A stretch of 39,435 nt of DNA from a virus. Positions 1 through 39,435 of the stretch are shown here, in pieces; within the stretch, counting starts at the first letter, position 1, and the number at the start of each line of letters is the position of its first letter. A program made the position numbers and the translations under genes. Under the pieces are notes generated by a model. It ran no database searches. It saw only the letters and a list, made by a program, of their open reading frames with translations, and had not been told where the DNA came from. Where the stretch lies: the UHGV virus genome UHGV-1377012; one strand, given 5' to 3'.

Positions 1-37
1 GTAACAGAGGGTTTTGTTCATTCATAGTGCAGGGTCA

Positions 38-54
38 AATCATTCCCACTCAAT
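38..54. repeat. attL core: 17-bp direct repeat AATCATTCCCACTCAAT
   Basis: Identical 17-mer at 39382..39398; the two copies bracket the integrase and all phage modules. Confidence 0.8.
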
Positions 55-164
55 TATTTACGGATACCATAACCAATTGAGTGATAACATTTTTCCAAAG
101 ATGAATTTTTCTCGTACCGTTTTATATACCGTCACCGGAAATTAGTACCATGAAAAATGCCATG

Positions 165-647
165 CTATCTGGTCAGGGTGTCGTACTGTTTTTCGCAGAC
201 TCTTCCGGCTTCGGCTGCCCGGTCAGCATACTCTGCCAGTTGTCTATTTCTCTCGAGAGATTTGCTGAACACGTCGGCAAGCAAAACTCCGGTGTCTGCG
301 GCTGACGACCCAGCGCCGACAATGGCGTTATAGTGCCTGAGCTGCTCACGGATGGCAACGAGCTGTTGCTGCAACCGGCCAGCGCGAGCGGCAGCATCAA
401 GAGCATCATTGCGCGCCTGGTCGATCCTCTGCTGCGCTTCACGTTCATTGATCGATTTCTCCTGTTCGTAGTGCTGACGAACTATCTCATCTTCAGCTTT
501 GCGGTCTTCCTTCGCCTGCGCATACCCGGCATCGTACTGACGACTGCCGTGTGCATTCCAGGCTACAACTCCTGATATGACCAGAACAGCAAGCATCGCC
601 ATGATAACCAACTGTTTCCAGTATGCTTTTGCGAATGCCGAGATCAT
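165..647 (-). CDS. Rz-like i-spanin
   Basis: 160 aa with N-terminal TM helix then charged, coiled-coil-like periplasmic region; last gene of the lysis cassette; 4-nt overlap with the endolysin gene. Confidence 0.65.
   Translation of the reverse strand: MISAFAKAYWKQLVIMAMLAVLVISGVVAWNAHGSRQYDAGYAQAKEDRKAEDEIVRQHYEQEKSINEREAQQRIDQARNDALDAAARAGRLQQQLVAIREQLRHYNAIVGAGSSAADTGVLLADVFSKSLERNRQLAEYADRAAEAGRVCEKQYDTLTR
173..409 (-). CDS. Rz1-like o-spanin lipoprotein, embedded in Rz in another frame
   Basis: ORF nested inside Rz; signal peptide MMLLMLPLALAG followed by Cys (lipobox LALAGC); start placed at the internal Met (409) rather than the track start at 448. Confidence 0.5.
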   Translation of the reverse strand: MMLLMLPLALAGCSNSSLPSVSSSGTITPLSALGRQPQTPEFCLPTCSANLSREIDNWQSMLTGQPKPEESAKNSTTP

Positions 648-1273
648 ACCGCCAGCACCTTACTGGCAGTGATGTACCGCGCACGCCGGTCGTCGATACC
701 GTTCTGCCCGCCATTAATGATCTGCGTGACGCGCACTAGGTCGCCTGTGTACTTCATGCAGCCTTTGGTGGCGAAGAACCACGCCGCGCTGCGGGCTGCA
801 TACTCATCCTGCGCCAGCAGCTCTGGCTTCTGCACCAGATCAACCTTCAGGCCGTTGCCGCAGTCGCGATAGTTGTTCAGCCCGGTGATCTGGATAAGCC
901 CGCGCCCGCGGTAAAACCAGCCGTCTGTCGGCCCGTTGTTCCCCATGCGTTTGCTGTACACCAGGTTGGCTATCGCACGCTGGCGCTCCAGCGGTAACGA
1001 TGGTTCGCCGGCACGGCGGCCCAGCGCGTTGGCCTGACCCTGGGTGAGTCGCCCGGCGCGGACGAATCCTGCCAGCCCGGTCACGCTGTAGTTAAAATTC
1101 TCCTGCAGCCGGGTAAATCCGCCGGATTCATGCCCCACCTGCGCGATAAACATCGCCTGGTGCAGCGGATGCTCAATGCCAAACTCTTTCATTGCTGCGG
1201 TGATATGCGGGAACCAGCGCGTGGCCAGTACCTCACTGACACCAGCTGCACGCTGGAATTGTTTAATGTCCAT
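644..1273 (-). CDS. Endolysin, glycoside hydrolase family 19 (chitinase-like lysozyme)
   Basis: 209 aa; motif VGHESGGF resembles the GH19 catalytic region; sits between holin-like genes and Rz/Rz1. Confidence 0.8.
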   Translation of the reverse strand: MDIKQFQRAAGVSEVLATRWFPHITAAMKEFGIEHPLHQAMFIAQVGHESGGFTRLQENFNYSVTGLAGFVRAGRLTQGQANALGRRAGEPSLPLERQRAIANLVYSKRMGNNGPTDGWFYRGRGLIQITGLNNYRDCGNGLKVDLVQKPELLAQDEYAARSAAWFFATKGCMKYTGDLVRVTQIINGGQNGIDDRRARYITASKVLAV

Positions 1274-1550
1274 GCTGGGACCTCGTTATCTTGAAGATTT
1301 GTACCACGTTCCCTTTTGTCTTGATCAGCGCAGCCAGGAACACGGCTTTGATGATGATTTCTGACCAGTCGGCGCTGACGTAGTACCCGTAGAACGTCCG
1401 GATAGGTACGCTGGCAGCAACGACGATCAGCAGATAGGCGAGCCACCCTCCCCACCAGCGATGGCGTGACCCGTCACGGCGGAACAGCAGGACTCGGATT
1501 GCAATGCCGCCACATATAGCGGCGTTCAGGATGAGCTCAGGACTGATCAT
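1263..1550 (-). CDS. Small membrane protein, holin/antiholin candidate
   Basis: 95 aa with two hydrophobic segments, immediately upstream of the endolysin and overlapping it. Confidence 0.5.
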   Translation of the reverse strand: MISPELILNAAICGGIAIRVLLFRRDGSRHRWWGGWLAYLLIVVAASVPIRTFYGYYVSADWSEIIIKAVFLAALIKTKGNVVQIFKITRSQHGH

Positions 1551-1941
1551 CGTCTTTTCTCCCCGGAATCAGGTCGCGTGGATTTCCAGAACGGTGATAC
1601 AGCCAGGTACCGATACCAACAGCAACGATTGAAGAAACAAACGCCCCTGCTGAGTAAGCAACACCTTTCTCAAACATATCTGTGGTAATACCAGGGAAAG
1701 CGGATGCGAAGCCGATGAGAAGTGTTGCTGTCGGTTTGTAGAAGAGAAGGCCGCAGAAGAAGCTGAGGAACGCCAGAAGTAACCGTCGCTTTATGGGATA
1801 CTCCACCGCCGAGGTAACAAAAATTACCGCGCCAGCGAGCGCCCCTAAAGCCACCTCAGGCGGCGCACCCGCGACCACAGACATCAGCGCGCTCAGGCTA
1901 AGCCCCTGATTCAGCGTTTCAGTGGTTAACGAGTGCGACAT
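1537..1941 (-). CDS. Holin-like membrane protein
   Basis: About 134 aa with three or four hydrophobic helices and a charged C-terminus; ATG at 1941 preferred over the GTG at 1950; first gene of the lysis cassette. Confidence 0.5.
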   Translation of the reverse strand: MSHSLTTETLNQGLSLSALMSVVAGAPPEVALGALAGAVIFVTSAVEYPIKRRLLLAFLSFFCGLLFYKPTATLLIGFASAFPGITTDMFEKGVAYSAGAFVSSIVAVGIGTWLYHRSGNPRDLIPGRKDDDQS

Positions 1942-2046
1942 AGTTACCACCGTTTAATGTGCATAAAGAACCCCCTTAGTTGGTGAGTTCATTATACACA
2001 ATAAACCATATGTGGATTAAATTTGATCGGATAACTCTTAACGAAA

Positions 2047-2061
2047 TTACCCTAGAGGTGA
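2047..2061. promoter_or_regulatory. Palindrome TTACC-CTAGA-GGTGA (one mismatch to TTACC-N5-GGTAA), candidate operator
   Basis: Lies 6 bp past the esterase stop and upstream of the holin-like gene; a minus-strand TATAAT (1991..1996) and CCACATATGG (2006..2015) lie between it and the holin start. Confidence 0.5.
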
Positions 2062-2066
2062 TTTGC

Positions 2067-3443
2067 CTAAATTTCTATCTCAAACGGAAGGCAATAATTC
2101 AGCATGCAATTGTCTGCATGATAGCGATCTTTAAAATGATTTGGGAATTCATCACTATCGCAAAGCTCTCCTATCCGTGACTCTTTAAGATAACTCACCG
2201 TACCTTTAAGGCCGGAAGTATTGATGCTCACAGTATCATCTGAAATGATCTTAACGTCGCTAGCAGATAGTTTTTTTCCTGTGAAATGAAAACCCATAGG
2301 ACAACCATCTTTTATAAATGAATACATTCCGTTGAGGGTTTTTCTAAATTGCAATGGCTTCACAGGAATATTAAATTTTATAATAATGCTGTTACCATCG
2401 ATAGAATGTGATTTATAACATAGAGGTGACCATGATGAACCTGACAACTTACTAGTTAAATACGCCTGTGCCATTTTTTCGCCATGTGCACGCTGGGCAT
2501 GTGGGTACATATGAATTTCGTTCGTCAGGTGATATCTTGGGCCAGAGATGTACATCTTAATGCCGGAATGTTTTGCTTCATCATGGGCCATGCGTTGCTC
2601 GACGTTAAGACCAAAGTGTGAGTTTATCCTTCTACCTTCGGTTTTAAAACCATGCCAACAGTAATTGCTTTGCTCAAAAATAAACTCTGGCTCTTTGCCC
2701 TGCCCTGTGATTTTTACAATATCTTTAACGTAATCATTTCTGAATGATAGAAGTTTTTCAGAATATCCTTTAGGGGCGATGGCATCATTTTCCCCCTGAA
2801 TCCAGAAGATGCCATCAACTTGAATATCACTTTTGATAATATCTTTTATTTTTTCGAGCATCCACATACCGTTCAGATAAGGGTAGCGGAATTTTGGCTC
2901 GCGATAATAAAGCAGTGATTTATTTCCTGATACTACATTGTAGTCAGAAGACTCTTTAGTTAGAGGTTTGTTATAGTTGTCACCATTAAGAATTAAATCT
3001 TTGCTAGGCTTAATAAGTTGCTCTATATACTGGGATCCCCTTCCGTGCCCGAAGATAATAAGATTGTCATTTGGAAACGCTTTTGAGATATGTGAAATTA
3101 TTCCGTATACAGGCCCTTCTCCTGCATCAATACCAAATGCCATTCTGTCTAAATTGGTTAAGCTTGCGCCGCCTGAGGACAAAGTAAATGCACTTGCCAA
3201 ATCAGTTGTGATGAATTTACTACCGTCTCTCTCACCCTCATATGATTCAAGATAAGAATCCCATGGGCTTGGTGTTCTCCATGTCTGTGAATAATCAACG
3301 GTTCCTGTTGAGTTGGATTGTCCGTAAATAATGAATACGCGGTTTTTCCTTCCAGCAACAAAATCTGCAAAAAGAAGACCAGATCCTGACAGCGCGCCGA
3401 TGGCCGCAGCTAATTTAATAAAATTTCTTCTGGAAACTGACAT
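2067..3443 (-). CDS. Secreted SGNH/SASA-family esterase (sialate O-acetylesterase-like), Tat signal peptide
   Basis: N-terminus MSVSRRNFIKLAAAIGALSGS is a twin-arginine signal; IIYGQSNSTG matches the GQSN catalytic block of SASA/SGNH esterases; visibly AT-rich; start moved to the ATG at 3443 with GAGGTG upstream. Confidence 0.65.
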   Translation of the reverse strand: MSVSRRNFIKLAAAIGALSGSGLLFADFVAGRKNRVFIIYGQSNSTGTVDYSQTWRTPSPWDSYLESYEGERDGSKFITTDLASAFTLSSGGASLTNLDRMAFGIDAGEGPVYGIISHISKAFPNDNLIIFGHGRGSQYIEQLIKPSKDLILNGDNYNKPLTKESSDYNVVSGNKSLLYYREPKFRYPYLNGMWMLEKIKDIIKSDIQVDGIFWIQGENDAIAPKGYSEKLLSFRNDYVKDIVKITGQGKEPEFIFEQSNYCWHGFKTEGRRINSHFGLNVEQRMAHDEAKHSGIKMYISGPRYHLTNEIHMYPHAQRAHGEKMAQAYLTSKLSGSSWSPLCYKSHSIDGNSIIIKFNIPVKPLQFRKTLNGMYSFIKDGCPMGFHFTGKKLSASDVKIISDDTVSINTSGLKGTVSYLKESRIGELCDSDEFPNHFKDRYHADNCMLNYCLPFEIEI

Positions 3444-3482
3444 AAACACCTCAAAAACGTCCTTGTTAATGAGGATATCACA

Positions 3483-5834
3483 TTAGAGATTTCCTGTTGA
3501 CTGCCAAGTGCCAGGAGTGCCGGCGGTAACACATACCCACTCCTTAGGGCTCCCGACAGCAGGAGAGGAATTTATGCATCGCGATCCCCTTGGCCAGGTC
3601 AAAGTGGTTGGAGCGGCGGTATCGTAAAGCACAGGGAGAGATGACCCTTGTTTCACCAAACTTCCAAGCCACGCTGGAACTGTTGGCACATCCCAACGAC
3701 AGCCAGAGTGGAAGAACGCTCCAACACCATCTCCGTACATTCTGATTGCGTCTCCAGTTGTATTTGTGCTGTGACAATCGATAAGGATTAGTGGTTCATT
3801 GTTCCATGAAACGTTTCTGAAGAAACCGTTGAACCTAACTCCTTCAAGTTTCGTAGCGGAGGTTACAGTGAATGCTATATCAGATGTGCCTGCGCCAATG
3901 TGGCTAAAGTTACAATTTTCAAATGTCAGATATCCGGTGGTTCCACCTGTACCTGTCATAACAACGCCACAAGAAGCAGAGCAATTTCTTACGGTAGTAT
4001 TATTGGCAGTGTTACCGAAAGCAGCAGATACGTTAGAAATGCTGACGTTTTCAACTGTGATATTGTCGCCATTGCTACAATGGATCGCCGTTGAATCGTA
4101 AATGTCACCATATTTTGTTATACTTCCTCCATTGAAATGGCAGCGAGTTCCTTGCAAAGAAATCATATAGCTTCCGCTAAATGACTGGCTCCATCTATGG
4201 ATATGGCAATTACTCAACTCAACGTTAAGTAGTGTTCCTGCATCATTGTAAATGTAGATGTCTATTTTTTTGTTATCGCCAGCCAGATGGTCGAAAATGT
4301 GGATGTAACGTGTAGTGGCATCATCTCCAGATTGTGAATACACACGAATGCCGTACTCGCTATTTCCGAATGTTTGATTTCCTTTAAAGGTTGTACCAGT
4401 GCTCTTCCAGGCAATACATCCTCTGCCGCCATCAGATATTTCTGTATCACTCAGATAACCATTATAGTTACCGACAGAATTGATAATTTCATTGAATGTC
4501 CCGTAACGGTCTTCAAGACCCATACCCCAGTTATTTTCAGAAATGCAATCCTGAATTTTACAACGTGTGCAATTGATCATCTGAATACCAGAGCCAGGGA
4601 CCCTTCTTACTGTCATTCCTTTAACAGAACTATAAGAGGTATCAGCAACTAATACCGCAGACACTACACTGTTTGCTCCAGCCCTGACACCTGTGCCAAC
4701 TATAAAACCACCTGAGGTATGTGTATTAGCCCCCCTTATCGCCAATATATAATTTGCCAGCGAAGTACCCTGGATTAACCTTGATGATCCAAAGTCTACA
4801 GACCTACCTGCTTGCAATGTTATAGTGGCATCAAGAAGATAATCACCACCTGTAAACTGCATTCTCTTGCCAACAGCAAACATGGCGTTAATTGCTGCTG
4901 AGCACGGGGTAACTCCATCAGGCACTGCGCCAGCCATTAATGGGTTAATGATATCAGCATTAACACGAATCCATGCCGCTCCACCAGGAGTCTTGAATAC
5001 GGTAACGCCGTTGTCTGTATATGCACTTCCATCAAGCACTGCGCGAAGCTGGCCACCACCGTAACCTGTGCCAGAGGTATATTCTTTCAGGAGCACCCGC
5101 TGACCATCGGAAGCTGGCTCCGTTGCACGGAGAACTGTGACGTTAGGGAATTGCCCTATCAATTTGAAGCCGTCACTTTTTGCCAGCTCCATCAGAACTT
5201 CAGATGCGGAAGCTGATGGCGGGAGAACGACAATTGCATTACCCATGCTATCAAACGCGGGCATTTTGTTTGCCCTGTCAACTGCTGATGGTAGCTGATT
5301 GATTGGCTCTGGTACGCGCAGAGTACGCATCAGGTTGCCACTGGACAGCGTATCAACATAATTCTTGGTAGCTGCATCCTGAGGGTCCCGTGGGTCGCGG
5401 AGATTGCGAATATAGTTGTTCAGCGCATCGTACCAGTTCGCGATGCTTGATGGTTTACGCAGCGCCAGGCGGAACACGCTGAATGCCTGTTGGATCAGCA
5501 TCGTCAGCTTATCGAATGCGTCCTCATGCACCTCTGCGAAGAACTTACCCTGGTTGCGCAGATCGGTATCCTGCGTAACCGGTAGCTCTCTTGATATAGA
5601 AATCTGATAACCGTTAACCAACGCCTTCGACAGAATTACATTGCCGCCGTTATACCCTCCCGCACCAGTGACTATGTAATCAGTATCAAGAGCCAGCACA
5701 GCGATATTTTCGTCAAGGTCAACCACCTGCACTACCAGATCAGATTCATTGAAAACCCTAAAGGTATAAGGGAATGAAGTCGTAACGCCATTGCCTGTGT
5801 ATTCGTTGTGGTCAACTTCGGTTGAGACCGTCAT
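3483..5834 (-). CDS. Tailspike / receptor-binding protein with probable beta-helix depolymerase domain
   Basis: 783 aa; N-terminal roughly 150 aa look like a virion-attachment domain, the remainder is rich in Gly/Asn/Ser/Thr repeats typical of right-handed beta-helix tailspikes; last structural gene before the cargo and lysis genes. Confidence 0.7.
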   Translation of the reverse strand: MTVSTEVDHNEYTGNGVTTSFPYTFRVFNESDLVVQVVDLDENIAVLALDTDYIVTGAGGYNGGNVILSKALVNGYQISISRELPVTQDTDLRNQGKFFAEVHEDAFDKLTMLIQQAFSVFRLALRKPSSIANWYDALNNYIRNLRDPRDPQDAATKNYVDTLSSGNLMRTLRVPEPINQLPSAVDRANKMPAFDSMGNAIVVLPPSASASEVLMELAKSDGFKLIGQFPNVTVLRATEPASDGQRVLLKEYTSGTGYGGGQLRAVLDGSAYTDNGVTVFKTPGGAAWIRVNADIINPLMAGAVPDGVTPCSAAINAMFAVGKRMQFTGGDYLLDATITLQAGRSVDFGSSRLIQGTSLANYILAIRGANTHTSGGFIVGTGVRAGANSVVSAVLVADTSYSSVKGMTVRRVPGSGIQMINCTRCKIQDCISENNWGMGLEDRYGTFNEIINSVGNYNGYLSDTEISDGGRGCIAWKSTGTTFKGNQTFGNSEYGIRVYSQSGDDATTRYIHIFDHLAGDNKKIDIYIYNDAGTLLNVELSNCHIHRWSQSFSGSYMISLQGTRCHFNGGSITKYGDIYDSTAIHCSNGDNITVENVSISNVSAAFGNTANNTTVRNCSASCGVVMTGTGGTTGYLTFENCNFSHIGAGTSDIAFTVTSATKLEGVRFNGFFRNVSWNNEPLILIDCHSTNTTGDAIRMYGDGVGAFFHSGCRWDVPTVPAWLGSLVKQGSSLPVLYDTAAPTTLTWPRGSRCINSSPAVGSPKEWVCVTAGTPGTWQSTGNL

Positions 5835-5938
5835 GTTAAATCTCCAGATAGTCGCAGCACCCGTTGCGCCGCATATCTGGTTATTCTATTACCTGAAAAA
5901 CCACATATGGATAGAAAGACTGTGAATACGAATAGATA

Positions 5939-5953
5939 TTACCTTTCGGGTAA
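5939..5953. promoter_or_regulatory. Perfect palindrome TTACC-TTTCG-GGTAA, candidate operator
   Basis: Immediately upstream of a TTGCAA hexamer (5955..5960) and of the LexA box; a half-site plus CCACATATGG lie at 5889..5910. Confidence 0.55.
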
Positions 5954-5990
5954 TTTGCAAAACGTGCTGGATAGCAAATAAATTATTTGA

Positions 5991-6010
5991 TACTGTATAT
6001 TTATACAGTT
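5991..6010 (+). promoter_or_regulatory. LexA (SOS) box TACTGTATATTTATACAGTT
   Basis: Perfect CTGT-N8-ACAG with AT-rich spacer, 20 bp upstream of the ATG at 6030 and just downstream of a promoter-like TTGCAA-N17-ATAAAT. Confidence 0.75.
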
Positions 6011-6029
6011 ATTGCATGGAGAAGATAAG

Positions 6030-6287
6030 ATGCAGCAGTATCACTATCCACTGGAAGACGGATTTACCGAAAGGATTTACACGCCGGGAGGCGTCAGGTC
6101 ACTGGTGGAGGGATCGCACTTGATGAAATTACTCCTGGATCTCGATAAGGATGGATTTAATGTCGATGGCCCACTTGCCGAACTGACTGCACTGATTAAC
6201 TACGTCACCAGCTCACAGATGTCTATGCAGGATCTGCAAACACATCTCGACTATTGTGCCGAACAATTACGAAAACAAACCACATAA
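6030..6287 (+). CDS. SOS-box-controlled small acidic protein (85 aa), candidate antirepressor
   Basis: ATG at 6030 with GGAGAA 7 nt upstream (the track start at 6012 is a TTG); plus-strand gene embedded in a minus-strand structural operon; preceded by the LexA box. Confidence 0.6.
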   Translation: MQQYHYPLEDGFTERIYTPGGVRSLVEGSHLMKLLLDLDKDGFNVDGPLAELTALINYVTSSQMSMQDLQTHLDYCAEQLRKQTT

Positions 6288-6292
6288 AGAAA

Positions 6293-6310
6293 AGGCCGCG
6301 AAAGCGGCCT
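6293..6310. terminator. Hairpin AGGCCGC-GAAA-GCGGCCT between convergent genes
   Basis: 7-bp GC-rich stem; T-rich run follows on the minus strand and A-rich on the plus strand; sits between 6030..6287 (+) and 6319..6615 (-). Confidence 0.5.
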
Positions 6311-6318
6311 GTTACATG

Positions 6319-6615
6319 TCACGTCCCTTTTCTTAATGATAGCCATTCGAAAAATGATGACATTCCACCGCAGACAATAGCAAAGATGATCCCACCAAAG
6401 AAGAGAAGGCCAGCCTGCCACCACTCCCACCGCCATACATCCACAGCGCCAACCATACCAACAATCGCTCCAACAAATGGAATATAGCTCACGATGAAAG
6501 CAATGGGGGCTGCAATTATCCAGTGCAATCCCCACCATGATTCAAGCCCAGCCATAATTGCTGCCAACTGAAAAAGACCAACGACGATATAAACAATGAA
6601 TCCTATAGCTTGCAT
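6319..6615 (-). CDS. Small integral membrane protein (98 aa)
   Basis: Three hydrophobic helices, Trp/Gly-rich; convergent with the SOS-controlled gene. Confidence 0.5.
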   Translation of the reverse strand: MQAIGFIVYIVVGLFQLAAIMAGLESWWGLHWIIAAPIAFIVSYIPFVGAIVGMVGAVDVWRWEWWQAGLLFFGGIIFAIVCGGMSSFFEWLSLRKGT

Positions 6616-6810
6616 GTAGTCACCTATTTACCCAGTAAAAATAAGAGGCCTCCCCTCAATAAGGCTTGCAACAAGAACTACTACCTGCATAACAAAGATG
6701 AACCAGCAAATAGCTTGAGTCTGAGGGTTAAGAAAATATTTGTAGCGGTCAATAAATAACAATCCACCAGAAATTATCACACTCAAAATAATTAAAAACA
6801 CAACACTTCC

Positions 6811-9285
6811 TTATTGCGGAGTGACATCCTGAGGTCGCCACCAGTATGTCTGGTTAAACTCTTTCTTCGAACGTTGCTCCATTTTACGCAAATAGCCTGG
6901 TGAAAAATACTCCTGCATCTGGTTAAAGATCATGTGATCGAGAGCCGCCTTCAAGTACCAGAGATTCGCACCAGGCATCAAACCTTTCCCCAGCTTCACC
7001 AGATCACCACCAGTCTGCTCACTCTTCCCTTCCACAGCATTTAACGGTATGCCCTGAGCAATCTTCACTACGTCATCAACCAGACCAGCTACCGGGCCAA
7101 GCATCGACGCCAGCGCGCCGCTTCCGTACCTAGTGTGATCTGACAATAAAAAGTCACCGTAAAGGCCAAGACCACCACCTTTCAGTAGAGCACCAAGCCA
7201 AAATTTAGCAGCATCTTCTCCTGTCATCTCGCGAGGATTACGACCAGACGCAAGGTCGTTAAGTTGCTGCGACAAAGCGCCAAGAATGGTAGTACTGGCA
7301 ATAAACGTCGCAATATATGCCGCACGCCCACCAGCAGACGGCATACCCATAGCGCGTGACCAGTGACGCATAACAACCGAGATAGGGAACGATTTAAACA
7401 AGAAAATACTTCTCGTTAATTCACCTTTCCATGTTCCACGCTGAATACCAGAACCGGTTATCAGCTGCTCACGTGCTCCAGGTGTAATAACAGCCATATC
7501 AACTTCTTCAGTTACGGCACCGAGCAGTTTACGCATTGCCTCAAATTTCACGCGTTCAGGCTCACCAAGATGTTTAACTGCTGAATCAGGGATACGCATA
7601 ATGCTTTCCGGTGTCAGCATCGTATTATTGCCGTTCCCCCAGTCCTCCTGTTGCGCCAGCTTCCATACGCTCCAGTCTGTGTCAGTAATCCCTTTGCTTT
7701 TCAGGATGCGAAAATCAGAATCATCGAGGCTACGAAGGTCTGGTGTCCGTGACACTACTTCTCCCAGGCTTCCCATCATGGTTACGCCATAGGCGCGCTT
7801 GTGCGCATCTGACCATGCTGTAAGCCCACTGGCACGCATTACCGCCGTTGCCGCCCAACGAGACACAGACGGCCCCATATTATCCATCGCCCAGCGGTTA
7901 ACGCTGCCAAGTAGAGATTCCATCGCCAGACCAGCGCGGCGCGCCCGCGCAAGTTCTGTACGGTTCGTTGGGTCCATAGCTTCAAGCTGGTTGCGGAATA
8001 ACTGGTTCATTGGAAGGTTGGTAACCTTCGCAGACAGATACATGGTTCCAAGATCAGAGAACGATGACAGCAACGCGGATCCGAGTCTGCTGGCAACCAA
8101 CCAGTTGCGGATATTGTCAGACCATCGCGCGATGTGCGGATTCGCTACAGGCTGTGTCTTTCCGGAAATAAAGTTGTACAGATTCTCTGTGTTGTTCGCC
8201 AGCCGCTCGACTTTACCGGTTTTACTCGGGTTAGCTGTTGCCGTTTCTGCCTTCACCTGATCAAGAAGAGAGCGGAAAACATGATCGGGGTTTGGGCCAT
8301 ATGTTTCCACCAGTGCAATATCTTTACTGATACCTTCAAGGTGACCGACCATGATTTCCCATAGAGAGCGATCGCCATAAAGTTGCTGATATTGCAGATA
8401 GGAATCTGCATCTTTGAAATGTATCTGTCGTGATGCATTACCACGGTTAGCACGTGCGCCGGAAATTCGCATTCCGGTATCAGTAAGCTTATTCAGCCCA
8501 CCAGTAGCGATCGTGTTATAAGCCTCTCCAAGAAATGCAGACAACTCGGCATCGTTCATCAGCTGTCCATCGGATCGGGTATAATATTTGCGATCCAGCT
8601 TACCTATAACATCGCTAACCCATTTATCTTTTGATACCGCCCCAACCTTTTCCATAGAATGATGTTGAGGGATCCCCCAGTTTTCGAGATAGCCAATATC
8701 CCCACCAGCATCATTAAACCGGCGGCGAAGTAGATCTGTCACTTCTCTCCACGCCTTAGCACCTTTTCTTGCTTTAGCATTGCCAGTATTTTGCCCTCGC
8801 ATTTCATATACCAGGTCACGTACGCCCGCTTCATCTTCAAACAGACCAAAAAAGCGAGGATCAACTGCTTCGAATGCCTCCTGCAATTGACTCAATGCAT
8901 AATCACGAGTGGCTTTTGTTCTGGACTCAACAGAGAGGAAGTTCGATTTACCGTCTGCATTAAAAGCAATAGTACGGTTAAGAGCGCCAAGTTTCCCATC
9001 AGCCCCTTGATAGCTATTGATAAACTTATCCAATCTCTGACGCGCGGCTATAGTGAGAGCCACACGACGTTTCTTTAATGCCGCTTCTCGCTGTAATTCT
9101 TCAGATGCCAATTGTGCTGCTCGATATAGCCGCTCTGATTCGGAAAGTTGTCTCCACGACATCGGGTCATCACGAGCAATGGAGCGCATATTTCGATAAA
9201 TGCGGTCTTCAATGTTCTGTATTTCTCGCGCCGTTAACGTGCGCTGCGCCGCCTGCTGGACCGCTTGTATACATTCCTGTCTCAT
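6811..9285 (-). CDS. Large internal virion / DNA-ejection protein
   Basis: 824 aa ORF in the tail-proximal block of three very large ORFs typical of podovirus core proteins; assigned by size and position only. Confidence 0.6.
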   Translation of the reverse strand: MRQECIQAVQQAAQRTLTAREIQNIEDRIYRNMRSIARDDPMSWRQLSESERLYRAAQLASEELQREAALKKRRVALTIAARQRLDKFINSYQGADGKLGALNRTIAFNADGKSNFLSVESRTKATRDYALSQLQEAFEAVDPRFFGLFEDEAGVRDLVYEMRGQNTGNAKARKGAKAWREVTDLLRRRFNDAGGDIGYLENWGIPQHHSMEKVGAVSKDKWVSDVIGKLDRKYYTRSDGQLMNDAELSAFLGEAYNTIATGGLNKLTDTGMRISGARANRGNASRQIHFKDADSYLQYQQLYGDRSLWEIMVGHLEGISKDIALVETYGPNPDHVFRSLLDQVKAETATANPSKTGKVERLANNTENLYNFISGKTQPVANPHIARWSDNIRNWLVASRLGSALLSSFSDLGTMYLSAKVTNLPMNQLFRNQLEAMDPTNRTELARARRAGLAMESLLGSVNRWAMDNMGPSVSRWAATAVMRASGLTAWSDAHKRAYGVTMMGSLGEVVSRTPDLRSLDDSDFRILKSKGITDTDWSVWKLAQQEDWGNGNNTMLTPESIMRIPDSAVKHLGEPERVKFEAMRKLLGAVTEEVDMAVITPGAREQLITGSGIQRGTWKGELTRSIFLFKSFPISVVMRHWSRAMGMPSAGGRAAYIATFIASTTILGALSQQLNDLASGRNPREMTGEDAAKFWLGALLKGGGLGLYGDFLLSDHTRYGSGALASMLGPVAGLVDDVVKIAQGIPLNAVEGKSEQTGGDLVKLGKGLMPGANLWYLKAALDHMIFNQMQEYFSPGYLRKMEQRSKKEFNQTYWWRPQDVTPQ

Positions 9286-9290
9286 TTAAT

Positions 9291-11093
9291 TTAACCTCTC
9301 AAGAAACACGCCACAGCAACATCAAACAGGCTGGAATCCTGTATTGCCTGCTCACTTTCCCTGTTCGCTTCATCCAGTACTTCACGCGCACTGCGCGATT
9401 GTGGATTACCATCATCATCCAGCACGGTGATTATCATGTCCGGAGATTCAAGCAGCGAGTCTTCAGCTATACGCAGATCAATATCTCCTGCCGGATCTGC
9501 CATCATTTTTTGTTCTGTCTGTTGCAATATCTTACCGGGCTCAAAAGGAGCTACTTCGTCTGGCGTCCTGACCTCTGCTGTTTTATAGAATGAAACAGCC
9601 TGAGCATTAAGTTCACTTTCTGCCTGCTGTCGCCGTGCCAGTTCTGCTCGAGCTTCAAAAAACTGACCTCCAGGCTCGTGCGGCGCCAACGCGTTACGGG
9701 AAAATTCCAGGCGTTCTTGTGCCTGCCGGATTCGTTGGTCAATATCGCGAATTCTGGCCTGTTTATCTGATCGAGCACGAGACAAAGCTTTACCGCTACC
9801 AGTTGGCTCTTCTGCAAGAATTTGTGCGCGCTGTTCAGTGAGATTGTCGATAATTCGTTGGCTATTAGCGATTTCAGACTGGTAAACCTGTCTATCGCCA
9901 CGCGGCAAAAGCTGCGCAGCCTGTTCTTCAAGCAACCGATTTTCGATAGCGCGCGCCGTTACTCCATCATCTACAGATGACAGAGCCTCATTAACTGCCT
10001 GAGACAGCAGATTCTTGCGCCCAGGAATTTCACTGAAAGATGCAGACTCAACAATGCTGGCAACGTCTACAGGTCTCCCTTGGCTAACATCAGACATAGC
10101 TTTTCGCAGAGCCTGAATGTGAGAATTGCGCGAAAGCACATTGATCGGCACGCCGGGAGCAATATCAATTTCAGCATGATGAGCGGCATTCGCCGCCAGT
10201 GCAGCATCGATATCAACTGGTGAAAAGTTTGGTGCGTTTGTAGACTCGCCGCGAGAGTTAATAAATCTGCCGACACCACCCAAAGCCACCCCAAGAACAG
10301 CATCAATAGCAATTGCCTGTCGATCCAACACATCATACTGGTTAGCCATTTCGCTATAGCCACCATCACGAAGCGTTTTTGCAGTAAGCCCGCGCTGTGC
10401 CATACCGAACGCAATATTTGTACCTGCGGCATAGGCAATATCTGGCGTTGCACGTACTGCTGTTGCTGCGGCGCGTCGCACTGAACTTTCACCCGTCCGC
10501 GCAAGCTGGGCCGCCACACCTTCCGCCAGCGCACCACCAGCACGTAACCCGAGGCTCATAGGGATCAGTGTTCCGGCACCAGCAGTAATACCCTGCACTA
10601 ATCCTGCTTCCTGCGCCGTCCTAAAATCAACACCCTGTGCTGTCAGCCGTTCAAACTCAGAAAAACCCTGTAGCGAAGTTACCGCCGCTGCACCTCCGAC
10701 CGGACCACCGAGCGTTGTACCGACGACAGCCTGCCCGCCCATATCGAACAACCCATAAAGAACCTGCCCGGCGGTTCCGGTTGTCGCCGCATCAGGCGTC
10801 AGCCGCTTAACCTGCTGCTCTGCTAGTTTTCTCTGCTCGGCAATGTATGAAACTGAAGTGTCATTGAGCGAGGTGTTTTCGTTAACAAACTGAGCAATCG
10901 GGGATACGATTTTATCCATCCCTGCCCATAGCAACTGATCTGGCTTTGCCACCAGCCCGGAGTACAAACCAGACAATGCCGCTCCTACAGCATTGTCGAA
11001 AAAACCAACATCGCTGTTAAAGTCCGCTGGATTTGATGCTGCTTCGTCAAGCTGCTGATTCTGGTTTACTGGATTAAGGCCAAAGTAACTCAT
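9291..11093 (-). CDS. Internal virion protein
   Basis: 600 aa, Ala/Gly-rich with C-terminal coiled-coil-like region; contiguous with the other core-protein genes. Confidence 0.6.
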   Translation of the reverse strand: MSYFGLNPVNQNQQLDEAASNPADFNSDVGFFDNAVGAALSGLYSGLVAKPDQLLWAGMDKIVSPIAQFVNENTSLNDTSVSYIAEQRKLAEQQVKRLTPDAATTGTAGQVLYGLFDMGGQAVVGTTLGGPVGGAAAVTSLQGFSEFERLTAQGVDFRTAQEAGLVQGITAGAGTLIPMSLGLRAGGALAEGVAAQLARTGESSVRRAAATAVRATPDIAYAAGTNIAFGMAQRGLTAKTLRDGGYSEMANQYDVLDRQAIAIDAVLGVALGGVGRFINSRGESTNAPNFSPVDIDAALAANAAHHAEIDIAPGVPINVLSRNSHIQALRKAMSDVSQGRPVDVASIVESASFSEIPGRKNLLSQAVNEALSSVDDGVTARAIENRLLEEQAAQLLPRGDRQVYQSEIANSQRIIDNLTEQRAQILAEEPTGSGKALSRARSDKQARIRDIDQRIRQAQERLEFSRNALAPHEPGGQFFEARAELARRQQAESELNAQAVSFYKTAEVRTPDEVAPFEPGKILQQTEQKMMADPAGDIDLRIAEDSLLESPDMIITVLDDDGNPQSRSAREVLDEANRESEQAIQDSSLFDVAVACFLRG

Positions 11094-13603
11094 TGCGGAA
11101 TATCTCCGGAGAATCTCTGACGCTTCTGAGTCAGATCAAGAACAACGGGAGAACCATCATCTTTCAGCAGATAACCAGTACCAAGTTTCACCAGGTACTG
11201 ACTATCGCCGTAACTTTGCAAACCATACTGACCAGGCGGTGTTTTTATCCCTGTGCCAACAACTTGTTCATTCCAAGCCTGATTAACCTGCTTATCGAAT
11301 TGCTCTGCAGACATTCCCCACGGCAAAAGAACATTCCCCATTCCGTTATAGTCATGCACGCCACCTGTAGCTACGTTAACAGCCTGTTTCCAGATATCAT
11401 TGTCAATTTCGCCTGATACCACGCCTTTTTTCGCCATCACACCAGCGTAATAGTCCTTTGCGATCTCGTATGCCATTGATGCCCCCTGAGCATCACCAGC
11501 AAATGCATCCTTCACCATGTCAGAAAACTCAAGGCGAAGATCAGCATCTTTAGGCATCGGAATACCTTTCGCATCATCAGTACCTTTACGAGCCGCCGCG
11601 CCAGCAAGAATTGTCTGCGCAGCGGTTTCAGGAGACACGGAAACATCCGGATTAAACCAGTTTTTTTCTGCCAAAATACCACCAGGCTTATCCATCAGTA
11701 TCCCGGCAACGGCAGCAGATGGAGCGTTGGCACTGATCTGCTGTAGTGCTGACATATACACCTGCCCACCGCCAGTGCTTTGCCTGATGGTATCGAGATA
11801 TGCTGCCTGTTGGGAAACGGGCGCATCACGAAAGAAAACACCGATCTGATTGGCCTCGTCTTTGGAAAAGAACGTCAGTGGAGTGCCATATGACTTGGCA
11901 AGGTCACTGACCTGAGCGGCACGCAAGGCAACGCTCTGTCCAAAGTTATCCTTATTGCTCATGTCGATAGGCTTAGCCTGTCCGGCGGCAAGAGAGAACT
12001 GCACAGGATCCGATTGCCGCTGCTTTATCACCTGATTTGCAGCCGAAACAACGTTGTCATAAAGAGCTGCGCGTGCCGCATACCCCTCCCCTGTCTCACC
12101 AGTATCCGGGCGTAATTGCTCAACATATGCTGTAATGCTGCTTGTCGGCATGTTGCGGAAAGAACCTATATACTGTCCGGCGATCTGCGTATTCTTAAAC
12201 TCGGTATATCGCAGGTTTCCTTCTCTGACACCATAAGCTGCAATAAAATCATCCTCACCAGGTGGGTTAGGAAATTCAACGCCACGCATATACGCAGCTG
12301 TCGCATCGCGAACCTGGCTGTCAATCATCGTTTTATATTCAGCCTGCTGCTGCCGACGCAGTTGATCCGCCTGTCGCATAAAACTTGCCTGCGCCTCAGG
12401 AGATGCCGCATCGAATGCTGCATTACCGGTATAGCGTTTGGTGTTGGTTGGAATTGTTGATAAACCAAGTGCTGCACTGACACCAGCAGTTAACTGCTGA
12501 TCACTGTATGGCTGGCTACCGTTCTCATGATGGATAATGGCTGCACAAAGCGCCTTCAGGGTATCAGGATTAGATGCATCGAGAGGCTCATCAGCAGAAA
12601 CGCCAAGTTGTTCGCACACTGCTTTGATATACGACATAGTGTCATTTTTATCAGTAGGCGGTGCCCAGCGATTAATTATCTCACTGACGGTATCAATACC
12701 CTGCCTCTGATACGACATCAGGTTCCGCCCTAATGCACGAATCCCGTGTTCAGGTGTTTCGAATTTCGCAAATCGACCATCATCACCGGTCTGGCCTACC
12801 CACGGATTAGTTTTGCTGTATTCGAGATTTCCTGGGTTATTGTTGCGTATGCCACGGGCAAGCTCGGAAGAGTCACTATCTGCTACAGCACGGCGAGCTC
12901 CAGCAGCAGTATCACTTAACTCGCCATTACTTTGGATGAATGCGGTCGCATTGTTTGCCGACCACTGGGACAATGCGGCATCAGCAACCTTCTCTTTAAA
13001 CTCGATTTTCTTGGCCTGTATTTGCTCGTCGCTCCAGCCATGCGCAATGCCGTAATCCTCAATTTGCTGGAAAGTTTGCTTATTAGCCAATACGTATGCG
13101 GCGTTGTCGCCATACAATGCTGCGGCATTTTTACCATTGTTCAGCAGCGTCGCCTGAAACTGTCCTTCTTCGTAGGCATTTATTTGCCCTATCTCGTGCC
13201 GCCCGGCCTGCGTAGTGAACTGAATACGCTGCTGCTGCGCCTGCTGCATGAAAGCATTACGAGCCTGTTCATCCGGCAGCGACATAGCCAGTTGTTCGAC
13301 CTGAGCATCAAACTGCTGCGTATACTCCTGACCTTTTCCAATAGCATTTTTCCCTTTCAGGTTAAGCAATCCTGTTTCAGGATTATTCAGCAGATCACTG
13401 CTTATCTGACTGAGGTTAAGAGATGCCTCCTGAGCCAGAGCGATATTGGCACGCTGTTTTGCCTGACCAAAAACATCAATAGCCTCTGCCCCTGCCCGAA
13501 CAAAAGCATCACCAATACCTGGCTGAGAAAACGTCTGCAAGCCTGCTGACTGAACTCCACGGCTCTCAACCTGACGTCCGGATACTGTTGGTACGACTGG
13601 CAT
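11090..13603 (-). CDS. Large internal virion protein
   Basis: Start moved to the ATG at 13603 (GGAGG 6 nt upstream, shares one nt with the upstream stop) instead of the track start at 13678; about 837 aa. Confidence 0.6.
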   Translation of the reverse strand: MPVVPTVSGRQVESRGVQSAGLQTFSQPGIGDAFVRAGAEAIDVFGQAKQRANIALAQEASLNLSQISSDLLNNPETGLLNLKGKNAIGKGQEYTQQFDAQVEQLAMSLPDEQARNAFMQQAQQQRIQFTTQAGRHEIGQINAYEEGQFQATLLNNGKNAAALYGDNAAYVLANKQTFQQIEDYGIAHGWSDEQIQAKKIEFKEKVADAALSQWSANNATAFIQSNGELSDTAAGARRAVADSDSSELARGIRNNNPGNLEYSKTNPWVGQTGDDGRFAKFETPEHGIRALGRNLMSYQRQGIDTVSEIINRWAPPTDKNDTMSYIKAVCEQLGVSADEPLDASNPDTLKALCAAIIHHENGSQPYSDQQLTAGVSAALGLSTIPTNTKRYTGNAAFDAASPEAQASFMRQADQLRRQQQAEYKTMIDSQVRDATAAYMRGVEFPNPPGEDDFIAAYGVREGNLRYTEFKNTQIAGQYIGSFRNMPTSSITAYVEQLRPDTGETGEGYAARAALYDNVVSAANQVIKQRQSDPVQFSLAAGQAKPIDMSNKDNFGQSVALRAAQVSDLAKSYGTPLTFFSKDEANQIGVFFRDAPVSQQAAYLDTIRQSTGGGQVYMSALQQISANAPSAAVAGILMDKPGGILAEKNWFNPDVSVSPETAAQTILAGAAARKGTDDAKGIPMPKDADLRLEFSDMVKDAFAGDAQGASMAYEIAKDYYAGVMAKKGVVSGEIDNDIWKQAVNVATGGVHDYNGMGNVLLPWGMSAEQFDKQVNQAWNEQVVGTGIKTPPGQYGLQSYGDSQYLVKLGTGYLLKDDGSPVVLDLTQKRQRFSGDIPQ

Positions 13604-14148
13604 TATAATCCTCCGGGTAATCTGGTTCCTGCTGCTGCCCCGATTGGCGCAGGAGTGCTTTGAGTAAACGGACTCCACGCCCCACCAAACATCTGGTACG
13701 CACCGTATGCCTTCAGAGGCGCAGTGAGCAAGGTTGTTGCTGCTCCCATATTCCCCTGTTTACGGGCTGAACTGGCTTCTGCTTTATAGTTGGCAGCCTG
13801 AACCTGATAACCGTAAGCCTCGCGTTGCGCGTTATTCACCGTTGTCAGCGAATCAAGAGCGCCAAACTGAGCAGTGTCACCAAATATATCCAGCGCGTTA
13901 CCTGTAGATAAATCGGCGCCGGTCGCCCCCATTGTCGCCGCCTGTGTACCAAGCCGCTGCCGGGTCTCTCTGCGCCGTTGCTCAGCTTCAGCGTTACCTC
14001 TGTTTATTGCATCATTTGCCTGAGCAGTGGCTATATCTGCGTTCGCTTTTGCAACCTTAGAGGCATACTTTCCCTGTTGGTACTGGGTGTATGCCTGAAT
14101 GCCACTCATGGCAAGCATTGCACCACCAGCAATAACCGGATCGCACAT
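13603..14148 (-). CDS. Virion structural protein (internal protein candidate)
   Basis: 181 aa, Ala/Gln-rich, tightly coupled between the tail tube and core-protein genes. Confidence 0.5.
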   Translation of the reverse strand: MCDPVIAGGAMLAMSGIQAYTQYQQGKYASKVAKANADIATAQANDAINRGNAEAEQRRRETRQRLGTQAATMGATGADLSTGNALDIFGDTAQFGALDSLTTVNNAQREAYGYQVQAANYKAEASSARKQGNMGAATTLLTAPLKAYGAYQMFGGAWSPFTQSTPAPIGAAAGTRLPGGL

Positions 14149-14612
14149 TATTTTCTCTCCATGTGAAATCTGTGGAAATTAAGACCAAGAGCACCATAAG
14201 GCGCGGCTTCTTCAAGCCTGAATCCAAGCCAGTGCAGCCATGCTTTGGCAACATGGTTTCGCTCGTCGACGTAGTTTTCCAGGCGCGGATAAACTGCCAG
14301 CATCTGCTGCAATACAGGGCGGCAGTGGCGAAGAAATGTCTTCTGGTATTTTTCAATACGGCTGGTACCGACCAGCCAGGGCGTACCATTGCCACCGATC
14401 ATTGACGCCGGAGATACGCCAAACATGGTTACCAGTTCTCCGTTCGCAAATCCTGACCAGGCCATAGTCGCAGTGCGAAGACCAACACGCAGCGCATCTT
14501 CGGTAGTCATCAGCGATACCGCATACAGTTCGTCAATATCAGCCTGACGAACATCCGGCAAAATCATCTGAAGATGCTCTTCGGTAGCGGGAATAATTCG
14601 AACATCGATCAT
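14148..14612 (-). CDS. Virion structural protein
   Basis: 154 aa ORF translationally coupled to its neighbours in the tail module. Confidence 0.5.
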   Translation of the reverse strand: MIDVRIIPATEEHLQMILPDVRQADIDELYAVSLMTTEDALRVGLRTATMAWSGFANGELVTMFGVSPASMIGGNGTPWLVGTSRIEKYQKTFLRHCRPVLQQMLAVYPRLENYVDERNHVAKAWLHWLGFRLEEAAPYGALGLNFHRFHMERK

Positions 14613-17083
14613 CAGAACCCCCCAACAGTAAGGCGAGGAATAACGGCAAGAACAGACAGCGGCAACGGGTCAAGCTGACGGATTCTTACACGTCCGTTTT
14701 TGCCCCAGTTACTGTCCAGTTTCACTTCTACTTTTCCGGTAGCGTCATCAACAGGATCATCGTAGAACTCGAATTCACGCTGTGGATATTCGTACCATTT
14801 ACCGCCGGGCGTAGTCGCCCAGATGCCGCGACTGGCATTCACAACCAGAGTAACGGACGGGATCACCTGTTTTTTGTCCAGTAGCGTTTCCTGTCCGTTA
14901 ATGTTGATATCCAGTGTTTCGAATTCAGCAGTTATTGGCAGGCCGATGTGCACTACAGCCCCCGGAGATTCCAGCGTGACGGCACCTCCGGAAACCACTT
15001 TCTGTGGTTCCACGTTCGCATCAGAGAGAATGTTTACGGTCTGGCCTTCAAGATGAGACAGGCCTCCAAATGTCCGGCGCGCCATCTGCCAATTCGTGGT
15101 GGCCGCATTCCTGAGGGATGGCGGGACGTTCCTGTTAGCACGAACCACTACAGCGGTATTGCTGGTTACAGAAATAATGTCGCAACGTAATTCTTTTGAC
15201 ACTTCATCGCCAGTATCAGGATCAGTTCCGGTATAAGGGAACTGTAGTTGCGCACCGACATCGCCACTGGCGAAGTACGCACCACCAGAAACACTGATTG
15301 TATATTCCGCGCGGTAATCCCATTCACCAGAACCACCAGTGATGGTCATCGTTCTGTCAGACGTATTTCTTCCATCATAGCTAAGGCCAGAATCAACAAA
15401 GAAAGCATCTTCATCGCTGGTAAATAAACGGCTGGACAGTCGCTCGATGTATCTCACTGTTTGCCCGTTAACGGTTCGGTTAACGACGAAATACACCGCA
15501 TCTTCATTGCCTTCGCTGATACTGCATGTGCTTTCATATTTTCCGGTACTGGACTGTGGTGCCCATGCAAAAACCTGTTGATCACGCAAATAGGTCATCA
15601 CCAGTAATTTACCGTCATCACGGATGCAGAAGGCGCTGGAGTAAGGGACTATCGAGAAGCACCAGTCAACAATGCTGTGCTTCTGAAAAAGATGATTGGC
15701 AAGGATAGTAAGGTCGTTCCCCTGATAGCCGTCAACATCGAATGAGTAGGCCAGATCACGGACAACACTGCCTTTCTCCTGGACGAACAGAGCAATATTC
15801 GCCACGGCAATTGGTGGGACATTGCTCGAGCCATTTGATCCCTGAGAGCTAAATGCAAATGATGATGGGGTTAATACTTTGTTCTGGTCGCCGGTGATGA
15901 CGTACTCACCTCCAGAAGTCAGCGCCACCAGCGAACCAACATCAATCAGGTGGCGGATCTCATTAACCTGACGCCCGGCATAGGTGTAGATAATTCTGTC
16001 GTCATCCTGCGTAGGATTGCTTTTGCCAAAATCCTTATAATCCCCAGTACGGCTGGCCCAGATAGTCTGAGGGAACGCAGTCGATGCGGCGAAGTAAAGA
16101 CGTTGTTGATAATAAACAACAGTGCCAGGATAACCATTAACACTGTTCCAGGCATATTTAGCCCATTTATAGCTGGCATTATCCTCGCCAACGACCTGCG
16201 AAGGGATATAGGAAATCACCTCGGCAGTTGCAGTAGTGCCATTTGCAGCAGTGATACGGGCAATGCCAAAGCCACTGTGCAGATACTCCCACTCAATGCC
16301 AGTATCATCATCACCGGATCCGCCCCAGCCATCCCATGATGTGCCTTCTGTATGCGAAGGGCGCAAAGTACCTGTTTTGCCTGCTGTAACGGCTCGATAG
16401 TAGTTACTGTCTGCACGGCGAATATCGCCAATCGACGTACTCTTACTGGTTTCCCATACCGGTACTGAATCCACTGCTGGCTGTTCCAGATAGAACAATT
16501 TGCCTACCTGCTCCGCGCCAAAAATAGAGGCGCTTGCCGTTAACGTAATTGTCCCGGTGCTGGCGCTGGCATAAACCGTCACTGACTCGTCAATATTGAT
16601 ATCTTCAAATGGCCCGTTCTTCGTTACCACATCAACCAGTTGCCAGTTGTCATGCGCATAGCGACGCAACTCTTTCGGCGGGTATGCCGGATGAACCAGC
16701 GTAAGCACGTCGGCGCTTTGCGTGAATTTAATTCGGAACAGATCGGCTTCAGTATATGGCGTGGCAATTTCATAAATAACATTGCTGCTGTTCAGCACCA
16801 ACGCACCATCTTTGATAACGCGCATGTACTGGTGTCCGAACTCCAGAGCGTAGGTCTGAACCGTCGAGAACTGGAACGGGATCAGGCGGCATTTCCGATT
16901 TGGGTATTTGGCGGCACCGACAAAACGCGTACCAGGTCGATTCTCAACGCCGCCATACTGCCGCACGATAAAGTTATCGCACTTGCGCAATGCCACCTGG
17001 TACTTCGCCATGTCGATACGACCGTACAACGACGGTCCAATCTCACCACCGGCAAAGCTGGGCTGGATCCAACTGATAGCCAT
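14612..17083 (-). CDS. Tail tubular protein B-like (T7 gp12-like nozzle)
   Basis: 823 aa; the N-terminal FAGGEIGPSLYGR block resembles the start of T7-type tail tube protein B; follows the tube protein A-like gene. Confidence 0.65.
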   Translation of the reverse strand: MAISWIQPSFAGGEIGPSLYGRIDMAKYQVALRKCDNFIVRQYGGVENRPGTRFVGAAKYPNRKCRLIPFQFSTVQTYALEFGHQYMRVIKDGALVLNSSNVIYEIATPYTEADLFRIKFTQSADVLTLVHPAYPPKELRRYAHDNWQLVDVVTKNGPFEDINIDESVTVYASASTGTITLTASASIFGAEQVGKLFYLEQPAVDSVPVWETSKSTSIGDIRRADSNYYRAVTAGKTGTLRPSHTEGTSWDGWGGSGDDDTGIEWEYLHSGFGIARITAANGTTATAEVISYIPSQVVGEDNASYKWAKYAWNSVNGYPGTVVYYQQRLYFAASTAFPQTIWASRTGDYKDFGKSNPTQDDDRIIYTYAGRQVNEIRHLIDVGSLVALTSGGEYVITGDQNKVLTPSSFAFSSQGSNGSSNVPPIAVANIALFVQEKGSVVRDLAYSFDVDGYQGNDLTILANHLFQKHSIVDWCFSIVPYSSAFCIRDDGKLLVMTYLRDQQVFAWAPQSSTGKYESTCSISEGNEDAVYFVVNRTVNGQTVRYIERLSSRLFTSDEDAFFVDSGLSYDGRNTSDRTMTITGGSGEWDYRAEYTISVSGGAYFASGDVGAQLQFPYTGTDPDTGDEVSKELRCDIISVTSNTAVVVRANRNVPPSLRNAATTNWQMARRTFGGLSHLEGQTVNILSDANVEPQKVVSGGAVTLESPGAVVHIGLPITAEFETLDININGQETLLDKKQVIPSVTLVVNASRGIWATTPGGKWYEYPQREFEFYDDPVDDATGKVEVKLDSNWGKNGRVRIRQLDPLPLSVLAVIPRLTVGGF

Positions 17084-17688
17084 CAGGACAACCTCGCAAT
17101 GGTAAACTCGTCAACCGGTGGCTGTGGTTCCTGCGATTCATTCTGGCTATGCGAGCCAGCACTAAGAATCACGCGATTGTACATATTGAGGGCAAACGTA
17201 CCGAGGTCTGCATTCCCAGTCAGCGCCATGTTAATAGCTGCCGCAAGACGCCAGGCCAACGCCTCCATAAAAATGGCATCAAACATGTTCACATCTGAAA
17301 CGCGAGAGACATACTTGATCCATGCCTGCGGCTGGTCTGTGTAGATCAACTTTCCTGTTCCGTTGGTGTCTGCACCAACTTCGTACTGAACGCGCATTGC
17401 TGCTGTTGGATTGCGTACACCAGGAAGCATAATTTCAGTAATGCGCAGACAATCGGACGGGTACTGGTACGCATATTCCCAGTCAGGCGGTGGATTGCTC
17501 GTATCTGCAAGCGCCACGCGTTTGGTAGCAAAGTTCCAGTCAAAATCAGAAAGCACAGCATCACGGCAGGCCTCAAAGTGCAGCGAACATTCCCCCGCTT
17601 CCTTGCTGGCTTCCTTCAGGCTGTTAATGCTGCGGCTGTTGCCAATATTGGACAGCGCACGATTACAGATCTCTACTACAGAGGCCAT
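17083..17688 (-). CDS. Tail tubular protein A-like (T7 gp11-like adaptor)
   Basis: 201 aa, about the size of gp11, positioned between head-completion genes and the tube B-like gene. Confidence 0.55.
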   Translation of the reverse strand: MASVVEICNRALSNIGNSRSINSLKEASKEAGECSLHFEACRDAVLSDFDWNFATKRVALADTSNPPPDWEYAYQYPSDCLRITEIMLPGVRNPTAAMRVQYEVGADTNGTGKLIYTDQPQAWIKYVSRVSDVNMFDAIFMEALAWRLAAAINMALTGNADLGTFALNMYNRVILSAGSHSQNESQEPQPPVDEFTIARLS

Positions 17689-18017
17689 TACTCACCCCCA
17701 TTGCCATACAGAGTTTCAGCCGCTGATTTTTCTACATCCCCGGAAACAGGAGCGATCGCCATATCAGTGATCTGCAGATCGGCGCTGCGATTAACACCAT
17801 CGTCAGTTTCTCTGGCAGACAGACCTCGAATAACAGCCTTTGCAGTTATCATCACTTCGGTTCCGACGCCCTGAGGTTGCGCCTTCAGCTTATTCAATGT
17901 GTCGTTATTAAGAGTGATGCACAGCCCCCACGGGTATTCATCGCGAGTTCTGGTTTCTCCGCTCTCATCCTGGTAGCTGTCAGTGCCGGTTTTGAGGTTT
18001 ACGAGTTCCATATACAC
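17688..18017 (-). CDS. Head-tail joining protein (hypothetical)
   Basis: 109 aa ORF coupled to the tail tube A-like gene. Confidence 0.45.
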   Translation of the reverse strand: MYMELVNLKTGTDSYQDESGETRTRDEYPWGLCITLNNDTLNKLKAQPQGVGTEVMITAKAVIRGLSARETDDGVNRSADLQITDMAIAPVSGDVEKSAAETLYGNGGE

Positions 18018-18061
18018 TCCTGCAATAAAGGGGCCGAAGCCCCTTGTCTGATTCGCGAGGC

Positions 18062-18406
18062 TTACACGCCCAGTTCTTTACGCTTATCTGCGATCTTCTC
18101 GCGGAGCGTTTCTGCTTTGGCGTTATGGTGTGGCTTCTCGTTAAAGAGCAATTCGTACTCTTCACGGAGCTTATCCAGTTCACCATCATCTGACGCATCG
18201 TTGATGATTTTGGTGCTGATTGCTGCCATTGACACCTTTCCTGCAACTTTTGCTTTTGCCTGTCTGGCTGCATCGTTAACAGGTTCCAGTGCGCTACCAG
18301 GCTCACCTTCGTATTCGATTTCTGCCCCCTCCGGCCACAGAGTGTTATGGATATGAGAGAGGCGCAGAACGCGGTATCTTGGTTTCTCACCTGACATCGA
18401 TATCAC
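18062..18406 (-). CDS. Hypothetical virion protein
   Basis: 114 aa, charged, between decoration-like and head-tail genes. Confidence 0.45.
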   Translation of the reverse strand: MISMSGEKPRYRVLRLSHIHNTLWPEGAEIEYEGEPGSALEPVNDAARQAKAKVAGKVSMAAISTKIINDASDDGELDKLREEYELLFNEKPHHNAKAETLREKIADKRKELGV

Positions 18407-18407
18407 C

Positions 18408-18845
18408 TTAACCAGTTACTTTTGAGCGGATCGGATACGGCGTATTGGCATCAACATCAAGACTGATACCAGCAGTGAATTCGCCAGCCGTTAGTGGGCC
18501 AGTTGCGACGGAGTAGTTAACACGCAGATATCGCTGAACACCGGCAGGCACCTTTGCAGAAACAACTCGTTTACCTGCTGTCAGGGCGGTCTTTGCCAGT
18601 GCACCACTATCATAAATAGTGGTCCATGAGCTGTTATCCTCACTCGTCTGCAACTGGATGTTTACAGTTGCATCACCGCTTGCTGCGGCGGCTGTGTTAA
18701 CCAGCGCCCAAAACTCAAGCGGGTAACCCACGCCGATATCACGACGTTTCCCATCAATTGGACCGAGATCGATTACGTCAGTAGAAGCCGCGGTATCAGT
18801 TACCGCCTGTGCTTCGGAGAACATCAACAGTTTGTCGGTGATCAT
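18408..18845 (-). CDS. Capsid decoration / stabilising protein candidate
   Basis: 145 aa, Ala/Thr/Gly-rich, immediately downstream of the major capsid gene. Confidence 0.5.
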   Translation of the reverse strand: MITDKLLMFSEAQAVTDTAASTDVIDLGPIDGKRRDIGVGYPLEFWALVNTAAAASGDATVNIQLQTSEDNSSWTTIYDSGALAKTALTAGKRVVSAKVPAGVQRYLRVNYSVATGPLTAGEFTAGISLDVDANTPYPIRSKVTG

Positions 18846-18896
18846 CTTCTTTCTCCATTAGTGGGTCTGTTACGACCCTCAGGTTAATAACAGGCG

Positions 18897-19889
18897 TTAC
18901 ACCACGCGGGCTTCTGTTTCCAGAAGCGCATCAGTTTCACGGATTGGTACACCACGGAATGACGTCCACCACTCGCCTTCAGTCTCTTTTACGCTAATCG
19001 CCAGAGATGTTTTCTCCAGAGACTGCAGATCAAGAGCCTGGCCTACAGTGCGGTTCATGTAGAACACCGGGCGGCCCATGCCACGGTTTGGAATGCGATG
19101 TAGTGCTTTAACCATCAACTTCGCAATATTTGCGGCAGAGGAAGGTTCTGAAAGATTGCTGACATCGATGTTTGCAATGCGAACAACATAACGCCAGTCA
19201 CGCAGAGCAAGTCCGTTGTCCCATTTGTAATGGGTACGGTAGCCTTCGTACTTGCCGCCATTAGCATCTTCCAGTGTCACCTGGCCTTTATCTTCCATCT
19301 GGATGCCAGCCTTCTGCCCTTTCGGGAAGATGCCATGCACGGTGTTTTCGCCCCACACCACTAACCAGATTGAGGTGTTATCTGTACCCGTGCCACCAGC
19401 ATCAATGATGTTCTGAGCATTACCCGCAGACAGGCTGGAATAGCGGGAGGACAGTCCCATAAACTGCTGAGGGTTAACGCTGGAATCACCATAAAACAGC
19501 GTCTGCGCCATCTGCTGATTCATCGCTTCAATAAATGCTCGGTCTTCAGACAGGCGGAATTCGGCGGTATTGCCGTTCAGATCAGCCAGTGACTTATCGA
19601 CTTCAGCATAGGTTTCCAGCATGCCAACGGAATCGGTGACCTGCACTGTGGTTGATTTGCTTGGCTGTACGCCATAGTTCAGCAAACGCCAGGTAGCTGA
19701 AGGTAAACCAGAACGAATGGTGGTTCGGTGTCCCGTAGGAAGGTTCCCTTCGACAAAAGGCATATCCTGAAGGATCGGGTTAGTTTGACCGAGAAGCTCG
19801 ATAATCTTATCGACTTTCCCGTTTGGATCGACGCGCTTACCCCAGTCAGCCAGCGTTAGCGCAGTTAAGCCTTTAACAGTCATTGTCAT
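18897..19889 (-). CDS. Major capsid protein
   Basis: 330 aa ORF following the scaffold gene, with a strong GGAGG-type RBS; assigned by size and synteny. Confidence 0.65.
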   Translation of the reverse strand: MTMTVKGLTALTLADWGKRVDPNGKVDKIIELLGQTNPILQDMPFVEGNLPTGHRTTIRSGLPSATWRLLNYGVQPSKSTTVQVTDSVGMLETYAEVDKSLADLNGNTAEFRLSEDRAFIEAMNQQMAQTLFYGDSSVNPQQFMGLSSRYSSLSAGNAQNIIDAGGTGTDNTSIWLVVWGENTVHGIFPKGQKAGIQMEDKGQVTLEDANGGKYEGYRTHYKWDNGLALRDWRYVVRIANIDVSNLSEPSSAANIAKLMVKALHRIPNRGMGRPVFYMNRTVGQALDLQSLEKTSLAISVKETEGEWWTSFRGVPIRETDALLETEARVV

Positions 19890-19897
19890 TTCCTCTC

Positions 19898-20599
19898 TTA
19901 TTTGCCATAGAGCACTTCGGCCGCACTACGCTGGCCTTCATTACCACCGGTGACCATGCCATCTTCAGACATCGCCTTTCCGATTTTCACGAACGTTTTG
20001 ACCAGATCAGGGTGATTACCCAGTCCGGTGGTGTTCAGATATTCTTTGAGTTCAGGTGTCCCGAACTGGTCAAGCGCACGCTGTGCGGCGCTAAGGTTAG
20101 AAATCAACTTGTCGCCACCGATTTCTTTGTCAGCTTTTACATCCGCAGCCCACTGCTCGGTTGTTTTCTGCCAGGCTTCTGCCTGGCGCTGCTGAACACC
20201 TGCCAGAATCTTCGGATAAGCATCAACCAGCTTTTGCGCTTGCTCGTTGGTCAGGTTAAGTTCTCGCGCCACCGGCTCGAATTCCTTCAACGCTTCTGTA
20301 TCCAGCTCTACGCCTTCGGCAGCCTGAAACTCGTACTTCTCAGGCGCACCCTCTGGTTTATCGCCGTCCTTTTTTTCATCCTGCTTATCGTTTTCAGGCT
20401 TTTTGTCATCAGCAGGTTTATCGCCATCAGCAACAGGTTGTGGCTTATCACCTTCCAGTTGTGATGGATCACCAACTGGAGCAGGGTTATCACCTGCAGG
20501 CGCTGACGGTTCTGACGCAGCCGGAGCTGCTCCACCATCGACTGGTTGCTCATTGCAAAGACGGCGATACAGCAAACGCTCAAATAAATTCATGATCAC
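19898..20599 (-). CDS. Scaffolding protein
   Basis: 233 aa, acidic low-complexity N-terminal half (Pro/Ala/Asp/Lys), between portal and capsid genes. Confidence 0.6.
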   Translation of the reverse strand: MIMNLFERLLYRRLCNEQPVDGGAAPAASEPSAPAGDNPAPVGDPSQLEGDKPQPVADGDKPADDKKPENDKQDEKKDGDKPEGAPEKYEFQAAEGVELDTEALKEFEPVARELNLTNEQAQKLVDAYPKILAGVQQRQAEAWQKTTEQWAADVKADKEIGGDKLISNLSAAQRALDQFGTPELKEYLNTTGLGNHPDLVKTFVKIGKAMSEDGMVTGGNEGQRSAAEVLYGK

Positions 20600-20892
20600 T
20601 CCTGTTCACTGGCCTCTTTGGCCATCTTCAAATACTGTTCAGGGCAATGCGCCATAACGCGCTGAAACAGTTCCAGCGCCAGATTGCGTTGCCCCTCATT
20701 AAATGCCATTGCCATAGCGTCCATCGGTGAGATAGCGGAAAACACACGGCCTTTCTCTAGCACCGACCAGACAACGCGACGCCCCTGTTCACTGCTCATG
20801 ACAAAGCGAATGTCATCAATTTCACGCTGTGCCATGTCACGTTGCTTACGGGCGTTTTCTTCTTTCAGTTGATCGTCTTCGTAATCTGTCAT
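20596..20892 (-). CDS. Hypothetical head-assembly protein
   Basis: 98 aa acidic ORF overlapping portal and scaffold genes by 4 nt each. Confidence 0.45.
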   Translation of the reverse strand: MTDYEDDQLKEENARKQRDMAQREIDDIRFVMSSEQGRRVVWSVLEKGRVFSAISPMDAMAMAFNEGQRNLALELFQRVMAHCPEQYLKMAKEASEQE

Positions 20893-22568
20893 TGTGATTG
20901 CCCACCCTGACCACTAACTGCATTCGCCATAGCTGACAAAACACTCGGATCCGAAGTTTTAGCTTCGCTTAGCGTCTTGGCACCCTGTGCCGCCGCCATC
21001 CCCATCGCCATCATTTGTTGCTGCTGTTGCTGCTGTGCCCGTTGCTGGCGAGCCTGCTCAACCTGTTCCTGCGGAACAATAACGGTTGGAGACACTCCGG
21101 ACATATCAGCGAATGCATCGATCGCCTGATCAACGTTGAGTTTGTCGAGAGCTTCTGGTTTCGCTTGCGCAAGTTGACCAATGAAGTTAACCGTGGACGC
21201 CAGACTGGACAGGCCGATAGACTTCTGCGCCTGAGCCATGACGGAAATGTATTCGACCTTCAGGGGCATGCCTTCCATCGCGTCAGGCGGTGGCGGCAGC
21301 ATGTTTTTACGCACCATCATCGAGAAAGCGCGGTCAATGAGAGGATTAAGACATTCGTCGTTCAGACGCTCCAGAACCGGCCCCAACATCAGAAGTTTTT
21401 CTTCTTTCATTTCGATCACCGCTTCAACAGGCATCGAGCGGGTATTGATGTTCTGCAACATCATGAACAGATCGACAAAGTAGGCGCTGTTAATGATTTG
21501 ACGAGTGTCCTGAATGTCTGCCACCAAATCTGCTGTACTGGGGTTAACCAGATAAGCAGGCCTGAAGCCATCCTGACCAGTAATCTGATCGATATACGTG
21601 ATGTCGCCAGGAAGAAGGGAGGCGCGCTGATTCTTGAGGGAAGTCGGAGCAACCATCGGCGGATTGGTGGCTTTATCAATCAACTGCGACTTGCGCTTCT
21701 GGAGAAGCTGCAATGCCTTAACAGGTCCAAGCGCCAGCATGCCCGGGCATGATGATCCATAAACATCTTCACCGTTAACTTCCCAGCGCGGAGCCATAAT
21801 TGGAAACTCATCGAATCCGGACTCACGCAACAACTTGTCGTTATCGCCACCAACCTCGTAATAAACCGATTTGAATGGCTTGTTCTTGCTATCCAGCTTC
21901 GATGTATCGCGGTCAATGTTCGGGTAAACCGAATGCATCACGTCAATCCACTTCTCGTAGGTGCCGCTTTCCCACATGCTTTTTACGGATTCGCTGACGT
22001 TATTTAGCCCGAACTCCTGAACAAGCTGACGAACAGTCATAGAGAACTTGCGAAAACAGGTGTCAACACTGCCACGAGGTGAGTTAGCCAGGTAGTAACT
22101 GCCTATCGGGAATGGCATTGTGCGAATGATGTCCTCATCATCCTCCAGTACCGCCATTGCACCGGTGCTGTATGTGCCGAGGCTTCCGTATAACTGCGGC
22201 AGCGACTGGTAGAGATTCGACTTATTGAACATATCGTTCATGCGGTTCTGCACCGCCTCAAGCCACAACTTAACAGGGCCATAATCCATCATTTCAGGAT
22301 CTGGCGTAGCCAGGCGAAACCACGGACGCGCGGGGCTTGTGATGCCTGACATCATGCCGCTGGCGAGAGTGCGCGCCGCCATAGTCCCGGTCGAATCAAT
22401 AATGCGTGTATTGCGTCGATCGTTACGGTTGACCTCAGAAGTCAGAAAGCGGGAACCACGCGGGTTGATGTAATCACTCAACTCGCGCCAGTGCGGCTCG
22501 AACGACTGACGCTCGCTTTCAAGTTGTGCGAACTGTTTGTTCAATCGCTCTTTAGTTGTTTCCGCCAT
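20889..22568 (-). CDS. Portal (head-to-tail connector) protein, T7 gp8-like
   Basis: 559 aa; C-terminal Gln/Ala/Met-rich tail (QQRAQQQQQQQMMAMGMAAAQG) resembles the T7 connector C-terminus; position between terminase and scaffold. Confidence 0.8.
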   Translation of the reverse strand: MAETTKERLNKQFAQLESERQSFEPHWRELSDYINPRGSRFLTSEVNRNDRRNTRIIDSTGTMAARTLASGMMSGITSPARPWFRLATPDPEMMDYGPVKLWLEAVQNRMNDMFNKSNLYQSLPQLYGSLGTYSTGAMAVLEDDEDIIRTMPFPIGSYYLANSPRGSVDTCFRKFSMTVRQLVQEFGLNNVSESVKSMWESGTYEKWIDVMHSVYPNIDRDTSKLDSKNKPFKSVYYEVGGDNDKLLRESGFDEFPIMAPRWEVNGEDVYGSSCPGMLALGPVKALQLLQKRKSQLIDKATNPPMVAPTSLKNQRASLLPGDITYIDQITGQDGFRPAYLVNPSTADLVADIQDTRQIINSAYFVDLFMMLQNINTRSMPVEAVIEMKEEKLLMLGPVLERLNDECLNPLIDRAFSMMVRKNMLPPPPDAMEGMPLKVEYISVMAQAQKSIGLSSLASTVNFIGQLAQAKPEALDKLNVDQAIDAFADMSGVSPTVIVPQEQVEQARQQRAQQQQQQQMMAMGMAAAQGAKTLSEAKTSDPSVLSAMANAVSGQGGQSQ

Positions 22569-22582
22569 TTCAATGACTCCGG

Positions 22583-22789
22583 TTACTGACCAAGTAGCGT
22601 TTTACCGCTGGTATTAGCGGTTGATGTGTCGCCCTGAGAACCGGTAAGCAGCGTAGAACTACGACCAGCAGCAGCGCGACGGCGACGAGTTTCTTCGTCG
22701 CGGGCATCAACAACGGCGGCATCCTGCTCCTGTGGTGCTGCCTGAACTTCTGGTGTTGCAGGCACTGATGGTGAGCTACCCATGCACAT
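22583..22789 (-). CDS. Small hypothetical protein upstream of portal
   Basis: 68 aa ATG-initiated ORF; preferred over the overlapping TTG-initiated ORF 22570..22809; low-complexity sequence. Confidence 0.3.
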   Translation of the reverse strand: MCMGSSPSVPATPEVQAAPQEQDAAVVDARDEETRRRRAAAGRSSTLLTGSQGDTSTANTSGKTLLGQ

Positions 22790-22857
22790 ATCAATGACTC
22801 CGTACGCAATTAAATTATTACCAATTTAACCACATATGATTTATTTATCGTAGGTGG

Positions 22858-22894
22858 TTGACATTTAACGCACGAATTATTACCTTTCAGGTAA
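22858..22894 (+). promoter_or_regulatory. Promoter-like TTGACA followed 16 bp later by perfect palindrome TTACC-TTTCA-GGTAA
   Basis: TTGACA at 22858..22863, palindrome at 22880..22894; CCACATATG at 22830..22838; faces the tRNA-Arg gene. Confidence 0.5.
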
Positions 22895-23217
22895 CCAAAA
22901 AGTTCATTCCGGTTACTAACCTGACTGGCTTGTCGTTAAATTGAACAGGTGGAGTGAGCTTTTATTTTGAGCAGTACGGCGTATGGCACATGCGTCGTTA
23001 GCGGTCTGGTGACGTTAAAGGGGTTACCTTTTCCCCTAGCTCAGGCAACAAACCAGGTAGCCGGAATGTGCAAGCCCCGTTCATATCGTCGGACCGAGGA
23101 CTCACCATCCTGGCGATTCGGTGTGACGCCTCGGAAGAGACGAGGGTACAACGATGAGAGCATTTATGGAGCCGCGACAAAGTGTGGCGCCTTAACAGGC
23201 TAAGTGCTCTCAGCGTT

Positions 23218-23294
23218 GTGGCATTAGCTCAGCTGGACAGAGCAACCGCCTTCTAAGCGGTTGGTCGCAGGTTCGAATCCTGCATGCCACGCCA
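23218..23294 (+). tRNA. tRNA-Arg (anticodon TCT, reads AGA)
   Basis: 77-nt cloverleaf: acceptor GTGGCAT/ATGCCAC, D-stem GCTC/GAGC, anticodon stem ACCGC/GCGGT with loop CTTCTAA, T-arm GCAGG-TTCGAAT-CCTGC, discriminator G and encoded CCA. Confidence 0.9.
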
Positions 23295-23337
23295 GAATCA
23301 CGCCTAAGGACCGTGATGCCAGAAGTTCCAGGGGCTT

Positions 23338-23379
23338 GGCGGTGATGGTTTCCCTTGAAGGACTATCACCGCCCTTTTT
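23338..23379 (+). terminator. Hairpin GGCGGTGAT...ATCACCGCC followed by CTTTTT
   Basis: 9-bp stem with a large loop and a T5 run, 44 bp downstream of the tRNA. Confidence 0.45.
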
Positions 23380-23457
23380 ACAGCAGGACGCCATTGCGAT
23401 GACTTCATGCTGTAAACCAGTACAGCCACGGAAGGCATAACTCATTGCTTCCAGTTC

Positions 23458-23481
23458 GCCCACTTCAGTGGGCTTTTTTTT
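23458..23481 (+). terminator. Rho-independent terminator GCCCAC-TTCA-GTGGGC followed by T8
   Basis: 6-bp GC stem, tetraloop and eight T's. Confidence 0.7.
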
Positions 23482-23495
23482 CTAGTGACTACTGA

Positions 23496-23510
23496 TTACC
23501 TTATGGGTAA
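23496..23510. promoter_or_regulatory. Perfect palindrome TTACC-TTATG-GGTAA, candidate operator
   Basis: 33 bp upstream of the ATG at 23543, directly after the terminator. Confidence 0.55.
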
Positions 23511-23542
23511 TATACTGCAAACTAATAACACAAGGCCGTGAC

Positions 23543-24433
23543 ATGCTTGACTTCATCCGTGACATTTACTCCTCTTTCCGCCAAGCATCTCTTGAGCGAG
23601 TGAAAAGCCCGTTCCTTGGGGCATTTGTTTTTTCCTGGCTTTGCTTTAATTGGCAGATGTTAGCAATTCTATTTTTTAGTTCTAAGGATATTGAAAAGCG
23701 CCTTGCTATTATTAATGGCTCTTTCGGCATCGTCAGCTTTTTAATTGCGCCAATATGCACTACAGCATTGATAGTTATCCTTTTACCGCAAATTAATAAA
23801 TTGATTACAATAATACAAGATAAACCTAACTCAGACACAATTGAAATGAGCCTTGCATCTAAAATAAAGATCGCCGAACTGCAGCAACTATTAGCAGAAA
23901 ATGAAGCAAGAAAGAAACTTGCTGATAAAAAAGAAGAACGCTTCATTGAAGAGAATATTATTTCAATAAAAAAAGACCATGAAAAAGCAATAGATAACCT
24001 TAAAGACAAAGAAAGTAAAATCTCAAATCTCACGGACACAATAACTGAACTTCAGAGCAAACTGGTTAAAGCTGAGGCCACTCTCAAAGTTGAACAGGAG
24101 TCAAGATCCCAAGTGCAGAATGAATTGATTATTGAAAAAGAGAACAAGCGGAAATTAGAAGACAACATTCTGCACCTTAATTTAAGTTTAAAAAAAAACC
24201 AATCAGAATTGGCCATTGCAAAAGAAGCCTATGATAATACCTTGATGGCTTATAATGAACTTAACACAACATTAAAAAAAGCAGAAAGCTCAATAATAAA
24301 CTTCAATGCTAACTTTCCTTTTTTAACTGACATAAATAACAGCACCCCAAATACATACTTAAAAATAAATAAAAATGCATGGGAGCATTTAGTTAGTTTA
24401 AATTTAAGTCTAAAGGAAAAAATACAAAAATAA
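23543..24433 (+). CDS. AT-rich membrane-anchored coiled-coil protein (cargo gene, function unknown)
   Basis: 296 aa; two N-terminal hydrophobic helices followed by about 200 aa of Lys/Glu/Leu-rich heptad-like sequence; very AT-rich; opposite strand to the flanking terminase and portal genes. Confidence 0.7.
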   Translation: MLDFIRDIYSSFRQASLERVKSPFLGAFVFSWLCFNWQMLAILFFSSKDIEKRLAIINGSFGIVSFLIAPICTTALIVILLPQINKLITIIQDKPNSDTIEMSLASKIKIAELQQLLAENEARKKLADKKEERFIEENIISIKKDHEKAIDNLKDKESKISNLTDTITELQSKLVKAEATLKVEQESRSQVQNELIIEKENKRKLEDNILHLNLSLKKNQSELAIAKEAYDNTLMAYNELNTTLKKAESSIINFNANFPFLTDINNSTPNTYLKINKNAWEHLVSLNLSLKEKIQK

Positions 24434-24456
24434 ATAACCAATCCACTATGGCATAT

Positions 24457-25926
24457 TTACTCATACGGGTCATAATCTATTATAGCCTTACCCTGCAGCT
24501 GGCGCGGATCATTAAGTTTTTTTGTGACCGGAAAAGCAAACGTCAGCAGTAGCGCATCGCCTTTACCCGGCGAACGCCCAAGCCGCTCCTTGATATCTTC
24601 CTTCGGTTCGATAACGATTTTACCGTCCACGCGAACTTTGTACTCTGCCGCCGACAGATCGTCCGCTGTTTCCTGGTCATCCAGCATCCCGCCCAACCTC
24701 AGCCATGTCTTGCATGAGTTGAACATCTCCCCGCGCTTGTTGAGCATCTGAGGGTCAGTTGACGCACCACCAAACGGAACAAGTTGCCATGTACGTCCCC
24801 AGCCATCACCGATTGACTTCAAACCGGTTCCGTAACCGAAGTCGATGAATACCGCGTCAGCCTGATACTGGTCTTCAAAGTCAGCGATGCGCTTCGCCAT
24901 AATCAGATCGTCGGTGGTCTTGTTGCCAGTCCATAGCACCTTACTATGCAACCCCTGCCGCAGGTATATCACCGCGTCATCAACACCTGAATATGCCGGG
25001 TCAACACCGATTATCACCGGTGCATGTGCCACCTGCGCAGCAGTTACCACCCGTTTCATTGCCTCGTCAGTAAGACCGGTAGGGATAAACTGCAATTCAG
25101 ATGCATCAGGGAATATGCCGCGCACACGGATTTTAACGAAGTCGCTGTCTTCCCCGTAGTCATCAACCCATTTCTGCAATTGCTGCTTGTTAGTACCTTC
25201 CACCGTCCGGCTGTCAATCTGCGCAGTTTTCCAGCGGTGTTTATATTTGCGGAAACATTCACGGAAACGTCCGGTATTACGCGTCGGGTTTCCGAACGCC
25301 ACCCAGATAATCTCAGTGTCTTCGTCCGTAAGCGCACCCTCAGCAACTTCCCACACCAGATCCGCAATGTTCGACGCTTCATCGAATACCACGATGATGC
25401 GTTTGCGCTCGTTGTGTAGTCCGGCGAATGCCTCAGTGTTGTGCTCAGACCAGGGGATTGCGTCAGCTCGCCACCGCTTGTCGTGCCCAGGATCATTGCT
25501 GTACATCGCAGTAGCGGTACAGGTAAACCAGTCTTTCGTGATAGCAAGGTTCGACCACTTGATAATTTCCGGCCAGGTCTTCGTTCGTAGCTGGTTGTCG
25601 GTGTTGGCGGTCACCACGACCTTACAATCCTCGCAAGTGGACATGCCCCAGTTGATCAGCATTGAGATGAGTGCTGATTTACCAATACCGTGACCCGAAG
25701 CACGTGCCAGCATAAGCGGCTGATAGCGCGTCTCGGGATTCTGCAGGTGATCACGTATCTCTCGGAACGCATCGGCCTGCCACTGACGTGGGCCGGAAGC
25801 ATGTGCCAGTTCAGTCCCCTCTTCCCCCCACGGGAACGCATAGAGGGCATAGCCAAGCGGATCGTGAGTGAACCCTGCAATATCCTCGATCAACTGCTCT
25901 TCAGGAGATAACGCTGTATCTGTCAC
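24457..25926 (-). CDS. Terminase large subunit
   Basis: 489 aa; Walker A-like GHGIGKS near the N-terminus, acidic nuclease-like C-terminal half; overlaps the small terminase gene by 4 nt. Confidence 0.85.
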   Translation of the reverse strand: MTDTALSPEEQLIEDIAGFTHDPLGYALYAFPWGEEGTELAHASGPRQWQADAFREIRDHLQNPETRYQPLMLARASGHGIGKSALISMLINWGMSTCEDCKVVVTANTDNQLRTKTWPEIIKWSNLAITKDWFTCTATAMYSNDPGHDKRWRADAIPWSEHNTEAFAGLHNERKRIIVVFDEASNIADLVWEVAEGALTDEDTEIIWVAFGNPTRNTGRFRECFRKYKHRWKTAQIDSRTVEGTNKQQLQKWVDDYGEDSDFVKIRVRGIFPDASELQFIPTGLTDEAMKRVVTAAQVAHAPVIIGVDPAYSGVDDAVIYLRQGLHSKVLWTGNKTTDDLIMAKRIADFEDQYQADAVFIDFGYGTGLKSIGDGWGRTWQLVPFGGASTDPQMLNKRGEMFNSCKTWLRLGGMLDDQETADDLSAAEYKVRVDGKIVIEPKEDIKERLGRSPGKGDALLLTFAFPVTKKLNDPRQLQGKAIIDYDPYE

Positions 25927-26519
25927 TGATTACCATCCTGACGTTCTTTCAGTCTCTTCCTGGCTGCTGCTATGCGATCAGCAATTGTCACATTCACATT
26001 AACATCCATGCGTTCTTTGAACGCGTTGACGTCGACGTGCTTACCAATCAGTTCGAGGTTCTTCACCTTGTCAGGCCATTTAATTTTTTTGAGGATTGTC
26101 TCTATCGAATCCTCGTTCATGTTCATGATGGTCGATGACAGATCAAAGCCGCTAAGCGTAGTGCGCCAGATTTTCGGCCACTCGCGGATTGGCTTAAGGC
26201 TCCCATCGTCGTTGAGGATATCAATCACGTCCATCTGGTCGATCTCCACCAGGCGCATGAGAACGTAATCGGCACTGACGCGCATTCGTTTGTTGCGCTC
26301 CTCCATCAACTCGGCAATCCGTTTTTGAATGCGTTCATCGCGCATCATGACACTGGCTTTAACTGCCGCTGTATTTGGGGAGAATCCTGCGTTAATCGCT
26401 GCCTGAGTCTGGTTTTCAGGCGTTTTGATGTATGACTGGCAATAAGCCTCCTGCATTGCTGTTAGTGGCTTAAATTGCGTTGATTTGCGTTTATAGGTTT
26501 TAGGTTCAGCAGGCATCAT
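25923..26519 (-). CDS. Terminase small subunit
   Basis: About 198 aa; start placed at the ATG at 26519 because the track N-terminus (TITTTVTITTVV) is the translation of the GGTAATAG repeat region. Confidence 0.65.
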   Translation of the reverse strand: MMPAEPKTYKRKSTQFKPLTAMQEAYCQSYIKTPENQTQAAINAGFSPNTAAVKASVMMRDERIQKRIAELMEERNKRMRVSADYVLMRLVEIDQMDVIDILNDDGSLKPIREWPKIWRTTLSGFDLSSTIMNMNEDSIETILKKIKWPDKVKNLELIGKHVDVNAFKERMDVNVNVTIADRIAAARKRLKERQDGNQ

Positions 26520-26536
26520 AACCACCGTGGTAATAG

Positions 26537-26551
26537 TTACCGTTGTGGTAA
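26537..26551. promoter_or_regulatory. Perfect palindrome TTACC-GTTGT-GGTAA inside tandem GTGGTAATAGT(T)ACC repeats
   Basis: Four alternating half-sites across 26529..26558, 18 bp upstream of the small terminase start and just downstream of a terminator. Confidence 0.55.
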
Positions 26552-26562
26552 TAGTACCATGC

Positions 26563-26588
26563 AAAATAAAGCCGCCATAGTTGGCGGC
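26563..26588 (-). terminator. Hairpin GCCGCC-N6-GGCGGC followed by U-rich tract on the minus strand
   Basis: Lies between the last early gene (26638..26976) and the terminase operon; minus-strand tail reads TTTATTTTG. Confidence 0.55.
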
Positions 26589-26637
26589 AGTATTCAAAAC
26601 CCATCAAATTCATCATGCATAATCTACTCGTGACATG

Positions 26638-26976
26638 TCACACTATTAATTTCGTTTCATGCCAGCCTTTAGTCACCCAGCATTGTGAGTCACCATTACA
26701 CGGACATGAATTAACTGGAACTCTCTCGCCGCACTTACCGCAACGTTTTCTGCTGATCGATTTTATACGCCCGCGCACGCGTGCATCATCCTGGCGGATC
26801 AGTAACGCTATATACTCACCAAATTCGTAAGGCGCACGCCCGGGGCGACGCGTGGCACAGTTACGCTCCAGCATTTCAATTTCCTGAGCATCAAGCACAA
26901 TTTCCAGCTTACGCACACCAGATGCAGCTTGTCTGGCTCTCTGAGCGGATTTGCGCTCTGCTGCGGATTTAGCCAT
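26638..26976 (-). CDS. Cys-rich (zinc-finger-like) small protein, candidate late regulator
   Basis: C-terminal CGKCGE...CPCNG cluster; start taken as the ATG at 26976, which overlaps the upstream stop by 1 nt; last gene before the packaging operon. Confidence 0.45.
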   Translation of the reverse strand: MAKSAAERKSAQRARQAASGVRKLEIVLDAQEIEMLERNCATRRPGRAPYEFGEYIALLIRQDDARVRGRIKSISRKRCGKCGERVPVNSCPCNGDSQCWVTKGWHETKLIV

Positions 26977-27206
26977 CAACCTTCTCTCCATGCCTGGTTT
27001 CTGGTTTTAAGTCCATTGCGCTTGGCATTTCTCTGAATCCGTTTCAGTTCTTCCCTGGACTGCTCTGGAGTTATTTCTCCTCTCATAACTCGTTCAACAA
27101 GACTCCTTCTAACTTCCATACTGTCAGCGATAAGACCTTGCTCTTCTAGCTTCTCGATATTCACGCGCTTATCAAGGCGAGCATCCCAACTTGAGCGTCT
27201 CATCAT
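26976..27206 (-). CDS. Small basic hypothetical protein
   Basis: 76 aa, Arg/Glu-rich; ATGA overlap with the upstream ORF. Confidence 0.4.
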   Translation of the reverse strand: MMRRSSWDARLDKRVNIEKLEEQGLIADSMEVRRSLVERVMRGEITPEQSREELKRIQRNAKRNGLKTRNQAWREG

Positions 27207-27433
27207 TCATCCTCCTGCTGTAATGCTGCAACCATGGCTTTGGTTTCAGCGATTAGATTTCGTGGTAACTGGCTACCCGCTTTTAGCATGCCTATCCCAA
27301 ACACCAGCCATCCCTTGCTACAGGCTTCACTGACAATCCACTGCCCACTCCTGTAAGCCATATAAAACCAGATGAGCAAAACCTGAAGGAATGCTATCCA
27401 GTCAATGATCGTATATTTCGCGAAGGAGTCCAT
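27203..27433 (-). CDS. Small membrane protein
   Basis: About 76 aa with two hydrophobic helices; start set at the ATG at 27433, which has GGAGG 7 nt upstream. Confidence 0.4.
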   Translation of the reverse strand: MDSFAKYTIIDWIAFLQVLLIWFYMAYRSGQWIVSEACSKGWLVFGIGMLKAGSQLPRNLIAETKAMVAALQQEDE

Positions 27434-27543
27434 CACTTCACCTCCTGCGCCGTTTTGATGATTGCTGCCAGACAATTCTTGCAAGGAACAAGCAGCGTTC
27501 CCTGCTCAATGCTCAATAGCGCATGCTGAGCATCCTGAAAAAG

Positions 27544-27645
27544 CTATTCGAATGACCATGGCCGATGACCGCACCATGTCTCAATCTCGTGCTTAGGGAT
27601 TTTAACTCCCTCTCGATAGTCATATTTGATGATGTGCTTTCTCAC
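27544..27645 (-). CDS. Very small ORF (33 aa), GTG start
   Basis: GTG overlaps the upstream stop (GTGA) with GGAGG 7 nt upstream; not in the ATG-based track. Confidence 0.25.
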   Translation of the reverse strand: MRKHIIKYDYREGVKIPKHEIETWCGHRPWSFE

Positions 27646-27833
27646 GACTTCACCTCCTGTTGAGCAGAAACCTGATTTTTGAGTGATTCAGAAATATTCC
27701 TGCAATACCTAGCGGATTCATCGTCGAAAATGCTTTCGAAATACTCAGCAATCCAGCCGAACACAACAACCTGCTCATTGCTTGGATTTGCACTTTGATT
27801 GAAGGCGGTTATTAGTGATGCACTCATACTCAC
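27642..27833 (-). CDS. Small acidic hypothetical protein
   Basis: 63 aa; ATGA overlap with the DUF550/DUF551 gene. Confidence 0.4.
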   Translation of the reverse strand: MSMSASLITAFNQSANPSNEQVVVFGWIAEYFESIFDDESARYCRNISESLKNQVSAQQEVKS

Positions 27834-28525
27834 TTAACCTCCTGCGGCGGTTCTGGCAGCGGCATCCAGTGGGTTACATTGCTAATCAGACCATATTCAT
27901 TAGTTTGAGGATGGTTGCCGCTATCGTCTCCGTATTTAAGACTCTCCATAAAGCCATAATGCCTATCCCCATTAACGCTCACAAAGCCGTAATAAGCTGG
28001 CATAACGCCGATCTCACACGTAACCAGTAAAGGAAAACTAGTTCTCCAATTTAGCTCGCCAATTACAGGCATTCGCTCACTACAGCTTATCCAACCATCC
28101 GTAATTACCGGAGAGTTGCCGGGTTCTTTAATGTGCAAGCGAGGCTCACCATCTTTTGGTTCAGGCCACTGGCGCTCCATGTTAATCTTCAATTTATCTT
28201 CCATAGCAGCGGTAATTTCAGCATCGCTGATGCCAGCACGGCGCTGTGCATCCCACAACAGAAACTGCATATCAGCCCACTCGCTAAGATCGTCTGGTTC
28301 GGCTGCGGCTTCCAGTGCCTCTTTTGAGAGGTGTTTCAGTGGACCAATGGGGCCAACGCAGCCAAATGTGGAGTCAGACCATTTGGCATGCTCGTGGCGA
28401 ATCTGTTCGCGTTTCAGTGATGCCAGTGCAATCCGTGCCAGTTCCATTTGTTCGCCACGGGTAAGCCCGTTATCAAGCGGATTTTTAATGAATAATTCGA
28501 TACGTTCTTTGGTTATAGCGCTCAT
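27830..28525 (-). CDS. DUF550/DUF551-type prophage protein
   Basis: 231 aa; C-terminal HWMPLPEPP tail and central Trp/Cys-rich segment recalled from DUF551-type enterobacterial prophage proteins. Confidence 0.55.
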   Translation of the reverse strand: MSAITKERIELFIKNPLDNGLTRGEQMELARIALASLKREQIRHEHAKWSDSTFGCVGPIGPLKHLSKEALEAAAEPDDLSEWADMQFLLWDAQRRAGISDAEITAAMEDKLKINMERQWPEPKDGEPRLHIKEPGNSPVITDGWISCSERMPVIGELNWRTSFPLLVTCEIGVMPAYYGFVSVNGDRHYGFMESLKYGDDSGNHPQTNEYGLISNVTHWMPLPEPPQEVK

Positions 28526-28526
28526 C

Positions 28527-29342
28527 TCACTCTCCTTTGATGCGAATGCCAGCGGCGCGGATTGCAGCGATGACCTCAGAAACTTTGTATGCCATTACCG
28601 TTTGGTAATCATCGTGAAAATCTGTTCGATGAAGCATGCTGCTACGTTCCGGGAGCGATATTTCCCGAGCATCCAGTTCCTTAACGCGTTCCTCCAGTTC
28701 GTAGACCCTGCATTGTTCTCTATCATCAATCAGATATAACCCAAGACATTCGCTTTCTACCCAACCGCCAAAATCATGATCGTAACGCTCACATGAAAAC
28801 TCACCGTCACCGTCCTTTGTTGGAATGGTGTAACTATCTAATGGGCCACCATATGTCGGCACATTTCCCAATGTTGGATGCTCAATCCACATGAAAAATG
28901 CACGTCCGGTTATTGGGCAAAGATCTGGCCGCCATTGGTTACGAACAGCCTTGGTTTCGGATAATTCTTCAGCGTGTTGTTTTACTTCCTCAAGCTCAAC
29001 TCTCAGCTTCCCTACCGTTAGCGCAATATCCTCGTTCTCCTGGTCACGGCGTTTGATGTATTGCTGGTTTCTTTCCCGTTCATCCAGTAGTGCCAGCACG
29101 GTAGCCGGATTGGCTGCGGCGATGAATTCAGCATTGGCCTGCTGTTCTATTTGGAAATCTTTATCGAAACCGCTTTCAGGATGCGCTCCTTCAATTCTGC
29201 AAATGGGAATATATCCAGCAACTTCACGATGAATTAGCGCATCATCACCATCAAATCGGCTCTTTCCATATTCGAGCGACCACTCGCCACACGTTGCTTT
29301 TTCTGCCTTAGCACGCAGTGCCTGATAATCAATTTTGCTCAC
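28527..29342 (-). CDS. Ead/Ea22-like protein
   Basis: N-terminus MSKIDYQALRAKAEKATCGEW matches the characteristic Ea22-family start; coiled-coil middle. Confidence 0.65.
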   Translation of the reverse strand: MSKIDYQALRAKAEKATCGEWSLEYGKSRFDGDDALIHREVAGYIPICRIEGAHPESGFDKDFQIEQQANAEFIAAANPATVLALLDERERNQQYIKRRDQENEDIALTVGKLRVELEEVKQHAEELSETKAVRNQWRPDLCPITGRAFFMWIEHPTLGNVPTYGGPLDSYTIPTKDGDGEFSCERYDHDFGGWVESECLGLYLIDDREQCRVYELEERVKELDAREISLPERSSMLHRTDFHDDYQTVMAYKVSEVIAAIRAAGIRIKGE

Positions 29343-29902
29343 TGGTTGCCTCCTTTGCGAAGCTGGTCGGCGAACAAACGTACACCAGACGCTTCACTGC
29401 GTAGAAACTTAACGGCATAATCAAAACCACCTCGTTCTGCGTCGTCTGCTCCGTTGTCGAGGTTATCTGCGTACATCTCTACCCCCTGCGCCCGTACTTC
29501 AGCCATGAAAGCATCGGTGGCTGGGGTTTTGTTGTCGCACATCAATTCAAGCGCGTCGTTCCCATCAAGATTGCAGAACTCCCATGCTGACGAATAGAAC
29601 TCGATGCCAGGCCAGACTAATAGTTTATTCAATTTGTCATTTAGCCCCGCATTCTCCGCTGCCAACGCCGAAAACTTCTCGTGTGCCAACTTAACAGCCG
29701 AATCAGCCTGCTTAATTGACTCAGTCGCCCTCTGGTGGTCTTCGGCCAGCGCATTAGCACGCACCAGTTGCACTTCCAGTTGCGTTGCCAAATCGCTGAT
29801 CAGCTTTGACACACTGCGCATATCAACGGCACCACATTCTGCTTTCAGTTCCGAAGCCATCTCATGCCCGGCGGCAACTAACCCTTTGATGTTACTTTCC
29901 AT
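29339..29902 (-). CDS. Coiled-coil early protein (Ea22-like region)
   Basis: 187 aa, coiled-coil N-terminal half; 4-nt overlap with the downstream Ea22-like gene. Confidence 0.5.
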   Translation of the reverse strand: MESNIKGLVAAGHEMASELKAECGAVDMRSVSKLISDLATQLEVQLVRANALAEDHQRATESIKQADSAVKLAHEKFSALAAENAGLNDKLNKLLVWPGIEFYSSAWEFCNLDGNDALELMCDNKTPATDAFMAEVRAQGVEMYADNLDNGADDAERGGFDYAVKFLRSEASGVRLFADQLRKGGNQ

Positions 29903-29963
29903 CTTTACCCTCGCTTATCCACATAACTTATTGATTACATTGATAACTAAAAAGATCGTCGAT

Positions 29964-30308
29964 TCAGAACTCTTCGATGTTCCAGCCGCCACCTGCTTTC
30001 TTTGGTTTAACCGTTACCCCGATGATTCGGAACGGATACTGATCTGCGGCGACTTTGGTTTTCACTCTGGCGTCGTCGGTCCAGAAACCTTTCACTTCGT
30101 GCAGTTCCATCTCGCCGGTGGCGAGCATCACAGCAAAATCGGGCGTATAGAACGTGTTGTCAGCTAACCGCAGCTTGATACCCTCGAATCGATACCAGGC
30201 GATTTCCCCTGCACGTTTACGCTGCTCAAGGTACTGGCAATACGCAGATTCTGTTTTGTTCATCTGGCCTGTTTTGAGTCGACCAAGAGCCTGTATCTGT
30301 TTTCTCAT
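29964..30308 (-). CDS. DUF1064-type PD-(D/E)XK-like protein
   Basis: 114 aa; YTPDF...ELHEVKG arrangement consistent with a PD-(D/E)XK nuclease core. Confidence 0.5.
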   Translation of the reverse strand: MRKQIQALGRLKTGQMNKTESAYCQYLEQRKRAGEIAWYRFEGIKLRLADNTFYTPDFAVMLATGEMELHEVKGFWTDDARVKTKVAADQYPFRIIGVTVKPKKAGGGWNIEEF

Positions 30309-30311
30309 AAT

Positions 30312-30326
30312 TTACCTCTGAGGTAA
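30312..30326. promoter_or_regulatory. Perfect palindrome TTACC-TCTGA-GGTAA, candidate operator
   Basis: 4 bp upstream of the DUF1064 start; followed by an A-tract and CCACATAAG (30334..30342). Confidence 0.55.
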
Positions 30327-30373
30327 TTAAAAACCACATAAGACACGAAATCAATAGATTTTAGAATGTTTTA

Positions 30374-30388
30374 TTACCCAGCAGGTAA
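30374..30388. promoter_or_regulatory. Perfect palindrome TTACC-CAGCA-GGTAA, candidate operator
   Basis: Second copy 62 bp from the first, between the P-like stop and the DUF1064 start; a weak 4-bp hairpin plus A7/T7 tract (30401..30420) lies between it and the P stop. Confidence 0.55.
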
Positions 30389-30425
30389 TCATCGAGACGT
30401 AAAAAAATGCGCTATCGCGCTGGTA

Positions 30426-31211
30426 TTACTTGATAAATCCTGCCGCCTTTCCCCGCCTGTATTCCTCCATCAGCCACTGCGCCGGTGTTATTCCCCCCAG
30501 GGTGGCGGCGTTAGGCATGCACCCGAAACTTCGCCCTGGTGAATGGTAAACGTCTCTCCCTGTGTCCGGAGGTGTACTCATGGGTTCTGGCTTTGCCTGT
30601 ATGCTGATCACCGGATCGGGTATCTGCTGTCCGGAAGCCACCTTTTTCGCCCAATCATCGAGCAGCCTGCGCGCGTGTTTCTCAACCTCAATCTCGCTAA
30701 GCTGGCGCTGATACATTGCACGGCGGGTATCACATACGACCCAGTACATAACCGGATGTCGCCACGGGAATCTTTCGGGACCACCAGGATATAAACTTTT
30801 TTCCTTGCTGTACCGGTGAAACTCCGCCATCACATCGTCAATGGTGACGCCAAGAACCATCTTGCTGTCTTTGCACCACTTGATGAATTGCCCTGGCGAC
30901 GGCCAGAACGGAGACTCACTGGCGCGGGCGTGGCGCATACCAGCAGAAACCTGTTCACGGGTTCGGATCCCACCTTCGGCAAACGCAGCAATCCACTGCT
31001 GTTTTGCAGCAACTTCCTGCTCTGGCGTCTTCAGGTTGGTTACCACTGCCGCCGGAAACAGTTGTTTCAGCTGTTTGAAAAGGGCATCAACAAGCCTCTC
31101 TGCTGACATGTTCACCACATTGTCATTGTTGACGTACTGATGCTCATAACCTGACATGCGAGCAAGGGCTTCTCCGTCACGGTTTTGTATCGCGGTAAAA
31201 ACGTTGTTCAC
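30426..31211 (-). CDS. Replication protein P-like (helicase loader)
   Basis: Block QQWIAAFAEGGIRTREQVSAGMRHARASESPFWPSPGQFIKWCKD aligns by eye with the lambda P region ...RRQWVLAFRENGITTMEQVNAGMRVARRQNRPFLPSPGQFVAWCRE; GTG at 31211 with GGAGG 8 nt upstream overlaps the O-like stop (GTGA). Confidence 0.8.
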   Translation of the reverse strand: MNNVFTAIQNRDGEALARMSGYEHQYVNNDNVVNMSAERLVDALFKQLKQLFPAAVVTNLKTPEQEVAAKQQWIAAFAEGGIRTREQVSAGMRHARASESPFWPSPGQFIKWCKDSKMVLGVTIDDVMAEFHRYSKEKSLYPGGPERFPWRHPVMYWVVCDTRRAMYQRQLSEIEVEKHARRLLDDWAKKVASGQQIPDPVISIQAKPEPMSTPPDTGRDVYHSPGRSFGCMPNAATLGGITPAQWLMEEYRRGKAAGFIK

Positions 31212-32023
31212 AAGAAATCCTCCCACGCTTCAGGGCTGTTCCAGTGCGGAACGTTGTTATCAGGTAATGTTGATTGCTTCTGTCTGCTAATCTGCAGCCG
31301 CCTTGCCAGCTTCTGCTCCCACTGCGCCTGATGGTATGCCTTACCCTCAGCCATCCAGTAAATTCTGAACTCTGCAAGTTCCTGTGCCGTTGGCAGACTG
31401 TCCAGGTAGATCCCCTGCAATGAGCTTTTCCGAAGAAAGTCATCTGATGGTTGCCATTGTTCATGCATGACAAATTTGCCTAATTGCCCTGGCCCACCAG
31501 GAGGAACAAAGTTATTCATCACGGCGTTGTTTGCGCCGGGGTCATGAGGCACAGAATCCCCGCTTTTTGTCCTGCTCTCCCTCTCTTGGTTAAATGACTG
31601 GTTATATGACTGGTTCTGGATCCCGTTTTTGGGATCATTCAACATCCCGTTTTTGGGATCATTCAACATCCCGTTTTTGGGTATATTCCCGTTTTCGGGA
31701 ACATTACCGTTTTTGGGTTCATTCCCCCATTCCCGGTTGCCTTTAATGTTCCCGTTTTTGGTTATATTAAGAGAGAAAACCCGCACTCTTTTCGTCGCTC
31801 CCTTTCTCTCTCCGGTATCTGAAATAAGCCCCATTTTCATGAGCGATATAAGTCCGGCCTGCACGGTTTTTTTATTCAGACAAGTGTCTTTAACGAGGCG
31901 TTCTATGCTGGGGTAGCAGAGGTTATATTCATCGGCTCTGTCAGCCATCGAGAGCAGTATGAGCTTTAATGATGAGCTGCCTGGATCTGTCTCCCAGGCC
32001 CAATCTGTTGCATGTCTGCTCAT
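31208..32023 (-). CDS. Replication initiator (O-like, N-terminal HTH) containing the origin iterons
   Basis: N-terminal WAWE...LKLILLSMADRADEYNLCYPSIERL resembles the HTH of phage replication initiators; central PKNG repeats are the translation of the DNA iterons; directly upstream of the P-like gene. Confidence 0.7.
   Translation of the reverse strand: MSRHATDWAWETDPGSSSLKLILLSMADRADEYNLCYPSIERLVKDTCLNKKTVQAGLISLMKMGLISDTGERKGATKRVRVFSLNITKNGNIKGNREWGNEPKNGNVPENGNIPKNGMLNDPKNGMLNDPKNGIQNQSYNQSFNQERESRTKSGDSVPHDPGANNAVMNNFVPPGGPGQLGKFVMHEQWQPSDDFLRKSSLQGIYLDSLPTAQELAEFRIYWMAEGKAYHQAQWEQKLARRLQISRQKQSTLPDNNVPHWNSPEAWEDFL
31594..31761. repeat. Iteron array (candidate origin of replication) inside the initiator gene
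   Basis: Six copies of CCCGTTTT(T/C)GGG (31622, 31646, 31670, 31688, 31706, 31751), the first three on an exact 24-bp period, preceded by ATGACTGGTT twice. Confidence 0.65.
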
Positions 32024-32038
32024 GATTAATCTCCGCTA

Positions 32039-32239
32039 TCAGCTTGAGTGTTGTGGGGAGGAATTAATCATGATCTGCTTAATCTCTGCCCTGATGCGAC
32101 GGTTTGATTCCATGGTGCACTCAACACAGTGCCCGTTGTAAACCCAGCGTTCACTGTCATGTCCGTGCTTACATTGTTTTCCGGTGTAATAGCGTTTAAG
32201 TCCGCGCTTTGCGGCATCAATACGTGTAATGATTTCCAT
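32039..32239 (-). CDS. Small zinc-ribbon protein in the cII position
   Basis: 66 aa from the ATG at 32239 (the track start at 32302 adds a hydrophobic leader); CKHGH...HCVEC metal-binding pattern. Confidence 0.45.
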   Translation of the reverse strand: MEIITRIDAAKRGLKRYYTGKQCKHGHDSERWVYNGHCVECTMESNRRIRAEIKQIMINSSPQHSS

Positions 32240-32319
32240 GGTAAGCCCTGTTATTAGTATTGGGATTACGGTTATTTTGTGCTGACACAAAAAAAAGATC
32301 AACCATATTTGGTTTTTTA

Positions 32320-32334
32320 TTACCTTTGAGGTAC
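32320..32334. promoter_or_regulatory. Palindrome TTACC-TTTGA-GGTAC (one mismatch), candidate operator
   Basis: Lies between the post-cro hairpin and the zinc-ribbon gene; adjacent to CCATATTTGG (32303..32312). Confidence 0.45.
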
Positions 32335-32348
32335 GAATAGATATGAAA

Positions 32349-32368
32349 AGACCGCCGGATGGCGGTCT
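32349..32368 (-). terminator. Hairpin AGACCGCC-GGAT-GGCGGTCT downstream of the Cro-like gene
   Basis: 8-bp GC-rich stem 21 bp after the cro-like stop; only a short U-tract on the minus strand, so intrinsic termination is uncertain. Confidence 0.35.
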
Positions 32369-32389
32369 ACAGAGGGTTGTGGCTGGATA

Positions 32390-32620
32390 TCATGAGTAGA
32401 AGAAGTATGCCAGTTCTGCTTTTGAGCGCAGCCATTGTCTTGTTTTACAGGCTTTAAAAAGCCCATTCATCAATACCTTACCTGGCATTTTGCGCTTACC
32501 TGTTAAGTGAGTCTGGATATAGTGACTCGTCGTTCCGGCTTCCTGTGCGAAGGCTTCACGCTCATCCGGAGTAAGTGCAAGCCAGTGCTTTTTGAAATCG
32601 AAATGTCCGTTATCGCTCAT
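32390..32620 (-). CDS. Cro-like HTH regulator
   Basis: 76 aa; GTTSHYIQTHLTGKRKMPGKV resembles the Cro/CI-type HTH; first gene of the rightward-equivalent early operon, divergent from the repressor-like gene. Confidence 0.65.
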   Translation of the reverse strand: MSDNGHFDFKKHWLALTPDEREAFAQEAGTTSHYIQTHLTGKRKMPGKVLMNGLFKACKTRQWLRSKAELAYFFYS

Positions 32621-32656
32621 AGCTATTGCCTGATATTTATTTCAGATAATAAATAT

Positions 32657-32719
32657 TCACCCATAAGGTAACAAAAATCAAGGATAGTTACCTATGGGGT
32701 GCATTTACCTGTTGGGTAA
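32657..32719. promoter_or_regulatory. Operator cluster (OR-equivalent): three TTACC-N5-GGTAA-type sites
   Basis: TCACC-CATAA-GGTAA (32657..32671), TTACC-TATGG-GGTGC (32688..32702) and perfect TTACC-TGTTG-GGTAA (32705..32719) in the 154-bp divergent intergenic region. Confidence 0.6.
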
Positions 32720-32774
32720 TATTGCTTTAAATTGAATCATCTACTGATTCATATATGAGGCGATTTTCCAGAAA

Positions 32775-33359
32775 ATGAAAAGTATCCAGGACGTCCGCAG
32801 GCAAAATCTCAACGACTTGATCGACCGTGAATTCAATGGTGTTCAGACGCGGATGGCAGAAAAACTTGGAACTCAGGCAAATCTGGTAAACCGCTGGGCT
32901 CTTGGCAAGAAGGTTATCGGCGACCAGGTTGCGCGAAAAATTGAAGCTGCCGCCAATAAACCCCGTAACTGGCTTGATATCGATCGCTCGCTTTCTCAGG
33001 AAGGTTTTCAGCCTGTCGGCCCGAGCGATATAGGTCAGCTGGCGGCTCACAACCTGGAACGCTGGATGAGCGAAAGCCGCGACCTTTCAACACAGGGAAA
33101 ACTTCACCGCGCATCCGGCGTCGCCCAGGTGACAATCAGCCGCCTGTTAAACAATGAGGTCAGCGTTTCCATTTCCACCCTGGAGAATGTTGCATCCGCA
33201 TTCGGGCGTCACGGCTATGAATTACTGATTCACCCGCACGACCCTGCGACCATCAACTATGACCGCTCGCGCTACGCATTGTTACCCGAAACCGAGAAAG
33301 CAAAGATCGAAAGTTACATTGAATTTGTCATCAACCAGAACGAAAAAAACAAACAATAA
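32775..33359 (+). CDS. Repressor-like DNA-binding protein with two HTH-like segments and no recognisable S24 autopeptidase domain
   Basis: 194 aa; TRMAEKLGTQANLVNRWALGKK and GVAQVTISRLLNNEVSVSISTLENVASAFG look like HTH motifs; no Ala-Gly/Ser...Lys LexA-type cleavage module seen in the C-terminal region; divergent from the Cro-like gene and followed by a strong terminator. Confidence 0.55.
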   Translation: MKSIQDVRRQNLNDLIDREFNGVQTRMAEKLGTQANLVNRWALGKKVIGDQVARKIEAAANKPRNWLDIDRSLSQEGFQPVGPSDIGQLAAHNLERWMSESRDLSTQGKLHRASGVAQVTISRLLNNEVSVSISTLENVASAFGRHGYELLIHPHDPATINYDRSRYALLPETEKAKIESYIEFVINQNEKNKQ

Positions 33360-33380
33360 AATCATATTTTTCATTAAGTA

Positions 33381-33406
33381 AGCCGCCTTCTGGCGGCTTT
33401 TTTATT
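33381..33406 (+). terminator. Rho-independent terminator AGCCGCC-TTCT-GGCGGCT followed by T-tract
   Basis: 7-bp GC stem followed by TTTTTTATT, 22 bp after the repressor-like stop. Confidence 0.75.
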
Positions 33407-33416
33407 GCCTGCACAA

Positions 33417-33493
33417 TTACCTTAAGGGTAATTTTTTTAACTCATATCTATTGACACCAAACCAAATACGCATAATCATTACCTCAACGGTAA
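33417..33493 (+). promoter_or_regulatory. OL-equivalent: two perfect palindromes flanking a TTGACA hexamer
   Basis: TTACC-TTAAG-GGTAA (33417..33431), TTGACA (33451..33456), TTACC-TCAAC-GGTAA (33479..33493), directly upstream of the early-left operon. Confidence 0.55.
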
Positions 33494-33512
33494 CAGACCG
33501 AGGTAACAAGTT

Positions 33513-33665
33513 ATGCAGTGGAAAATCATCAACGGTTGGTACTGCGTTACTGCATGCGGATTCATGAGCTGGAAGTTCCGCACCTTACAGGAAGGCATTA
33601 AGTGGGCTTTCGTCAGCAAAGAAGCTCGCGATGTGGCCAACGATAACGAGATATGGGAGGGCTGA
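33513..33665 (+). CDS. Small ORF (50 aa), first gene of the early-left operon
   Basis: ATG with GAGG 9 nt upstream; Trp/Cys-containing; below the track size cutoff. Confidence 0.3.
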   Translation: MQWKIINGWYCVTACGFMSWKFRTLQEGIKWAFVSKEARDVANDNEIWEG

Positions 33666-33667
33666 TA

Positions 33668-33967
33668 ATGAACGTTAATCAGCAGAAAAATCTTCAAAAA
33701 ATCATGCTGGAATTCGACAAGGACTACCGCCTGTCAGAACAGCTATATGACCGACAAGTCGAACTGATTGAGAGTATCCGGCTTCATCAACTGGCATCAA
33801 CTTTCGACGTTGTAACAGTTAAAGGCGTTCGCCAGGAAGTACTGGAGGCCGCTAAAGACAGCCCTGAGTTCGAAGAACTAATGGATGCCTACCGGCGCGA
33901 GGCAATGGCAATTATCGCCCGCTGGGATCTGGCTGATCAGCTTGATGGGCAGAGGGACGCGGCATGA
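33668..33967 (+). CDS. Hypothetical early protein
   Basis: 99 aa from the ATG at 33668 (GGGAGGG 7 nt upstream); the track start at 33653 is less likely. Confidence 0.5.
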   Translation: MNVNQQKNLQKIMLEFDKDYRLSEQLYDRQVELIESIRLHQLASTFDVVTVKGVRQEVLEAAKDSPEFEELMDAYRREAMAIIARWDLADQLDGQRDAA

Positions 33968-34170
33968 AACCAACACTCCTCTCATTGCTGCGAGGTGGAA
34001 AACACAGCATCCGAGATATGGCAAAGATTCTTGGTATCTCAAGATCGAAGGTTTCTTGGTTCATCGCTGAGCTTGAACGTCGCAAATGGGTAGAGGTAAC
34101 CAGGAGCGCAATATATTTCCACGATGGAACCCGTTCCAACAAGCAGAACGAATACAAGGTTAAGTTATGA
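33964..34170 (+). CDS. Small HTH/winged-helix DNA-binding protein
   Basis: 68 aa; SIRDMAKILGISRSKVSWFIAELERRKWV looks like an HTH; ATGA overlaps on both sides. Confidence 0.5.
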   Translation: MKPTLLSLLRGGKHSIRDMAKILGISRSKVSWFIAELERRKWVEVTRSAIYFHDGTRSNKQNEYKVKL

Positions 34171-34988
34171 ATACTGGCATCTATTTCGACATCAGCAATG
34201 AGGACTACCACGCCGGTGACGGCGTGAGTAAGTCGCAACTGGACATGGTTGCCAAGAATCCGGCGCTTCTTAAATGGGTTCAGGCAGCACCAGAAGACGA
34301 AGAGAAAAAGTCTGCACTGGATATGGGAACCGCATTGCACTGTCTGCTTCTGGAGCCTAGAGAGTTCGACAAACGCTTCATTGTTTCACCGAAATTCGAT
34401 CGTCGGACGAAACAAGGTAAAGCTGACGAAGAGGCATTTCTTCGTGATGTGGCGGATATGGGGATTACGGTACTTGATGCCGAGCAGTGGCGGAAACTGG
34501 AGCTGATGCGTGATAGCGCAATGGCTCACCCGGCGGCACGCTGGATGTTGGAAGCACCTGGTTACTGCGAAGCATCAATGTACTGGAACGATGAAGAGAC
34601 GGGTGAGTTGTGCCGAATTCGTCCAGACAAATGGCTGAACGAGCACAACGTGATCGTCGACGTGAAAAAGGTTGCAGATATGGACCGTTTTGCACGCCAC
34701 ATCGAGGAATTCCGCTACCACGTGCAGGACGCAATGTACCGCGAAGGCGCAATGAGGGTTACTGGTCAGCCGCATGGTTTTTTCTTTCTTGCCGTGAGCG
34801 AAAGCATTGATTGTGGTCGGTATCCGGTACGCGTGTTCGAGCTGGATGCGCAGGATGTCGATGCCGGGCACGCTCTGTTCCGCCGGGATCTGAATACCTA
34901 TCACGAATGCCGCATCAATGATGAATGGGGCGGTGTGGAAATCATTAAACGCCCTGAGTGGGCACGCAAACAGGATATGTACATATGA
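34167..34988 (+). CDS. RecE-like / PD-(D/E)XK exonuclease (recombination exonuclease)
   Basis: 273 aa; GIYFDISNEDYHAGDGVSKSQL N-terminus and downstream ...DVKK block consistent with the exonuclease VIII-type nuclease domain; immediately upstream of RecT. Confidence 0.7.
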   Translation: MNTGIYFDISNEDYHAGDGVSKSQLDMVAKNPALLKWVQAAPEDEEKKSALDMGTALHCLLLEPREFDKRFIVSPKFDRRTKQGKADEEAFLRDVADMGITVLDAEQWRKLELMRDSAMAHPAARWMLEAPGYCEASMYWNDEETGELCRIRPDKWLNEHNVIVDVKKVADMDRFARHIEEFRYHVQDAMYREGAMRVTGQPHGFFFLAVSESIDCGRYPVRVFELDAQDVDAGHALFRRDLNTYHECRINDEWGGVEIIKRPEWARKQDMYI

Positions 34989-35926
34989 GCAACGACATCG
35001 CAAACATCAACGCACCAGTAGACACAGCAATCGCTGGAACTGCTGCAACTATTTTCAGCCCAGACGGCTTGAACCAACTGATGAAATTCGCCGAGGTAAT
35101 GGCGCAAAGCCGCGTAACGGTACCGGCGCACCTCGCCGGGAAACCAGCTGATTGCATGGCCGTGGCAATGCAGGCTGCGCAGTGGGGAATGAACCCGTTT
35201 GCCGTGGCTCAGAAAACCCATGTTGTGAACGGCACGCTAGGTTATGAAGCCCAATTAGTAAACGCAGTTATCTCAACGATGTCGCCAACAAAAGATCGCA
35301 TCAACTACGAGTGGTTCGGGCCGTGGGAACGCGTGATCGGTAAGTTTGTTGAGAAAACATCCAAAAACGGCAATCCATATATCGCACCAGGCTGGACTCT
35401 AAAAGACGAAGAAGGCTGCGGTGTTCGCGTATGGGCAACCATGAAGGGCGAGGATCAACCTCGAGTGCTTGAGTTAATGCTGTCTCAAGCACAGGTAAGA
35501 AACTCCACACTTTGGGCCAGTGATCCGAAACAACAACTCGCATACCTTGCGACAAAACGATGGTCTCGCTTGCACTGTCCTGACGTAATCATGGGCGTCT
35601 ACACACCAGACGAATTACAGGAAACGGCACCGCGCGTTGAGCGAGACATTACTCCGCAAACGACTACTGCTGCGGGAATGAACAGTCTGATCAACGCTAA
35701 ATCAGTGAAAAAGCCTGATGAGCAAACGCGTAAAGCGGATAGCCGTGATCCAGAAGAAATGCTGATGGCCTTTACCAGCGCAGCGATGAATTACAGCACT
35801 GTCTCCGAACTGGATAAGGCTTACAAATACATTGCACAAAAACTTTCAGATGATGACGAACTGCTGGCAAAAGCCACCGACGTTTACAGCGTTCGTCGGG
35901 AAGAATTAAACGAAACATCTATGTAA
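34985..35926 (+). CDS. recT: RecT-family single-strand annealing protein
   Basis: 313 aa from the ATG at 34985 (ATGA overlap with the exonuclease); central region typical of RecT; paired with a RecE-like nuclease. Confidence 0.75.
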   Translation: MSNDIANINAPVDTAIAGTAATIFSPDGLNQLMKFAEVMAQSRVTVPAHLAGKPADCMAVAMQAAQWGMNPFAVAQKTHVVNGTLGYEAQLVNAVISTMSPTKDRINYEWFGPWERVIGKFVEKTSKNGNPYIAPGWTLKDEEGCGVRVWATMKGEDQPRVLELMLSQAQVRNSTLWASDPKQQLAYLATKRWSRLHCPDVIMGVYTPDELQETAPRVERDITPQTTTAAGMNSLINAKSVKKPDEQTRKADSRDPEEMLMAFTSAAMNYSTVSELDKAYKYIAQKLSDDDELLAKATDVYSVRREELNETSM

Positions 35927-35975
35927 CCACCACCGCGGCGCCACGCGCGCCGCACTGCAACCAAGAGAGGTATTT

Positions 35976-39435: not shown

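What the first reader, a model, noticed from the sequence alone, without database searches (positions are those of the whole stretch)
2006..32312. Second recurring element, CCACATATGG-like, coupled to the palindrome through an A-tract
CCACATATGG or close variants occur next to palindrome copies at 2006..2015 (reverse orientation), 5901..5910, 22830..22838, 29919..29927, 30334..30342 and 32303..32312. Typical arrangement is GGTAAT, then 5 to 7 A/T, then CCACATA(T/A)G. The co-occurrence suggests a composite site, perhaps a second regulator or a promoter element, rather than chance.
Basis: seen in the sequence. Interest (0 to 1): 0.45.

Follow-up and report, generated by a model that had tools for sequence, protein, structure and literature searches.

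The report
Second operator-like palindrome in phage promoters
A short palindrome (consensus CCATATATGG) sits inside the core of almost every lytic promoter of this epsilon15/phiV10-like prophage, always a few bases from a repressor half-site, and is conserved across the whole phage group, so it is very probably an undescribed second protein-binding site of the lysis-lysogeny switch.

Summary
The window is a Uetakevirus (epsilon15/phiV10-like) prophage. The "palindrome" ATTACC-N5-GGTAAT is the known operator of the Rep repressor.

The second element is real. Five of the six listed sites are members: 2006, 5901, 22830, 30334 and 32303. 29919 is not; it is a DnaA-box-like TTATCCACA. A degenerate sixth copy lies in the PL spacer (33462).

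Read in phage sense, the element is YCATAT(A/G)TGG(T/A)T, ideally the perfect palindrome CCATATATGG. It lies in the core (-45 to -15) of the promoters for gp40, gp42, gp3 (head operon), tailspike and gp23 (lysis), and of PL. In five of six copies an exact Rep half-site lies 6-7 bp away, against 0.7% of random positions.

It is kept at orthologous places in all seven named relatives examined, 46 tailspike-promoter variants and 85 gp3-promoter variants. There it is as conserved as the operator while neighbouring DNA drifts. Linker lengths to the distal operator are fixed (27 nt, or 17 in two lineages).

It is not a hairpin, not a canonical Rep operator, and not a convincing -35.

Best reading (about 0.4): a non-canonical auxiliary operator that gives the Rep tetramer its promoter-proximal hold. 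Main rival (about 0.3): the site of a separate phage regulator. The binder cannot be settled in silico.

The parts
2006..2015 (-). Element copy in the lysis-operon (gp23) promoter, CCACATATGG. It ends 9 nt upstream of the -10 TATAAT (1991-1996).
   Evidence: Orthologous copies in 64 variants and 7 genomes.
2046..2062 (.). Distal Rep operator O1 of the gp23 region (ATCACCTCTAGGGTAAT), 30 nt from the element.
5901..5910 (-). Element copy in the tailspike promoter, CCATATGTGG.
5883..5893 (-). Rep half-site GGTAAT (5888-5893), 7 nt after the element, overlapping the -10 TAGAAT (5883-5888).
   Evidence: Across relatives the -10 varies as TAGAAT/TACAAT/TAAAAT/TAAACT, i.e. TAnA(A/C)T.
5938..5954 (.). 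Distal Rep operator O1 (perfect ATTACC-N5-GGTAAT), 27 nt from the element. It abuts the -35 TTGCAA (5955-5960) of the divergent antirepressor promoter.
22830..22839 (-). Element copy in the head-operon (gp3) promoter, TCATATGTGG.
22812..22822 (-). Rep half-site GGTAAT (22817-22822), 7 nt after the element, plus the presumed -10 TAATTT (22812-22817).
   Evidence: The half-site is GGTAAT in 82 of 85 variants.
22879..22895 (.). Distal operator O1, 39 nt from the element. Its centre is 62 bp from the centre of the 17-mer that ends in the half-site.
30311..30389 (-). gp42-type (DUF1064) promoter. Order: O1 30373-30389, 18 nt, -35 TTGATT 30349-30354, 5 nt, element TCTTATGTGG 30334-30343, 2 nt, -10 TTTAAT 30326-30331 overlapping O2 30311-30327.
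32270..32335 (-). gp40 promoter. Order: operator 32319-32335, A6, element CCAAATATGG 32303-32312, -35 TTGATC 32297-32302, 17 nt, -10 CAAAAT 32274-32279 overlapping half-site ATAACC 32270-32275.
33416..33494 (+). PL. Order: O1 33416-33432, -35 TTGACA 33451-33456, 5 nt, degenerate element CCAAATACGC 33462-33471, 2 nt, -10 AATCAT 33474-33479 overlapping O2 33478-33494.
   Evidence: The copy is perfect (CCATATATGG) in phage Tyrion.
32749..32758 (+). Possible extra copy, TCATATATGA, over the rep ribosome-binding site. It is present only in part of the E. coli-type lineage.
32775..33359 (+). Rep repressor gene. The protein has an N-terminal Cro/YdaS-like HTH and a C-terminal HTH_3 domain.
   Evidence: PDB 5D50/5D4Z.
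32390..32620 (-). gp39, a small HTH protein in the cro position. It is homologous to the Rep N-terminal domain.
26638..26991 (-). gp49-like regulator, a candidate binder. The ribbon-helix-helix and Cys-cluster description is my reading of the sequence, not a tool call; PHROGs only names it 'transcriptional regulator'.
29915..29927 (+).

Best explanation
The element is a second, non-canonical operator. Its ideal form is CCATATATGG, or AACC-ATATAT-GGTT with flanks, built like the 14-bp operators of small HTH dimers.

It is embedded in the RNA-polymerase footprint of every Rep-controlled lytic promoter except PR. My preferred mechanism is that it is the promoter-proximal anchoring point of the repression complex.
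- Rep is reported to bind DNA as a tetramer.
- One DNA-binding unit holds a canonical operator or half-site next to the element, 6-7 bp away (19.5 bp centre to centre).
- In most promoters it also holds a distal canonical operator O1, 40-62 bp upstream on the same helical face.
- The element supplies the extra weak, cooperative contact that places protein over -45 to -15 and excludes polymerase.

Shown: the sites, their promoter positions, their coupling and spacing to Rep sites, and their conservation.
Inferred: that a protein binds the element, that the protein is Rep, and that the effect is repression.
For: 1. Location. All copies lie between -45 and -15 of promoters deduced from conserved hexamers.

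2. Coupling. Five of six copies have an exact Rep half-site at 6-7 nt, against 0.67% by chance. The composite occurs 3 times against 0.03 expected. Many relatives also carry GGTAAT 5-6 nt upstream of the gp23 copy.

3. Need. In the tailspike, gp3 and gp23 promoters the only full operator lies 27-39 nt upstream of the element, too far to block polymerase. A promoter-proximal contact is therefore required if Rep represses them. The element and the half-site are the only conserved candidates.

4. Phasing.
- The O1-to-element linker is 27 nt in 44 of 46 tailspike variants and 17 nt in the other two. Its sequence drifts (0.84 bits per column, against 1.65 for the element and 1.66 for O1).
- The linker is of one constant length (39 nt as counted directly; one search's slice was offset by one and prints 38) in 83 of 85 gp3 variants.
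- Operator pairs peak at 62 bp.

5. Interchangeability.
- In a Scandinavium prophage (L092) a canonical operator, ATAACCATTTTGGTAAT, fills the PL spacer where the element sits elsewhere, 20 bp from O2 (element: 19.5 bp).
- Lineages without the element in PL carry an extra canonical operator downstream.
- Adjacent canonical pairs are 17-18 bp apart.

6. The element shares the CC...GGT core of the operator.

7. Protein side.
- Rep is the SPC32H-type repressor solved as 5D50/5D4Z. It is described as binding DNA as a tetramer whose DNA-binding pairs come from different dimers (PMC9638917).
- It has two HTH regions. The recognition helix of the N-terminal domain (NLVNRW) is invariant. T120 and R123 of the C-terminal HTH_3 helix are invariant, although the whole protein shows only 42% identity between lineages.
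Against: - The element lacks the ATTA/TAAT outer bases that every canonical operator keeps, and it has a 6-bp rather than 5-bp centre.
- Its centre ATAT is invariant (44 of 44), while canonical centres are free. This points to a different reading head.
- The C-terminal HTH_3 helix changes Q to P in the epsilon15 group without a matching change in the element.
- The late promoters have poor -35 hexamers, which suggests that an activator, not only a repressor, acts there.
- No binding data could be read. The three primary papers were not held.
Confidence: 0.4

Rival explanations
1. The element is the site of a separate phage-encoded regulator, a 'switch' factor. Bound in the spacer of the early promoters (PL, gp42) it shuts them off. 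Bound at about -30 of the late promoters (gp3, tailspike, gp23), which lack a -35, it turns them on, in the manner of phi29 p4 or a T4 MotA box. Candidates are the gp49-like protein at the end of the early-right operon, gp39, the AlpA-like protein or the PerC-like protein.
For: - The late promoters have weak or absent -35 hexamers, and none passes the sigma-70 scan.
- Apart from GGTAAT, the element is the only shared conserved block at about -30.
- The invariant centre ATAT and the near-palindromic form suit a dedicated dimer.
- gp49 is conserved (71-79% identity). I read its N-terminal part as ribbon-helix-helix-like; the only tool support is a weak match to a LexA-regulated protein family (E 0.048). 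It is the last early gene before the late region.
- The HTH of gp39 is invariant across all lineages.
Against: - gp49 homologues of 57-67% identity occur in phages ZF40 and AH07, which have no such element in intergenic DNA and have their own Q-like antiterminators.
- In SPC32H/SPN1S the N-terminal arm and first strand residues of gp49 are replaced, yet every element copy is kept.
- gp39 probably reads the canonical operator. Its homologue sits in the cro position of Psychrobacter phage pOW20-A, whose operators are ATACC-N5-GGTAT.
- The distance from element to -10 is 2, 9, 12 or 23 nt, which is too variable for one activation geometry.
- This reading does not by itself explain the fixed 6-7 bp distance to Rep half-sites in either orientation.
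Confidence: 0.3
2. The element is not a specific protein site. It is part of the promoter or of the DNA mechanics: a weak -35 substitute (TTCATA/TCCATA at 17 bp from TAGAAT), or a hyper-flexible CATATG hinge, possibly used by a host bending protein. The hinge would let the very short O1-O2 loops (50-62 bp) close.
For: - In epsilon15-type tailspike promoters, T+TCATA lies exactly 17 bp from TAGAAT and matches TTGACA at 4 of 6 positions.
- In tailspike promoters the 5' half CATAT is invariant while positions 7-8 vary.
- All copies lie between a distal and a proximal Rep site.
- CA/TG and TA steps are the most deformable steps (my own knowledge).
Against: - In PL and the gp42 promoter the element lies in the spacer of promoters that already have TTGACA/TTGATT. 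In the gp40 promoter it lies upstream of the -35.
- In the gp23 promoter the -35 register falls outside the element.
- The invariant flanking C2, G9 and G10 are not needed for flexibility.
- There is no match to the IHF, CRP, Fis or DnaA consensus by inspection (my own knowledge of those consensus sequences).
- The epsilon15 record places its predicted IHF sites elsewhere.
Confidence: 0.17
3. Hitch-hiking: the promoters are paralogous copies of one or two ancestral modules, and the 'element' is merely inherited sequence with no function of its own.
For: PL and the gp42 promoter share an identical layout, as do the gp3 and tailspike promoters.
Against: Within each promoter the element stays conserved while the flanking linker decays to 0.84 bits per column. 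This holds across lineages whose genomes are about 76% identical and whose Rep is only 42% identical. Spacings are also preserved.
Confidence: 0.05
4. A small hairpin followed by a T-tract, i.e. a terminator or attenuator-like signal in DNA or RNA.
For: The element is a palindrome followed by T-rich sequence.
Against: - The predicted folds are no better than shuffles, with z-scores from -1.4 to +0.3.
- The stem would be only 3 bp.
- Positions 3 and 8 vary independently, in all combinations.
- The element lies upstream of the deduced transcription starts.
- No Rfam family other than tRNA matches the window.
Confidence: 0.01

Closest known systems
Rep operator of epsilon15/SPC32H-type phages (ATTACC-N5-GGTAAT; annotated 'protein_bind repressor' in the epsilon15 record)
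   Same: Palindromic, with a shared CC...GGT core. It lies in the same promoters. It occupies positions that a canonical operator occupies in another lineage (L092). Its centre-to-centre distance to its neighbour (19.5 bp) resembles that of adjacent canonical pairs (17-20 bp).
   Different: The centre is 6 bp, not 5 bp. The outer ATTA/TAAT bases are not kept. The centre ATAT is fixed. The element is not annotated in the epsilon15, phiV10, SPC32H, Tyrion, BUCT554, 65FD or Klebsiella records I examined.
Auxiliary operators and repressor-mediated looping in lambda (OR3/OL3, CI octamer) and lac/gal
   Same: Weak extra sites work only cooperatively with strong ones. The helical phasing of linker lengths is conserved.
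   Different: The loops here are very short (50-62 bp), and the auxiliary site has a different sequence class from the main operator.
434/P22-type 14-bp operators (ACAA-N6-TTGT)
   Same: Four-bp outer half-sites with a 6-bp AT-rich centre. This is the size expected for a small HTH dimer.
   Different: The sequence is unrelated. The comparison is architectural only, rests on my own knowledge and was not tested.
Factor sites inside promoters: T4 MotA box (about -30), phi29 p4 sites, lambda QBE and Pseudomonas AlpA ABE (between -35 and -10; PMC9371919)
   Same: A short specific element inside the -35/spacer region of phage promoters. The late promoters lack a good -35.
   Different: No MotA/AsiA-, p4- or Q-like gene was recognised in the window. 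The window's 'AlpA' is the small Pfam PF05930 type. By the residue and helix numbering in PMC9371919 and my own knowledge, the Pseudomonas antiterminator is a larger, unrelated protein. The element's distance to the -10 is not constant.

Membership tests
Canonical Rep (gp38/SPC32H Rep) operator | 17-bp palindrome ATTACC-N5-GGTAAT with an invariant ACC/GGT core and conserved ATT/AAT outer bases | tested here: not met
   The element is CC-N6-GG. Its outer positions are not conserved (AAAACC, TAATCC, TAAATC...), so at most 2-4 of 6 bases match per half.
Canonical Rep (gp38/SPC32H Rep) operator | Bound by Rep | not testable with these tools
   This needs an EMSA or footprint. The primary papers were not held.
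Sigma-70 -35 hexamer | TTGACA-like hexamer 16-18 bp upstream of a -10 hexamer | tested here: inconclusive
   It fits the tailspike promoter of the epsilon15 type (TTCATA-17-TAGAAT). It does not fit gp23 (the register falls outside the element). It also does not fit gp42, PL or gp40, which have their own -35.
Intrinsic terminator / hairpin | A stable GC-rich stem followed by a T-run, with compensatory changes | tested here: not met
   Fold z-scores are -1.4 to +0.3. The terminator scan does not call these sites. There is no covariation of positions 3 and 8.
DnaA box | TTATNCACA | tested here: not met
   Only the non-member site 29915-29923 matches it, perfectly. By inspection, the genuine copies at 5901 and 30334, read with their A-tract, match only 6 of 9 positions.
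Antiterminator loading element (lambda QBE / AlpA ABE type) | A site between -35 and -10, plus a Q-like protein, plus a sigma-dependent pause site downstream | tested here: inconclusive
   The position criterion is met in four promoters. No Q-like protein was found by Pfam or PHROGs among the 10 candidate small regulator ORFs scanned; the whole window was not scanned. Pause sites were not examined.
Uetakevirus (epsilon15-like) prophage (context) | Synteny and nucleotide identity to phiV10/epsilon15 | tested here: met
   95-96% identity to phiv142-3 and phiV10 over 80% of the structural half. About 76% identity to epsilon15.

The most novel reading that the evidence does not exclude
Rep is a two-headed repressor that reads bipartite operators. 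Its N-terminal Cro-like HTH pair binds ATTACC-N5-GGTAAT, while the HTH_3 pair in its tetramerisation domain binds the CCATATATGG palindrome 6-7 bp away. The flexible linker would explain why the neighbouring half-site can face either way. An alternative of equal novelty is that the element is a '-30 box' for an as yet unidentified late-gene activator of this phage group, for which no late regulator is known.
Probability: 0.2. Interest if true: 0.65.

Novelty: new variant of a known kind. Interest (0 to 1): 0.45.

Why it matters
The epsilon15/phiV10/SPN1S group is used for Salmonella and E. coli O157 detection and biocontrol. Its repressor-antirepressor pair is a structural model for 'non-canonical' repression.

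How this group times and shuts off its head, tail and lysis genes is not described in anything I could read. A conserved second site in all those promoters gives a concrete handle:
- It predicts where the repression complex touches the core promoter.
- It offers simple mutations to test.
- It may reveal either a second DNA-reading surface of Rep or a missing late regulator.

It also matters for engineering reporter or strictly lytic derivatives, where these promoters are reused.

Tried and rejected
- Literature. The epsilon15 genome paper, the SPC32H Rep-Ant structure paper and the SPC32H antirepression paper are not held. Full-text searches for the operator string, for Uetakevirus transcription and for SPC32H gave nothing on this element. 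The ZX5 paper only predicts four promoters.
- gp49 as binder. PDB sequence search found no hit. ZF40 and AH07 carry close homologues but no element. SPC32H has an altered N-terminus. gp49 is weakened as a candidate but not excluded, because residues in the stretch I take to be its DNA-reading strand differ in ZF40 and AH07.
- gp39 as binder. Weakened by the pOW20-A comparison.
- Search for heteroimmune relatives that keep the element with a different operator. None was found. All 64 gp23-promoter variants, 85 gp3-promoter variants and 6 enterobacterial prophages use the same operator family. More distant homologues of the Rep N-terminal domain (Paraburkholderia, Hydrogenovibrio) have other recognition helices and were uninformative.
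- Scan of viral contigs for the 14-mer AACCATATATGGTT.
- Hairpin or terminator reading: rejected. Known RNA family: none.
- Palindrome-preserving covariation. It looked promising (CCGTATACGG, CCTAATTAGG), but positions 3 and 8 occur in all combinations, so I rejected it.


Full report
**Context**

The window is an integrated Uetakevirus. Positions 38-25000 are 95-96% identical to phages phiv142-3 and phiV10 and about 76% identical to epsilon15. The phage + strand is the window's minus strand for 1-32,300. The leftward early operon reads on the window's plus strand from about 33,500.

Its copies correspond to the features annotated 'protein_bind: repressor, lysogeny' in the epsilon15 record.

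The repressor gene is window 32775-33359. It belongs to the SPC32H Rep family, solved as PDB 5D50/5D4Z. A later paper summarises that Rep binds DNA as a tetramer whose DNA-binding pairs come from different dimers (PMC9638917). The palindrome is therefore known; the question here is the second element.

- CCACATATGG with at most 1 mismatch occurs 7 times against 2.3 expected; 0 of 100 shuffles reach 7.
- Five of the six listed sites are true members: 2006, 5901, 22830, 30334 and 32303.
- 29919 is not a member. It has no operator or A/T tract next to it and reads TTATCCACA, the DnaA-box consensus.
- A sixth, degenerate copy (CCAAATACGC, 33462-33471) lies in the PL spacer.
- A possible seventh (TCATATATGA, 32749-32758) overlaps the rep ribosome-binding site.
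- Six of eight relaxed matches lie in the 7.3% of the window that is non-coding.
- Five of six copies have an exact Rep half-site at a gap of 6-7 nt, which is true of only 0.67% of positions.
- The composite GGTAAT-W6-CCNNATNNGG occurs 3 times against 0.03 expected.

At 5888 and 22817 the neighbour is the other half of the palindrome, and at 2006 the operator is 30 nt away.

**Anatomy**

Read in phage sense, the element is YCATAT(A/G)TGG followed by (T/A)T. Many relatives carry the perfect palindrome CCATATATGG. Promoters were deduced from hexamers that stay conserved while their spacers drift (coordinates checked).

| Promoter | Layout (phage sense) | Gap from element to -10 |
|---|---|---|
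| PL and gp42 | O1, 18 nt, -35 (TTGACA / TTGATT), 5 nt, element, 2 nt, -10 (NNNNAT), whose last two bases begin O2. O1-O2 distance is 62 bp. | 2 nt |
| gp40 | operator, 6 nt, element, -35 TTGATC, 17 nt, -10 CAAAAT overlapping a half-site | 23 nt |
| tailspike and gp3 | O1, 27 or 39 nt, element, 7 nt, GGTAAT, then the -10 | 12 nt |
| gp23 (lysis) | O1, 30 nt, element, 9 nt, TATAAT | 9 nt |

- In the tailspike promoter the -10 varies among relatives as TAGAAT, TACAAT, TAAAAT and TAAACT, which is the pattern of a real -10.
- Many relatives also have GGTAAT 5-6 nt upstream of the gp23 copy.
- The element therefore always lies between -45 and -15, but at four different distances from the -10.
- The consensus promoter scan finds PL but none of the late promoters, which lack a good -35.

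**Conservation**

The element is present at all five orthologous positions in phiV10, epsilon15, SPC32H, Tyrion, BUCT554, 65FD and a Klebsiella phage, and in enterobacterial prophages from GTDB.

Tailspike promoters were collected by anchoring on the tailspike coding sequence, so the collection is not biased towards the element.
- 46 of 47 unique variants show the same layout.
- Information content is 1.65 bits per column for the element, 1.66 for O1, 1.88 for half-site plus -10, and only 0.84 for the linker between O1 and the element.
- ATAT (positions 3-6) is invariant in 44 of 44. My extraction pattern fixed positions 2, 9 and 10, so only positions 3-6 are an unbiased result.
- The linker is 27 nt in 44 variants and 17 nt in the other two, exactly one helical turn less.

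In 85 gp3-promoter variants the spacing is constant in 83, and the half-site is GGTAAT in 82. All of this holds although Rep itself is only 42% identical between the E. coli-type and Salmonella-type lineages.

**What it is not**

- It is not a hairpin or terminator. Folding is no better than for shuffled sequence, the stem would be 3 bp, and positions 3 and 8 vary in every combination.
- It is not a known RNA family.
- It is not a canonical Rep operator. It has a 6-bp centre and no ATTA/TAAT flanks.
- It is not a general -35 element. PL, gp42 and gp40 have their own -35.
- By inspection it is not an IHF, CRP, Fis or DnaA site. That comparison rests on my own knowledge of those consensus sequences.

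**Who reads it?**

Four lines of evidence tie the element to the Rep system.
1. It has a fixed 6-7 bp distance to a canonical half-site or operator. The 19.5 bp centre-to-centre distance compares with 17-18 bp for adjacent canonical pairs and 20 bp for O3-O2 in L092.
2. The linker lengths to the distal operator are phased.
3. In the Scandinavium prophage L092 a canonical operator fills the PL spacer exactly where the element sits in other lineages. The Salmonella and Klebsiella lineages, which lack the element in PL, carry an extra canonical operator downstream.
4. In the three late promoters the only full operator is too far upstream to occlude polymerase. Rep needs a promoter-proximal contact there, and the element plus half-site are the only conserved candidates.

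I therefore favour (about 0.4) an auxiliary, non-canonical operator that is occupied cooperatively by the Rep tetramer.

Its weaknesses are the different geometry and the invariant ATAT centre, which suggest another reading head. That head could be Rep's own second HTH. The HTH_3 region at residues 106-147 scores E 1e-9, and T120 and R123 are invariant, although Q changes to P in the epsilon15 group. This is the 'two-headed repressor' reading that I list as the novel case.

**Rival regulators**

- **gp39** is in the cro position and is the only gene between PR and a terminator. Its HTH is invariant and it is homologous to the Rep N-terminal domain. However, its homologue in Psychrobacter phage pOW20-A sits beside operators ATACC-N5-GGTAT. 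This family most likely reads the canonical operator, as Cro does.
- **gp49** I read as a ribbon-helix-helix domain plus a Cys cluster; that reading comes from the sequence and not from a tool. It is well placed for a late regulator. Against it, close homologues live in ZF40 and AH07 without any such element, and SPC32H has replaced its N-terminal arm while keeping all copies.
- A dedicated 'early-off / late-on' factor remains attractive because the late promoters look activator-dependent. I give this class about 0.3.
- A pure promoter or flexibility role gets about 0.17, hitch-hiking about 0.05 and a hairpin about 0.01.

**Novelty and verdict**

The element is not annotated in the epsilon15, phiV10, SPC32H, Tyrion, BUCT554, 65FD or Klebsiella records I examined, and I found no paper that mentions it. 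The three primary papers could not be read, so prior description cannot be excluded.

It is best filed as a new variant of a known kind: an auxiliary operator or promoter-embedded regulator site in a temperate-phage switch.

Interest is moderate at 0.45. It would rise to about 0.65 if the element proves to be read by a second DNA-binding surface of Rep or by an unknown late activator.

Noticed in passing
window 5955-6008: The antirepressor (ant-like ORF 6012-6287, +) has a promoter whose -35, TTGCAA, directly abuts the Rep operator 5938-5954. A perfect LexA box, CTGTATATTTATACAG (5993-6008), lies just downstream. This matches the LexA-controlled antirepressor scheme reported for SPC32H. The operator position, about -44, resembles lambda OR2 at PRM, so Rep might even stimulate this promoter.
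   Followed up: partly
window 29915-29923: A perfect DnaA-box consensus, TTATCCACA, lies between the DUF1064 and eae-like genes and is conserved in phiV10.
   Followed up: partly
window 31587-31726: Tandem iterons, ATCCCGTTTTTGGGAT(CATTCAAC), about 5 copies, plus a 12-bp repeat, lie inside the replication-initiation gene (31208-32023, -). This is probably the phage origin.
   Followed up: no
window 26518-26552: Two canonical Rep operators lie 18 bp apart, immediately after a terminator and directly before the terminase small-subunit start codon. There is no room for a promoter between them and the gene, which suggests a roadblock or read-through control of the packaging genes.
   Followed up: no
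window 23218-23294 and 23410-23425: A tRNA-Arg (anticodon tct) is on the leftward strand. A second LexA-like box, CTGTAAACCAGTACAG, lies upstream of a 296-aa ORF (23543-24433, +), with a perfect Rep operator at 23495-23511.
   Followed up: no
L004 (SPC32H) 38290-38632: In SPC32H/SPN1S-type phages the N-terminal basic arm and the start of the adjoining conserved (K/R)KLE(L/I)VL stretch (which I read as a beta-strand) of the gp49 homologue are replaced by sequence from the upstream gene.
   Followed up: partly
L099 (Psychrobacter phage pOW20-A) 2100-2245: A gp39 homologue sits in the cro position next to a CI-like repressor. The operators there are ATACC-N5-GGTAT, which share the ACC-N5-GGT core of the Uetakevirus operator.
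   Followed up: partly
L092 (Scandinavium sp. prophage) 10639-10796: PL here carries four canonical operators, one of them filling the promoter spacer. The gp42 promoter of the same prophage has a CC-N5-GG pseudo-operator (CCAATTAGG) in place of the usual CC-N6-GG element.
   Followed up: partly
window 22840-22878: A conserved TTGACA on the opposite strand, 17 nt from TACCTT inside operator 22879-22895, suggests a Rep-controlled leftward promoter for the tRNA/moron region. About 50 bp around the gp3 promoter is almost invariant across the whole phage group.
   Followed up: no

What the first reader, a model, noticed from the sequence alone, without database searches (positions are those of the whole stretch)
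2067..3443. Tat-exported SASA/SGNH esterase as lysogenic-conversion cargo between tailspike and lysis genes
The protein has a clear twin-arginine signal (SRRNFIK) and the GQSN block of sialate-O-acetylesterase-type SGNH hydrolases. The gene is much more AT-rich than its structural neighbours. A periplasmic or secreted O-acetylesterase could deacetylate sialic acids (like the prophage NanS-p enzymes of EHEC) or surface polysaccharide, changing nutrient access or receptor properties. A palindrome copy sits 6 bp past its stop.
Basis: partly seen in the sequence, partly recalled or inferred. Interest (0 to 1): 0.55.

Follow-up and report, generated by a model that had tools for sequence, protein, structure and literature searches.

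The report
Tat-exported esterase coupled to O93 tailspike
Right after its tailspike gene, this E. coli prophage encodes a sugar de-acetylating enzyme that descends from phage tail-fibre enzymes but carries a periplasm-export signal instead of a virion anchor, so it probably strips acetyl groups from the O-antigen its tailspike recognises, a kind of receptor editing I found no description of.

Summary
Window 2067-3443 (minus strand) encodes a 458-aa protein with a twin-arginine signal (SRRNFIK) and a SASA-type SGNH esterase core: GQS, QGE and the Block V His are all conserved. The gene has 39% GC and sits between the tailspike and the holins of a phiV10/epsilon15-like prophage.

All five complete E. 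coli genomes carrying this tailspike head are serogroup O93. The O93 O-antigen carries 2,6-di-O-acetyl-mannose.

Best reading: a periplasmic O-antigen de-O-acetylase that edits the partner tailspike's receptor from inside the cell. Expression in lysogens is unproven, and the operon layout argues for co-expression with the tailspike. The NanS-p/sialic-acid analogy is not supported. The "palindrome" is a repressor-operator-like motif of the phage backbone, not part of the module. No description was found in the searched library.

The parts
2067..3443 (-). Esterase gene (458 aa; exact protein WP_430528729.1): Tat signal, SASA-type SGNH catalytic domain and C-terminal beta-sandwich
   Evidence: dN/dS 0.06-0.17
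3366..3443 (-). Twin-arginine signal peptide, aa 1-26 (MSVSRRNFIKLAAAIGALSGSGLLFA|D). The cleavage site is inferred.
   Evidence: TIGR01409 above cut-off; RR conserved in all 458-aa homologs; low pLDDT and helical in the model; under purifying selection in divergent pairs
3312..3323 (-). Block I GQSN (aa 41-44): catalytic Ser43 and oxyanion Gln42
   Evidence: G41, Q42 and S43 at least 90% conserved in the 100-sequence alignment; SASA-defining feature per PMC9487903
2784..2798 (-). Block III QGEND (aa 216-220), the SASA (H)QGE motif
   Evidence: invariant in A1; G217 near-invariant in A2
2511..2525 (-). Block V TNEIH (aa 307-311): catalytic His311, with Asn308 where distant relatives have Asp
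   Evidence: H311 at least 90% conserved; position 308 is N in the subfamily and D in distant members; NanS also lacks the Block V Asp
2070..2426 (-). C-terminal beta-sandwich domain (aa ~340-458), shared with tail-fibre esterases
3444..3482 (-). Conserved 39-nt spacer carrying the GAGG ribosome-binding site
   Evidence: 92.5% identity between window and L007 against 75-80% in the flanking coding DNA
3437..3486 (-). Predicted RNA hairpin running from the tailspike stop codon to the esterase start. It pairs CCUC with the GAGG site and the stop region with the AUG region, a candidate for translational coupling.
   Evidence: predicted in all six loci; z -2.0 to -3.7 in four of five tested and -0.34 in L005; almost no covariation. 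Suggestive only.
3472..3500 (-). Only promoter-like element upstream of the esterase: TCAACA-N17(TG)-TATCCT, an extended -10 type with 8 of 12 consensus matches
   Evidence: found at the same position in all six loci by my own scan; below the threshold of the consensus tool. Unproven.
3483..5177 (-). Tailspike receptor-binding head (aa ~220-783, beta-helix), the esterase's constant partner
   Evidence: nucleotide identity across the whole module (2065/2073-5177): 95% to L001, 85% to L005, 72% to L007; protein comparisons; found only in O93 genomes
5178..5834 (-). Tailspike N-terminal virion-attachment part, belonging to the phiV10/epsilon15 backbone and not to the mobile module
   Evidence: phiV10 homology resumes at 5352; PHROG tail-family matches to aa 1-227
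2049..2059 (.). Copy of the backbone palindrome TTACC-N5-GGTAA (probable repressor operator), between the esterase stop and the holin start
   Evidence: homologous site at phiV10 24694 between oac and the lysis genes

Best explanation
The gene encodes a carbohydrate O-acetylesterase of the SASA/SGNH fold. It descends from the receptor-modifying esterase heads of phage tail fibres. It has lost the virion-attachment part and gained a twin-arginine signal, so it is exported folded into the periplasm of the cell that makes it.

It forms a fixed two-gene module with a beta-helix tailspike head that is specific for the O93-type O-antigen. That O-unit carries a 2,6-di-O-acetylated mannose, added by an acetyltransferase encoded in the O-antigen cluster that I infer to be cytoplasmic.

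In the periplasm the esterase would meet O-units, O-polymer and nascent LPS before they reach the surface, and would remove those acetyl groups. This edits the partner tailspike's receptor from the inside. The expected pay-off is less adsorption of the same and related phages to the producing cell, its debris or the lysogen, that is, exclusion or seroconversion by erasing a host mark.

Shown: the fold, the catalytic motifs, the signal motif, the linkage to the tailspike, the slot equivalence with oac, and the O93 association. Inferred: the substrate, the compartment of action, the timing and the pay-off.

On timing, co-transcription (and possibly translational coupling) with the tailspike during lytic growth is very likely. 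Additional low-level expression in lysogens from the extended -10-like element in the spacer is possible; I put that at about 0.4.

For: Export: TIGR01409 above its cut-off. The RR signal is conserved and under purifying selection.

Origin from virion esterases: PHROG 4201 'tail fiber protein'. The homologs at 39% identity are 658-769 aa, and one of them sits at the gpH position of a P2-like prophage. Of 2,017 profile hits, the best-scoring ones are mostly long proteins with the esterase region C-terminal. BFVD matches include the Vi-phage, PP99 and Possum tail-spike proteins; PP99 and Possum are described as polysaccharide-deacetylating.

Linkage: the same tailspike head, 39-40-nt spacer and esterase occur in epsilon15-like, P22-like, contractile-tail and other backbones, with head and esterase co-diverging.

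Slot: the module replaces phiV10's tailspike head plus oac exactly. In L013 it abuts gtrCBA.

Substrate: all five complete E. coli genomes with this head family are among the 10 O93 genomes out of 5,426, with at least two independent prophages. O93 carries Man2Ac6Ac and a MAT-like acetyltransferase, WexC.
Against: No experiment exists. The substrate is inferred only from linkage to the tailspike and from host serogroup. The serogroup of the window's own host and of the Enterobacter hosts is unknown.

The gene is on the tailspike's strand and upstream of its terminator. No consensus promoter was found. In this window there is no terminator or hairpin before the holin genes, so constitutive transcription would run into the lysis genes.

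Every characterised conversion gene in these slots is on the opposite strand. If the gene is expressed only late, a periplasmic enzyme reaches only newly made O-antigen, which weakens the pay-off.

Asn replaces the Block V Asp, although NanS also lacks that Asp. Pfam TAT_signal is below its gathering score. It is not known whether the tailspike prefers acetylated or de-acetylated O93.
Confidence: 0.5

Rival explanations
1. A soluble helper enzyme that acts in trans. It is made late with the tailspike, released at lysis, and strips acetyl groups from the O-antigen of neighbouring cells or debris. This would either prime neighbours for a tailspike that needs de-acetylated polymer or free progeny from debris. 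On this view periplasmic export is incidental.
For: Operon layout with the tailspike, insertion upstream of the tailspike's terminator, and the hairpin that masks the ribosome-binding site. No terminator before the lysis genes. Relatives act from outside the cell as virion enzymes.
Against: A conserved Tat signal under purifying selection is unnecessary for a protein that lysis would release anyway. There is no evidence on the tailspike's acetyl preference.
Confidence: 0.2
2. A periplasmic esterase for another acetylated envelope glycan, such as enterobacterial common antigen, colanic acid or a K antigen, or an accessory factor for lysis.
For: The SASA/CE6/CE20 fold says little about substrate. 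In this window the gene is adjacent to the lysis cassette. The host also encodes colanic-acid acetyltransferases WcaB and WcaF.
Against: In the other five contexts the gene is not next to lysis genes, but it is always next to the same tailspike head. That head is restricted to O93 genomes. A conserved glycan target would not predict that restriction.
Confidence: 0.1
3. A NanS-p-like sialate O-acetylesterase that gives lysogens access to O-acetylated sialic acids from mucin.
For: The Pfam family is named 'sialic acid-specific acetylesterase'. Some database records call the protein sialate O-acetylesterase. SIAE and NanS appear among the structural matches.
Confidence: 0.04
4. A virion component after all, either as a second spike or as a tailspike-esterase fusion made by read-through of the single stop codon that separates the two in-frame ORFs.
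For: In five of six loci the esterase ATG is in frame with the tailspike, behind one stop codon and 13 sense codons. Its relatives are virion fibres.
Against: L007 has a 40-nt spacer that breaks the frame while the gene stays intact. The chance expectation for being in frame without further stops is about 0.18 (my arithmetic). A fusion would bury a hydrophobic Tat signal inside the protein. No virion-anchor domain is present.
Confidence: 0.04
5. A catalytically weak or inactive glycan-binding protein, for example a periplasmic decoy, or simply a decaying remnant of a second tailspike gene.
For: Asn replaces the Block V Asp. A truncated 298-aa remnant exists in one degraded prophage.
Against: Ser, His, Gln and the QGE motif are all retained. 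dN/dS is 0.06-0.17 over the full length, including the signal peptide. NanS is active without that Asp.
Confidence: 0.05

Closest known systems
Virion-borne esterase tail fibres and tailspikes (cyanopodophage Pan3 tailspike, PDB 9vyh; P2-like gpH-position homologs P0005-P0009; more distantly G7C gp63.1, Vi-phage, PP99 and Possum spikes; SGNH receptor-binding proteins of Klebsiella prophages)
O-antigen seroconversion cassettes next to tailspike genes: Oac (Sf6, phiV10), GtrABC (P22, epsilon34, SfX), Wzy-beta/Iap (epsilon15)
   Same: Same genomic slot, directly downstream of the tailspike, and swapped together with the tailspike head. The window's module replaces phiV10's head plus oac exactly. 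The target polymer and the compartment (periplasmic face) are plausibly the same.
   Different: Those enzymes add groups or change linkages; this one would remove a host-made group. They are membrane proteins and are convergent to the tailspike (own promoter and terminator are annotated for Sf6 oac). This is a soluble Tat substrate, co-oriented with the tailspike, 39-40 nt behind it and inside its transcription unit. Expression in lysogens is not established.
Loss of O-acetylation in epsilon15 conversion of Salmonella Anatum (classical work of Robbins, Uchida and Losick; recalled from my own knowledge, since the epsilon15 genome paper was not available)
   Same: A Uetakevirus-type phage whose conversion includes disappearance of an O-acetyl group from the O-antigen.
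   Different: That loss was attributed to blocking the host transacetylase, not to an esterase. Epsilon15-type phages carry an O-antigen ligase/polymerase-family gene in this slot.
NanS (E. coli YjhS) and prophage NanS-p (for example phi24B gp84)
   Same: SASA family with GQS and QGE motifs. NanS, like this protein, lacks the Block V Asp. NanS-p is also phage-encoded in a late region and has a C-terminal jelly-roll domain.
Receptor-masking envelope proteins made by phages (T5 Llp, phi80/N15 Cor; recalled from my own knowledge)
   Same: A phage-encoded protein exported to the envelope of the producing cell that inactivates the phage's own receptor, protecting against superinfection and loss of progeny.
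   Different: Those are small lipoproteins that block a protein receptor stoichiometrically. This would be an enzyme that chemically edits a polysaccharide receptor.
Bacterial CE20/CE6 carbohydrate acetylesterases (XAC1771, 7kmm; 1zmb; 2apj) and mammalian SIAE
   Different: These are cellular enzymes for plant-polysaccharide breakdown or sialoglycan turnover. Sequence identity is 13-18%, and they have no phage context.

Membership tests
SASA / CE6-type SGNH esterases (Pfam PF03629) | Profile match above the curated gathering score | tested here: met
   38.7 bits against 24.8, E=1.1e-9. Only profile positions 107-225 align, because of a ~150-aa insertion after Block I.
SASA / CE6-type SGNH esterases (Pfam PF03629) | Block I GQS: catalytic Ser preceded by the oxyanion Gln (PMC9487903) | tested here: met
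   G41-Q42-S43, at least 90% conserved in 100 relatives
SASA / CE6-type SGNH esterases (Pfam PF03629) | Block III (H)QGE motif | tested here: met
   I215-Q216-G217-E218; QGE invariant in A1
SASA / CE6-type SGNH esterases (Pfam PF03629) | Block V catalytic His, with Asp at His-3 | tested here: inconclusive
   H311 is conserved. Position 308 is Asn here and Asp in distant members. E. coli NanS also lacks this Asp and is active.
SASA / CE6-type SGNH esterases (Pfam PF03629) | SGNH alpha/beta/alpha fold resembling solved SASA structures | tested here: met
SASA / CE6-type SGNH esterases (Pfam PF03629) | Acetylesterase activity | not testable with these tools
   Needs an enzyme assay
Tat (twin-arginine) export substrates | N-terminal S/T-R-R-x-F-L-K motif followed by a moderately hydrophobic h-region and an A-x-A-type c-region | tested here: met
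   S4-R5-R6-N7-F8-I9-K10, a 16-aa h-region, and L24-F25-A26|D27. RR is invariant in the four 458-aa homologs.
Tat (twin-arginine) export substrates | Curated HMM for Tat signals | tested here: met
   TIGR01409 19.4 bits against a 16.7 cut-off. Pfam TAT_signal scores 18.1 against 22.7, which is not met.
Tat (twin-arginine) export substrates | TatABC-dependent export of the folded protein | not testable with these tools
   Needs fractionation in wild type and a tatC deletion, and an RR-to-KK mutant
NanS-p prophage esterases | N-terminal DUF1737 (capsid-binding) domain ahead of the SASA domain | tested here: not met
   Pfam finds only SASA and TAT_signal. NanS-p architecture is described.
NanS-p prophage esterases | Closest structural or sequence relative is NanS | tested here: not met
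Virion tail-fibre / tailspike esterases | Esterase head homologous to those of fibre proteins | tested here: met
Virion tail-fibre / tailspike esterases | N-terminal virion-attachment or shaft region | tested here: not met
   Only 40 residues precede GQS, and they form a signal peptide. Relatives have 190-700 residues there.
Lysogenic-conversion (seroconversion) genes / morons | Located in the variable slot next to the tailspike and exchanged together with receptor specificity | tested here: met
   Replaces phiV10's tailspike head plus oac. Adjacent to gtrCBA in L013.
Lysogenic-conversion (seroconversion) genes / morons | Own promoter and terminator, that is, an independent transcription unit | tested here: inconclusive
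   Only a weak extended -10-like element (8 of 12 matches), conserved in six loci. No consensus promoter. Terminators follow the gene in L005, L007 and L013 but not in the window. The gene lies inside the tailspike's transcription unit.
Lysogenic-conversion (seroconversion) genes / morons | Expressed from the prophage and changes the host's O-antigen | not testable with these tools
   Needs RNA-seq or 5'-RACE of lysogens and NMR of the lysogen's O-antigen

The most novel reading that the evidence does not exclude
Subtractive seroconversion. A temperate phage recycles a tail-fibre esterase head as a Tat-exported periplasmic enzyme that erases a host-made O-acetyl mark from the O-antigen before it reaches the surface. 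This makes the lysogen or producer cell invisible to the partner tailspike. Where gtrABC sits next door, as in L013, the esterase may clear the sugar so that the phage glucosyltransferase can rewrite it. I found no description of an esterase-based O-antigen conversion, and none of a phage-encoded Tat substrate used for receptor editing. It would also explain why the tailspike head and the esterase are inherited as one unit.
Probability: 0.35. Interest if true: 0.75.

Novelty: new variant of a known kind. Interest (0 to 1): 0.6.

Why it matters
Phage-driven O-antigen change is known to work by adding acetyl or glucosyl groups or by changing linkages. An enzyme that removes a host modification from inside the cell would add a new mechanism to seroconversion and superinfection exclusion. 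It would also change how serotype and phage host range are predicted from prophage content.

It offers a clear example of domain repurposing: a virion receptor-modifying head turned into a secreted cellular enzyme by swapping the N-terminus. Tat export is a plausible solution for a domain that evolved to fold in the cytoplasm.

The tight tailspike-esterase module gives a directly testable pair (O93 polysaccharide, tailspike, esterase) for asking how O-acetylation gates tailspike recognition. For O93 glycobiology, it suggests that the reported non-stoichiometric acetylation could vary with prophage content.

Tried and rejected
1. I first dismissed the palindrome as a chance 8-11-mer or a decayed terminator. 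Searches reversed this. It is a genuine, over-represented backbone motif, and its resemblance to L005's terminator is coincidental.

2. The first AF2 model, built on 10 sequences, was too poor to use (pLDDT 58). I replaced it with a model built on 100 sequences.

3. Chaperone or tail-fibre-assembly role for the downstream gene: rejected, because a Tat-exported enzyme with conserved catalytic residues cannot serve cytoplasmic fibre assembly.

4. Read-through fusion: considered, because the ORFs are in frame in five of six loci. Rejected as a conserved feature because of L007's frame-breaking spacer.

5. The scan of GTDB species-representative genomes found nothing. tblastn of the phage collection found only distant (<28% identity) matches, three of the five annotated as tail fibre proteins.

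6. P0007 could not be located on a contig.

7. The epsilon15 genome paper (PMC2698709) is not held, so the statement about epsilon15's loss of acetylation rests on memory.

8. Seven literature searches found no description of a Tat-exported phage esterase or of esterase-based seroconversion (those aimed at this). This shows absence only within that library.

9. The spacer hairpin has no useful covariation, so I do not claim it as established.

10. The serogroup of the window's own host could not be determined, because the prophage lies near ppk-ppx, far from the O-antigen cluster.
Full report
OBSERVATION. The window is a phiV10/epsilon15-like (Uetakevirus) prophage. About half of window 1-8000 matches phages HEMP4, phiv142-3 and phiV10 at 88-90% identity, and the region between the tailspike head and the holins is not among the matched parts.

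On the minus strand, 2067-3443 encodes a 458-aa protein. It starts MSVSRRNFIKLAAAIGALSGSGLLFA|DF. The NCBIfam Tat-signal model TIGR01409 scores above its cut-off. Pfam's TAT_signal scores just below its own. Pfam SASA is met at 38.7 bits against a gathering score of 24.8. GC content is 38.9%, against 45.5% for the adjoining tailspike head and 49% for the whole window.

The neighbours are a beta-helix tailspike (3483-5834) upstream, and two holins, a GH19 endolysin and Rz/Rz1 downstream, all on the same strand. The described features are therefore all present.

WHAT THE PROTEIN IS. With a 100-sequence alignment, AlphaFold gives a confident model (pLDDT 88.8, pTM 0.87). Only the first ~30 residues are disordered or helical, as expected for a signal peptide.

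The motifs that define SASA enzymes, Block I GQS, Block III (H)QGE and the Block V His (PMC9487903), are present as G41-Q42-S43, Q216-G217-E218 and H311. They are conserved across relatives. The Block V Asp is Asn308 in this subfamily, but E. coli NanS also lacks that Asp. The gene is under strong purifying selection (dN/dS 0.06-0.17), including the signal peptide in the divergent comparisons.

WHERE IT COMES FROM. The best PHROG match is the C-terminal part of a 'tail fiber protein' family. The word-indexed search of 5.8 billion proteins finds only nine relatives. Three are 458-aa proteins with the same RR signal (77-97% identity). One is a truncated remnant. Five are 658-769-aa proteins at 39% identity whose extra N-terminal 230-350 residues look like fibre shafts. 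One of these five sits at the gpH tail-fibre position of a P2-like prophage.

A full profile search finds 2,017 relatives. Among the best 150, most are long proteins with the esterase region C-terminal, and some are bacterial enzymes with Sec-type signals. Among the 100 I aligned, only the window's own cluster has a short RR signal fused directly to the domain. Viral structure matches include the Vi-phage, PP99 and Possum tail-spike proteins. PP99 and Possum are described as polysaccharide-deacetylating.

I conclude, by inference, that a virion esterase head lost its anchor and gained a Tat signal. Tat export suits a domain that evolved to fold in the cytoplasm.

THE MODULE. In E. coli PSJ-36 and LR-25 the same protein (97% identical) lies directly after the tailspike of a P22-like prophage at dacD/sbcB. 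The tailspikes differ in their N-terminal virion-binding part but are ~91-95% identical from residue ~190-230 onward.

At nucleotide level the shared block is window 2065/2073-5177. It ends at the esterase stop codon. phiV10 homology resumes at 2062 and at 5352. The block therefore replaces phiV10's tailspike head plus oac precisely.

The same pair occurs in four further contexts:
- at a prophage end next to yedD (L005);
- in a contractile-tail phage (L007);
- in a phage with a Gp66-type tailspike N-terminus, next to gtrCBA (L013);
- in a P22 head-binding-type phage (L014).
Tailspike head and esterase co-diverge, from 95% down to 72% nucleotide identity across the module. Carriers are E. coli and Enterobacter hormaechei.

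LIKELY SUBSTRATE. PSJ-36 and LR-25 carry O93-family wzx/wzy, and only 10 of 5,426 complete E. coli genomes do. A sensitive search finds this tailspike-head family in just five genomes. They are those two plus YA-1, ij001 and EC_T6, which carry a 69%-identical head in a different P22-like prophage at a tRNA-Arg gene. All five are O93. That is at least two independent acquisitions, with a chance probability of about 3e-6 by my arithmetic.

The O93 repeat is ->2)-beta-Man-(1->3)-beta-Man2Ac6Ac-(1->4)-beta-GlcA-(1->3)-alpha-GlcNAc. About three quarters of the units are acetylated. The cluster encodes a MAT-like acetyltransferase, WexC (PMC10191223). Its homolog in PSJ-36 shows hexapeptide repeats, though below Pfam's cut-off.

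A soluble MAT/hexapeptide-type transferase presumably acts in the cytoplasm during unit assembly (my inference). If so, the periplasm is the first place where a soluble phage enzyme could intercept the acetylated O-unit. This gives the Tat signal a rationale.

EXPRESSION: THE OPEN POINT. In phiV10, Sf6, an epsilon15-type phage and the YA-1 prophage, the conversion genes (oac, an O-antigen ligase/polymerase-family gene, gtrABC) are convergent to the tailspike. Sf6's record annotates a putative promoter and terminator for oac.

The esterase is arranged differently. It is co-oriented with the tailspike, 39-40 nt behind it. In L013 it sits as a ~1.5-kb insertion between the tailspike stop and the bidirectional terminator that precedes gtrC in YA-1.

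The spacer is more conserved than the flanking coding DNA (92.5% against 75-80%). It can form a hairpin that pairs the GAGG ribosome-binding site and the start region with sequence at the tailspike stop codon. This is predicted in all six loci, with z -2.0 to -3.7 in four of five tested, but with no useful covariation. That is the classical layout for translational coupling.

The only promoter-like element is a weak extended -10 candidate, TCmACA-N17(TG)-TATCCT, at the same place in all six loci. The consensus scan finds none. A transcript from that candidate would start inside the hairpin and leave the ribosome-binding site free.

In this window no terminator or stable hairpin separates the esterase from the holin genes. 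Late co-expression with the tailspike is therefore very likely, and prophage expression is possible but unproven.

THE PALINDROME. The motif TTACC-N5-GGTAA is strongly over-represented: 21 sites against 5.7 expected, and 14 against 1.2 for the stricter form. Three copies lie between the divergent repressor-like and cro-like genes. phiV10 has 19 copies at homologous places, including one between oac and its lysis genes.

The copy at 2049-2059 is on the backbone side of the module boundary. The motif is absent from the five other modules checked. It is most likely the repressor operator of the lysis-gene promoter region, not a terminator or a feature of the esterase gene.

COMPARISON WITH KNOWN SYSTEMS. 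The protein is a member of the SASA/SGNH family. It works like the de-acetylating tailspikes but lacks their defining virion anchor. It occupies the seroconversion slot but lacks the independent transcription unit of known conversion genes.

It is not a NanS-p. It has no DUF1737 domain, and NanS-p is a capsid-decoration protein.

Seven literature searches found SGNH receptor-binding proteins in prophages and de-acetylating spikes. They found nothing on a Tat-exported phage esterase or on esterase-based seroconversion (those aimed at this; related papers read).

VERDICT. The best explanation (confidence 0.5) is a periplasmic O93 O-antigen de-O-acetylase genetically coupled to its tailspike, editing the receptor from inside the cell. 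I rate it a new variant of a known kind, with interest 0.6.

Noticed in passing
window 2049, 5941, 22882, 23498, 26521/26539, 30314/30376, 32322, 32659/32690/32707, 33419/33481, 39236 (and others): A recurrent 15-bp palindrome, TTACC-N5-GGTAA, occurs at 21 sites against ~6 expected and lies mostly in intergenic regions. Three copies sit between the divergent repressor-like (32775-33359 +) and cro-like (32390-32620 -) genes. phiV10 has 19 copies at homologous places. It is probably the Uetakevirus repressor operator, with single copies ahead of the lysis genes, the tailspike/antirepressor divergent region and a moron. phiV10's record does not annotate it.
   Followed up: partly
window 23218-23294 (+) and 23543-24433 (+): A tRNA-Arg(tct) is followed by a very AT-rich (32-36% GC) 296-aa ORF on the opposite strand to the structural genes. 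The ORF has an N-terminal hydrophobic region and a long coiled-coil-like tail, has no Pfam match, and is preceded by an operator copy at 23498. It looks like a second moron of unknown function, possibly a defence or exclusion gene.
   Followed up: partly
window 3437-3486 (-), and the same place in L001, L005, L007, L013, L014: A predicted RNA hairpin spans from the tailspike stop codon to the esterase start codon and sequesters the GAGG ribosome-binding site. This suggests translational coupling of the esterase to the tailspike. It is significant against shuffles in four of five loci tested, but has no covariation support.
   Followed up: yes
window 3441-3485 (-): The esterase ATG is in frame with the tailspike ORF, separated by a single stop codon (TAA here, TGA in three other loci) and 13 sense codons. 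This holds in five of six loci. L007 has a 1-nt longer spacer that breaks the frame.
   Followed up: yes
L017 11474-12397: In one E. coli assembly of the same prophage, an IS element (DDE_Tnp_1 transposase) is inserted between the esterase and the holin gene. This separates the intact tailspike-esterase pair from the lysis cassette.
   Followed up: no
L008 10001-10897: A 298-aa truncated esterase (63% identity, lacking the signal peptide and catalytic Ser) survives in a degraded prophage next to dacD. This is the same chromosomal site as the PSJ-36 prophage.
   Followed up: no
ON212266.1 (Enterobacter phage fGh-Ecl02) 29126-30781: A 153-kb virulent Enterobacter cloacae phage carries a tailspike head 75% identical to the window's. 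Together with the Enterobacter hormaechei prophage copies of the module, this suggests an O93-like glycan in Enterobacter.
   Followed up: no
L022 / L023 (E. coli YA-1, ij001) and L013: O93-type tailspike heads occur with three alternative neighbours: gtrCBA only (YA-1, ij001), esterase only (window, PSJ-36), or esterase plus gtrCBA (L013, whose gtr genes are 88.7% identical to YA-1's). This is a natural series for testing whether de-acetylation and glucosylation cooperate.
   Followed up: partly
protein P0016 (475 aa, from the deep search): A relative at 34% identity has only 32 residues before GQS, including 'IVGC', which resembles a lipoprotein lipobox. It may be a second, independent conversion of the fibre esterase into an exported protein. 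Its start codon may be mis-called.
   Followed up: no
window 1991-1996 (-): A perfect TATAAT box lies 41 nt upstream of the first holin-like gene's start (1950) and ~55 nt downstream of the operator copy. This is consistent with a separate, repressor-controlled lysis promoter in this backbone.
   Followed up: no
L003 (phage phiv142-3) 2148-2447: In the closest sequenced relative of the backbone, the slot between the tail fibre and the holin holds only a 100-aa hypothetical ORF. This illustrates how variable the slot is (oac, acyltransferases, an O-antigen ligase-family gene, the esterase, or a small ORF).
   Followed up: no

Follow-up and report, generated by a model that had tools for sequence, protein, structure and literature searches.

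Why does a single small gene run against its neighbours in the midst of the virion genes of UHGV-1377012, and what would switch it on? Across the stretch of DNA analysed here (39,435 nucleotides, or 39.4 kb; hereafter the window), the minus strand carried all of the long ORFs listed at 165–22809, and the gene at 6030–6287, here called ant, was the lone plus-strand gene amid the virion genes. The first-pass annotation had placed a LexA box before this gene and had ventured, as a guess, that its product is an antirepressor triggered by the SOS response. The region is very probably an ant module, that is, an antirepression switch of the SPC32H type, in which LexA would act as an off-lock, the SOS response would release it and Ant would strip Rep. 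This reading was based on the orthology of Ant and Rep to a crystallised pair, a gene order identical to that of SPC32H, a LexA box whose position is conserved, an ant frame under purifying selection and a Rep without an autocleavage domain; LexA binding, SOS inducibility, the Ant–Rep contact and tetramer disassembly are predicted by analogy, being taken from the SPC32H ortholog.

Setting and identity of the ant gene

Nucleotide comparison of 485 bases around the ant gene revealed 96–98% identity to Uetakevirus phages of E. coli, namely phiV10, TL-2011b, vB_EcoP_ZX5, PAS61, phiv142-3 and O157 typing phages 9 and 10. The window is that of a temperate podophage or prophage in the genus Uetakevirus, akin to epsilon15 and phiV10. 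The ant gene was located between the tailspike and injection-protein genes and was antiparallel to both; the order tailspike (minus), ant (plus), small integral membrane protein (minus) and 824-aa protein (minus) was identical in SPC32H. The spacer between ant and the tailspike gene, whose ATG lies at 5834, is a divergent control region of 195 bp, and the distance from ant to the immunity region was ~13 kb by the circular map and ~26 kb along the window. The features in and around this region were as follows.

5939–5953: perfect palindrome TTACC-N5-GGTAA, reading TTACCTTTCGGGTAA (with its flanks ATTACC-N5-GGTAAT), a Rep-operator-like site in the ant/tailspike control region
5968–5973, plus strand: candidate −35 hexamer TGGATA
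5988–5996, plus strand: candidate extended −10 element TG-n-TACTGT, reading TGATACTGT
5991–6010, palindromic and without strand: putative LexA (SOS) box TACTGTATATTTATACAGTT, identified by its consensus match and by a position conserved across loci
6018–6024, plus strand: ribosome-binding site GGAGAAG (GGAG at 6018–6021), kept in the aligned E. coli and Salmonella loci
6030–6287, plus strand: ant, for the predicted 85-aa antirepressor, ortholog of SPC32H Ant (ATG at 6030, TAA at 6285–6287, stop included)
6293–6310: G+C-rich hairpin with a T-tract on the minus strand, between the convergent ant and minus-strand membrane-protein genes

The reading frame was as first described, a plus-strand ORF at 6030–6287 antiparallel to the virion genes and encoding an acidic protein of 85 aa (pI 4.7; 12 D+E vs 6 K+R). 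Comparison of this protein with SPC32H Ant revealed 86% identity (85.7%; 85 vs 86 aa), and the ortholog in SPC32H and SPC32N is annotated as ‘ant: anti-repressor protein’ (SPC32H_020). Chain E of PDB entry 5D50, named ‘Anti-repressor protein’, matched residues 2–85 with E=1e-45. Entries 5D50 and 5D4Z belong to the SPC32H Rep/Ant system (Kim & Ryu, J Virol 2013; Kim et al., PNAS 2016). In a tblastn search, homologs of Ant were found in 35 phage records, at 95–98% identity in phages of E. coli, 82–86% in those of Salmonella, 76–83% in those of Enterobacter and 58–61% in those of Klebsiella. In comparisons of ant with its Salmonella, Enterobacter and Erwinia orthologs, dN/dS was 0.04–0.07 at dS >1.3, which indicates that the ant frame is under strong purifying selection.

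Searches of the family collections gave a more fragmentary picture. Ant matched PHROG 450, which carries the label ‘unknown function’, with E=8e-46, and PHROG 1760, labelled ‘anti-repressor’, at E=1.5e-6 over only positions 177–225 of the 232-position profile. No Pfam or NCBIfam model was found for Ant, and a sub-threshold hit to DUF724 of Pfam (18 bits vs the 38.4 cut-off) was dismissed. The first-pass annotation could name no family that the protein matches; this statement has to be withdrawn, since by homology the 85-aa protein belongs to the SPC32H Ant family, which has been characterised and is without a Pfam or NCBIfam model. Four of the six features that define this family were found in the window: homology, gene position, the LexA box and a cognate Rep. 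SPC32H Ant itself is reportedly called structurally distinct in the abstract of Kim & Ryu from 2013.

A small protein of this kind might also be a DinI-like modulator of the SOS response, a toxin, or a small SOS-induced moron that has nothing to do with repressor inactivation; the first two had been named beforehand as outcomes that would speak against an antirepressor. Ant is small and acidic, is predicted to be under LexA control and sits amid virion genes as many accessory genes do, and its lack of a Pfam or NCBIfam family would suit such an origin. However, no DinI, toxin or Bro-N match to Ant appeared in Pfam at E≤1, and Ant exhibited no significant similarity to Tum of phage 186, a 146-aa antirepressor with a DinI-like C-terminal half (BLASTP of the single pair: 17 bits, E=0.03). 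Its 86% identity to a protein that was crystallised with its repressor effectively refutes this alternative by orthology, and we give it next to no credence. The assignment to the SPC32H Ant family is therefore retained in what follows.

The LexA box and the proposed ant promoter

The box TACTGTATATTTATACAGTT at 5991–6010 had 2 mismatches to the E. coli LexA consensus of 20 nt, TACTGTATATATATACAGTA. It was the sole site in the window with ≤3 mismatches to this consensus, and none of 100 dinucleotide-preserving shuffles of the window, which served as the null model, contained any match (0/100), so that the box of the first-pass annotation was borne out. The bare pattern CTGT-N8-ACAG was not significant in itself, with 2 matches vs 0.56 expected and with ≥2 matches in 11 of 100 shuffles. 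Its second copy, at 23410–23425, was not taken as a LexA box: it lies in a non-coding stretch downstream of a tRNA-Arg gene, its spacer is rich in G+C and it departs from the 20-mer at over 3 positions.

The conservation of the box was analysed in an alignment of the ant upstream regions of ten phages (alignment A3), and the box was scored in 13 loci, consisting of these ten phages, two Citrobacter prophages and one Erwinia prophage; the latter three were the sole close matches from a scan of a genome contig collection. The distance from the end of a LexA-like box to the ant ATG was exactly 19 nt in 10/13 loci and 18 nt in the three from Klebsiella; for the end of the palindrome, the corresponding distances were 76 nt and 74 nt. 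The sequence around the box diverged among the loci (mean column identity 75%). Both arms, CTGT and ACAG, were intact in 9 of the 13 loci, which comprised the wild-type E. coli, Salmonella, Enterobacter, Citrobacter and Erwinia loci. The boxes of the three Klebsiella uetakeviruses had ATGT instead of CTGT as the left arm, together with a 1-nt insertion; LexA control may thus be weaker or altered on the Klebsiella branch, and some members of the family may lack tight LexA control.

The remaining deviation came from SPC32N. In the aligned ant upstream region, SPC32N and SPC32H differed at one base only, the right arm of the box being ACAG in SPC32H and AAAG in SPC32N; the changed base, the C of ACAG, corresponds to C6006 in the window. 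Kim & Ryu are said to have found in 2013 that the two phages are two nucleotides apart, that one of the two differences lies in the LexA site over the ant promoter, and that this change makes Ant constitutive and forces SPC32N into lytic growth; LexA control of the SPC32H box has reportedly been demonstrated by experiment. The single difference in our alignment agrees with this reported cause of constitutive Ant synthesis. The window box, with 2 mismatches to the LexA consensus, is one position nearer to it than the SPC32H box, which has 3.

We infer promoter hexamers for ant at 5968–5973 and 5988–5996, a proposal based on conservation and on the analogy with promoter p95 of phage 186. The candidate −35 hexamer TGGATA is inside a CTGGA.A block that was invariant in the ten sequences of alignment A3, the TG and TA..T positions of the extended −10 element were likewise invariant there, with a 1-nt insertion at this element in the Klebsiella rows, and the spacer between TGGATA and TACTGT was 17 nt. 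TACTGT in this candidate −10 shares bases with the left arm of the LexA box. In p95, the annotated −10 TACTGT forms the first six bases of the box TACTGTATGTTTATACAGTA; TACTGT likewise begins the box in the window. Transcription of ant would plausibly start at about 6002–6005, inside the box, and a putative LexA site thus lies over the proposed ant promoter as in the SPC32H type. No promoter in the region before ant reached the threshold of a stringent sigma-70 scan.

The box could in principle serve mainly the divergent minus-strand tailspike or late promoter instead of ant. The 195-bp region is divergent, and a conserved motif at 5888–5909 and the palindrome at 5939–5953 face the tailspike gene. 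Nevertheless, only 19 nt separate the end of the box from the ant ATG, vs 157 nt from its start to the tailspike ATG; the distance between box and ant was fixed in the 13 loci despite their differing tail-fibre genes, and the box mutation of SPC32N is reported to render Ant constitutive. Control of the tailspike as the main role of the box is highly improbable in our judgement, and we treat the box as the predicted LexA site of ant.

At the other end of the gene, the hairpin at 6293–6310 had a folding energy of −15 to −16 kcal/mol (z ~ −4) on either strand, and a terminator scan reported it as a terminator-like site of the minus strand; the epsilon15 record has a terminator annotated at the equivalent place. 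Since its T-tract is on the minus strand, the hairpin serves, as far as these features indicate, chiefly to end transcription of the late unit upstream, for which it is a good terminator; it can stop ant transcripts too, though more weakly. With the late unit terminated there, the tailspike gene would need a promoter of its own in the 195-bp spacer between ant and tailspike.

The repressor Rep and its candidate operators

Analysis of the immunity region revealed a repressor gene, rep, divergent from a cro-like gene in the ORF layout, with operator-like palindromes on its two sides.

32657–32719: two palindromes, OR-like candidate operators, between the cro-like gene and rep
32775–33359, plus strand: rep, for the 194-aa repressor and presumed target of Ant, which has a pair of HTH-type domains but lacks an S24 peptidase domain
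33417–33493: two palindromes, OL-like candidate operators, downstream of rep and upstream of the plus-strand early genes

Rep matched chain A of 5D50, named ‘Repressor’, over its full length with E=4e-42, and was 100% identical to the annotated repressors of phiV10, ZX5, PAS61 and others. Pfam placed HTH_3 in its C-terminal half and a weak YdaS/Cro-like match in its N-terminal half, and had no match to Peptidase_S24, the autocleavage domain of LexA and CI. Rep thus combines two HTH-type domains with the absence of an autocleavage module, as does the SPC32H repressor, and the earlier description of an apparently non-cleavable repressor fits this protein, a homolog of SPC32H Rep. The matches of Ant to 5D50 chain E and of Rep to chain A, together with the 86% identity of Ant to SPC32H Ant, give the antirepressor role, at first only a guess, support at the level of homology.

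Homologs of Rep and Ant co-occurred in essentially the same ~35 phage records, and their degrees of conservation were very different. Identity between Rep and SPC32H Rep was 42% overall, with 54% in the N-terminal domain (residues 1–70), 22% in the linker (71–88) and 38% in the C-terminal domain (89–194); it was 75–78% to Rep of Enterobacter phages and 45% to that of Klebsiella phages. With Ant at 86% vs Rep at 42%, the immunity region and ant are, as judged from these identities, of different evolutionary histories, and the contrast fits a position of ant outside the recombining immunity region. An alignment of four Rep alleles contained 66 invariant columns, including I.YD...Y..LP..EK.KI.....F...QN in the C-terminal domain. 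Kim et al. are said to have identified this domain in 2016 as the part of Rep that binds Ant in 5D50. Because the C-terminal domain is only 38% identical, the interface between Ant and Rep is not assumed to be identical to that of SPC32H.

Some sister phages have a second antirepressor gene, of the Bro-N type represented by PHROG 1760, downstream of ant: ORF4 of vB_EcoP_ZX5 (locus L014, 2674–3369) and phiV10p23 (locus L002, 3571–4155). ZX5 ORF4 has 231 aa with a Bro-N domain at its N-terminus, and its residues 150–223 were 41% identical to residues 2–75 of Ant; phiV10p23 matched ZX5 ORF4 exactly as far as about residue 173 and diverged thereafter, apparently through a frameshift. The 85-aa Ant has no N-terminal Bro-N domain of the kind that marks the Bro-N/KilAC type. 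Overexpression of ZX5 ORF4 reduced lysogeny (PMC9782041), and ZX5 Rep is 100% identical to the window Rep; by analogy, this offers indirect support for the action of an Ant-type domain on the Rep allele of the window. Neither a second ant paralog nor a Bro-N antirepressor was found in the window, where the terminator hairpin comes immediately after ant, so that the small Ant would be its sole antirepressor candidate.

These comparisons also bear on the question of whether resident Rep is the target at all. Ant could be under SOS control and yet be aimed mainly at something else, such as the repressors of other prophages or another protein, with the diverged Rep inactivated by another route. 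Such an arrangement would account for an Ant that is 86% conserved between E. coli and Salmonella beside a Rep at 42% (C-terminal domain, 38%) and for the second antirepressor, with its Ant-like C-terminal domain, that adjoins ant in sister phages; trans-acting antirepressors are moreover documented for Gifsy phages (PMC7380047). Against it stand the co-occurrence of Ant and Rep homologs in phage records, a Rep without an autocleavage domain and a window without another antirepressor, in which tblastn with the Bro-N proteins matched only ant. The C-terminal block among the 66 invariant Rep columns could, in addition, be a conserved contact surface. An off-target Ant is accordingly improbable in our view, and Rep is kept as the presumed target of Ant.

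The palindrome that had been noticed before ant, TTACC-N5-GGTAA at 5939–5953, is indeed perfect and sits 37 nt upstream of the LexA box. It proved to be one of many, since 14 sites with ≤1 mismatch were present in the window vs 0.73 expected. These 15-nt sites start at 2047, 5939, 22880, 23496, 26519, 26537, 30312, 30374, 32320, 32657, 32705, 33417, 33479 and 39234. By the ORF list they are intergenic, except that those at 26519 and 26537 fall within a TTG ORF of the program-made listing. Late units (for lysis, tailspike, head and terminase) and early units alike are preceded by such sites, and rep has two of them on either side. In the GenBank record of epsilon15, the equivalent of the 5939 site is annotated as ‘protein_bind repressor, lysogeny’, and the equivalents of the sites at 33417–33493 are annotated as repressor-binding sites. 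The palindrome at 5939–5953 is thus a Rep-operator-like candidate, and the distribution of the sites suggests that one repressor silences nearly all transcription units of the phage.

A second motif was also observed. ATTACC-N5-AACCACATATG, which on the minus strand reads CATATGTGGTT-N5-GGTAAT, had exactly 2 sites in the window vs 0.03 expected, at 5888–5909 and 22817–22838. Both copies lie just upstream of minus-strand late units, the tailspike gene in one case and a 79-aa ORF (ATG at 22809) followed by the portal gene in the other, and a full palindrome is found 29 or 41 nt further upstream of each. The copy at 5888 was kept in 10/10 aligned phages, Klebsiella phages included. The motif may be a late-promoter or activator site.

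The proposed switch, related systems and distribution

In a lysogen, host LexA bound to the box at 5991–6010, over the −10 element and the likely start, would keep ant off, and Rep, unable to cleave itself, would occupy the ATTACC-N5-GGTAAT operators and keep the lytic genes silent. After DNA damage, active RecA would cause LexA to cleave itself and ant would be transcribed; Ant would then bind Rep, break its DNA-binding tetramer and free the operators for lytic growth. In SPC32H, Ant is made following LexA self-cleavage and inhibits the lytic repressor via protein–protein contact (PMC7380047), with an Ant tetramer binding Rep dimers and releasing Rep from DNA (PMC9638917). Ant has been described as locking Rep in a non-functional conformation and not as occluding its DNA-binding domain (bioRxiv 10.1101/2025.11.27.690993). 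The circuit is therefore already known, having been published for SPC32H (Kim & Ryu 2013; Kim et al. 2016), and the ant–Rep switch of the window adds conceptually nothing beyond that work.

The resemblance to SPC32H, which is also in the genus Uetakevirus, extends to an orthologous Ant, the position and orientation of its gene, the distance of the LexA box, the position of the palindrome and a Rep without S24; the differences are that the window phage is from an E. coli lineage, that its Rep allele is 42% identical and that its box is closer to consensus. Other antirepressor systems were more distant. The first-pass annotation had likened the gene to tum of 186 and to the Gifsy-type genes. The functional logic of that analogy stood, and with it the layout of the Tum promoter, in which a LexA box over p95 controls a small antirepressor gene far from the immunity region, whereas homology to Tum did not; 186 is, besides, a P2-like myovirus. 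Gifsy-1, Gifsy-3 and Fels-2 of Salmonella (Lemire et al. 2011) similarly combine small antirepressors under SOS control with non-cleavable repressors, with antirepressor genes that lie beyond the immunity region and products that are able to act in trans (PMC7380047). These antirepressors differ in being of other protein families, in lambdoid siphoviruses; their separation from Ant is based on the abstract of Kim & Ryu from 2013, in which SPC32H Ant is reportedly called structurally distinct. P22 offers another temperate podophage antirepressor that inactivates its repressor non-covalently, encoded in immI under the control of Mnt and Arc; however, P22 Ant is large, unrelated and not under LexA control, and the C2 repressor is cleavable by RecA (PMC7380047).

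Two extensions of the circuit can be entertained tentatively, and we hold them to be possible but rather doubtful: that Ant acts across alleles on a conserved Rep surface, and/or that the ant–tailspike region is under a second, Rep-dependent lock. With Ant at 86% and Rep at 42%, Ant possibly recognises a surface that the Rep alleles share, for example the invariant C-terminal block described above. If so, Ant would be a cross-lineage inducer of Uetakevirus prophages with differing Rep alleles. The palindrome upstream of the box would, on the second proposal, put ant or the tailspike gene under Rep as well, with positive feedback once Ant appears. Neither cross-allele action of Ant nor a Rep lock on ant is described in the literature examined, in which SPC32H was covered by secondary accounts.

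The locus was common: of 5426 complete E. coli genomes, 531 (~10%) carried it, nearly always on the chromosome and at 90–99% identity, and in 10/10 of the top-listed E. coli records the ant feature was annotated as ‘hypothetical protein’. A 2022 study of ZX5 ascribed antirepression solely to the Bro-N protein encoded next to ant and mentioned neither LexA nor SPC32H (PMC9782041). The practical value of the assignment is in closing an annotation gap, that of a common prophage gene without a family model and with a PHROG label of ‘unknown function’. It also leads to two predictions: common E. coli prophages, including O157 phages of the phiV10 type, should be SOS-inducible by way of LexA and Ant and not by repressor cleavage, and a single C6006-to-A change should make them obligately lytic, which could be of use in phage engineering.

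A further plus-strand island was observed elsewhere in the window. The tRNA-Arg gene (anticodon TCT) at 23218–23294 on the plus strand separates the head genes from the terminase genes together with a 296-aa ORF that follows it on the same strand (23543–24433); this ORF had no Pfam match and is preceded by the palindrome copy at 23496.

Follow-up and report, generated by a model that had tools for sequence, protein, structure and literature searches.

A conserved structured RNA in a predicted repressor-controlled unit between the terminase and portal genes of an epsilon15/phiV10-type prophage

The interval between the large terminase (terL) and portal genes of the viral genome UHGV-1377012 contains a structured RNA that is real by covariation and recurrence and is without an Rfam family. 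The sequence analysed here, which we call the window, is the whole stretch of 39,435 nucleotides. Judged from sequence comparison, the plus-strand DNA around the RNA is likely to be a conserved transcription unit of epsilon15/phiV10-type prophages, with predicted repressor control, and not a random insert. We propose, with somewhat less than even confidence, that it represents a standing feature of Uetakevirus: an early, repressor-controlled unit with an antiterminator RNA, a tRNA reading AGA and a swappable cargo slot.

Layout and predicted control of the terL–portal interval

A preliminary description of this DNA had terL and portal kept apart by plus-strand features, and gene and profile calls bear this out. 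All of the elements that it listed, namely a promoter-like site with its palindrome, a tRNA, two terminators, a second palindrome and a 296-aa open reading frame (ORF), were found. The features of the interval, in window coordinates, are as follows.

20889-22568, minus strand: portal gene (PF12236, E 1.8e-187)
22583-22789, minus strand: gp3, a conserved 68-aa gene (phrog_831) between terL and portal
22857-22886, plus strand: promoter P1, read from sequence, with a perfect -35 (TTGACA, 22857-62), a 17/18-nt spacer and a weak -10 (TTACCT/TACCTT) within the operator
22879-22895, no strand: predicted operator O1, ATTACCTTTCAGGTAAC, with palindrome TTACCTTTCAGGTAA at 22880-22894 (motif ATTACC-N5-GGTAAT)
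22898-22910 and 22951-22963, plus strand: arms of putative leader hairpin A, paired by eye, at the predicted 5' end of the transcript
22976-23145, plus strand: core of the structured RNA, 155-170 nt and pseudoknotted (alignment and pair counts; CM R1)
22977-84/22990-97, plus strand: RNA helix P1
23002-08/23054-56 and 23060-63, plus strand: RNA helix P2, with a variable apical hairpin
23056-74, plus strand: invariant 19-mer GGTAGCCGGAATGTGCAAG
After the 19-mer and before helix P4, plus strand: RNA hairpin P3, variable
23097-100/23108-11, plus strand: RNA helix P4, loop CUCACCA
23103-06 with 23120-23, plus strand: RNA pseudoknot, CACC with GGUG
23129-33/23141-45, plus strand: RNA helix P5, loop GAAGAGA
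23148-23219, plus strand: long stem B, its arms at 23148-66 and 23201-19, whose apical part varies and whose 3' arm enters the first tRNA bases
23218-23294, plus strand: tRNA-Arg(UCU), argU-like (ARAGORN; RF00005 at 71.7 bits against a gathering score of 29)
23338-23381, plus strand: terminator T1, a hairpin (23338-23373) with a 14-bp stem, then CTTTTTAC
23458-23481, plus strand: terminator T2, a hairpin (23458-23473), GCCCACTTCAGTGGGC, then T8
23485-23513, plus strand: promoter P2, read from sequence (GTGACT, 17 nt, TAATAT)
23496-23510: predicted operator O2, palindrome TTACCTTATGGGTAA between the -35 and -10 of promoter P2
23543-24433, plus strand: cargo gene, 296 aa (phrog_13369), GC 0.33
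24457-25926, minus strand: terL

Positions 22570-23481 share 95% identity with phiV10, TL-2011b, ZX5 and O157 typing phages, all of which lack the 296-aa ORF. The phiV10 and epsilon15 records have the same order of terL, plus-strand gene, terminators, tRNA-Arg, promoter with repressor site, gp3 and portal. In both phages the cargo is a Phage_gp49_66 gene without a promoter of its own, its Shine-Dalgarno sequence and ATG lying directly after T2, whereas here the slot holds the 296-aa protein gene with promoter P2 and operator O2. These GenBank records annotate the tRNA in some cases only and the structured RNA in none, and the phiV10 record places a ‘hypothetical protein’ (PhiV10p04) across the tRNA. 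The ∼325 nt from promoter to tRNA, which the preliminary description overlooked, hold the conserved structured RNA.

The interval had been regarded as 1.65 kb of inserted, AT-rich DNA. The half with the promoter, RNA, tRNA and terminators is, however, genus-wide in Uetakevirus, and epsilon15 retains a deleted remnant of it: most of the RNA has been lost, the 3' half of T1 is kept, and T2 still lies directly before the gp49_66 gene. In a Cronobacter relative, the RNA core has been replaced and T1 and T2 are retained. The AT-richness holds for 23500-24450 (GC 0.30-0.40) but not for 22900-23400, which is phage-like at 0.50-0.56.

Both palindromes are copies of ATTACC-N5-GGTAAT, and the window has 10 occurrences of TTACC-N5-GGTAA where 0.12 would be expected. 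Further copies lie on both sides of the HTH_3 repressor gene (32775-33359, 194 aa), around an early promoter at 33452 and before terS, and the epsilon15 GenBank record labels homologous sites as repressor binding sites. From this distribution, we infer that the repressor binds the motif. Promoter P1, whose -10 is weak, was not called in a consensus promoter scan; its geometry recurs at the early promoter at 33452, and its site is kept in phiV10, epsilon15 and a Cronobacter prophage. Since an operator copy lies over each of the two island promoters, both are probably repressed in the lysogen, which contradicts the lysogen expression suggested previously. A moron expressed in the lysogen is recognized by a promoter free of repressor control and a flanking terminator; here O1 and O2 overlap the -10 or the spacer, and no terminator was found from the ORF stop at 24433 to terL.

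The tRNA-Arg(UCU) of the preliminary description was recovered by both ARAGORN and Rfam and has an encoded CCA (23292-94), and the two terminators proposed there are present as hairpins, each with a T-run after it. Codon AGA is used at about 2 per 1000 in Escherichia coli and at 7.4 per 1000 in the window ORFs, and the 296-aa ORF has only two such codons. By this codon usage, the tRNA would serve the lytic genes of the phage and not the adjacent ORF.

Structure and distribution of the RNA

CM R1 scores the core in the window at 140.6 bits (E 9e-40). In the alignment, 97.9% of cells are paired, compared with 30-43% in slid controls, and compensatory changes occur in 13 of 28 pairs, compared with 1-5; none of 500 shuffles attained the observed covariation score. 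The 19-mer is also invariant in 15 genomes picked by an independent pattern. Stem B, an inverted repeat of 19 nt with 89% complementarity, is present in the MFE fold and, read by eye, is retained with altered sequence in other loci. Hairpin A, upstream of the core, is homologous to a stretch annotated ‘RNaseIII mRNA processing’ in the epsilon15 record. Against Rfam 15, only the tRNA matched in 22780-23560, both at the gathering threshold and at E ≤ 10, and nothing matched at the RNA core in two other loci (L012 and L079).

Several other readings of the region were considered. A coding leader (a 78-aa plus-strand ORF at 22967-23203, or minus-strand ORFs) was ruled out, as the variable regions carry indels of arbitrary length and the helices covary. 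By default, RNAalifold proposes a long-range pairing of GGCACAU with AUGUGC, which is 97.8% paired but shows no compensatory change, whereas the local hairpin of helix P1 has three covarying pairs; the RNA may switch between the two. T-arm-like GGTTCGATTCC strings in some variants suggested a degenerate-tRNA or Y-RNA-like 3' module, for which neither ARAGORN nor Rfam gave support.

The RNA is common. We found at least 120 loci in IMG/VR, corresponding to 114 distinct sequences. Of 5426 complete E. coli genomes, 1836 (about one in three) carry it, and it also occurs in phage P1, Stx2 phages and other lambdoid phages. No annotated feature underlies it in any of 25 sampled E. coli RefSeq matches, and several GenBank records have spurious ‘hypothetical protein’ genes called across it. 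No description of the RNA was found in a literature search covering put-like RNAs, the P1 ban operon, phiV10/epsilon15 and the sequence string, King 2011 (PMC3187212) not included.

In every backbone examined, the RNA lies 3' of a repressor-controlled promoter. About half of the distinct loci (71 of 139) have a CI repressor gene (HTH_3 + S24) that ends ∼145 nt before the RNA, in the same orientation. In mEp460, the gap between CI and the RNA contains two OL operators and PL, so that transcription from PL meets the RNA before any other element, and a terminator follows it before the first early-left gene. In phage P1, it lies in the C1-controlled ban operon just before ban, with no obvious terminator between them. 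Strictly defined terminators number 70 downstream of the RNA, 20 upstream and 18 antisense, although one is found within 900 nt downstream in only 49 of 109 loci. Of the 40 loci with such a terminator, 27 have an ORF that begins 11-24 nt past the T-tract start, too close for a promoter to fit in between. Neither the downstream neighbour clusters nor Stx2a_WGPS2 yielded an N-like gene.

The cargo slot and its 296-aa protein

The junction had been suggested to be a variable hotspot, and this is true of the ORF position. The 41 related terL-linked loci divide into 15 with a Phage_gp49_66 gene in the slot, four with a distant relative of the 296-aa protein and 22 with other ORFs, of at least eight types. 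The window's cassette has counterparts elsewhere: the same promoter P2 and operator precede a 51%-identical homologue in a Cronobacter prophage, and in phage EC.W1-9 the DNA match runs through O2 and is followed by a 31%-identical homologue.

The protein matches phrog_13369, a family without assigned function, over its full length (E 8.8e-143, residues 2-296 of 296), and all 176 homologues are labelled hypothetical. Its N-terminal part (1-140) is a conserved hydrophobic domain, which is followed by a single helix of 160 residues and then by a small domain at the C-terminus. The long Lys/Glu-rich coiled coil described before is evident in the AF2 model as one continuous helix (98-257, pLDDT >90), K and E making up 28% of the segment. 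As for the two N-terminal transmembrane helices, hydropathy gives one strong hydrophobic segment (∼59-84), the second (∼24-46) being only marginal.

Searches with PADLOC, Pfam, NCBIfam, PDB profiles and BFVD folds returned only generic coiled coils or shorter fragments, as did a Pfam scan of 58 homologues and a search restricted to the N-terminal domain. The best PADLOC-DB hits, to JetC (E 0.007) and LmuB (E 0.016), were not significant and covered the coiled-coil region only; the ZorA model scored 14 bits against a cut-off of 250. The profile and fold comparison that the preliminary description recommended thus found no match beyond generic coiled coil, and the role in superinfection exclusion or abortive infection that it offered gains no support and would be pure conjecture. 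Like morons and membrane accessory proteins such as the i-spanin Rz and T4 Imm/Sp-type exclusion proteins, the 296-aa protein is encoded by a small accessory gene in a variable slot and combines an N-terminal hydrophobic anchor with a long helical rod, but it shows no sequence or fold match to them and its gene does not lie in a lysis cassette.

Possible roles of the RNA

The model that we propose runs as follows. Promoter P1, with an operator over its -10, would stay silent in the lysogen and become active upon infection or induction. The resulting transcript would carry, in order, a processing-type hairpin, the pseudoknotted RNA, a second long stem, tRNA-Arg(UCU), two terminators and a one-gene cargo slot. 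The tRNA would supply AGA decoding to the AGA-rich lytic genes, and the RNA would act in cis on the RNA polymerase that made it, rendering it terminator-resistant (processive antitermination). Read-through of the terminators, and with it expression of the genes behind them, would then be confined to transcripts begun at the repressor-controlled promoter. The usual cargo, the Phage_gp49_66 gene directly after T2, would here have been replaced by an AT-rich cassette of promoter P2, its operator and a membrane-anchored coiled-coil protein.

The closest functional precedents are HK022 putL and putR and the putL-like RNA of HK639, which direct cis-acting, protein-independent processive antitermination in lambdoid phages via the RNAP beta' zinc-binding domain and whose stem-loops carry conserved bulges. 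A put RNA is ∼70 nt long, has two stem-loops and acts on far-downstream terminators (PMC9378689). The RNA described here occupies the same position: it comes shortly after a repressor-controlled PL and is the structured element that opens the early transcript, and it too lies upstream of terminators and early genes in N-less phages (mEp460; loci with CI upstream; Stx2a_WGPS2, which has no annotated N); its distance from T1 and T2 would likewise demand action far downstream. It differs in its size and in having at least five helices and a pseudoknot, in being seen as a single copy per phage region, unlike putL plus putR in HK022, and in occurring outside lambdoid phages, in phage P1 and Uetakevirus. 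Homology to put was rejected: CM R1 gives at most 5 bits (noise) at the annotated HK639 putL-like RNA and at HK022 24.5-31.5 kb, and size and helix number differ. The RNA would thus do a put-like job from outside the put family. The loop of lambda nutL boxB has GAAGA, a string contained in the loop of helix P5, and rrn boxA starts with UGCUCUUU, which, read by eye, is part of the 3' arm of stem B at many loci. Compared with lambda nut, order and spacing differ, the boxA-like string is base-paired and no N-like protein is linked; the resemblance may be due to chance.

We tentatively suggest, at a confidence clearly below even, that the RNA defines a new class of protein-independent processive antiterminator, which would load on RNAP at early promoters under repressor control in N-less lambdoid phages (Stx2a/Stx2c among them), P1-type phages and Uetakevirus and would let it read through the terminators by which tRNA genes and a hypervariable early cargo slot are insulated. 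The upstream CI genes, the excess of terminators downstream, the genes abutting T-tracts, the same-strand orientation of the nearest downstream ORF in 107 of 122 loci (88%) and the lack of an N-like gene all count for a cis-acting leader. According to a 2025 paper (PMC12315714), RNA-mediated antitermination may operate in those lambdoid phages that lack N and have early-left operons of the yfdQ/yfdR type. Against antitermination, the cargo in the window has its own promoter and would not need read-through, and terminators after an RNA/tRNA unit are equally expected of a self-contained RNA gene. The weak -10 of promoter P1, the lack of kinship with put, the terminators kept without the RNA core in epsilon15 and Cronobacter, and the modest share of loci with a strict terminator, with none obvious before ban, also speak against it.

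The long stems on either side of the core point to excision of a stable RNA, and this would fit a trans-acting role as well. Such an RNA would be cut from the early transcript by RNase III at the stems and RNase P at the tRNA and would have its target in the host, for example the machinery of translation or of tRNAs, a defence nuclease or a regulator, with the terminators simply ending the RNA operon. The RNase III site that the epsilon15 record has upstream of the core is consistent with this, as are the physical linkage, at variable distance, to a tRNA, which is tRNA-Arg(UCU) in 28 loci and tRNA-Ile2(CAU) in P1-like phages, the mid-operon position in phage P1 among tRNA genes and a dicF-like region, and the 19-nt invariant segment, which is unpaired in the supported fold. 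The core alone has also been exchanged between backbones, being 97% identical to that of the P1-like phage D6 and 82% to that of phiV10. We nevertheless think a trans-acting RNA less likely than a cis-acting one, given its place upstream of same-strand genes, the silence that terminators simply ending the unit would impose on the genes abutting them, and our failure to find a linked target or partner protein gene. A leader that is only a tRNA precursor, processing or stability element, or a recombination-prone mosaic joint without a function of its own, would account for its position directly 5' of the tRNA here, for the overlap of stem B with the tRNA 5' end and for mosaic boundaries that coincide with the leader. 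This we regard as very improbable, as most loci (93 of 126) lack a tRNA within 1.5 kb, multi-helix covariation and the pseudoknot are kept across 32 clusters of <90% identity, and the RNA is conserved over phage P1, lambdoid and Uetakevirus backbones in at least eight enterobacterial genera.

The remaining explanation takes the whole 1.65 kb as a moron inserted between terL and portal and expressed in the lysogen from its own promoter, the membrane coiled-coil protein being an exclusion or abortive-infection factor and the tRNA supporting it. The ORF is indeed opposite-strand, AT-rich and in a hypervariable slot, its family recurs opposite-strand at moron-like positions in unrelated lambdoid prophages of Enterobacter and Hafnia, and the alignment of homologues shows a conserved N-terminal domain and a variable C-terminal rod, as for a sensor/effector split. 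Even so, we consider this account improbable: the RNA/tRNA/terminator half is genus-conserved and not inserted, both promoters bear the immunity-region operator, O2 persists before homologues of only 25-51% identity, AGA codons are scarce in the ORF, and the defence models match as coiled-coil noise. An early unit with a cis-acting antiterminator is the reading that we prefer, at the tentative strength given above.

Even if antitermination is wrong, a common and strongly covarying RNA is currently absent from Rfam, the terminator-insulated one-gene slot is a natural place for early accessory genes (anti-defence, exclusion), and the tRNA and cargo are predicted to have lytic-phase and not lysogenic-conversion functions. 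To our knowledge, few RNAs reprogram RNA polymerase unaided, HK022 put and Bacillus EAR among them. If the RNA is an antiterminator, it would be a second, structurally unrelated enterobacterial example, carried by about a third of complete E. coli genomes, and it would explain how early-left operons are expressed in N-less lambdoid phages, including the Stx2a and Stx2c Shiga-toxin converting phages.

The gap between terL and gp3

The window is an E. coli prophage of the epsilon15/phiV10 type (Uetakevirus). The arrangement as a whole, at 97-98% identity, recurs in 31 of 5426 complete E. coli genomes. The plus-strand interval lies in the gap between terL and gp3, within the following layout:

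20889-22568, minus: portal (PF12236, E 1.8e-187)
22583-22789, minus: gp3, 68 aa (phrog_831)
22857: perfect -35, TTGACA, of promoter P1
22880-22894 and 23496-23510: palindromes (O1 and O2)
22976-23145, plus: structured RNA core
23218-23294, plus: tRNA-Arg(UCU) (ARAGORN; Rfam 71.7 bits)
23338-23373 and 23458-23473: terminator-like hairpins (T1 and T2)
23543-24433, plus: 296-aa ORF
24457-25926, minus: terL
~25923-26520, minus: terS

The preliminary description was largely right: the tRNA, both hairpins, both palindromes and the ORF are all present. The promoter-like element that it reported does have the perfect -35, but its -10 is weak and a promoter scan gave no call there. The AT-richness attributed to the whole island is found in the ORF half only (GC 0.30-0.40), as the left half has a GC of 0.50-0.56. 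Of two proposed N-terminal transmembrane helices, hydropathy supports one as a strong segment and the other only marginally.

The left half (22570-23481) is 94-95% identical to phiV10, TL-2011b, ZX5, phiv142-3 and O157 typing phages 9 and 10, and the DNA match to phiV10-type phages ends ~60 nt ahead of the ORF start codon. Judged by these alignments, it is a conserved region and no insertion. The terminators of phiV10 and epsilon15 are followed by a gene for a 123-aa Phage_gp49_66 protein (PF13876), with its Shine-Dalgarno sequence and ATG directly 3' of T2 and no promoter or operator of its own. This gene is absent in the window, where an AT-rich cassette after T2 carries promoter P2 and the second operator. 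Across 41 related loci with terL downstream, the position is occupied by gp49_66 in 15, by distant relatives of the 296-aa protein (25-28% identity) in four and by at least eight further ORF types in the other 22, so it is a true hypervariable one-gene slot. The suspected variable hotspot at this junction is thus borne out for the ORF position, and the reading of the interval as an inserted lysogenic moron holds for that variability only; the constant part is an RNA, tRNA and terminator module ahead of the slot. Only 23 bp, without a terminator, separate the ORF stop from the convergent terL stop (24433-24457), so transcripts from promoter P2 should run antisense into terL; phiV10 has a bidirectional terminator at the matching point.

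The 296-aa protein matches phrog_13369, a family without assigned function, over its full length (E 9e-143). Its 176 homologues, in Escherichia, Citrobacter, Leclercia, Hafnia, Cronobacter, Klebsiella and Enterobacter, are all labelled hypothetical, and all database comparisons otherwise gave only generic coiled-coil similarity. Across the homologue alignment, the first 140 residues are highly conserved (39 invariant positions) and the helical rod and C-terminus are variable. In the AF2 model, the N-terminal helices are poorly defined, residues 98-257 form a single helix (pLDDT >90) and the C-terminal domain is small. The slot of a Cronobacter Uetakevirus prophage likewise contains a homologue; others lie on the opposite strand between RusA/DUF968 and DinI in a lambdoid Enterobacter prophage, and between MT-A70/xis/int and recombination genes in a Hafnia prophage. 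The gene is a mobile accessory gene, and its product is a possible exclusion or defence factor.

Predicted operators and tRNA use

The palindrome TTACC-N5-GGTAA (extended, ATTACC-N5-GGTAAT) occurs ten times in the window, at 5939, 22880, 23496, 26537, 28595, 30312, 30374, 32705, 33417 and 33479, against 0.12 expected. These copies are predicted operators of the phage repressor, and homologous sites are labelled repressor binding sites in the epsilon15 GenBank record. Between the HTH_3 repressor gene (32775-33359, 194 aa) and the divergent leftward genes is one copy, beside degenerate ones; two flank the rightward early promoter at 33452; two form a pair at 30312/30374; and one is directly upstream of terS. 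O1 covers the -10 of promoter P1; in promoter P2, the spacer between -35 and -10 contains O2. In E. coli phage EC.W1-9 and a Cronobacter prophage, O2 is kept before homologues that are only 25-51% identical. We infer that the repressor keeps both promoters shut in the lysogen and that they become active upon induction or infection, repressor binding itself being predicted. This contradicts the proposed expression of the moron in the lysogen, and the 296-aa gene is predicted to belong to the derepression phase in this phage. As the operators are dispersed through the whole prophage, with one directly upstream of terS, a single repressor may act on many operons without intermediate steps, as in phage P1, rather than through a lambda-like cascade.

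The tRNA-Arg(UCU) fits a lytic role, to judge from codon use: AGA is frequent phage-wide (7.4 per 1000 codons over window ORFs), concentrated in tail, injection, regulatory and replication genes, with only two in the 296-aa ORF. The densest users are two small minus-strand ORFs just upstream of terS (117 and 76 aa, 26638-27206; 11 of 193 codons).

A structured RNA ahead of the tRNA

The 325 nt between promoter P1 and the tRNA, overlooked previously, hold a structured RNA. BLAST of 22895-23217 found matches in Uetakevirus phages, in P1, P7, D6, SJ46 and RCS47, in the lambdoid phages mEp460, cdtI, Ayreon, 2H10 and Stx2c and Stx2a converting phages, and in Klebsiella and Enterobacter phages, almost all without annotation of this stretch. 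A core 19-mer used as query gave at least 120 IMG/VR loci (114 distinct sequences; 67 clusters below 95% identity). Their alignment has conserved blocks separated by variable-length hairpins, with these elements (helix names are distinct from those of promoters and phage):

Helix P1: local hairpin
Helix P2: long stem with a variable tip
Helix P3: variable hairpin
Helix P4: 4-bp hairpin, loop YUCACCA
Pseudoknot: CACC of the P4 loop with a downstream GGUG
Helix P5: hairpin, loop GAAGAGA

In this structure 97.9% of cells are paired, versus 30-43% with slid partners; 13 of 28 pairs show compensatory changes, versus 1-5 in slid controls; and none of 500 shuffles reached the observed covariation score. 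An alternative long-range pairing from RNAalifold is compatible but has no compensatory changes. A search of Rfam 15 (E<=10) matched no family. The window copy scores 140.6 bits with our covariance model, R1. A search with an independent pattern gave 17 species-representative contigs with the RNA, all full-length R1 matches and all Enterobacterales except one 1.7-kb contig labelled Bacillota MAG; the 19-mer GGTAGCCGGAATGTGCAAG is invariant in these genomes too. The core is present in 1836 of 5426 complete E. coli genomes, at 2469 places (554 on plasmids), and no annotated feature lay under it in 25 sampled matches.

Some genomes carry several copies on different prophages, with three in Phytobacter ursingii and up to four places per genome in E. 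coli. The core shares 97% identity with its counterpart in the P1-like phage D6 and only 82% with that in phiV10, unlike the surrounding 22570-23481, which is ~95% phiV10-like; on these identities the core alone appears to have been swapped between unrelated phage backbones. In epsilon15 only the first ~60 nt are left (4028-4089; R1 28.9 bits), a deletion from the tip of helix P2 to mid-T1 having removed the tRNA and kept T2 and the gp49_66 gene. Two GenBank hypothetical proteins on the opposite strand over the tRNA or RNA, PhiV10p04 (phiV10 3654-3905) and mEp460_037 (mEp460 2443-2811), are probably annotation artefacts. The P5 loop (23134-23140) contains GAAGA, as does the lambda nutL boxB loop, and many loci have UGCUCUUU, with which rrn boxA begins, within the 3' arm of a stem after the core (23201-23219); these likenesses could be chance or a link to Nus factors.

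A same-strand tRNA accompanies the RNA at 33 of 126 loci, mostly tRNA-Arg(UCU), downstream at varying distance; P1-like phages instead have tRNA-Ile2(CAU) upstream of the RNA.

Genomic position and possible mechanism

Neighbour clustering placed the RNA ~145 nt downstream of a same-strand CI repressor gene (HTH_3 + Peptidase_S24), with cII and cro divergent beyond it, at 71 of 139 distinct loci, and in the Uetakevirus portal/terL context at 35-41. The same-strand genes downstream are early-left ones (DUF2303/YfdQ, YfbR-like, ParB-HTH, gp49_66, DUF551), and no N-like gene is among them at these 139 loci. In mEp460, the gap after cI holds PL and two TTGC-N7-GCAA operators, identical in motif to OR, making the RNA the leading element of the PL transcript; before the first early-left gene come a terminator and a long inverted repeat. 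Stx2a_WGPS2 has the same layout, N not being annotated. In phage P1, the RNA follows tRNA-Ile2 and precedes ban within the C1-controlled ban operon. Three unrelated immunity systems thus have the RNA under control of their resident repressor.

At 107 of 122 loci, the RNA and the closest ORF downstream share a strand. By a strict definition, 70 terminators lie downstream, 20 upstream and 18 antisense, and at 27 of 40 loci having one the next ORF begins 11-24 nt past the start of the T-tract. These terminator-attached genes follow 250-400 nt downstream of the RNA, with a tRNA in between, a distance over which a classical riboswitch cannot act. Genes attached 3' of strong terminators, behind this RNA and a repressor-controlled promoter, are arranged as in processive antitermination and lead us to favour, tentatively, a processive antiterminator that would let early transcripts cross T1 and T2 into the downstream genes. 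A precedent is the ~70-nt put RNA of HK022, which is located just downstream of PL and acts protein-independently on terminators kilobases away (PMC9378689), and in 2025 put-type antitermination was suggested, with the element not identified, for N-less lambdoid phages with yfdQ/yfdR-type early-left operons (PMC12315714). The likeness to put is one of position only, and the RNA falls outside the put family, since R1 has no match at the annotated putL-like RNA of HK639 or in the HK022 early region.

Several observations run against antitermination: epsilon15 lacks most of the RNA and yet keeps T2 before its gene, the core is replaced in a Cronobacter relative, an obvious terminator was not seen between the RNA and ban in phage P1, and the cargo in the window has its own promoter. 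The main rival, which we rate only somewhat lower, is a stable RNA that RNase III and RNase P would release and that would act in trans; the long stems flanking the core and the linkage to a tRNA favour it. What stands out most in the interval is this unannotated and widespread structured RNA, probably not described before, whose position points to a part in controlling early transcription.

What the first reader, a model, noticed from the sequence alone, without database searches (positions are those of the whole stretch)
22895..23217. About 320 bp of apparently non-coding sequence between the promoter-like element and the tRNA
No ATG-initiated ORF with a ribosome-binding site spans this stretch; the only track ORFs are TTG-initiated or overlap the tRNA. 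The sequence is GC-balanced with several GNRA-like loops and short inverted repeats (for example AGGGG-N9-CCCCT at 23020..23040). It could be a long tRNA leader, a small RNA, or a remnant of captured host DNA.
Basis: seen in the sequence. Interest (0 to 1): 0.4.

Follow-up and report, generated by a model that had tools for sequence, protein, structure and literature searches.

The report
Unrecognised conserved phage RNA before tRNA
The "empty" stretch in front of this phage's tRNA gene is a strongly conserved, intricately folded non-coding RNA that unrelated phages in about a third of complete E. coli genomes also carry, that no database names, and whose job is still unknown.

Summary
In detail: 22895-23217 is non-coding. 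It is more than a tRNA leader. Window 22976-23221 (+) is one copy of a structured RNA family with no Rfam match. The family occurs in epsilon15/phiV10-like phages, in lambdoid phages (cdtI, mEp460, mEp390, Stx2c phages), in P1-like plasmid prophages (between trnI and ban), and in 1806 of 5426 complete E. coli genomes. None of the listed records annotates it.

Five helices including a pseudoknot pair in 94.9% of cells (28-55% in slid controls), and 13 of 27 pairs show compensatory changes. There are 149 G.U against 6 A.C cells, so the + strand is the folded one. A 19-nt block (23056-23074) is nearly invariant. Indels and substitutions show no codon pattern.

The element sits just downstream of a promoter that appears to be repressor-controlled, and it is followed by a variable cargo (tRNA-Arg here, sRNA-17 in mEp460) and a conserved terminator. 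A 2020 paper treated the mEp460 copy as the "promoter" of sRNA-17.

Most likely it is an early-expressed phage RNA cut free at the tRNA 5' end and acting on a host or phage factor. That function is inferred. A put-like antiterminator is the main rival.

The parts
22859..22887 (+). Promoter of the RNA-only unit: -35 TTGACA 22859-22864, 17-nt spacer, -10 TACCTT 22882-22887
   Evidence: Sequence read. The -35, spacing and -10 are conserved while the spacer varies in 24 distinct epsilon15-like upstream sequences. The strict consensus scan did not call it.
22880..22894 (.). Perfect 15-bp palindrome TTACCTTTCAGGTAA, a putative phage repressor operator that overlaps the -10
   Evidence: 16 sites with up to 2 mismatches in the window against 0.87 expected. 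Besides scattered copies, they cluster in intergenic regions at 30312-30388, 32320-32719 and 33417-33493. The epsilon15 record annotates a repressor site at the equivalent promoter.
22895..22975 (+). Lineage-specific 5' leader, found only in the phiV10/epsilon15 branch
   Evidence: Homology to lambdoid and P1-like phages starts only at 22976. In SPN1S-type phages the operator lies 43 nt before P1, so this leader is dispensable.
22976..23221 (+). The conserved structured RNA element, helices P1 to P7
   Evidence: About 83% identical to cdtI, mEp460 and Stx2c phages over 22976-23217. 97% identical to phage D6 over 22976-23139. The covariance model scores 142 bits on 22974-23159. No Rfam match even at E<=10.
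22977..22997 (+). P1 hairpin: CGGCGTATG, loop GCA, CATGCGTCG
   Evidence: 9 pairs, 97.2% of cells paired. Pair 8/20 switches A-U (26 sequences) to G-C (17).
23005..23057 (+).
   Evidence: P2 pair 34/92 is C-G in 33 sequences and U-A in 11. The enclosed P3 region varies from 20 to 44 nt with no multiple-of-3 pattern.
23056..23074 (+). Nearly invariant block GGTAGCCGGAATGTGCAAG
   Evidence: Identical in 130 of 136 loci retrieved through an independent 5' pattern. No complementary site elsewhere in the window.
23075..23096 (+). Variable P4 region
   Evidence: Length 16-26 nt among 44 representatives. No reliable alignment was obtained.
23097..23123 (+). P5 hairpin (23097-23100 with 23108-23111). 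Its loop CACC (23103-23106) pairs with GGTG (23120-23123), giving a pseudoknot
   Evidence: P5 is 98.3% paired with 3 of 4 pairs compensatory. The pseudoknot is 98.8% paired, and C-G changes to A-U in the mEp460-type sequences.
23129..23145 (+). P6 hairpin: CCTCG, loop GAAGAGA, CGAGG
   Evidence: 4 of 5 pairs show compensatory changes, and the loop is conserved.
23147..23220 (+). P7 long stem (23147-23162 with 23205-23220) around a variable insert. Its 3' foot overlaps the first 3 nt of the tRNA
   Evidence: 82.2% paired against 29-61% in slid controls, so covariation is weaker here. P7 is absent in P1 itself.
23218..23294 (+). tRNA-Arg(TCT) with encoded CCA. It occupies the 'cargo' slot of the unit
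   Evidence: ARAGORN and Rfam, 71.7 bits. The same slot holds at least 9 unrelated cargo classes in other phages.
23296..23317 (+). Small conserved hairpin AATCACGCCTAAGGACCGTGAT after the cargo
   Evidence: The same motif follows the non-tRNA cargos of loci L007, L068, L091 and L140.
23338..23381 (+). Conserved terminator-like hairpin ending in CCGCCCTTTTTAC ('module 2')
   Evidence: The motif CCGC[CT]C..TTTTAC lies 160-280 nt after P6 in most of the 65 (of 113 distinct) contexts that carry it, both lambdoid and epsilon15-like. It is the 3' end of sRNA-17 in mEp460.
23458..23481 (+). Strong intrinsic terminator that closes the RNA-only unit
   Evidence: GCCCACTTCAGTGGGC followed by T8. A second operator copy (23496-23510) then precedes ORF 23543-24433.

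Best explanation
Window 22976-23221 encodes one member of an undescribed family of phage non-coding RNAs, about 170-245 nt long. The fold has helices P1, P2, P5 and P6, a P5-loop pseudoknot, an optional P7 and a 19-nt invariant junction.

It is the first conserved part of a transcription unit that contains only RNA: operator-controlled promoter, element, cargo RNA, small hairpin, intrinsic terminator(s). The promoter appears to be controlled by the phage repressor, so I expect the unit to be largely silent in the lysogen and switched on early in lytic growth.

Because the element abuts a tRNA (here) or another cargo that begins GUGG, I propose that RNase P cleavage at 23217/23218 releases it as a discrete, stable, highly structured RNA. 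That RNA would then act in trans, through its invariant single-stranded block and pseudoknot, on a conserved Enterobacteriaceae or phage factor.

Shown here: the family, the fold, the folded strand, the absence of coding, the architecture of the unit, and co-transcription in a relative. Inferred: early timing, RNase P release, action in trans, and the target, which is unknown.
For: - Conservation across unrelated phages, with none of the listed records annotating it.
- No Rfam family matches, in the window or in 13 relatives.
- Covariation: 94.9% of cells paired against 28-55% in slid controls, 13 of 27 pairs compensatory, 0 of 500 shuffles as high.
- 149 G.U against 6 A.C cells, so the + strand folds.
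- No codon signature.
- The 19-nt block is invariant in 130 of 136 independently retrieved loci.
- The operator palindrome is over-represented (16 sites against 0.87 expected) and overlaps the -10. Promoter and operator are conserved in epsilon15-like phages.
- In cdtI the order is cI, terminator, near-consensus promoter with a palindrome, then the element. 58 of 132 loci have a cI-like repressor just upstream on the same strand.
- The unit ends in conserved terminators, and the next ORF has its own operator copy.
- At least 9 cargo classes follow one conserved element.
- Published primers show that the 5' end of sRNA-17 lies in the P7 foot, within 4 nt of the tRNA-start position. The authors' qRT-PCR amplicon spans the whole element (PMC7719688).
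- In P1-like phages the element starts about 15 nt after tRNA-Ile.
Against: - No transcript ends were measured for this phage or for the element itself.
- sRNA-17 was detected in an uninduced lysogen, which fits a strictly repressed promoter poorly (PMC7719688).
- No target or partner was found. The invariant block has no complement in the window, and no protein gene travels with the element.
- In P1 the P7 stem is missing and the element reads straight into ban. In lambdoids it heads the early-left operon. Both look more like a cis-acting leader.
- The alignment was gathered with exact sequence patterns, which inflates apparent invariance. This was only partly controlled.
Confidence: 0.45

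Rival explanations
1. Cis-acting processive antiterminator RNA, a functional analogue of HK022 put or HK639 putL. The nascent element would bind the RNA polymerase that made it, letting the polymerase read through the terminators that follow and transcribe the early operon.
For: - In lambdoid relatives the element starts about 45 nt downstream of the promoter next to cI. That is the slot of nutL and putL.
- A terminator lies between the element and the first early-left gene.
- No N-type protein is annotated in the yfdPQRS-type early-left operon.
- mEp390 belongs to the subfamily Hendrixvirinae, which from general knowledge also holds HK022, and it carries the element in this slot.
- In P1 the element lies inside a long operon just before ban.
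Against: - The covariance model finds nothing in the HK639 immunity region with filters off, and put RNAs are about 70-nt two-hairpin RNAs (PMC9378689). So it is not homologous.
- In this window the unit holds only RNA, ends at two terminators, and the next ORF has its own operator and promoter. Nothing obvious needs read-through.
- The 3' end of sRNA-17 maps at the conserved terminator, so termination does occur there (PMC7719688).
- The terminator travels with the element as a cassette.
Confidence: 0.22
2. Cis-acting maturation or stability scaffold, possibly a self-cleaving ribozyme. The element's only role would be to give the downstream cargo (tRNA-Arg, sRNA-17, ban mRNA) a defined 5' end, correct folding or protection.
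For: - The boundary between element and cargo is fixed at the P7 foot for at least 9 cargo classes.
- The 5' end of sRNA-17 and the tRNA 5' end fall within 4 nt of each other.
- Invariant junctions plus a pseudoknot are typical of catalytic RNAs.
Against: - RNase P alone is enough for a tRNA 5' end.
- No known ribozyme class matches.
- 170-245 nt with 19 invariant bases is far more than a processing signal needs.
- P1 lacks P7 yet keeps the core.
Confidence: 0.13
3. DNA-level regulatory region. The stretch would be the ArcA-regulated promoter of the downstream RNA, as proposed for sRNA-17, and not a functional RNA.
For: Sun et al. used exactly this fragment (mEp460 locus L002 2988-3237) as PsRNA-17 and report binding of phosphorylated ArcA by gel shift (PMC7719688).
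Against: - Compensatory changes in 13 helix pairs and the 149:6 G.U to A.C asymmetry have no explanation at the DNA level.
- The GTTA repeats are absent from most family members.
- No promoter-like site was found inside the cdtI copy of the element.
- The authors' own qRT-PCR forward primer sits at the 5' end of the element, so the element is transcribed.
- The element also occurs with no sRNA-17, for example in P1 and in this window.
Confidence: 0.05
4. An ordinary lineage-specific tRNA leader or spacer, or a small protein gene, with no separate function.
For: It lies directly in front of the tRNA, and a 78-aa TTG ORF overlaps it.
Against: - 88 of 135 loci have no tRNA nearby.
- It is conserved across three unrelated phage groups.
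- Variable-region lengths are spread evenly over the three residues mod 3, and variable columns split 31/47, 35/50 and 31/47 by codon position.
Confidence: 0.02

Closest known systems
sRNA-17 locus of the mEp460-like prophage in E. coli K1 RS218 (Sun et al. 2020, PMC7719688)
   Same: Same transcription unit in the lambdoid relatives. The published 'promoter fragment' PsRNA-17 is the mEp460 copy of this element (L002 2988-3237). The 3' terminator of sRNA-17 is homologous to window 23338-23381.
   Different: The 193-nt sRNA-17 is the cargo downstream of the element. Its body has no counterpart in this window, where tRNA-Arg fills the slot. The paper does not describe the element as an RNA or give it a structure.
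HK022 putL/putR and the HK639 putL-like antiterminator RNAs
   Same: Position just downstream of the early-left promoter next to cI, ahead of terminators, in phages with no N protein annotated in the records examined. All are protein-independent RNA elements of lambdoid phages (PMC9378689).
   Different: No sequence or model similarity. Put is about 70 nt with two hairpins, against 170-245 nt with at least five helices and a pseudoknot here. This element also occurs in RNA-only units and in P1.
GOLLD and ROOL large ornate RNAs (PMC12286853)
   Same: Phage-borne or prophage-borne, highly structured, function unknown, and often next to tRNA genes.
   Different: Not homologous, since no Rfam match was found. 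This element is much smaller (about 245 nt, against roughly 580-800 nt from my recollection of the literature). It was confirmed here only in Enterobacteriaceae and their phages. Oligomerisation has not been tested.
Stable RNAs co-transcribed with phage tRNAs and cut out by RNase P (T4 species 1 and 2 RNAs, P1/P7 c4 and P4 CI RNAs). Cited from general knowledge, not tested here
   Same: A non-tRNA RNA fused to tRNA genes in a phage operon, with ends set by tRNA-processing enzymes.
   Different: The Rfam C4 model matches elsewhere in cdtI but not on the element. No antisense target was found.

Membership tests
Any Rfam 15 family, including tRNA-like, ribozyme, riboswitch, C4, GOLLD and ROOL models | A covariance-model match at or near the family's gathering score | tested here: not met
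   Only the tRNA matches in the window at gathering score. Nothing falls within 22895-23217 at E<=10. Nothing falls on the element in 13 related loci.
put-type antiterminator RNA (HK022 putL/putR, HK639 putL-like) | Lies just downstream of an early promoter and upstream of terminators | tested here: met
   Met in cdtI, mEp460 and mEp390. Only formally met in this window, where the unit ends at the terminators.
put-type antiterminator RNA (HK022 putL/putR, HK639 putL-like) | Sequence and structure homology to put: about 70 nt with two stem-loops | tested here: not met
   Model R1 with filters off finds nothing better than 5.2 bits in the HK639 immunity region. The HK639 putL relatives form a separate set of phages.
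put-type antiterminator RNA (HK022 putL/putR, HK639 putL-like) | Terminator read-through in cis without phage proteins, abolished by mutations in the RNA polymerase beta' zinc-binding domain | not testable with these tools
   Requires reporter assays. The 3' end of sRNA-17 at the terminator argues against efficient read-through (PMC7719688).
sRNA-17 | Homology to the 193-nt RNA mapped by RACE | tested here: not met
   sRNA-17 is L002 3237-3430. The element is L002 about 2999-3240. The two overlap only in the P7 foot. The window shares only the terminator part.
Ordinary tRNA 5' leader | Exists only as the upstream flank of a tRNA gene and is conserved only with that gene | tested here: not met
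   88 of 135 loci have no tRNA within 700 nt. 18 loci have the tRNA upstream instead.
N-utilisation (nut) site | boxA plus boxB hairpin, with an N-type protein gene downstream | tested here: not met
   No N-like gene is annotated in the early-left operons. No boxA precedes the P6 hairpin. The P6 loop GAAGAGA only resembles the lambda boxB loop, a comparison I make from memory.
Protein-coding gene | A conserved reading frame with a codon-position substitution bias | tested here: not met
   Indel lengths mod 3 are 20/13/11 and 25/11/8. Variable columns split 31/47, 35/50 and 31/47 by codon position.

The most novel reading that the evidence does not exclude
The element is a new class of functional phage RNA with a mechanism of its own. 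One version is a protein-independent RNA that reprograms host RNA polymerase, a second and structurally unrelated solution to put-type antitermination. The other is a stable trans-acting RNA whose 3' end is made by RNase P cutting at a tRNA or a degenerate tRNA-like handle, as in the eukaryotic MALAT1-mascRNA arrangement, and which neutralises a conserved host factor early in infection.
Probability: 0.3. Interest if true: 0.85.

Novelty: new variant of a known kind. Interest (0 to 1): 0.66.

Why it matters
The finding has four consequences.

- A pseudoknotted RNA with a 19-nt invariant core sits unannotated in a third of complete E. coli genomes. It is also in the classic phage P1, in Stx2c-converting phages and in the O157 typing phages. 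A conserved player in early phage development has therefore been overlooked.
- It changes how a published virulence-linked sRNA locus (sRNA-17) should be read. The assumed promoter is itself a conserved structured RNA, and sRNA-17 may be a processed cargo.
- It points to a modular cassette in which phages swap tRNAs and sRNAs behind one constant RNA domain.
- The question is directly testable with lysogens and reporters that already exist.

Tried and rejected
- **Rfam.** Searches at gathering score and at E<=10, on the window, on 13 relatives and on sRNA-17, found nothing on the element.
- **Literature search by sequence** found no paper quoting the conserved blocks.
- **Genome-contig scan with a 15-mer.** It returned mostly chance matches. 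Only 5 of 120 loci were confirmed by the model, all Enterobacteriaceae, so the taxonomic range remains under-sampled.
- **HK639 putL homology** was rejected. The shared 9-mer CATGCGTCG and 7-mer GGAAGAG are within chance, by my estimate.
- **Complement of the invariant block** in the window: only the block itself. Host RNAs could not be scanned.
- **K-12 CPS-53** lacks the element, so no K-12 expression data apply.
- **RS218 genome** is not in the collection. I used mEp460 instead, where all published primers match exactly.
- **tRNA-likeness of the non-tRNA cargos.** A GUGG...CCAC closing stem and a T-arm-like hairpin are visible by eye. ARAGORN, even at lowered thresholds, and Rfam do not support it, and my own hairpin script was too strict to be informative.
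- **P3 and P4** could not be aligned reliably. P7 covariation is only moderate.
- **boxA reading of CGCTCTTTTTAC** was rejected, because the U/C variation is explained by the terminator stem.

Full report
**Setting.** The window is an epsilon15/phiV10-like (Uetakevirus) temperate phage. The portal gene lies at 20889-22568 (-), a small ORF at 22583-22789 (-), and the large terminase at 24457-25926 (-). An insert on the opposite strand lies between them. The finding covers the first 323 nt of that insert, directly before tRNA-Arg(TCT) at 23218-23294.

**The observation.** It is correct.
- Only short, mostly TTG- or GTG-initiated ORFs touch the stretch.
- GC is 0.52 against 0.49 for the window.
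- The quoted hairpin exists at 23019-23037.
- The + strand folds at -123.6 kcal/mol with z = -4.0. The - strand gives z = -2.4.

**The sequence is shared by unrelated phages.** Similarity searches show the stretch is not private to this lineage.
- phiV10-like phages keep the whole 323 nt at about 90% identity.
- Window 22976-23217 is about 83% identical to lambdoid phages: cdtI, mEp460, 2H10 and a dozen Stx2c-converting phages.
- Window 22976-23139 matches P1-like phages: 97% to D6, and 85% to P1 itself, where it lies between trnI and ban.
- More distant copies occur in Salmonella, Klebsiella and Enterobacter phages, in the Klebsiella phage SopranoGao (after its spanin gene; no repressor or integrase appears in the stretch examined), and in a phage recorded as infecting Stenotrophomonas.
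- In complete E. coli genomes it occurs in 1806 of 5426. Of the places found, 1871 are chromosomal and 554 are on plasmids, and no listed record has a feature under the match.
- 591 plasmid records carry it.
- Two independent exact-pattern scans of viral contigs each hit the 120-locus limit.
- In a sample of one genome per species, the model confirmed copies only in Enterobacteriaceae: Kosakonia (two species), Phytobacter, Escherichia whittamii and Superficieibacter.

**It is an RNA structure, not a gene and not a DNA site.** I aligned 44 representatives that are less than 95.5% identical to each other (alignment A1). Conserved blocks are separated by two length-variable regions. I tested a structure I wrote myself, given here in window coordinates:
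- P1: 22977-22985 with 22989-22997.
- P2: 23005-23009 with 23053-23057.
- P5: 23097-23100 with 23108-23111.
- Pseudoknot: the P5 loop CACC (23103-23106) with GGTG (23120-23123).
- P6: 23129-23133 with 23141-23145.

The results:
- 94.9% of 1177 cells form standard pairs, against 28-55% when the 3' partners are slid by 1 to 3 columns.
- 13 of 27 pairs carry changes on both sides, in 99 cells.
- 0 of 500 shuffles reach the observed pairing or covariation score.

Further tests agree.
- There are 149 G.U cells against 6 A.C cells. Pairing would fall to 82.8% if the other strand folded. The folded strand is therefore the one that also carries the tRNA and the upstream promoter.
- A seventh long stem, P7 (23147-23162 with 23205-23220), closes a variable insert. 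It pairs in 82% of cells against 29-61% in slid controls, which is weaker evidence. P1 itself lacks P7.
- The junction GGTAGCCGGAATGTGCAAG (23056-23074) is identical in 130 of 136 loci retrieved through a different part of the element.
- Coding is excluded. The variable regions take lengths in all three residue classes mod 3, and variable columns split 31/47, 35/50 and 31/47 by codon position.
- No Rfam 15 family matches, even at E<=10, in the window or in 13 relatives.

**Genomic grammar.**
- *In this window.* A perfect -35 (TTGACA, 22859-22864), a 17-nt spacer and TACCTT precede the stretch. The 15-bp palindrome TTACCTTTCAGGTAA (22880-22894) overlaps the -10. This palindrome occurs 16 times in the window with up to 2 mismatches, against 0.87 expected. 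Besides scattered copies, it clusters in three intergenic regions between 30.3 and 33.5 kb. That is the behaviour of the phage repressor's operator. The epsilon15 record annotates a repressor site at the equivalent promoter. The -35, the spacing, the -10 and the palindrome persist in epsilon15-like phages of three host genera while the spacer sequence drifts.
- *Downstream in this window.* The order is the tRNA, a small hairpin (23296-23317), a terminator-like hairpin ending in CCGCCCTTTTTAC (23338-23381), and a strong terminator (23458-23481). The next ORF (23543-24433, phrog_13369, unknown function) has its own copy of the operator (23496-23510). The element and the tRNA therefore form a unit that contains only RNA and appears to be repressor-controlled.
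- *In lambdoid relatives.* The same grammar appears next to the immunity gene. In cdtI the order is: cI stop, intrinsic terminator, near-consensus promoter TTGACA-16-CATAAT containing the palindrome GATACATAATGTATC, about 45 nt, the element, 173 nt of other sequence, the homologous terminator, then the yfdP-like early-left operon.
- *Across loci.* In 58 of 132 loci a repressor of the helix-turn-helix plus Peptidase_S24 type lies just upstream on the same strand, its end about 90-250 nt before the approximate start of the element. The terminator motif lies 160-280 nt after P6 in most of the 65 (of 113 distinct) contexts that carry it.
- *The cargo slot.* Between the P7 foot (GTTGTGG) and that terminator there are at least 9 unrelated classes of 90-390 nt. 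tRNA-Arg fills the slot in 28 loci, a cdtI type in 24, and an mEp460 type in 15.
- *tRNA association.* Of 135 loci, 29 have tRNA-Arg directly downstream. 18 (P1-like) have a CAT-anticodon tRNA, annotated tRNA-Ile in P1, ending about 15 nt upstream. 88 have no tRNA within 700 nt.

**Link to the literature.** The mEp460-type cargo is a published RNA. Sun et al. 2020 (PMC7719688) mapped a 193-nt 'sRNA-17' by RACE and northern blot in the mEp460-like prophage of E. coli K1 RS218. They reported that it is ArcA-modulated and that deleting it improves growth in blood. Their primers (supplementary Table S2) all match mEp460 exactly.
- sRNA-17 is L002 3237-3430. It begins in the 3' foot of P7 (CGTTGTGG...), within 4 nt of the position where the tRNA starts in this window. 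It ends at the conserved terminator.
- Their 'promoter fragment' PsRNA-17 is L002 2988-3237, which is the element.
- Their qRT-PCR amplicon (2988-3383) starts at the 5' end of the element. A signal therefore requires a transcript that covers the whole element. This co-transcription is my inference from the primer positions. The authors do not state it.
- The GTTA repeats they read as ArcA sites are absent from most family members.

**What it most likely does.** Three facts point to an RNA that is cut out and works as a molecule in its own right.
- The element stays constant while the cargo changes.
- Its 3' border coincides with a tRNA 5' end in this window and with a mapped RNA 5' end in mEp460.
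- Its 5' border in P1-like phages lies just after a tRNA 3' end.

RNase P would make its 3' end at 23217/23218. The invariant junction and the pseudoknot would be the working surface. No partner gene travels with it, so the target should be a host component, or something common to very different phages. Expression would be early in lytic growth if the operator reading is right. I give this reading 0.45. The timing, the release and the target are inferences.

**The main rival (0.22)** is a cis-acting antiterminator like put.
- For it: the lambdoid copies sit in the nutL/putL slot, ahead of a terminator, in operons where no N protein is annotated.
- Against it: the element is not homologous to the HK639 putL-like RNA or to the 70-nt put RNAs (PMC9378689). 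In this window nothing lies behind the terminators that lacks its own promoter. The 3' end of sRNA-17 shows that termination happens at the conserved terminator.

**Other readings.**
- A processing scaffold or ribozyme: 0.13.
- A purely DNA-level promoter: 0.05.
- A plain tRNA leader or a small protein gene: 0.02.

**Limits.**
- The homologues were collected with exact patterns and BLAST, so very distant members and the true taxonomic range are unknown.
- P3 and P4 are not modelled.
- No expression data exist for this phage.
- The operator assignment rests on over-representation, position and one record's annotation.

**Verdict.** This is a real, widespread and previously unrecognised structured RNA family. 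'tRNA leader' is true only of this lineage. 'Host remnant' is wrong.

Noticed in passing
window 22992-23024; E. coli 2012C-4502 NZ_CP027440.1 1868887-1868919: A stretch annotated as CRISPR in an E. coli chromosome is 33/33 identical to part of the element (P1 3' strand through P3). At least one natural spacer therefore targets this RNA gene (hit H130).
   Followed up: no
L002 (mEp460) 3237-3430; L001, L007, L064, L068, L091 and L140 cargo regions; window 23296-23317: The non-tRNA cargos, including the published sRNA-17, start with GUGGUG and are closed by ...CACCAC. In some a T-arm-like hairpin comes just before the closing strand (for example GCAUG-UUCGAUU-CAUGC in L140). The hairpin AAUCACGCCUUAGGACCGUGAU, which also follows the real tRNA in the window, comes after it. 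They may be degenerate tRNA-like RNase P handles. ARAGORN and Rfam do not call them.
   Followed up: partly
window 2047-39248, 16 sites; best copies at 5939, 22880, 23496, 30312, 30374, 32320, 32705, 33417, 33479 and 39234: The 15-bp palindrome TTACCTNNNAGGTAA is strongly over-represented (16 sites against 0.87 expected). Alongside scattered copies it clusters in three intergenic regions. It is probably the phage repressor operator, and it would define the phage's whole repressor regulon.
   Followed up: partly
L006 (phage D6) 3441-4016; L013 (ST512-KPC3phi13.3) 1953-2474: The ORF right after the element in D6 has a Tad2-like (anti-Thoeris) domain, PF11195. A DUF2829 protein follows the tRNA-Arg unit in a Klebsiella phage. 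The slot behind the RNA unit may be a counter-defence cargo site.
   Followed up: no
window 23543-24433 (+): The 296-aa ORF after the RNA unit has its own operator copy and matches only PHROG families of unknown function (phrog_13369). It has no Pfam domain. By eye, its sequence looks like an N-terminal membrane segment followed by a long coiled coil.
   Followed up: partly
L005 (epsilon15) 1953-2052; window about 22929-23009: epsilon15 keeps only the leader and P1 part and lacks the core and the tRNA. Its record marks this spot as an RNase III processing site on the opposite strand, the late-mRNA strand. The late transcript of these phages must run antisense through the whole RNA unit.
   Followed up: no
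L004 (P1) 769-870 and 1326-2986: The P1 ban operon is unusually rich in RNA genes. It holds a dicF-like region, tRNA-Asn, tRNA-Thr, tRNA-Ile and then this element directly before ban.
   Followed up: no
L001 (cdtI) 777-965 (-); L007 (Tyrion) 2708-2772 (+): Rfam finds C4 antisense RNA and isrK inside the cdtI antirepressor region, and an int-alpA RNA just downstream of the Tyrion unit. These records annotate none of them.
   Followed up: no

What the first reader, a model, noticed from the sequence alone, without database searches (positions are those of the whole stretch)
26520..26637. Late-operon entry: terminator followed by a four-half-site GGTAA/TTACC cluster 18 bp before the small terminase gene
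The last early gene is followed by a good terminator, then tandem GTGGTAATAGT(T)ACC repeats giving alternating half-sites around a perfect palindrome, then the terminase start. The packaging and structural operon therefore appears to be gated by the same palindrome that marks the immunity region, not obviously by a Q-type antitermination site. The track N-terminus of the small terminase is an artefact of these repeats.
Basis: partly seen in the sequence, partly recalled or inferred. Interest (0 to 1): 0.5.

Follow-up and report, generated by a model that had tools for sequence, protein, structure and literature searches.

The report
Prophage repressor operators before terminase gene
The repeats in front of the small terminase gene are two binding sites for the prophage's own repressor, sitting on a small promoter just after a terminator; the equivalent site is already annotated in the related phage epsilon15, so the finding is correct but not new.

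Summary
The window is a phiV10/epsilon15-type (Uetakevirus) temperate phage of E. coli, and the genes here run on the minus strand. A strong intrinsic terminator (26588-26563) is followed by a tandem 11-mer repeat and then the TerS start codon. The functional unit is the 15-bp palindrome TTACC-N5-GGTAA. It has 9 perfect copies in the window (0.02 expected), all intergenic, and clusters at the OR- and OL-like immunity sites. Upstream of TerS there is one perfect copy (O2, 26537-26551) and one 1-mismatch copy (O1, 26519-26533). O1 contains the Shine-Dalgarno sequence and the A of the ATG. A conserved extended -10 element (TGgTACTAT, 26559-26551) abuts O2. The encoded repressor is a homologue of the SPC32H Rep tetramer (PDB 5D50), and its LexA-controlled antirepressor is also present. 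The epsilon15 RefSeq record already annotates the orthologous site as repressor-binding. All 9 epsilon15-like prophages from nine genera keep the same -10/operator layout. No Q-type antiterminator gene was found. The site gates only TerS-TerL. The structural, tailspike and lysis operons each have their own operator. Binding and promoter activity are inferred, not shown. Novelty is low.

The parts
26630..26641 (.). Perfect 12-bp palindrome GTGACATGTCAC. It contains the TGA stop codon (26640..26638, minus strand) of the Cys-rich gp49-like gene. It is an operon-end motif of unknown function.
   Evidence: The motif is conserved at the same stop codon in epsilon15, SPN1S and 9/9 epsilon15-like prophage loci (7 perfect, 2 with a central mismatch).
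26563..26588 (-). Intrinsic (rho-independent) terminator ending the early-right operon: hairpin 26588..26571 plus TTTATTTT 26570..26563.
   Evidence: -16.7 kcal/mol, z = -3.6. The epsilon15 record annotates the orthologous stem-loop 39646..39672 as a terminator. Other lineages carry different hairpins at the same place.
26551..26559 (-). Extended -10 promoter element TGgTACTAT (TG 26559-26558; hexamer TACTAT 26556..26551). There is no -35 match. The predicted transcript start is near 26544, inside O2.
   Evidence: One search gives the best promoter score at this site. TGnTA(C/G)TA is kept in 9/9 epsilon15-like prophages found through TerS alone and in BUCT554, where the upstream context differs. 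The same -10/operator geometry occurs at the PL-like (33479) and 30312 promoters. No transcript mapping exists, so this is inferred.
26537..26551 (.). Operator O2: a perfect Rep operator, TTACCGTTGTGGTAA (+ strand).
   Evidence: PWM score 23.1; shuffle maxima 4-15. The half-sites are identical in all the relatives compared (7 with a perfect site, 8 of 9, where the Erwinia dacicola locus has one mismatch), while the N5 spacer varies. The orthologue is annotated as repressor-binding in epsilon15.
26519..26533 (.). Operator O1: a 1-mismatch Rep operator, TAACCACCGTGGTAA (+ strand), 18 bp centre-to-centre from O2. It contains the Shine-Dalgarno GGTGG (26526..26522, minus strand) and the A of the first ATG.
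   Evidence: It is present in 8/9 epsilon15-like prophages at 18-20 bp spacing and is degenerate in Klebsiella-type lineages. It is borderline on its own.
25923..26519 (-). Small terminase gene, starting at ATG 26519 or 26516. The listed TTG start at 26597 is an artefact.
   Evidence: (Terminase_2, E = 1.5e-29).
24457..25926 (-). Large terminase gene, the second and last gene of this operon.
26638..26976 (-). Cys-rich 112-aa protein (epsilon15 gp49 / N15 gp46 family, phrog_536 'transcriptional regulator'), the last early-right gene. Its function is untested.
   Evidence: There is no PDB or Pfam hit. The AlphaFold model has low confidence.
32775..33359 (+). Prophage repressor Rep, the protein inferred to bind O1 and O2.
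   Evidence: E = 4e-42 to the SPC32H Rep (PDB 5D50), with the N-terminal DNA-binding domain the best conserved part.
6012..6287 (+). Antirepressor Ant, with a LexA box at 5993-6008 just upstream. This is the inferred induction route.
   Evidence: E = 1.3e-45 to 5D50 chain E; CTGTATATTTATACAG.
32657..32719 (.). OR-like cluster of three operators (32657 with 1 mismatch, 32688 with 2 mismatches, 32705 perfect) between the Rep gene and the cro-like gene.
33417..33493 (.). OL-like pair of perfect operators 62 bp apart (33417, 33479). The second one abuts a TTGACA-type promoter.

Best explanation
The interval 26519-26641, read on the minus strand, is the control region of the two-gene packaging operon (TerS-TerL) of a phiV10/epsilon15-type prophage.

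The order along the transcript direction is as follows:
- the stop codon of the last early-right gene;
- an intrinsic terminator that insulates the operon from early-right read-through;
- a -35-less extended -10 promoter (TGgTACTAT);
- two adjacent operators for the prophage repressor Rep. O2 covers the end of the -10 and the predicted start point. O1 covers the 5' leader DNA, including the ribosome-binding site and the start codon.

In the lysogen, the tetrameric Rep occupies O2 and O1 and excludes RNA polymerase or blocks its escape. One tetramer has two DNA-binding units, so it could hold both sites. On DNA damage, LexA cleavage lets the antirepressor Ant be made. Ant dismantles Rep, and this promoter opens together with the dozen or so other operator-bearing promoters of the phage. 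No antiterminator is needed.

Shown here: the sequence elements, their non-random genome-wide distribution, their conservation, and the homology of Rep and Ant.

Inferred: Rep binding at these two sites, promoter activity and start point, and that one tetramer spans both sites.
For: Motif statistics. There are 9 perfect and 5 one-mismatch TTACC-N5-GGTAA sites, all intergenic, against 0.02 expected. They cluster at the OR/OL positions flanking the repressor gene.

Proteins. Rep is homologous to the SPC32H Rep (E = 4e-42) and Ant to 5D50_E (E = 1e-45), with a LexA box upstream of ant. Rep of SPC32H binds palindromic DNA as a tetramer and is released by Ant (PMC9638917, as read; PMC9986798).

Prior annotation. 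Epsilon15 record NC_004775.2 annotates the orthologous site 12..27 and six others as repressor-binding. Its sequence shows the same O2 - 3 bp - O1 - ATG layout.

Distribution in relatives. Equivalent sites occur in SPN1S, BUCT554 and Tyrion. None lies near TerS in the Q-bearing lambdoid phage phiES15, which has a 60%-identical TerS.

Unbiased sample. In 9/9 epsilon15-like prophages from nine genera, TGnTA(C/G)TA abuts a TTACC-N5-GGTAA site (perfect in 8, one mismatch in 1). In 8/9 there is a second site 18-20 bp downstream. The 69 loci with TerS at or below 61% identity have none.

Selective constraint. Substitutions fall in the N5 spacers and the linker, not in the O2 half-sites.

Promoter geometry. 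A -10 hexamer sits at -12..-7 from the operator centre at the PL-like and 30312 promoters as well.

No antiterminator family was found.
Against: - There are no binding, footprint or transcript data for this phage. The epsilon15 and SPC32H primary papers could not be read.
- The promoter has no -35 and only a 4/6 hexamer, so it may be weak or may need an activator.
- O1 is statistically borderline on its own. Its conserved GGTGG could be kept for ribosome binding rather than for Rep. It is degenerate in Klebsiella-type lineages.
- In BUCT554-type lineages a gene, not a terminator, precedes the promoter. Insulation is therefore not universal, and read-through may contribute to expression.
- Simultaneous derepression of all operons leaves the timing of late expression unexplained.
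Confidence: 0.7

Rival explanations
1. Roadblock only. There is no promoter here. TerS-TerL are expressed by partial read-through of the terminator from the early-right promoters. Rep bound at O2/O1 acts as an elongation block (stoperator-like) that backs up the terminator in the lysogen.
For: The site has no -35 and an imperfect -10. In BUCT554-type and some Klebsiella-type lineages the upstream gene ends about 14 nt before the element, with no terminator. The operators lie downstream of any upstream promoter.
Against: TGnTA(C/G)TAT is conserved in 9/9 epsilon15-like prophages and is not part of the operator consensus at other sites. The -10/operator geometry matches that of two clear promoters. 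Most lineages place a strong terminator immediately upstream, using at least three different hairpin sequences. That argues the operon needs its own start.
Confidence: 0.15
2. Activator-dependent late promoter. The weak promoter needs a phage activator. Candidates are the Cys-rich gp49-like protein encoded immediately upstream (26638-26976) and the PerC-like protein (36334-36633). Rep operators would only add lysogenic silencing. This adds a step to the best explanation rather than replacing it.
For: The promoter lacks a -35. The Cys-rich protein belongs to phrog_536 'transcriptional regulator', is highly conserved, and sits directly before TerS in most relatives. A PerC-like activator family member is present (phrog_868).
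Against: No conserved candidate binding site lies at a fixed distance upstream of the -10. The GTGACATGTCAC palindrome is about 91 bp from the predicted start in the window and about 73 bp in epsilon15. It is also separated from TerS by inserted genes in several lineages. The region between terminator and -10 is only the U-tract. No function is known for either protein.
Confidence: 0.1
3. Terminase recognition site. The repeats are where the small terminase binds to start DNA packaging (pac/cos-type site), as in lambda cosB, which lies just upstream of Nu1.
For: The position is immediately upstream of TerS, and the half-sites are repeated.
Against: The same motif occurs at 14 intergenic places, including OR and OL, so it cannot specify a unique packaging start. 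Phages with homologous TerS but other immunity systems lack it. Epsilon15 annotates it as a repressor site.
Confidence: 0.02

Closest known systems
Repressor-binding sites annotated in Salmonella phage epsilon15 (NC_004775.2, features 12..27, 2931..2947, 19895..19911, 32479.., 32554.., 32616.., 35906..)
   Same: The position is orthologous, directly before TerS after the gp49 terminator. The core is the same TTACC-N5-GGTAA. The layout is the same: perfect site, 3 bp, 1-mismatch site, ATG. The genome-wide distribution is the same.
   Different: The N5 spacers and the mismatch position in O1 differ. The window's Rep is only moderately similar to the epsilon15/SPC32H type (42% identity is reported for phiV10-type versus epsilon15 in PMC9782041). 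The epsilon15 record annotates only the first site of the pair and no promoter.
Rep-Ant lytic switch of Salmonella phage SPC32H (PDB 5D50/5D4Z; Kim and Ryu 2013; Kim et al. 2016)
   Same: Rep and Ant homologues and a LexA box before ant are all present. Rep is a tetramer with paired DNA-binding domains recognising palindromes.
   Different: Those studies were not readable here. As far as I could see they concern the switch and the protein structures. Whether they treat the TerS operators is unknown to me.
Phage P1 C1 repressor with many dispersed operators, and mycobacteriophage L5/Bxb1 stoperators
   Same: One immunity repressor acts at many sites spread over the genome, including morphogenetic operons, instead of only at an immunity-region switch (from my own knowledge of these systems).
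   Different: The P1 and L5 sites are asymmetric, and the repressors are unrelated. P1 late genes also need the activator Lpa. Stoperators act within transcription units in an orientation-dependent way, whereas the sites here are symmetric and promoter-associated.
Lambda-type Q antitermination at PR'/qut
   Same: It is a junction between early and late genes with a terminator in front of the late genes.
   Different: There is no Q-family gene here, and no promoter-proximal qut/pause arrangement was identified. The terminator here precedes rather than follows the candidate promoter.

Membership tests
Rep (SPC32H/epsilon15-type) operator | Matches the palindrome found in the phage's own immunity-region operators | tested here: met
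   O2 is a perfect TTACC-N5-GGTAA and O1 has 1 mismatch. The same motif occurs at the OR-like (32657/32688/32705) and OL-like (33417/33479) sites.
Rep (SPC32H/epsilon15-type) operator | The cognate repressor is encoded in the same genome | tested here: met
   The protein at 32775-33359 matches the SPC32H Rep 5D50_A, E = 4e-42. Ant 6012-6287 matches 5D50_E, E = 1.3e-45.
Rep (SPC32H/epsilon15-type) operator | Orthologous site recognised as a repressor site in a characterised relative, and conserved | tested here: met
   Epsilon15 carries a 'protein_bind repressor' feature at 12..27. The site is perfect in 8 of 9 epsilon15-like prophages and has one mismatch in the ninth.
Rep (SPC32H/epsilon15-type) operator | Direct binding of Rep to this DNA | not testable with these tools
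   Needs EMSA, footprinting or ChIP. The primary papers are not held in the library.
Intrinsic terminator | G+C-rich hairpin followed by a U-tract, more stable than chance | tested here: met
   (-16.7 kcal/mol, z = -3.6). Termination in vivo was not tested.
Extended -10 sigma-70 promoter | TG one base upstream of a -10 hexamer with A2 and T6 | tested here: met
   TGgTACTAT at 26559..26551. TGnTA(C/G)TAT is kept in all epsilon15-like relatives.
Extended -10 sigma-70 promoter | Transcript 5' end 6-8 nt downstream of the hexamer | not testable with these tools
   No transcript data are available.
Q-type late antitermination | A Q-family antiterminator gene upstream of the late genes | tested here: not met
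   Pfam, PHROG and NCBIfam scans of the early genes gave no antiterminator family. The control phage phiES15 has an annotated Q.
Terminase recognition (pac/cos) site | Unique in the genome and co-varying with TerS | tested here: not met
   There are 14 copies in the window. The motif is absent from 69 loci with more distant TerS homologues and from phiES15.

The most novel reading that the evidence does not exclude
Epsilon15-like phages may have no dedicated early-to-late switch at all. One tetrameric repressor would directly gate each terminator-insulated operon. Order and level of expression would be set by promoter class: consensus promoters for early genes, an extended -10 promoter for terminase, and a conserved ATGTGGTT-N7-TAnAAT element for the structural, tailspike and lysis operons. 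The operon-end palindrome GTGACATGTCAC, which embeds the last gene's TGA stop just before terminators, could be a second and so far undescribed control site. For example, it could bind the Cys-rich gp49-like protein and tune read-through into the next module.
Probability: 0.15. Interest if true: 0.5.

Novelty: already known. Interest (0 to 1): 0.22.

Why it matters
The result explains how a common E. coli prophage keeps its DNA-packaging genes silent. The locus is present in 609 of 5426 complete genomes. The immunity repressor acts directly at the operon, with no antitermination cascade.

This is useful for annotation. The TerS start codon is wrong in the phiV10 and SPN1S records, and operator and promoter features are missing from most records of this genus. 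It is also useful for engineering these phages.

It does not open a new question, because the orthologous site is already annotated as repressor-binding in the type phage. What remains open is how late timing is achieved. The two further conserved motifs noted in passing may bear on that.

Tried and rejected
- **Terminase (pac) site.** Rejected: the motif is multi-copy and follows the immunity system, not TerS.
- **Q-type antitermination.** No such gene was found.
- **GGTAA-N3-TTACC as the functional unit.** It occurs only once in the window, and 1-mismatch copies are not in regulatory places. The recurring unit is TTACC-N5-GGTAA.
- **A second promoter between O2 and O1** (AACTAT as the -10). 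There is no usable -35 at 16-18 bp (manual check on the sequence).
- **GTGACATGTCAC as a class-I activator site for the TerS promoter.** Its distance to the promoter differs between the window and epsilon15 (about 91 versus 73 bp), and other genes are inserted between them in several lineages.
- **Known RNA families.** Only a sub-threshold rseX match caused by the terminator (E = 0.21).
- **The Cys-rich protein.** There is no Pfam, NCBIfam or PDB match, and all 120 listed homologues are 'hypothetical'. The AlphaFold model is too poor for a fold search (pLDDT 58). A ribbon-helix-helix reading of residues 22-67 is my own guess from the sequence pattern and is unconfirmed.
- **Literature.** The epsilon15 genome paper and both SPC32H papers are not in the held library. 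The ZX5 paper does not define operators.

Full report
**What the window is.** The 801 bases around the finding are 98-99% identical to Escherichia phages vB_EcoP_PAS61, phiV10, TL-2011b and the O157 typing phages 9 and 10. They are more distantly related to Salmonella phage epsilon15 and Enterobacter phage Tyrion. The window is therefore a phiV10/epsilon15-type temperate podophage (genus Uetakevirus).

All genes around the finding run on the minus strand:
- a Cys-rich protein, 26976..26638;
- the small terminase TerS, from ATG 26519 or 26516 down to 25923 (Pfam Terminase_2, E = 1.5e-29);
- the large terminase TerL, 25926..24457.

**Checking the observation.** Read on the minus strand, the interval contains the following elements in order.
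- The hairpin GCCGCCAACTATGGCGGC (26588..26571) followed by TTTATTTT. It folds at -16.7 kcal/mol, z = -3.6.
- The sequence GCA-TGGTACTAT-TACCACAACGGTAA-CTA-TTACCACGGTGGTTA-TG-ATG.
- The 11-mer GTGGTAATAGT (+ strand), present twice, 18 bp apart.

So the terminator, the tandem repeat and the alternating GGTAA/TTACC half-sites are all real and lie at the stated coordinates.

**Which palindrome matters.** GGTAA-N3-TTACC occurs perfectly only here, and its 1-mismatch copies are not in regulatory places. The opposite reading, TTACC-N5-GGTAA, occurs perfectly nine times in 39.4 kb, where 0.02 is expected. The perfect copies start at 5939, 22880, 23496, 26537, 30312, 30374, 32705, 33417 and 33479. One-mismatch copies start at 2047, 26519, 32320, 32657 and 39234.

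A position-weight matrix built from perfect sites of five genomes separates these 14 sites from everything else in the window. All 14 lie between genes. The consensus extends to A-TTACC-N5-GGTAA-T.

The finding therefore holds two such sites:
- O2 at 26537-26551 (perfect);
- O1 at 26519-26533 (one mismatch), 18 bp centre to centre from O2.

**Who binds it.** Three sites (32657, 32688, 32705) lie between a 194-aa helix-turn-helix protein gene (32775-33359, + strand) and a divergent cro-like gene (32620..32390). Two more (33417, 33479) lie just downstream of the repressor gene, next to a TTGACA-type promoter reading rightward. This is the OR/OL layout of a lambdoid immunity region.

The 194-aa protein is a clear homologue of the repressor Rep of Salmonella phage SPC32H (PDB 5D50, E = 4e-42). 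Its N-terminal DNA-binding domain is the best conserved part. Its partner, the small antirepressor Ant, is encoded at 6012-6287 (E = 1.3e-45 to 5D50 chain E), with a perfect LexA box at 5993-6008.

According to papers I could read, SPC32H Rep binds palindromic DNA as a tetramer whose DNA-binding pairs come from different dimers, and a tetrameric Ant releases it (PMC9638917; PMC9986798).

**It is already annotated in the type phage.** The RefSeq record of epsilon15 (NC_004775.2) carries 'protein_bind, repressor, lysogeny' features at 12..27, 2931..2947, 19895..19911, 32479.., 32554.., 32616.. and 35906... TerS starts at 47, and a terminator is annotated at 39646..39672, the end of the record.

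Its sequence reads terminator-GCGTGTTACTA-TTACCAAAACGGTAA-TTA-TTACTTCGGTGGTAA-CA-ATG. That is the same order as in the window: terminator, TGnTACTAT, perfect operator, 3 bp, one-mismatch operator, start codon. SPN1S, BUCT554 and Tyrion have the motif at the equivalent places genome-wide.

**Does the site go with the repressor or with the terminase?** Cronobacter phage phiES15 has a 60%-identical TerS but is a lambdoid siphophage with an annotated Q protein. It has no such site near TerS and no perfect site anywhere in its genome, only two 1-mismatch matches.

In a sample chosen only by TerS similarity (80 species-representative genomes), results split cleanly:
- All nine loci with TerS at or above 69% identity carry a TTACC-N5-GGTAA site about 35 nt before TerS (perfect in eight, one mismatch in the Erwinia dacicola locus). 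These are prophages of Pseudocitrobacter, Citrobacter (two species), Klebsiella, Erwinia dacicola, Scandinavium, Superficieibacter, Kluyvera and Pseudescherichia.
- Eight of the nine have a second, 1-mismatch site 18-20 bp downstream.
- All 69 loci at or below 61% identity have none.
- The two loci in between, at 66-68% identity (Pseudomonas lundensis, Samsonia), each carry one perfect site upstream of TerS. I did not examine them further.

A motif present 14 times in the genome cannot be a unique packaging signal either. The terminase-recognition reading is rejected.

**A promoter on the operators.** Immediately upstream of O2 lies TGgTACTAT, an extended -10 element (TG, one base, a hexamer with A2 and T6). 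It has no -35 match, because the -35 position falls in the terminator stem.

This element is not part of the operator consensus at other sites. It is kept as TGnTA(C/G)TAT in all nine independently sampled prophages. It is also kept in BUCT554, whose upstream sequence is unrelated.

Two clear sigma-70 promoters in the window have a -10 hexamer in the same position, -12..-7 from the centre of an operator. They are the PL-like promoter at 33451-33479 and the promoter TTGATT-17-TTTAAT at 30312. This repeated geometry is my main reason to read the TerS site as a repressible promoter rather than a bare roadblock.

The start point would fall near 26544, inside O2. The leader would be about 25-28 nt and would carry the Shine-Dalgarno GGTGG inside O1. 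The 30312 operator likewise embeds an SD (GAGG) 3 nt before an ATG. All of this is inference, since no transcript data exist.

**Variation supports constraint.** Across the eight relatives compared and the 64 distinct TerS-upstream variants recovered from IMG/VR, changes fall in the N5 spacer of O2 and in the linker (CTA, CAA, TTA, TAAAA). The IMG/VR scan was conditioned on the O2 half-sites and the -10, so only searches are unbiased for those positions.

O1 varies more. It is good in the E. coli, Salmonella and Enterobacter lineages and degenerate in Klebsiella-type lineages, where only an SD remains.

The upstream neighbour also varies. Three different hairpin-plus-U-tract sequences occur, or in some lineages the end of an inserted gene with no terminator. 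A terminator directly before the promoter is thus common and has been rebuilt from different sequences, but it is not universal.

**Extent of the operon.** TerS-TerL are followed by a convergent 296-aa gene (23543-24433), terminators and a tRNA-Arg(TCT) at 23218-23294. The portal/head operon starts further on, behind its own operator at 22880. The tailspike gene has one at 5939 and the lysis cassette one at 2047. Epsilon15 has the same arrangement. The finding is therefore the entry to the packaging operon only.

**The TerS N-terminus.** The 224-aa ORF from TTG 26597 reads through the terminator and both operators, giving the '...TITTTVTITTVV' tract. Four observations argue for the ATG start:
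- TL-2011b, epsilon15 and Tyrion annotate the ATG start, whereas phiV10 and SPN1S annotate the long form.
- The Pfam domain begins at residue 19 of the ATG-start protein.
- An SD precedes the ATG in every lineage.
- In Klebsiella-type lineages, nucleotide similarity upstream of the ATG is lost while the coding sequence stays similar.

**No antiterminator; candidate activators.** Pfam, NCBIfam and PHROG scans of the early-right and early-left genes gave replication, recombination, Ead/Ea22, DUF and methylase families, but no Q or N type family.

Two possible regulators exist:
- the Cys-rich protein just upstream (true length 112 aa; phrog_536 'transcriptional regulator'; homologues include N15 gp46, phiKO2 gp45 and ZF40);
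- a PerC-like 'transcriptional activator' at 36334-36633.

Nothing links either to this site. The Cys-rich protein has no Pfam or PDB relative, and its model was too poor to search with.

**Mechanism and confidence.** I put about 0.9 on the two sites being Rep operators and about 0.6 on a Rep-repressed extended -10 promoter at 26559-26551. The composite picture given as best explanation gets about 0.7. The main rival is a roadblock on read-through transcripts (0.15). An added activator requirement is possible (0.1).

**Novelty.** The element is orthologous to an annotated repressor site of epsilon15, and the repressor/antirepressor pair has solved structures. The design of one repressor with dispersed operators has precedents in P1 and the L5-type mycobacteriophages (my own knowledge). 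I rate it as already known.

**Other observations.** Three further observations, listed separately, may be new. They are an operon-end palindrome embedding stop codons, a conserved ATGTGGTT element at the other late operons, and fixed 62-bp operator pairs.

Noticed in passing
window 26630-26641 and 6311-6322; L004 (epsilon15) 39612, 19517, 2142, 26618; L005 38653, 19662, 2174, 26722; L006 27924, 5660; L012 20377, 2702: The palindrome GTGACATGTCAC (core GTGAC-N2-GTCAC) sits at operon ends. The TGA stop codon of the last gene lies inside it for the gp49-like gene, the gp18-like gene and, in relatives, Rz. An intrinsic terminator usually follows. There are 32 perfect copies in 289 kb of related viral loci, against 0.02 expected. 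It is present at the gp49 stop in 9/9 epsilon15-like prophage loci. Its function is unknown.
   Followed up: partly
window, minus strand, starts at 32308, 30339, 22835, 6285, 5906, 2011: The motif ATGTGGTT/ATATGGTT occurs six times (2.5 expected on both strands). All copies are on the transcribed strand and all are intergenic. It is conserved at orthologous places in epsilon15, SPN1S, BUCT554 and Tyrion. At the structural, tailspike and lysis operons it lies 7 nt before TAATAA, TAATAG or TATAAT and 40-52 bp downstream of a Rep operator. It is absent upstream of TerS. It may be a late-promoter or activator element.
   Followed up: partly
window 30312/30374 and 33417/33479; L004 32555/32617 and 35907/35969; same in L005 and L006: Rep operators come in pairs exactly 62 bp apart at the PL-like promoter and at an internal early-right promoter in all four genomes. 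Tight pairs 17-20 bp apart occur at OR and at TerS. This fits a tetramer with two DNA-binding units, with looping or side-by-side binding.
   Followed up: partly
window 23218-23294 (+): A tRNA-Arg (anticodon TCT) lies in the moron region between the terminase and head operons. It overlaps a listed minus-strand ORF (23224..23463). A second LexA-box-like sequence, CTGTAAACCAGTACAG, lies at 23410-23425.
   Followed up: no
window 5993-6287: An antirepressor gene (homologue of SPC32H Ant) has a perfect LexA box. It is divergent from the tailspike gene, whose Rep operator (5939) is about 50 bp away.
   Followed up: yes
L002 (phiV10) 41-715; L005 (SPN1S) 1-669; window 26520-26597: The public records of phiV10 and SPN1S annotate TerS from the upstream TTG, through the terminator and operators. 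The epsilon15, TL-2011b and Tyrion records use the ATG.
   Followed up: yes
window 26440-26700: This locus is present at 90% identity or more in 609 of 5426 complete E. coli genomes, mostly on chromosomes, so the prophage type is common.
   Followed up: no
window 32775-33359: The repressor has no peptidase S24 domain and gives two helix-turn-helix-type Pfam matches (residues 21-61 and 106-147). The second falls in the part that forms the tetramerisation and Ant-binding domain in PDB 5D4Z.
   Followed up: no

What the first reader, a model, noticed from the sequence alone, without database searches (positions are those of the whole stretch)
31594..31761. Origin-like iteron array embedded in the initiator gene, encoding a PKNG peptide repeat
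Six CCCGTTTT(T/C)GGG iterons, three on an exact 24-bp period, lie inside the O-like gene directly upstream of the lambda P-like gene, as the lambda origin lies inside O. The iterons translate into an NG/PKNG repeat linker, so DNA-level constraint dominates this protein segment.
Basis: partly seen in the sequence, partly recalled or inferred. Interest (0 to 1): 0.45.

Follow-up and report, generated by a model that had tools for sequence, protein, structure and literature searches.

The report
Phage replication origin inside initiator gene
A row of six short DNA repeats inside the replication-initiator gene of a phiV10-like E. coli phage is almost certainly that phage's lambda-style origin of replication; it is ordinary in kind, but belongs to a large initiator family whose origins have not been described.

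Summary
Six CCCGTTTT(T/C)GGG sites lie at 31620-31764 with spacing 24, 24, 18, 18 and 45 bp, against 0.37 expected by chance. They are the only copies in the window and its strongest tandem repeat.

They sit in the disordered linker of a 271-aa protein (31208-32023, minus strand). This protein has an N-terminal HTH_36 winged helix and a C-terminal DnaT-like domain, and is followed by a lambda P homologue. The window is about 98% identical to phage phiV10.

The constraint is on the DNA, not the peptide. In 80 loci encoding relatives of the N-domain, the core CC(A/G)AAAACGG occurs 104 times in the linker and never elsewhere in 753 kb. It is read in all three frames, and spacings are often not multiples of three. 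Array geometry is conserved, while the repeat sequence changes with the N-domain clade. E. coli alleles differ by whole repeat units (4-9 in phage contigs, up to 11).

A second element follows the last repeat at a fixed distance: a 12-bp-period GAAYC repeat (31587-31619), kept in 64 of 81 loci.

Best reading: an origin that works like lambda's, built on a different initiator family. Origin firing is untested.

The parts
31208..32023 (-). Replication-initiator gene (271 aa): N-terminal winged helix, iteron-encoded disordered linker, C-terminal DnaT-like domain
   Evidence: ORF. Pfam HTH_36 at aa 18-67 (E 1.8e-10) and DnaT at aa 184-252 (E 1.1e-15). Annotated 'replication initiation protein' in phiV10.
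31763..32023 (-). Coding region for the N-terminal winged-helix domain (aa 1-87), the presumed iteron-binding module
   Evidence: AlphaFold2 pLDDT 83-92 with H-H-H-H-beta-beta topology. Foldseek returns only winged-helix DNA binders, all weakly. The family has 3,704 clusters with the domain always N-terminal.
31749..31764 (.). Iteron 1 in gene order: TTCCCGTTTTTGGTTA on the + strand, encoding TKNG
31704..31719 (.). Iteron 2: TTACCGTTTTTGGGTT, encoding PKNG; 45 bp from iteron 1
31686..31701 (.). Iteron 3: TTCCCGTTTTCGGGAA, a perfect dyad encoding PENG; 18-bp spacing
31668..31683 (.). Iteron 4: ATCCCGTTTTTGGGTA, encoding PKNG; 18-bp spacing
31644..31659 (.). Iteron 5: ATCCCGTTTTTGGGAT, a perfect dyad encoding PKNG; 24-bp spacing
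31620..31635 (.). Iteron 6: ATCCCGTTTTTGGGAT, a perfect dyad encoding PKNG; 24-bp spacing; last before the 12-mers
31587..31619 (-). 12-bp-period repeat. Coding strand reads CCA GAACCAGTCATA TAACCAGTCATT TAACC and encodes QNQSYNQSFNQ. Candidate unwinding or single-strand loading element.
   Evidence: TRF period 12. The family-wide motif GAAYC-N7-GAAYC occurs in the linker of 64 of 81 loci, against 9 hits in the other 767 kb. It sits at a fixed distance from the last iteron. Duplex stability is a local minimum, in the 5th percentile.
31546..31586 (-). Purine-rich tract on the coding strand (AAGAGAGGGAGAGCAGGACAAAAAGCGGGGAT), which includes a half-iteron at 31556-31572. It occupies the position of lambda's A-rich region.
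   Evidence: Sequence. The degenerate site lies 63 bp past the last iteron in many alleles. Relatives have A-rich runs at the same place.
31268..31474 (-). Coding region for the DnaT-like C-terminal domain, the presumed contact with the P-like loader and/or single-stranded DNA
   Evidence: Pfam DnaT. It matches the E. coli DnaT C-terminal domain in PDB entries 9zbt, 4ou6 and 2ru8 (E 7e-21). It is co-inherited with P in phage Tyrion despite a different N-domain.
30426..31226 (-). Lambda P-like helicase-loader gene, overlapping the initiator stop codon
   Evidence: Pfam Phage_lambda_P (E 1.4e-56). 31% identical to lambda P (E 3e-35).
32349..32674 (-). Context only: a pR-like promoter match (32674-32646), a cro-like ORF (32620-32390) and a terminator-like hairpin (32368-32349) upstream of the replication genes. 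The divergent repressor gene is at 32775-33359 (+).
   Evidence: Consensus scans only. ORFs and HTH_3 repressor. The same layout and terminators are annotated in phiV10.

Best explanation
The array is the initiator-binding part of this phiV10-like phage's origin of replication, embedded in the linker-coding part of the initiator gene.

Proposed mechanism (each step marked as shown or inferred):
1. After derepression, transcription from the pR-like promoter makes the 271-aa initiator and the P-like loader. The gene layout is shown; the transcription is inferred.
2. Dimers of the N-terminal winged helix bind the six 16-bp dyads ATCCC-AAAAAC-GGGAT. This is inferred from the dyad symmetry, from co-variation with the N-domain across the family, and from the lambda O precedent.
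3. The resulting O-some-like complex destabilises the neighbouring DNA on the promoter-distal side, namely the 12-bp-period GAAYC repeats and the purine-rich tract at 31546-31619 (inferred).
4. The DnaT-like C-terminal domain, together with the P-like protein, brings in host DnaB helicase (inferred from homology and co-inheritance).

Because the sites lie in coding DNA, the protein tolerates them as a disordered NG/PKNG linker. The number of units drifts in whole 18- or 24-bp steps.
For: - The sites are real, non-random and unique to this spot.
- The gene context is a lambdoid replication module: repressor, cro-like gene, initiator, then P.
- Family-wide DNA-level selection: the exact core CC[AG]AAAACGG occurs 104 times in the linker of 39 of 80 homologous loci and 0 times in the other 753 kb on both strands.
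- The core is used in three reading frames (77, 19 and 8 sites). In 18 of the 29 loci with at least two copies, at least two frames are used, and 31 of 65 spacings are not multiples of 3 (examples).
- Array geometry is conserved. The window has 45, 18, 18, 24, 24; Acinetobacter loci have 45, 17, 17, 24, 24 or 46, 17, 17, 22, 22.
- More distant clades carry different dyads at the same place, changing together with the wing sequence of the N-domain. Examples are GTACCAAAAGTGGTAC, GTCGGGAAAACCCGAC and GGGGCAGGAGCTGCCC in Stx phage 24B.
- Downstream genes in relatives are DnaC-like loaders, P-like loaders, DnaB-like helicases or a primase-helicase.
- Alleles differ by whole units: 4-9 sites across 79 phage contigs with the core invariant in 463 sites, and 11 units in the longest allele, P0038.
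- Rare codons CCC and GGG are used throughout.
- The linker is predicted to be disordered and the N-domain to be a confident winged helix.
- Lambda and the Stx phages set the precedent: iterons inside O, bound by O dimers and required for initiation (PMC3349717, PMC7466680).
Against: - There is no experimental or marker-frequency evidence that replication starts here.
- The flanking region is only mildly AT-rich: 33% GC for the 12-mers, in the 2nd-6th percentile of duplex stability in the window and far from the window's minima.
- No DnaA boxes lie nearby.
- The initiator is not a sequence relative of lambda O, so transfer of function rests on architecture.
- Co-variation of iteron and N-domain is confounded with phylogeny.
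- The identical codons among the six copies could partly reflect recent duplication.
Confidence: 0.8

Rival explanations
1. The sites do bind the initiator, but mainly for regulation. They would act by autorepression or roadblock of the O-P transcript, or by titration or handcuffing of the initiator. Replication would start elsewhere in the genome.
For: Iterons in plasmids and in lambda also act in negative control by titration or handcuffing (discussed in PMC3349717). The AT-rich region next to the array is weak. The window has much less stable stretches elsewhere, for example 32630-32660 and 33351-33381.
Against: There is no other iteron-like array in the window. The array's position, polarity and phased 12-mer/A-rich extension are conserved next to helicase or loader genes across the family, as expected for an origin. 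The less stable stretches elsewhere are ordinary intergenic promoter regions.
Confidence: 0.1
2. It is a protein-level tandem repeat. A flexible NG/PKNG linker would be selected for its length or composition, and the DNA repeat would be a by-product (a variable-number repeat).
For: The segment is predicted to be disordered. Copy number varies between alleles in frame.
Against: The same DNA core is read in three frames, giving unrelated peptides (PKNG, TQKR, PKT). Spacings of 17, 22, 23 and 25 bp are common. The sites are dyad-symmetric. Rare codons are used uniformly. The core is invariant in 463 sites while the spacers vary.
Confidence: 0.03
3. The dyads are binding sites for another factor (phage repressor/Cro/CII-like protein, terminase, recombinase or a host protein), or they form RNA or DNA hairpins such as antisense terminators.
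For: Neighbouring iterons create terminator-like hairpins on the antisense strand at 31630-31649 and 31654-31673. The dyads look like operators.
Against: The dyad sequence tracks the N-domain of the very gene that carries it, across hosts from E. coli to Acinetobacter, Desulfovibrio and betaproteobacteria, where the neighbouring regulators differ. There is no Rfam match. The motif is absent from the repressor/cro intergenic region.
Confidence: 0.05

Closest known systems
Lambda origin (ori-lambda) inside gene O, with P downstream
   Same: - Several dyad-symmetric sites of the form TCCC...AAAAC...GGGA lie in the middle of the initiator gene, between the DNA-binding N-domain and the loader-contacting C-domain.
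- Spacing is about 20-24 bp, and an A/purine-rich stretch lies on the promoter-distal side in the same orientation.
- A P-family loader gene follows, and the module sits in the early-right operon (PMC3349717).
   Different: - The initiator has no detectable sequence similarity to O and belongs to Pfam HTH_36 plus DnaT rather than Phage_rep_O.
- The sites are 16 bp rather than 18-19 bp, and there are six rather than four.
- Where lambda has a 38-bp highly AT-rich tract, this phage has 12-bp-period GAAYC repeats and a purine-rich but not very AT-rich tract.
Origins of Stx phages 933W and P27 (six iterons in O)
   Same: Six iterons lie inside the initiator gene, and extra iterons lengthen the protein by whole units. 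The initiators act as dimers (PMC7466680).
   Different: Those O proteins are close lambda O relatives; this one is not. Here copy number varies widely between alleles: 4-9 sites in phage contigs and up to 11 units in P0038.
DopC/DopE, the domesticated O-like/P-like pair of Cellvibrionales and Oceanospirillales (Brezellec et al. 2017, PMC5509034)
   Same: The domain architecture is identical: HTH_36 N-domain plus DnaT C-terminal motif, next to a lambda-P-family protein.
   Different: The authors found no iteron-like sequences in dopC, and the genes are chromosomal residents. The window gene is the phage form and carries the iterons.
Iteron plasmid origins (RK2 TrfA, F RepE) with repeated 13-mers in the unwinding element
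   Same: Winged-helix initiators bind repeated double-stranded sites. Next to these lies a set of short phased repeats that the same initiator binds as single-stranded DNA (PMC4081077). This is the best available model for the GAAYC 12-mers.
   Different: - Plasmid iterons are direct, non-dyad repeats of 17-22 bp in intergenic DNA.
- Their Rep proteins have two winged helices (Rep_3 type).
- DnaA boxes are usual there, and none is present here.
E. coli DnaT (primosomal protein I), C-terminal domain
   Same: Residues 180-265 align with DnaT residues 85-170 (E 7e-21).
   Different: DnaT has no origin-binding winged helix and acts in PriA-dependent restart, not at an origin. GenBank labels such as 'primosomal protein I' for this phage gene describe only its C-terminal third.

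Membership tests
Lambda-type phage origin (iterons inside the initiator gene) | Four or more repeated, dyad-symmetric sites inside the initiator ORF, between the N- and C-terminal domains | tested here: met
   Six sites fall at aa 88-134 of the 271-aa protein, between HTH_36 (aa 18-67) and DnaT (aa 184-252).
Lambda-type phage origin (iterons inside the initiator gene) | AT-rich unwinding region directly next to the iterons on the promoter-distal side | tested here: inconclusive
   There is a local stability minimum at 31581-31611, but only in the 5th percentile of the window. GC is 33% for the 12-mers and about 42% over the array. Relatives have clear A-rich runs at that place.
Lambda-type phage origin (iterons inside the initiator gene) | Helicase-loader gene (P family) immediately downstream, in an operon under immunity control | tested here: met
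   Phage_lambda_P at E 1.4e-56 and 31% identity to lambda P. A repressor and cro-like genes lie upstream.
Lambda-type phage origin (iterons inside the initiator gene) | The initiator binds the sites and the fragment supports replication | not testable with these tools
   Needs EMSA or footprinting and a replication assay.
Lambda O protein family (Pfam Phage_rep_O, PF04492) | Sequence membership of the initiator | tested here: not met
   There is no PF04492 hit, whereas lambda O hits it at E 5.7e-36. The best BLASTP match between the two has E 0.07 over 17 residues.
HTH_36 plus DnaT_C phage initiators (DopC-like 'O-like' proteins) | N-terminal HTH_36 winged helix | tested here: met
   PF13730 at E 1.8e-10. 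The structure model is confident for aa 1-89.
HTH_36 plus DnaT_C phage initiators (DopC-like 'O-like' proteins) | C-terminal DnaT-type domain and an adjacent P-family gene | tested here: met
   PF17948 at E 1.1e-15. PDB DnaT chains match at E 7e-21. The P gene overlaps the stop codon.
Iteron plasmid origins (Rep_3 / RepA / TrfA type) | Rep_3-type initiator with two winged helices | tested here: not met
   There is no Rep_3 hit.
Iteron plasmid origins (Rep_3 / RepA / TrfA type) | DnaA boxes beside the iterons | tested here: not met
   The nearest DnaA box is at 29915, and DnaA boxes are not enriched.
Protein-level tandem repeat / low-complexity linker | The repeat is conserved as a peptide, with free synonymous variation and a fixed reading frame | tested here: not met
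   Three reading frames are used and many spacings are not multiples of 3. Synonymous sites are fixed on rare codons.

The most novel reading that the evidence does not exclude
The invariant 12-bp-period element GAAYCTnYCAAn (two to three copies, window 31587-31619) may be a family-wide, sequence-specific melting or helicase-loading element. The conserved N-terminal winged helix would read it, probably as single-stranded DNA. This would make it a phage counterpart of DnaA-trios or of the TrfA/RepE 13-mers.

The element sits at a fixed phase after the last iteron in nearly every member of this initiator family of about 3,700 clusters. It persists although the iteron sequence, the C-terminal domain and the helicase or loader partner all change. 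If the reading is right, the signature of winged helix, dyad array and GAAYC 12-mers would predict origins in thousands of prophages from sequence alone.
Probability: 0.3. Interest if true: 0.65.

Novelty: new variant of a known kind. Interest (0 to 1): 0.45.

Why it matters
It assigns a probable origin of replication to phiV10/epsilon15-like (Uetakevirus) phages and to about 8% of complete E. coli genomes that carry this gene (424 of 5,426). No origin is annotated there, and I found none described in the searchable literature.

More generally, it shows that a large family of HTH_36 phage initiators carries its origin inside its own gene, as lambda O does. The family spans gamma-, beta- and delta-proteobacteria, and the origin has a conserved two-part grammar.

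It is also a very clean natural example of DNA-level selection overriding protein coding, with the same motif read in three frames. Two practical points follow:
- The label 'primosomal protein I / DnaT' for these genes is misleading.
- The array breaks assemblies and gene calls.

Tried and rejected
- **GC skew as origin evidence.** The cumulative minimum near 31-32 kb coincides with the switch in transcription direction, so it is uninformative.
- **DnaA boxes.** Four in the window, as expected by chance, and none near the array.
- **Rfam.** The only hit is a tRNA elsewhere.
- **Promoter and terminator scans.** Counts are no higher than in shuffles, so they were used only as context.
- **A strong AT-rich unwinding element.** Not found.
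- **First protein search with the 87-aa N-domain.** It returned only truncated proteins. These nevertheless gave the reading-frame clue.
- **Full-length protein search.** It returned near-identical E. coli alleles only.
- **Foldseek against the PDB.** Only generic winged-helix regulators, with E of 6e-3 or worse, and no specific initiator.
- **C-terminal domain in the AlphaFold model.** Low confidence because the alignment was shallow. The sequence match to solved DnaT structures was used instead.
- **Phage Tyrion.** It shares P and the DnaT-like domain but has an unrelated N-domain and no such iterons. It is therefore not informative about the sites themselves, only about modularity.
- **Literature.** No paper describing an origin in phiV10, epsilon15 or HTH_36 initiators was found. 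The original epsilon15 and phiV10 genome papers are not held, so I cannot exclude that they mention the repeats.
- **Strict four-base dyad search.** It under-calls imperfect sites, so the k-mer and anchored alignments were relied on instead.

Full report
**What is there.**
On the + strand the motif CCCGTTTT(T/C)GGG occurs at 31622, 31646, 31670 and 31688 (exact), and at 31706 and 31751 (one mismatch each). There is no further match with up to one mismatch in the 39,435-bp window on either strand. Dinucleotide shuffles gave a mean of 0.37, and none of 100 reached six matches. Spacing is 24, 24, 18, 18 and 45 bp. With their flanks the sites are 16-bp dyads (ATCCCGTTTTTGGGAT), and three are perfect palindromic arms around a T5/A5 centre. 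This is the strongest tandem repeat in the window. Directly beside it, at 31587-31619, lies a different 12-bp repeat, TGGTTA(A/T)ATGAC.

**Context.**
The array lies in ORF 31208-32023 on the minus strand (271 aa). Pfam finds HTH_36 at aa 18-67 and the DnaT DNA-binding domain at aa 184-252. The C-terminal part aligns with solved E. coli DnaT structures at E 7e-21.

The next gene, 30426-31226, overlaps the stop codon. It is a lambda P family member (E 1.4e-56) and is 31% identical to lambda P (E 3e-35). Upstream lie a small ORF, a cro-like ORF, a pR-like promoter match and a divergent HTH_3 repressor gene.

The window is 97.6-98.5% identical over this region to phiV10 and its relatives (genus Uetakevirus). 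In phiV10 the gene is annotated 'replication initiation protein' or 'primosomal protein', and no origin is annotated. The gene is present in 424 of 5,426 complete E. coli genomes.

A structure model gives a confident winged helix for aa 1-89 (pLDDT 83-92). For aa 90 to about 190, the part encoded by the repeats, it gives no structure (pLDDT about 30). Foldseek finds only generic winged-helix DNA binders, all weakly.

**DNA constraint or protein constraint?**
Within the window, all five Pro codons of the repeats are CCC, against 6.2% of Pro codons in the phage's long ORFs. Five of six Gly codons are GGG, against 15% usage. Recent duplication could explain part of this.

The decisive test came from relatives. 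Truncated database proteins with a 60%-identical N-domain showed 'TQKR' repeats where the window has 'PKNG'. ACC CAA AAA CGx and CCC AAA AAC GGx are the same DNA read one base apart. I then fetched 80 genomic loci encoding N-domain relatives at 41-87% identity. These came from Superficieibacter, Proteus, Providencia, Vibrio, Acinetobacter, Marinomonas, Pseudoalteromonas, Wohlfahrtiimonas, Desulfovibrio, betaproteobacteria and others.

- The exact core CC[AG]AAAACGG occurs 104 times in the 450 nt after the N-domain in 39 of these loci. It never occurs elsewhere in 753 kb on either strand.
- The sites use all three reading frames (77, 19 and 8 sites).
- Of the 29 loci with two or more copies, 18 use at least two frames.
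- Of 65 spacings, 31 are not multiples of three.
- In a Desulfovibrio locus three successive sites 17 bp apart read TQKR, TKNG and PETE.

So the DNA is what is conserved, and the peptide is a by-product.

**Family-wide anatomy.**
Nearly every locus has 3-8 repeats at the same place, with strikingly similar geometry. The window has 45, 18, 18, 24, 24. Several Acinetobacter loci have 45, 17, 17, 24, 24 or 46, 17, 17, 22, 22, and others have 18, 18, 24, 24.

More distant clades carry different dyads in the same position:
- GTACC-AAAAGT-GGTAC
- GTCCC-AACAAT-GGGAC
- GTCGGG-AAAA-CCCGAC
- GTGCC-AAAAGT-GGCAC
- GGGGCAG-GAG-CTGCCCC in the 'O' gene of Stx phage 24B

These change together with the wing region of the N-domain. 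For example, DTGERKGxTKRVRV goes with CCC/GGG arms, and FTGxxxGNGVKVY goes with TACC/GGTA arms. This is what binding of the N-domain to its own array would produce, although the correlation is confounded with phylogeny.

The N-domain family is large: 3,704 clusters at E of 1e-3 or better, with the domain always at the N-terminus. Of 118 representatives, all have HTH_36 but only 18 have the DnaT domain.

The downstream gene in relatives varies. It is a DnaC/IstB-like loader, a P-like loader, a DnaB-like helicase or a primase-helicase. These are replication modules with exchangeable helicase-recruitment parts. Phage Tyrion shows the reverse exchange: the same DnaT-like domain and P, with an unrelated N-domain and no such iterons.

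**Population variation.**
E. coli alleles differ by whole 18- or 24-bp units. In 79 phage contigs the site count is 4-9 with a mode of 6. Some of these counts include the degenerate half-site 63 bp beyond the array. The core CC[A/G]AAAACGG is invariant in all 463 sites, while spacer positions vary. Protein alleles range up to 311 aa, with 11 units. Lambda with four iterons and the Stx phages with six show the same kind of variation (PMC7466680).

**A second element.**
When the loci are aligned on the motif GAAYC-N7-GAAYC, the last iteron always ends at the same distance upstream. GAAY also starts each 24-bp iteron unit, 17 nt after the preceding CCC. After the last iteron it continues at a 12-bp period, with consensus GAAtCTacCAat in two or three copies, often followed by an A-rich run.

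The pair occurs in the linker of 64 of 81 loci, against 9 hits in the other 767 kb. It is read in two frames, as QNQS/QNLS or as EPI/EST. In the window it reads GAACCAGTCATA TAACCAGTCATT TAACC at 31587-31619. A purine-rich tract containing a half-iteron (31556-31572) follows it.

The element persists while the iterons, C-domains and partner proteins change, so only the N-domain or a universal host factor can be its reader. I propose that it is the unwinding or single-strand loading part of the origin. The analogy is with the repeated 13-mers that winged-helix plasmid initiators bind as single strands (PMC4081077). This is inference only. In the window the element is just modestly unstable (5th percentile).

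**Mechanism proposed.**
The sites, the gene module, the DNA-level conservation and the modularity are shown. The following steps are inferred:
1. Initiator dimers bind the dyads and build an O-some-like complex.
2. The promoter-distal 12-mer and purine tract melts.
3. The DnaT-like domain and the P-like protein deliver host DnaB.

The orientation matches lambda, with iterons followed by the A-rich side along the coding strand (PMC3349717).

**Comparison with what is known.**
The element works like ori-lambda, but the initiator is not a member of the lambda O family. Its architecture equals that of DopC, which together with DopE was described as a domesticated O/P pair in which no iterons were found (PMC5509034). 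The window gene is the phage form, with its origin still in place.

I found no description of an origin for phiV10 or epsilon15-like phages, or for HTH_36 initiators, in the searchable literature. The original genome papers were not available.

**Verdict.**
In kind this is an ordinary lambdoid in-gene origin, so a specialist would not be surprised by the window alone. The added value lies in three family-level results: a conserved two-part origin grammar, an unusually clear case of DNA constraint across three reading frames, and an unexplained invariant 12-mer element.

Confidence that the array is the initiator-binding core of the origin is 0.8. Interest is 0.45.

Noticed in passing
window 31587-31619 (and L007-L086, L168, L169 at the equivalent place): A 12-bp-period GAAYCTnYCAAn repeat in two or three copies, at a fixed distance after the last iteron. 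It is conserved at the DNA level in 64 of 81 loci although the iteron sequences and C-terminal domains differ, and it is read in two frames. What reads it is unknown.
   Followed up: partly
window 31556-31572: A degenerate half-iteron, ATCCCCGCTTTTTGTCC, lies 63 bp beyond the last iteron, on the far side of the 12-mers and inside a tract that is 85% pyrimidine on the + strand. The match is better in phiV10 (CCCGTTTTTTGT).
   Followed up: partly
window 31630-31649 and 31654-31673 (+ strand): Neighbouring iterons plus their T5 tracts score as terminator-like hairpins on the strand antisense to the initiator gene. This is probably a by-product of the dyads.
   Followed up: no
window 23218-23291 (+): A tRNA gene (Rfam 71.7 bits) lies in a lower-GC part of the phage genome (23-25 kb, 43-45% GC).
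   Followed up: no
window 2001-3000: The lowest-GC kilobase of the window (37% against about 49% overall), with several of the least stable 30-bp stretches. It may be acquired cargo.
   Followed up: no
proteins P0001-P0037: Many database entries for this gene are truncated at about 50-143 aa, ending in or just before the repeat array. Assemblies or gene calls apparently break or shift frame there. P0014 from Proteus reads the array as FECTQKRV x3.
   Followed up: partly
L168 (Stx2 phage vB_EcoP_24B, HM208303 12548-13324): The annotated 'O' gene of this Stx phage is a distant member of the same N-domain family (28.7% identity). It carries three GGGGCAGGAGCTGCCC dyads at spacing 21 and 24 bp, followed by a GAACC pair, right after its winged helix. 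Its partner 'P' is a primase/helicase-type protein, not lambda P.
   Followed up: partly
L002 (Enterobacter phage Tyrion, initiator at 3779-4546): A mosaic initiator: the same DnaT-like C-domain and P gene as the window, but an unrelated N-terminal domain with no Pfam match and no CCCAAAAACGGG iterons. Its own origin sites were not identified.
   Followed up: partly
window 32039-32302 (-) and 32390-32620 (-): Two small early-operon ORFs between the repressor and the initiator have no Pfam match. By position they are a cro-like and a cII-like gene. A terminator-like hairpin at 32368-32349 separates them, as annotated in phiV10.
   Followed up: no
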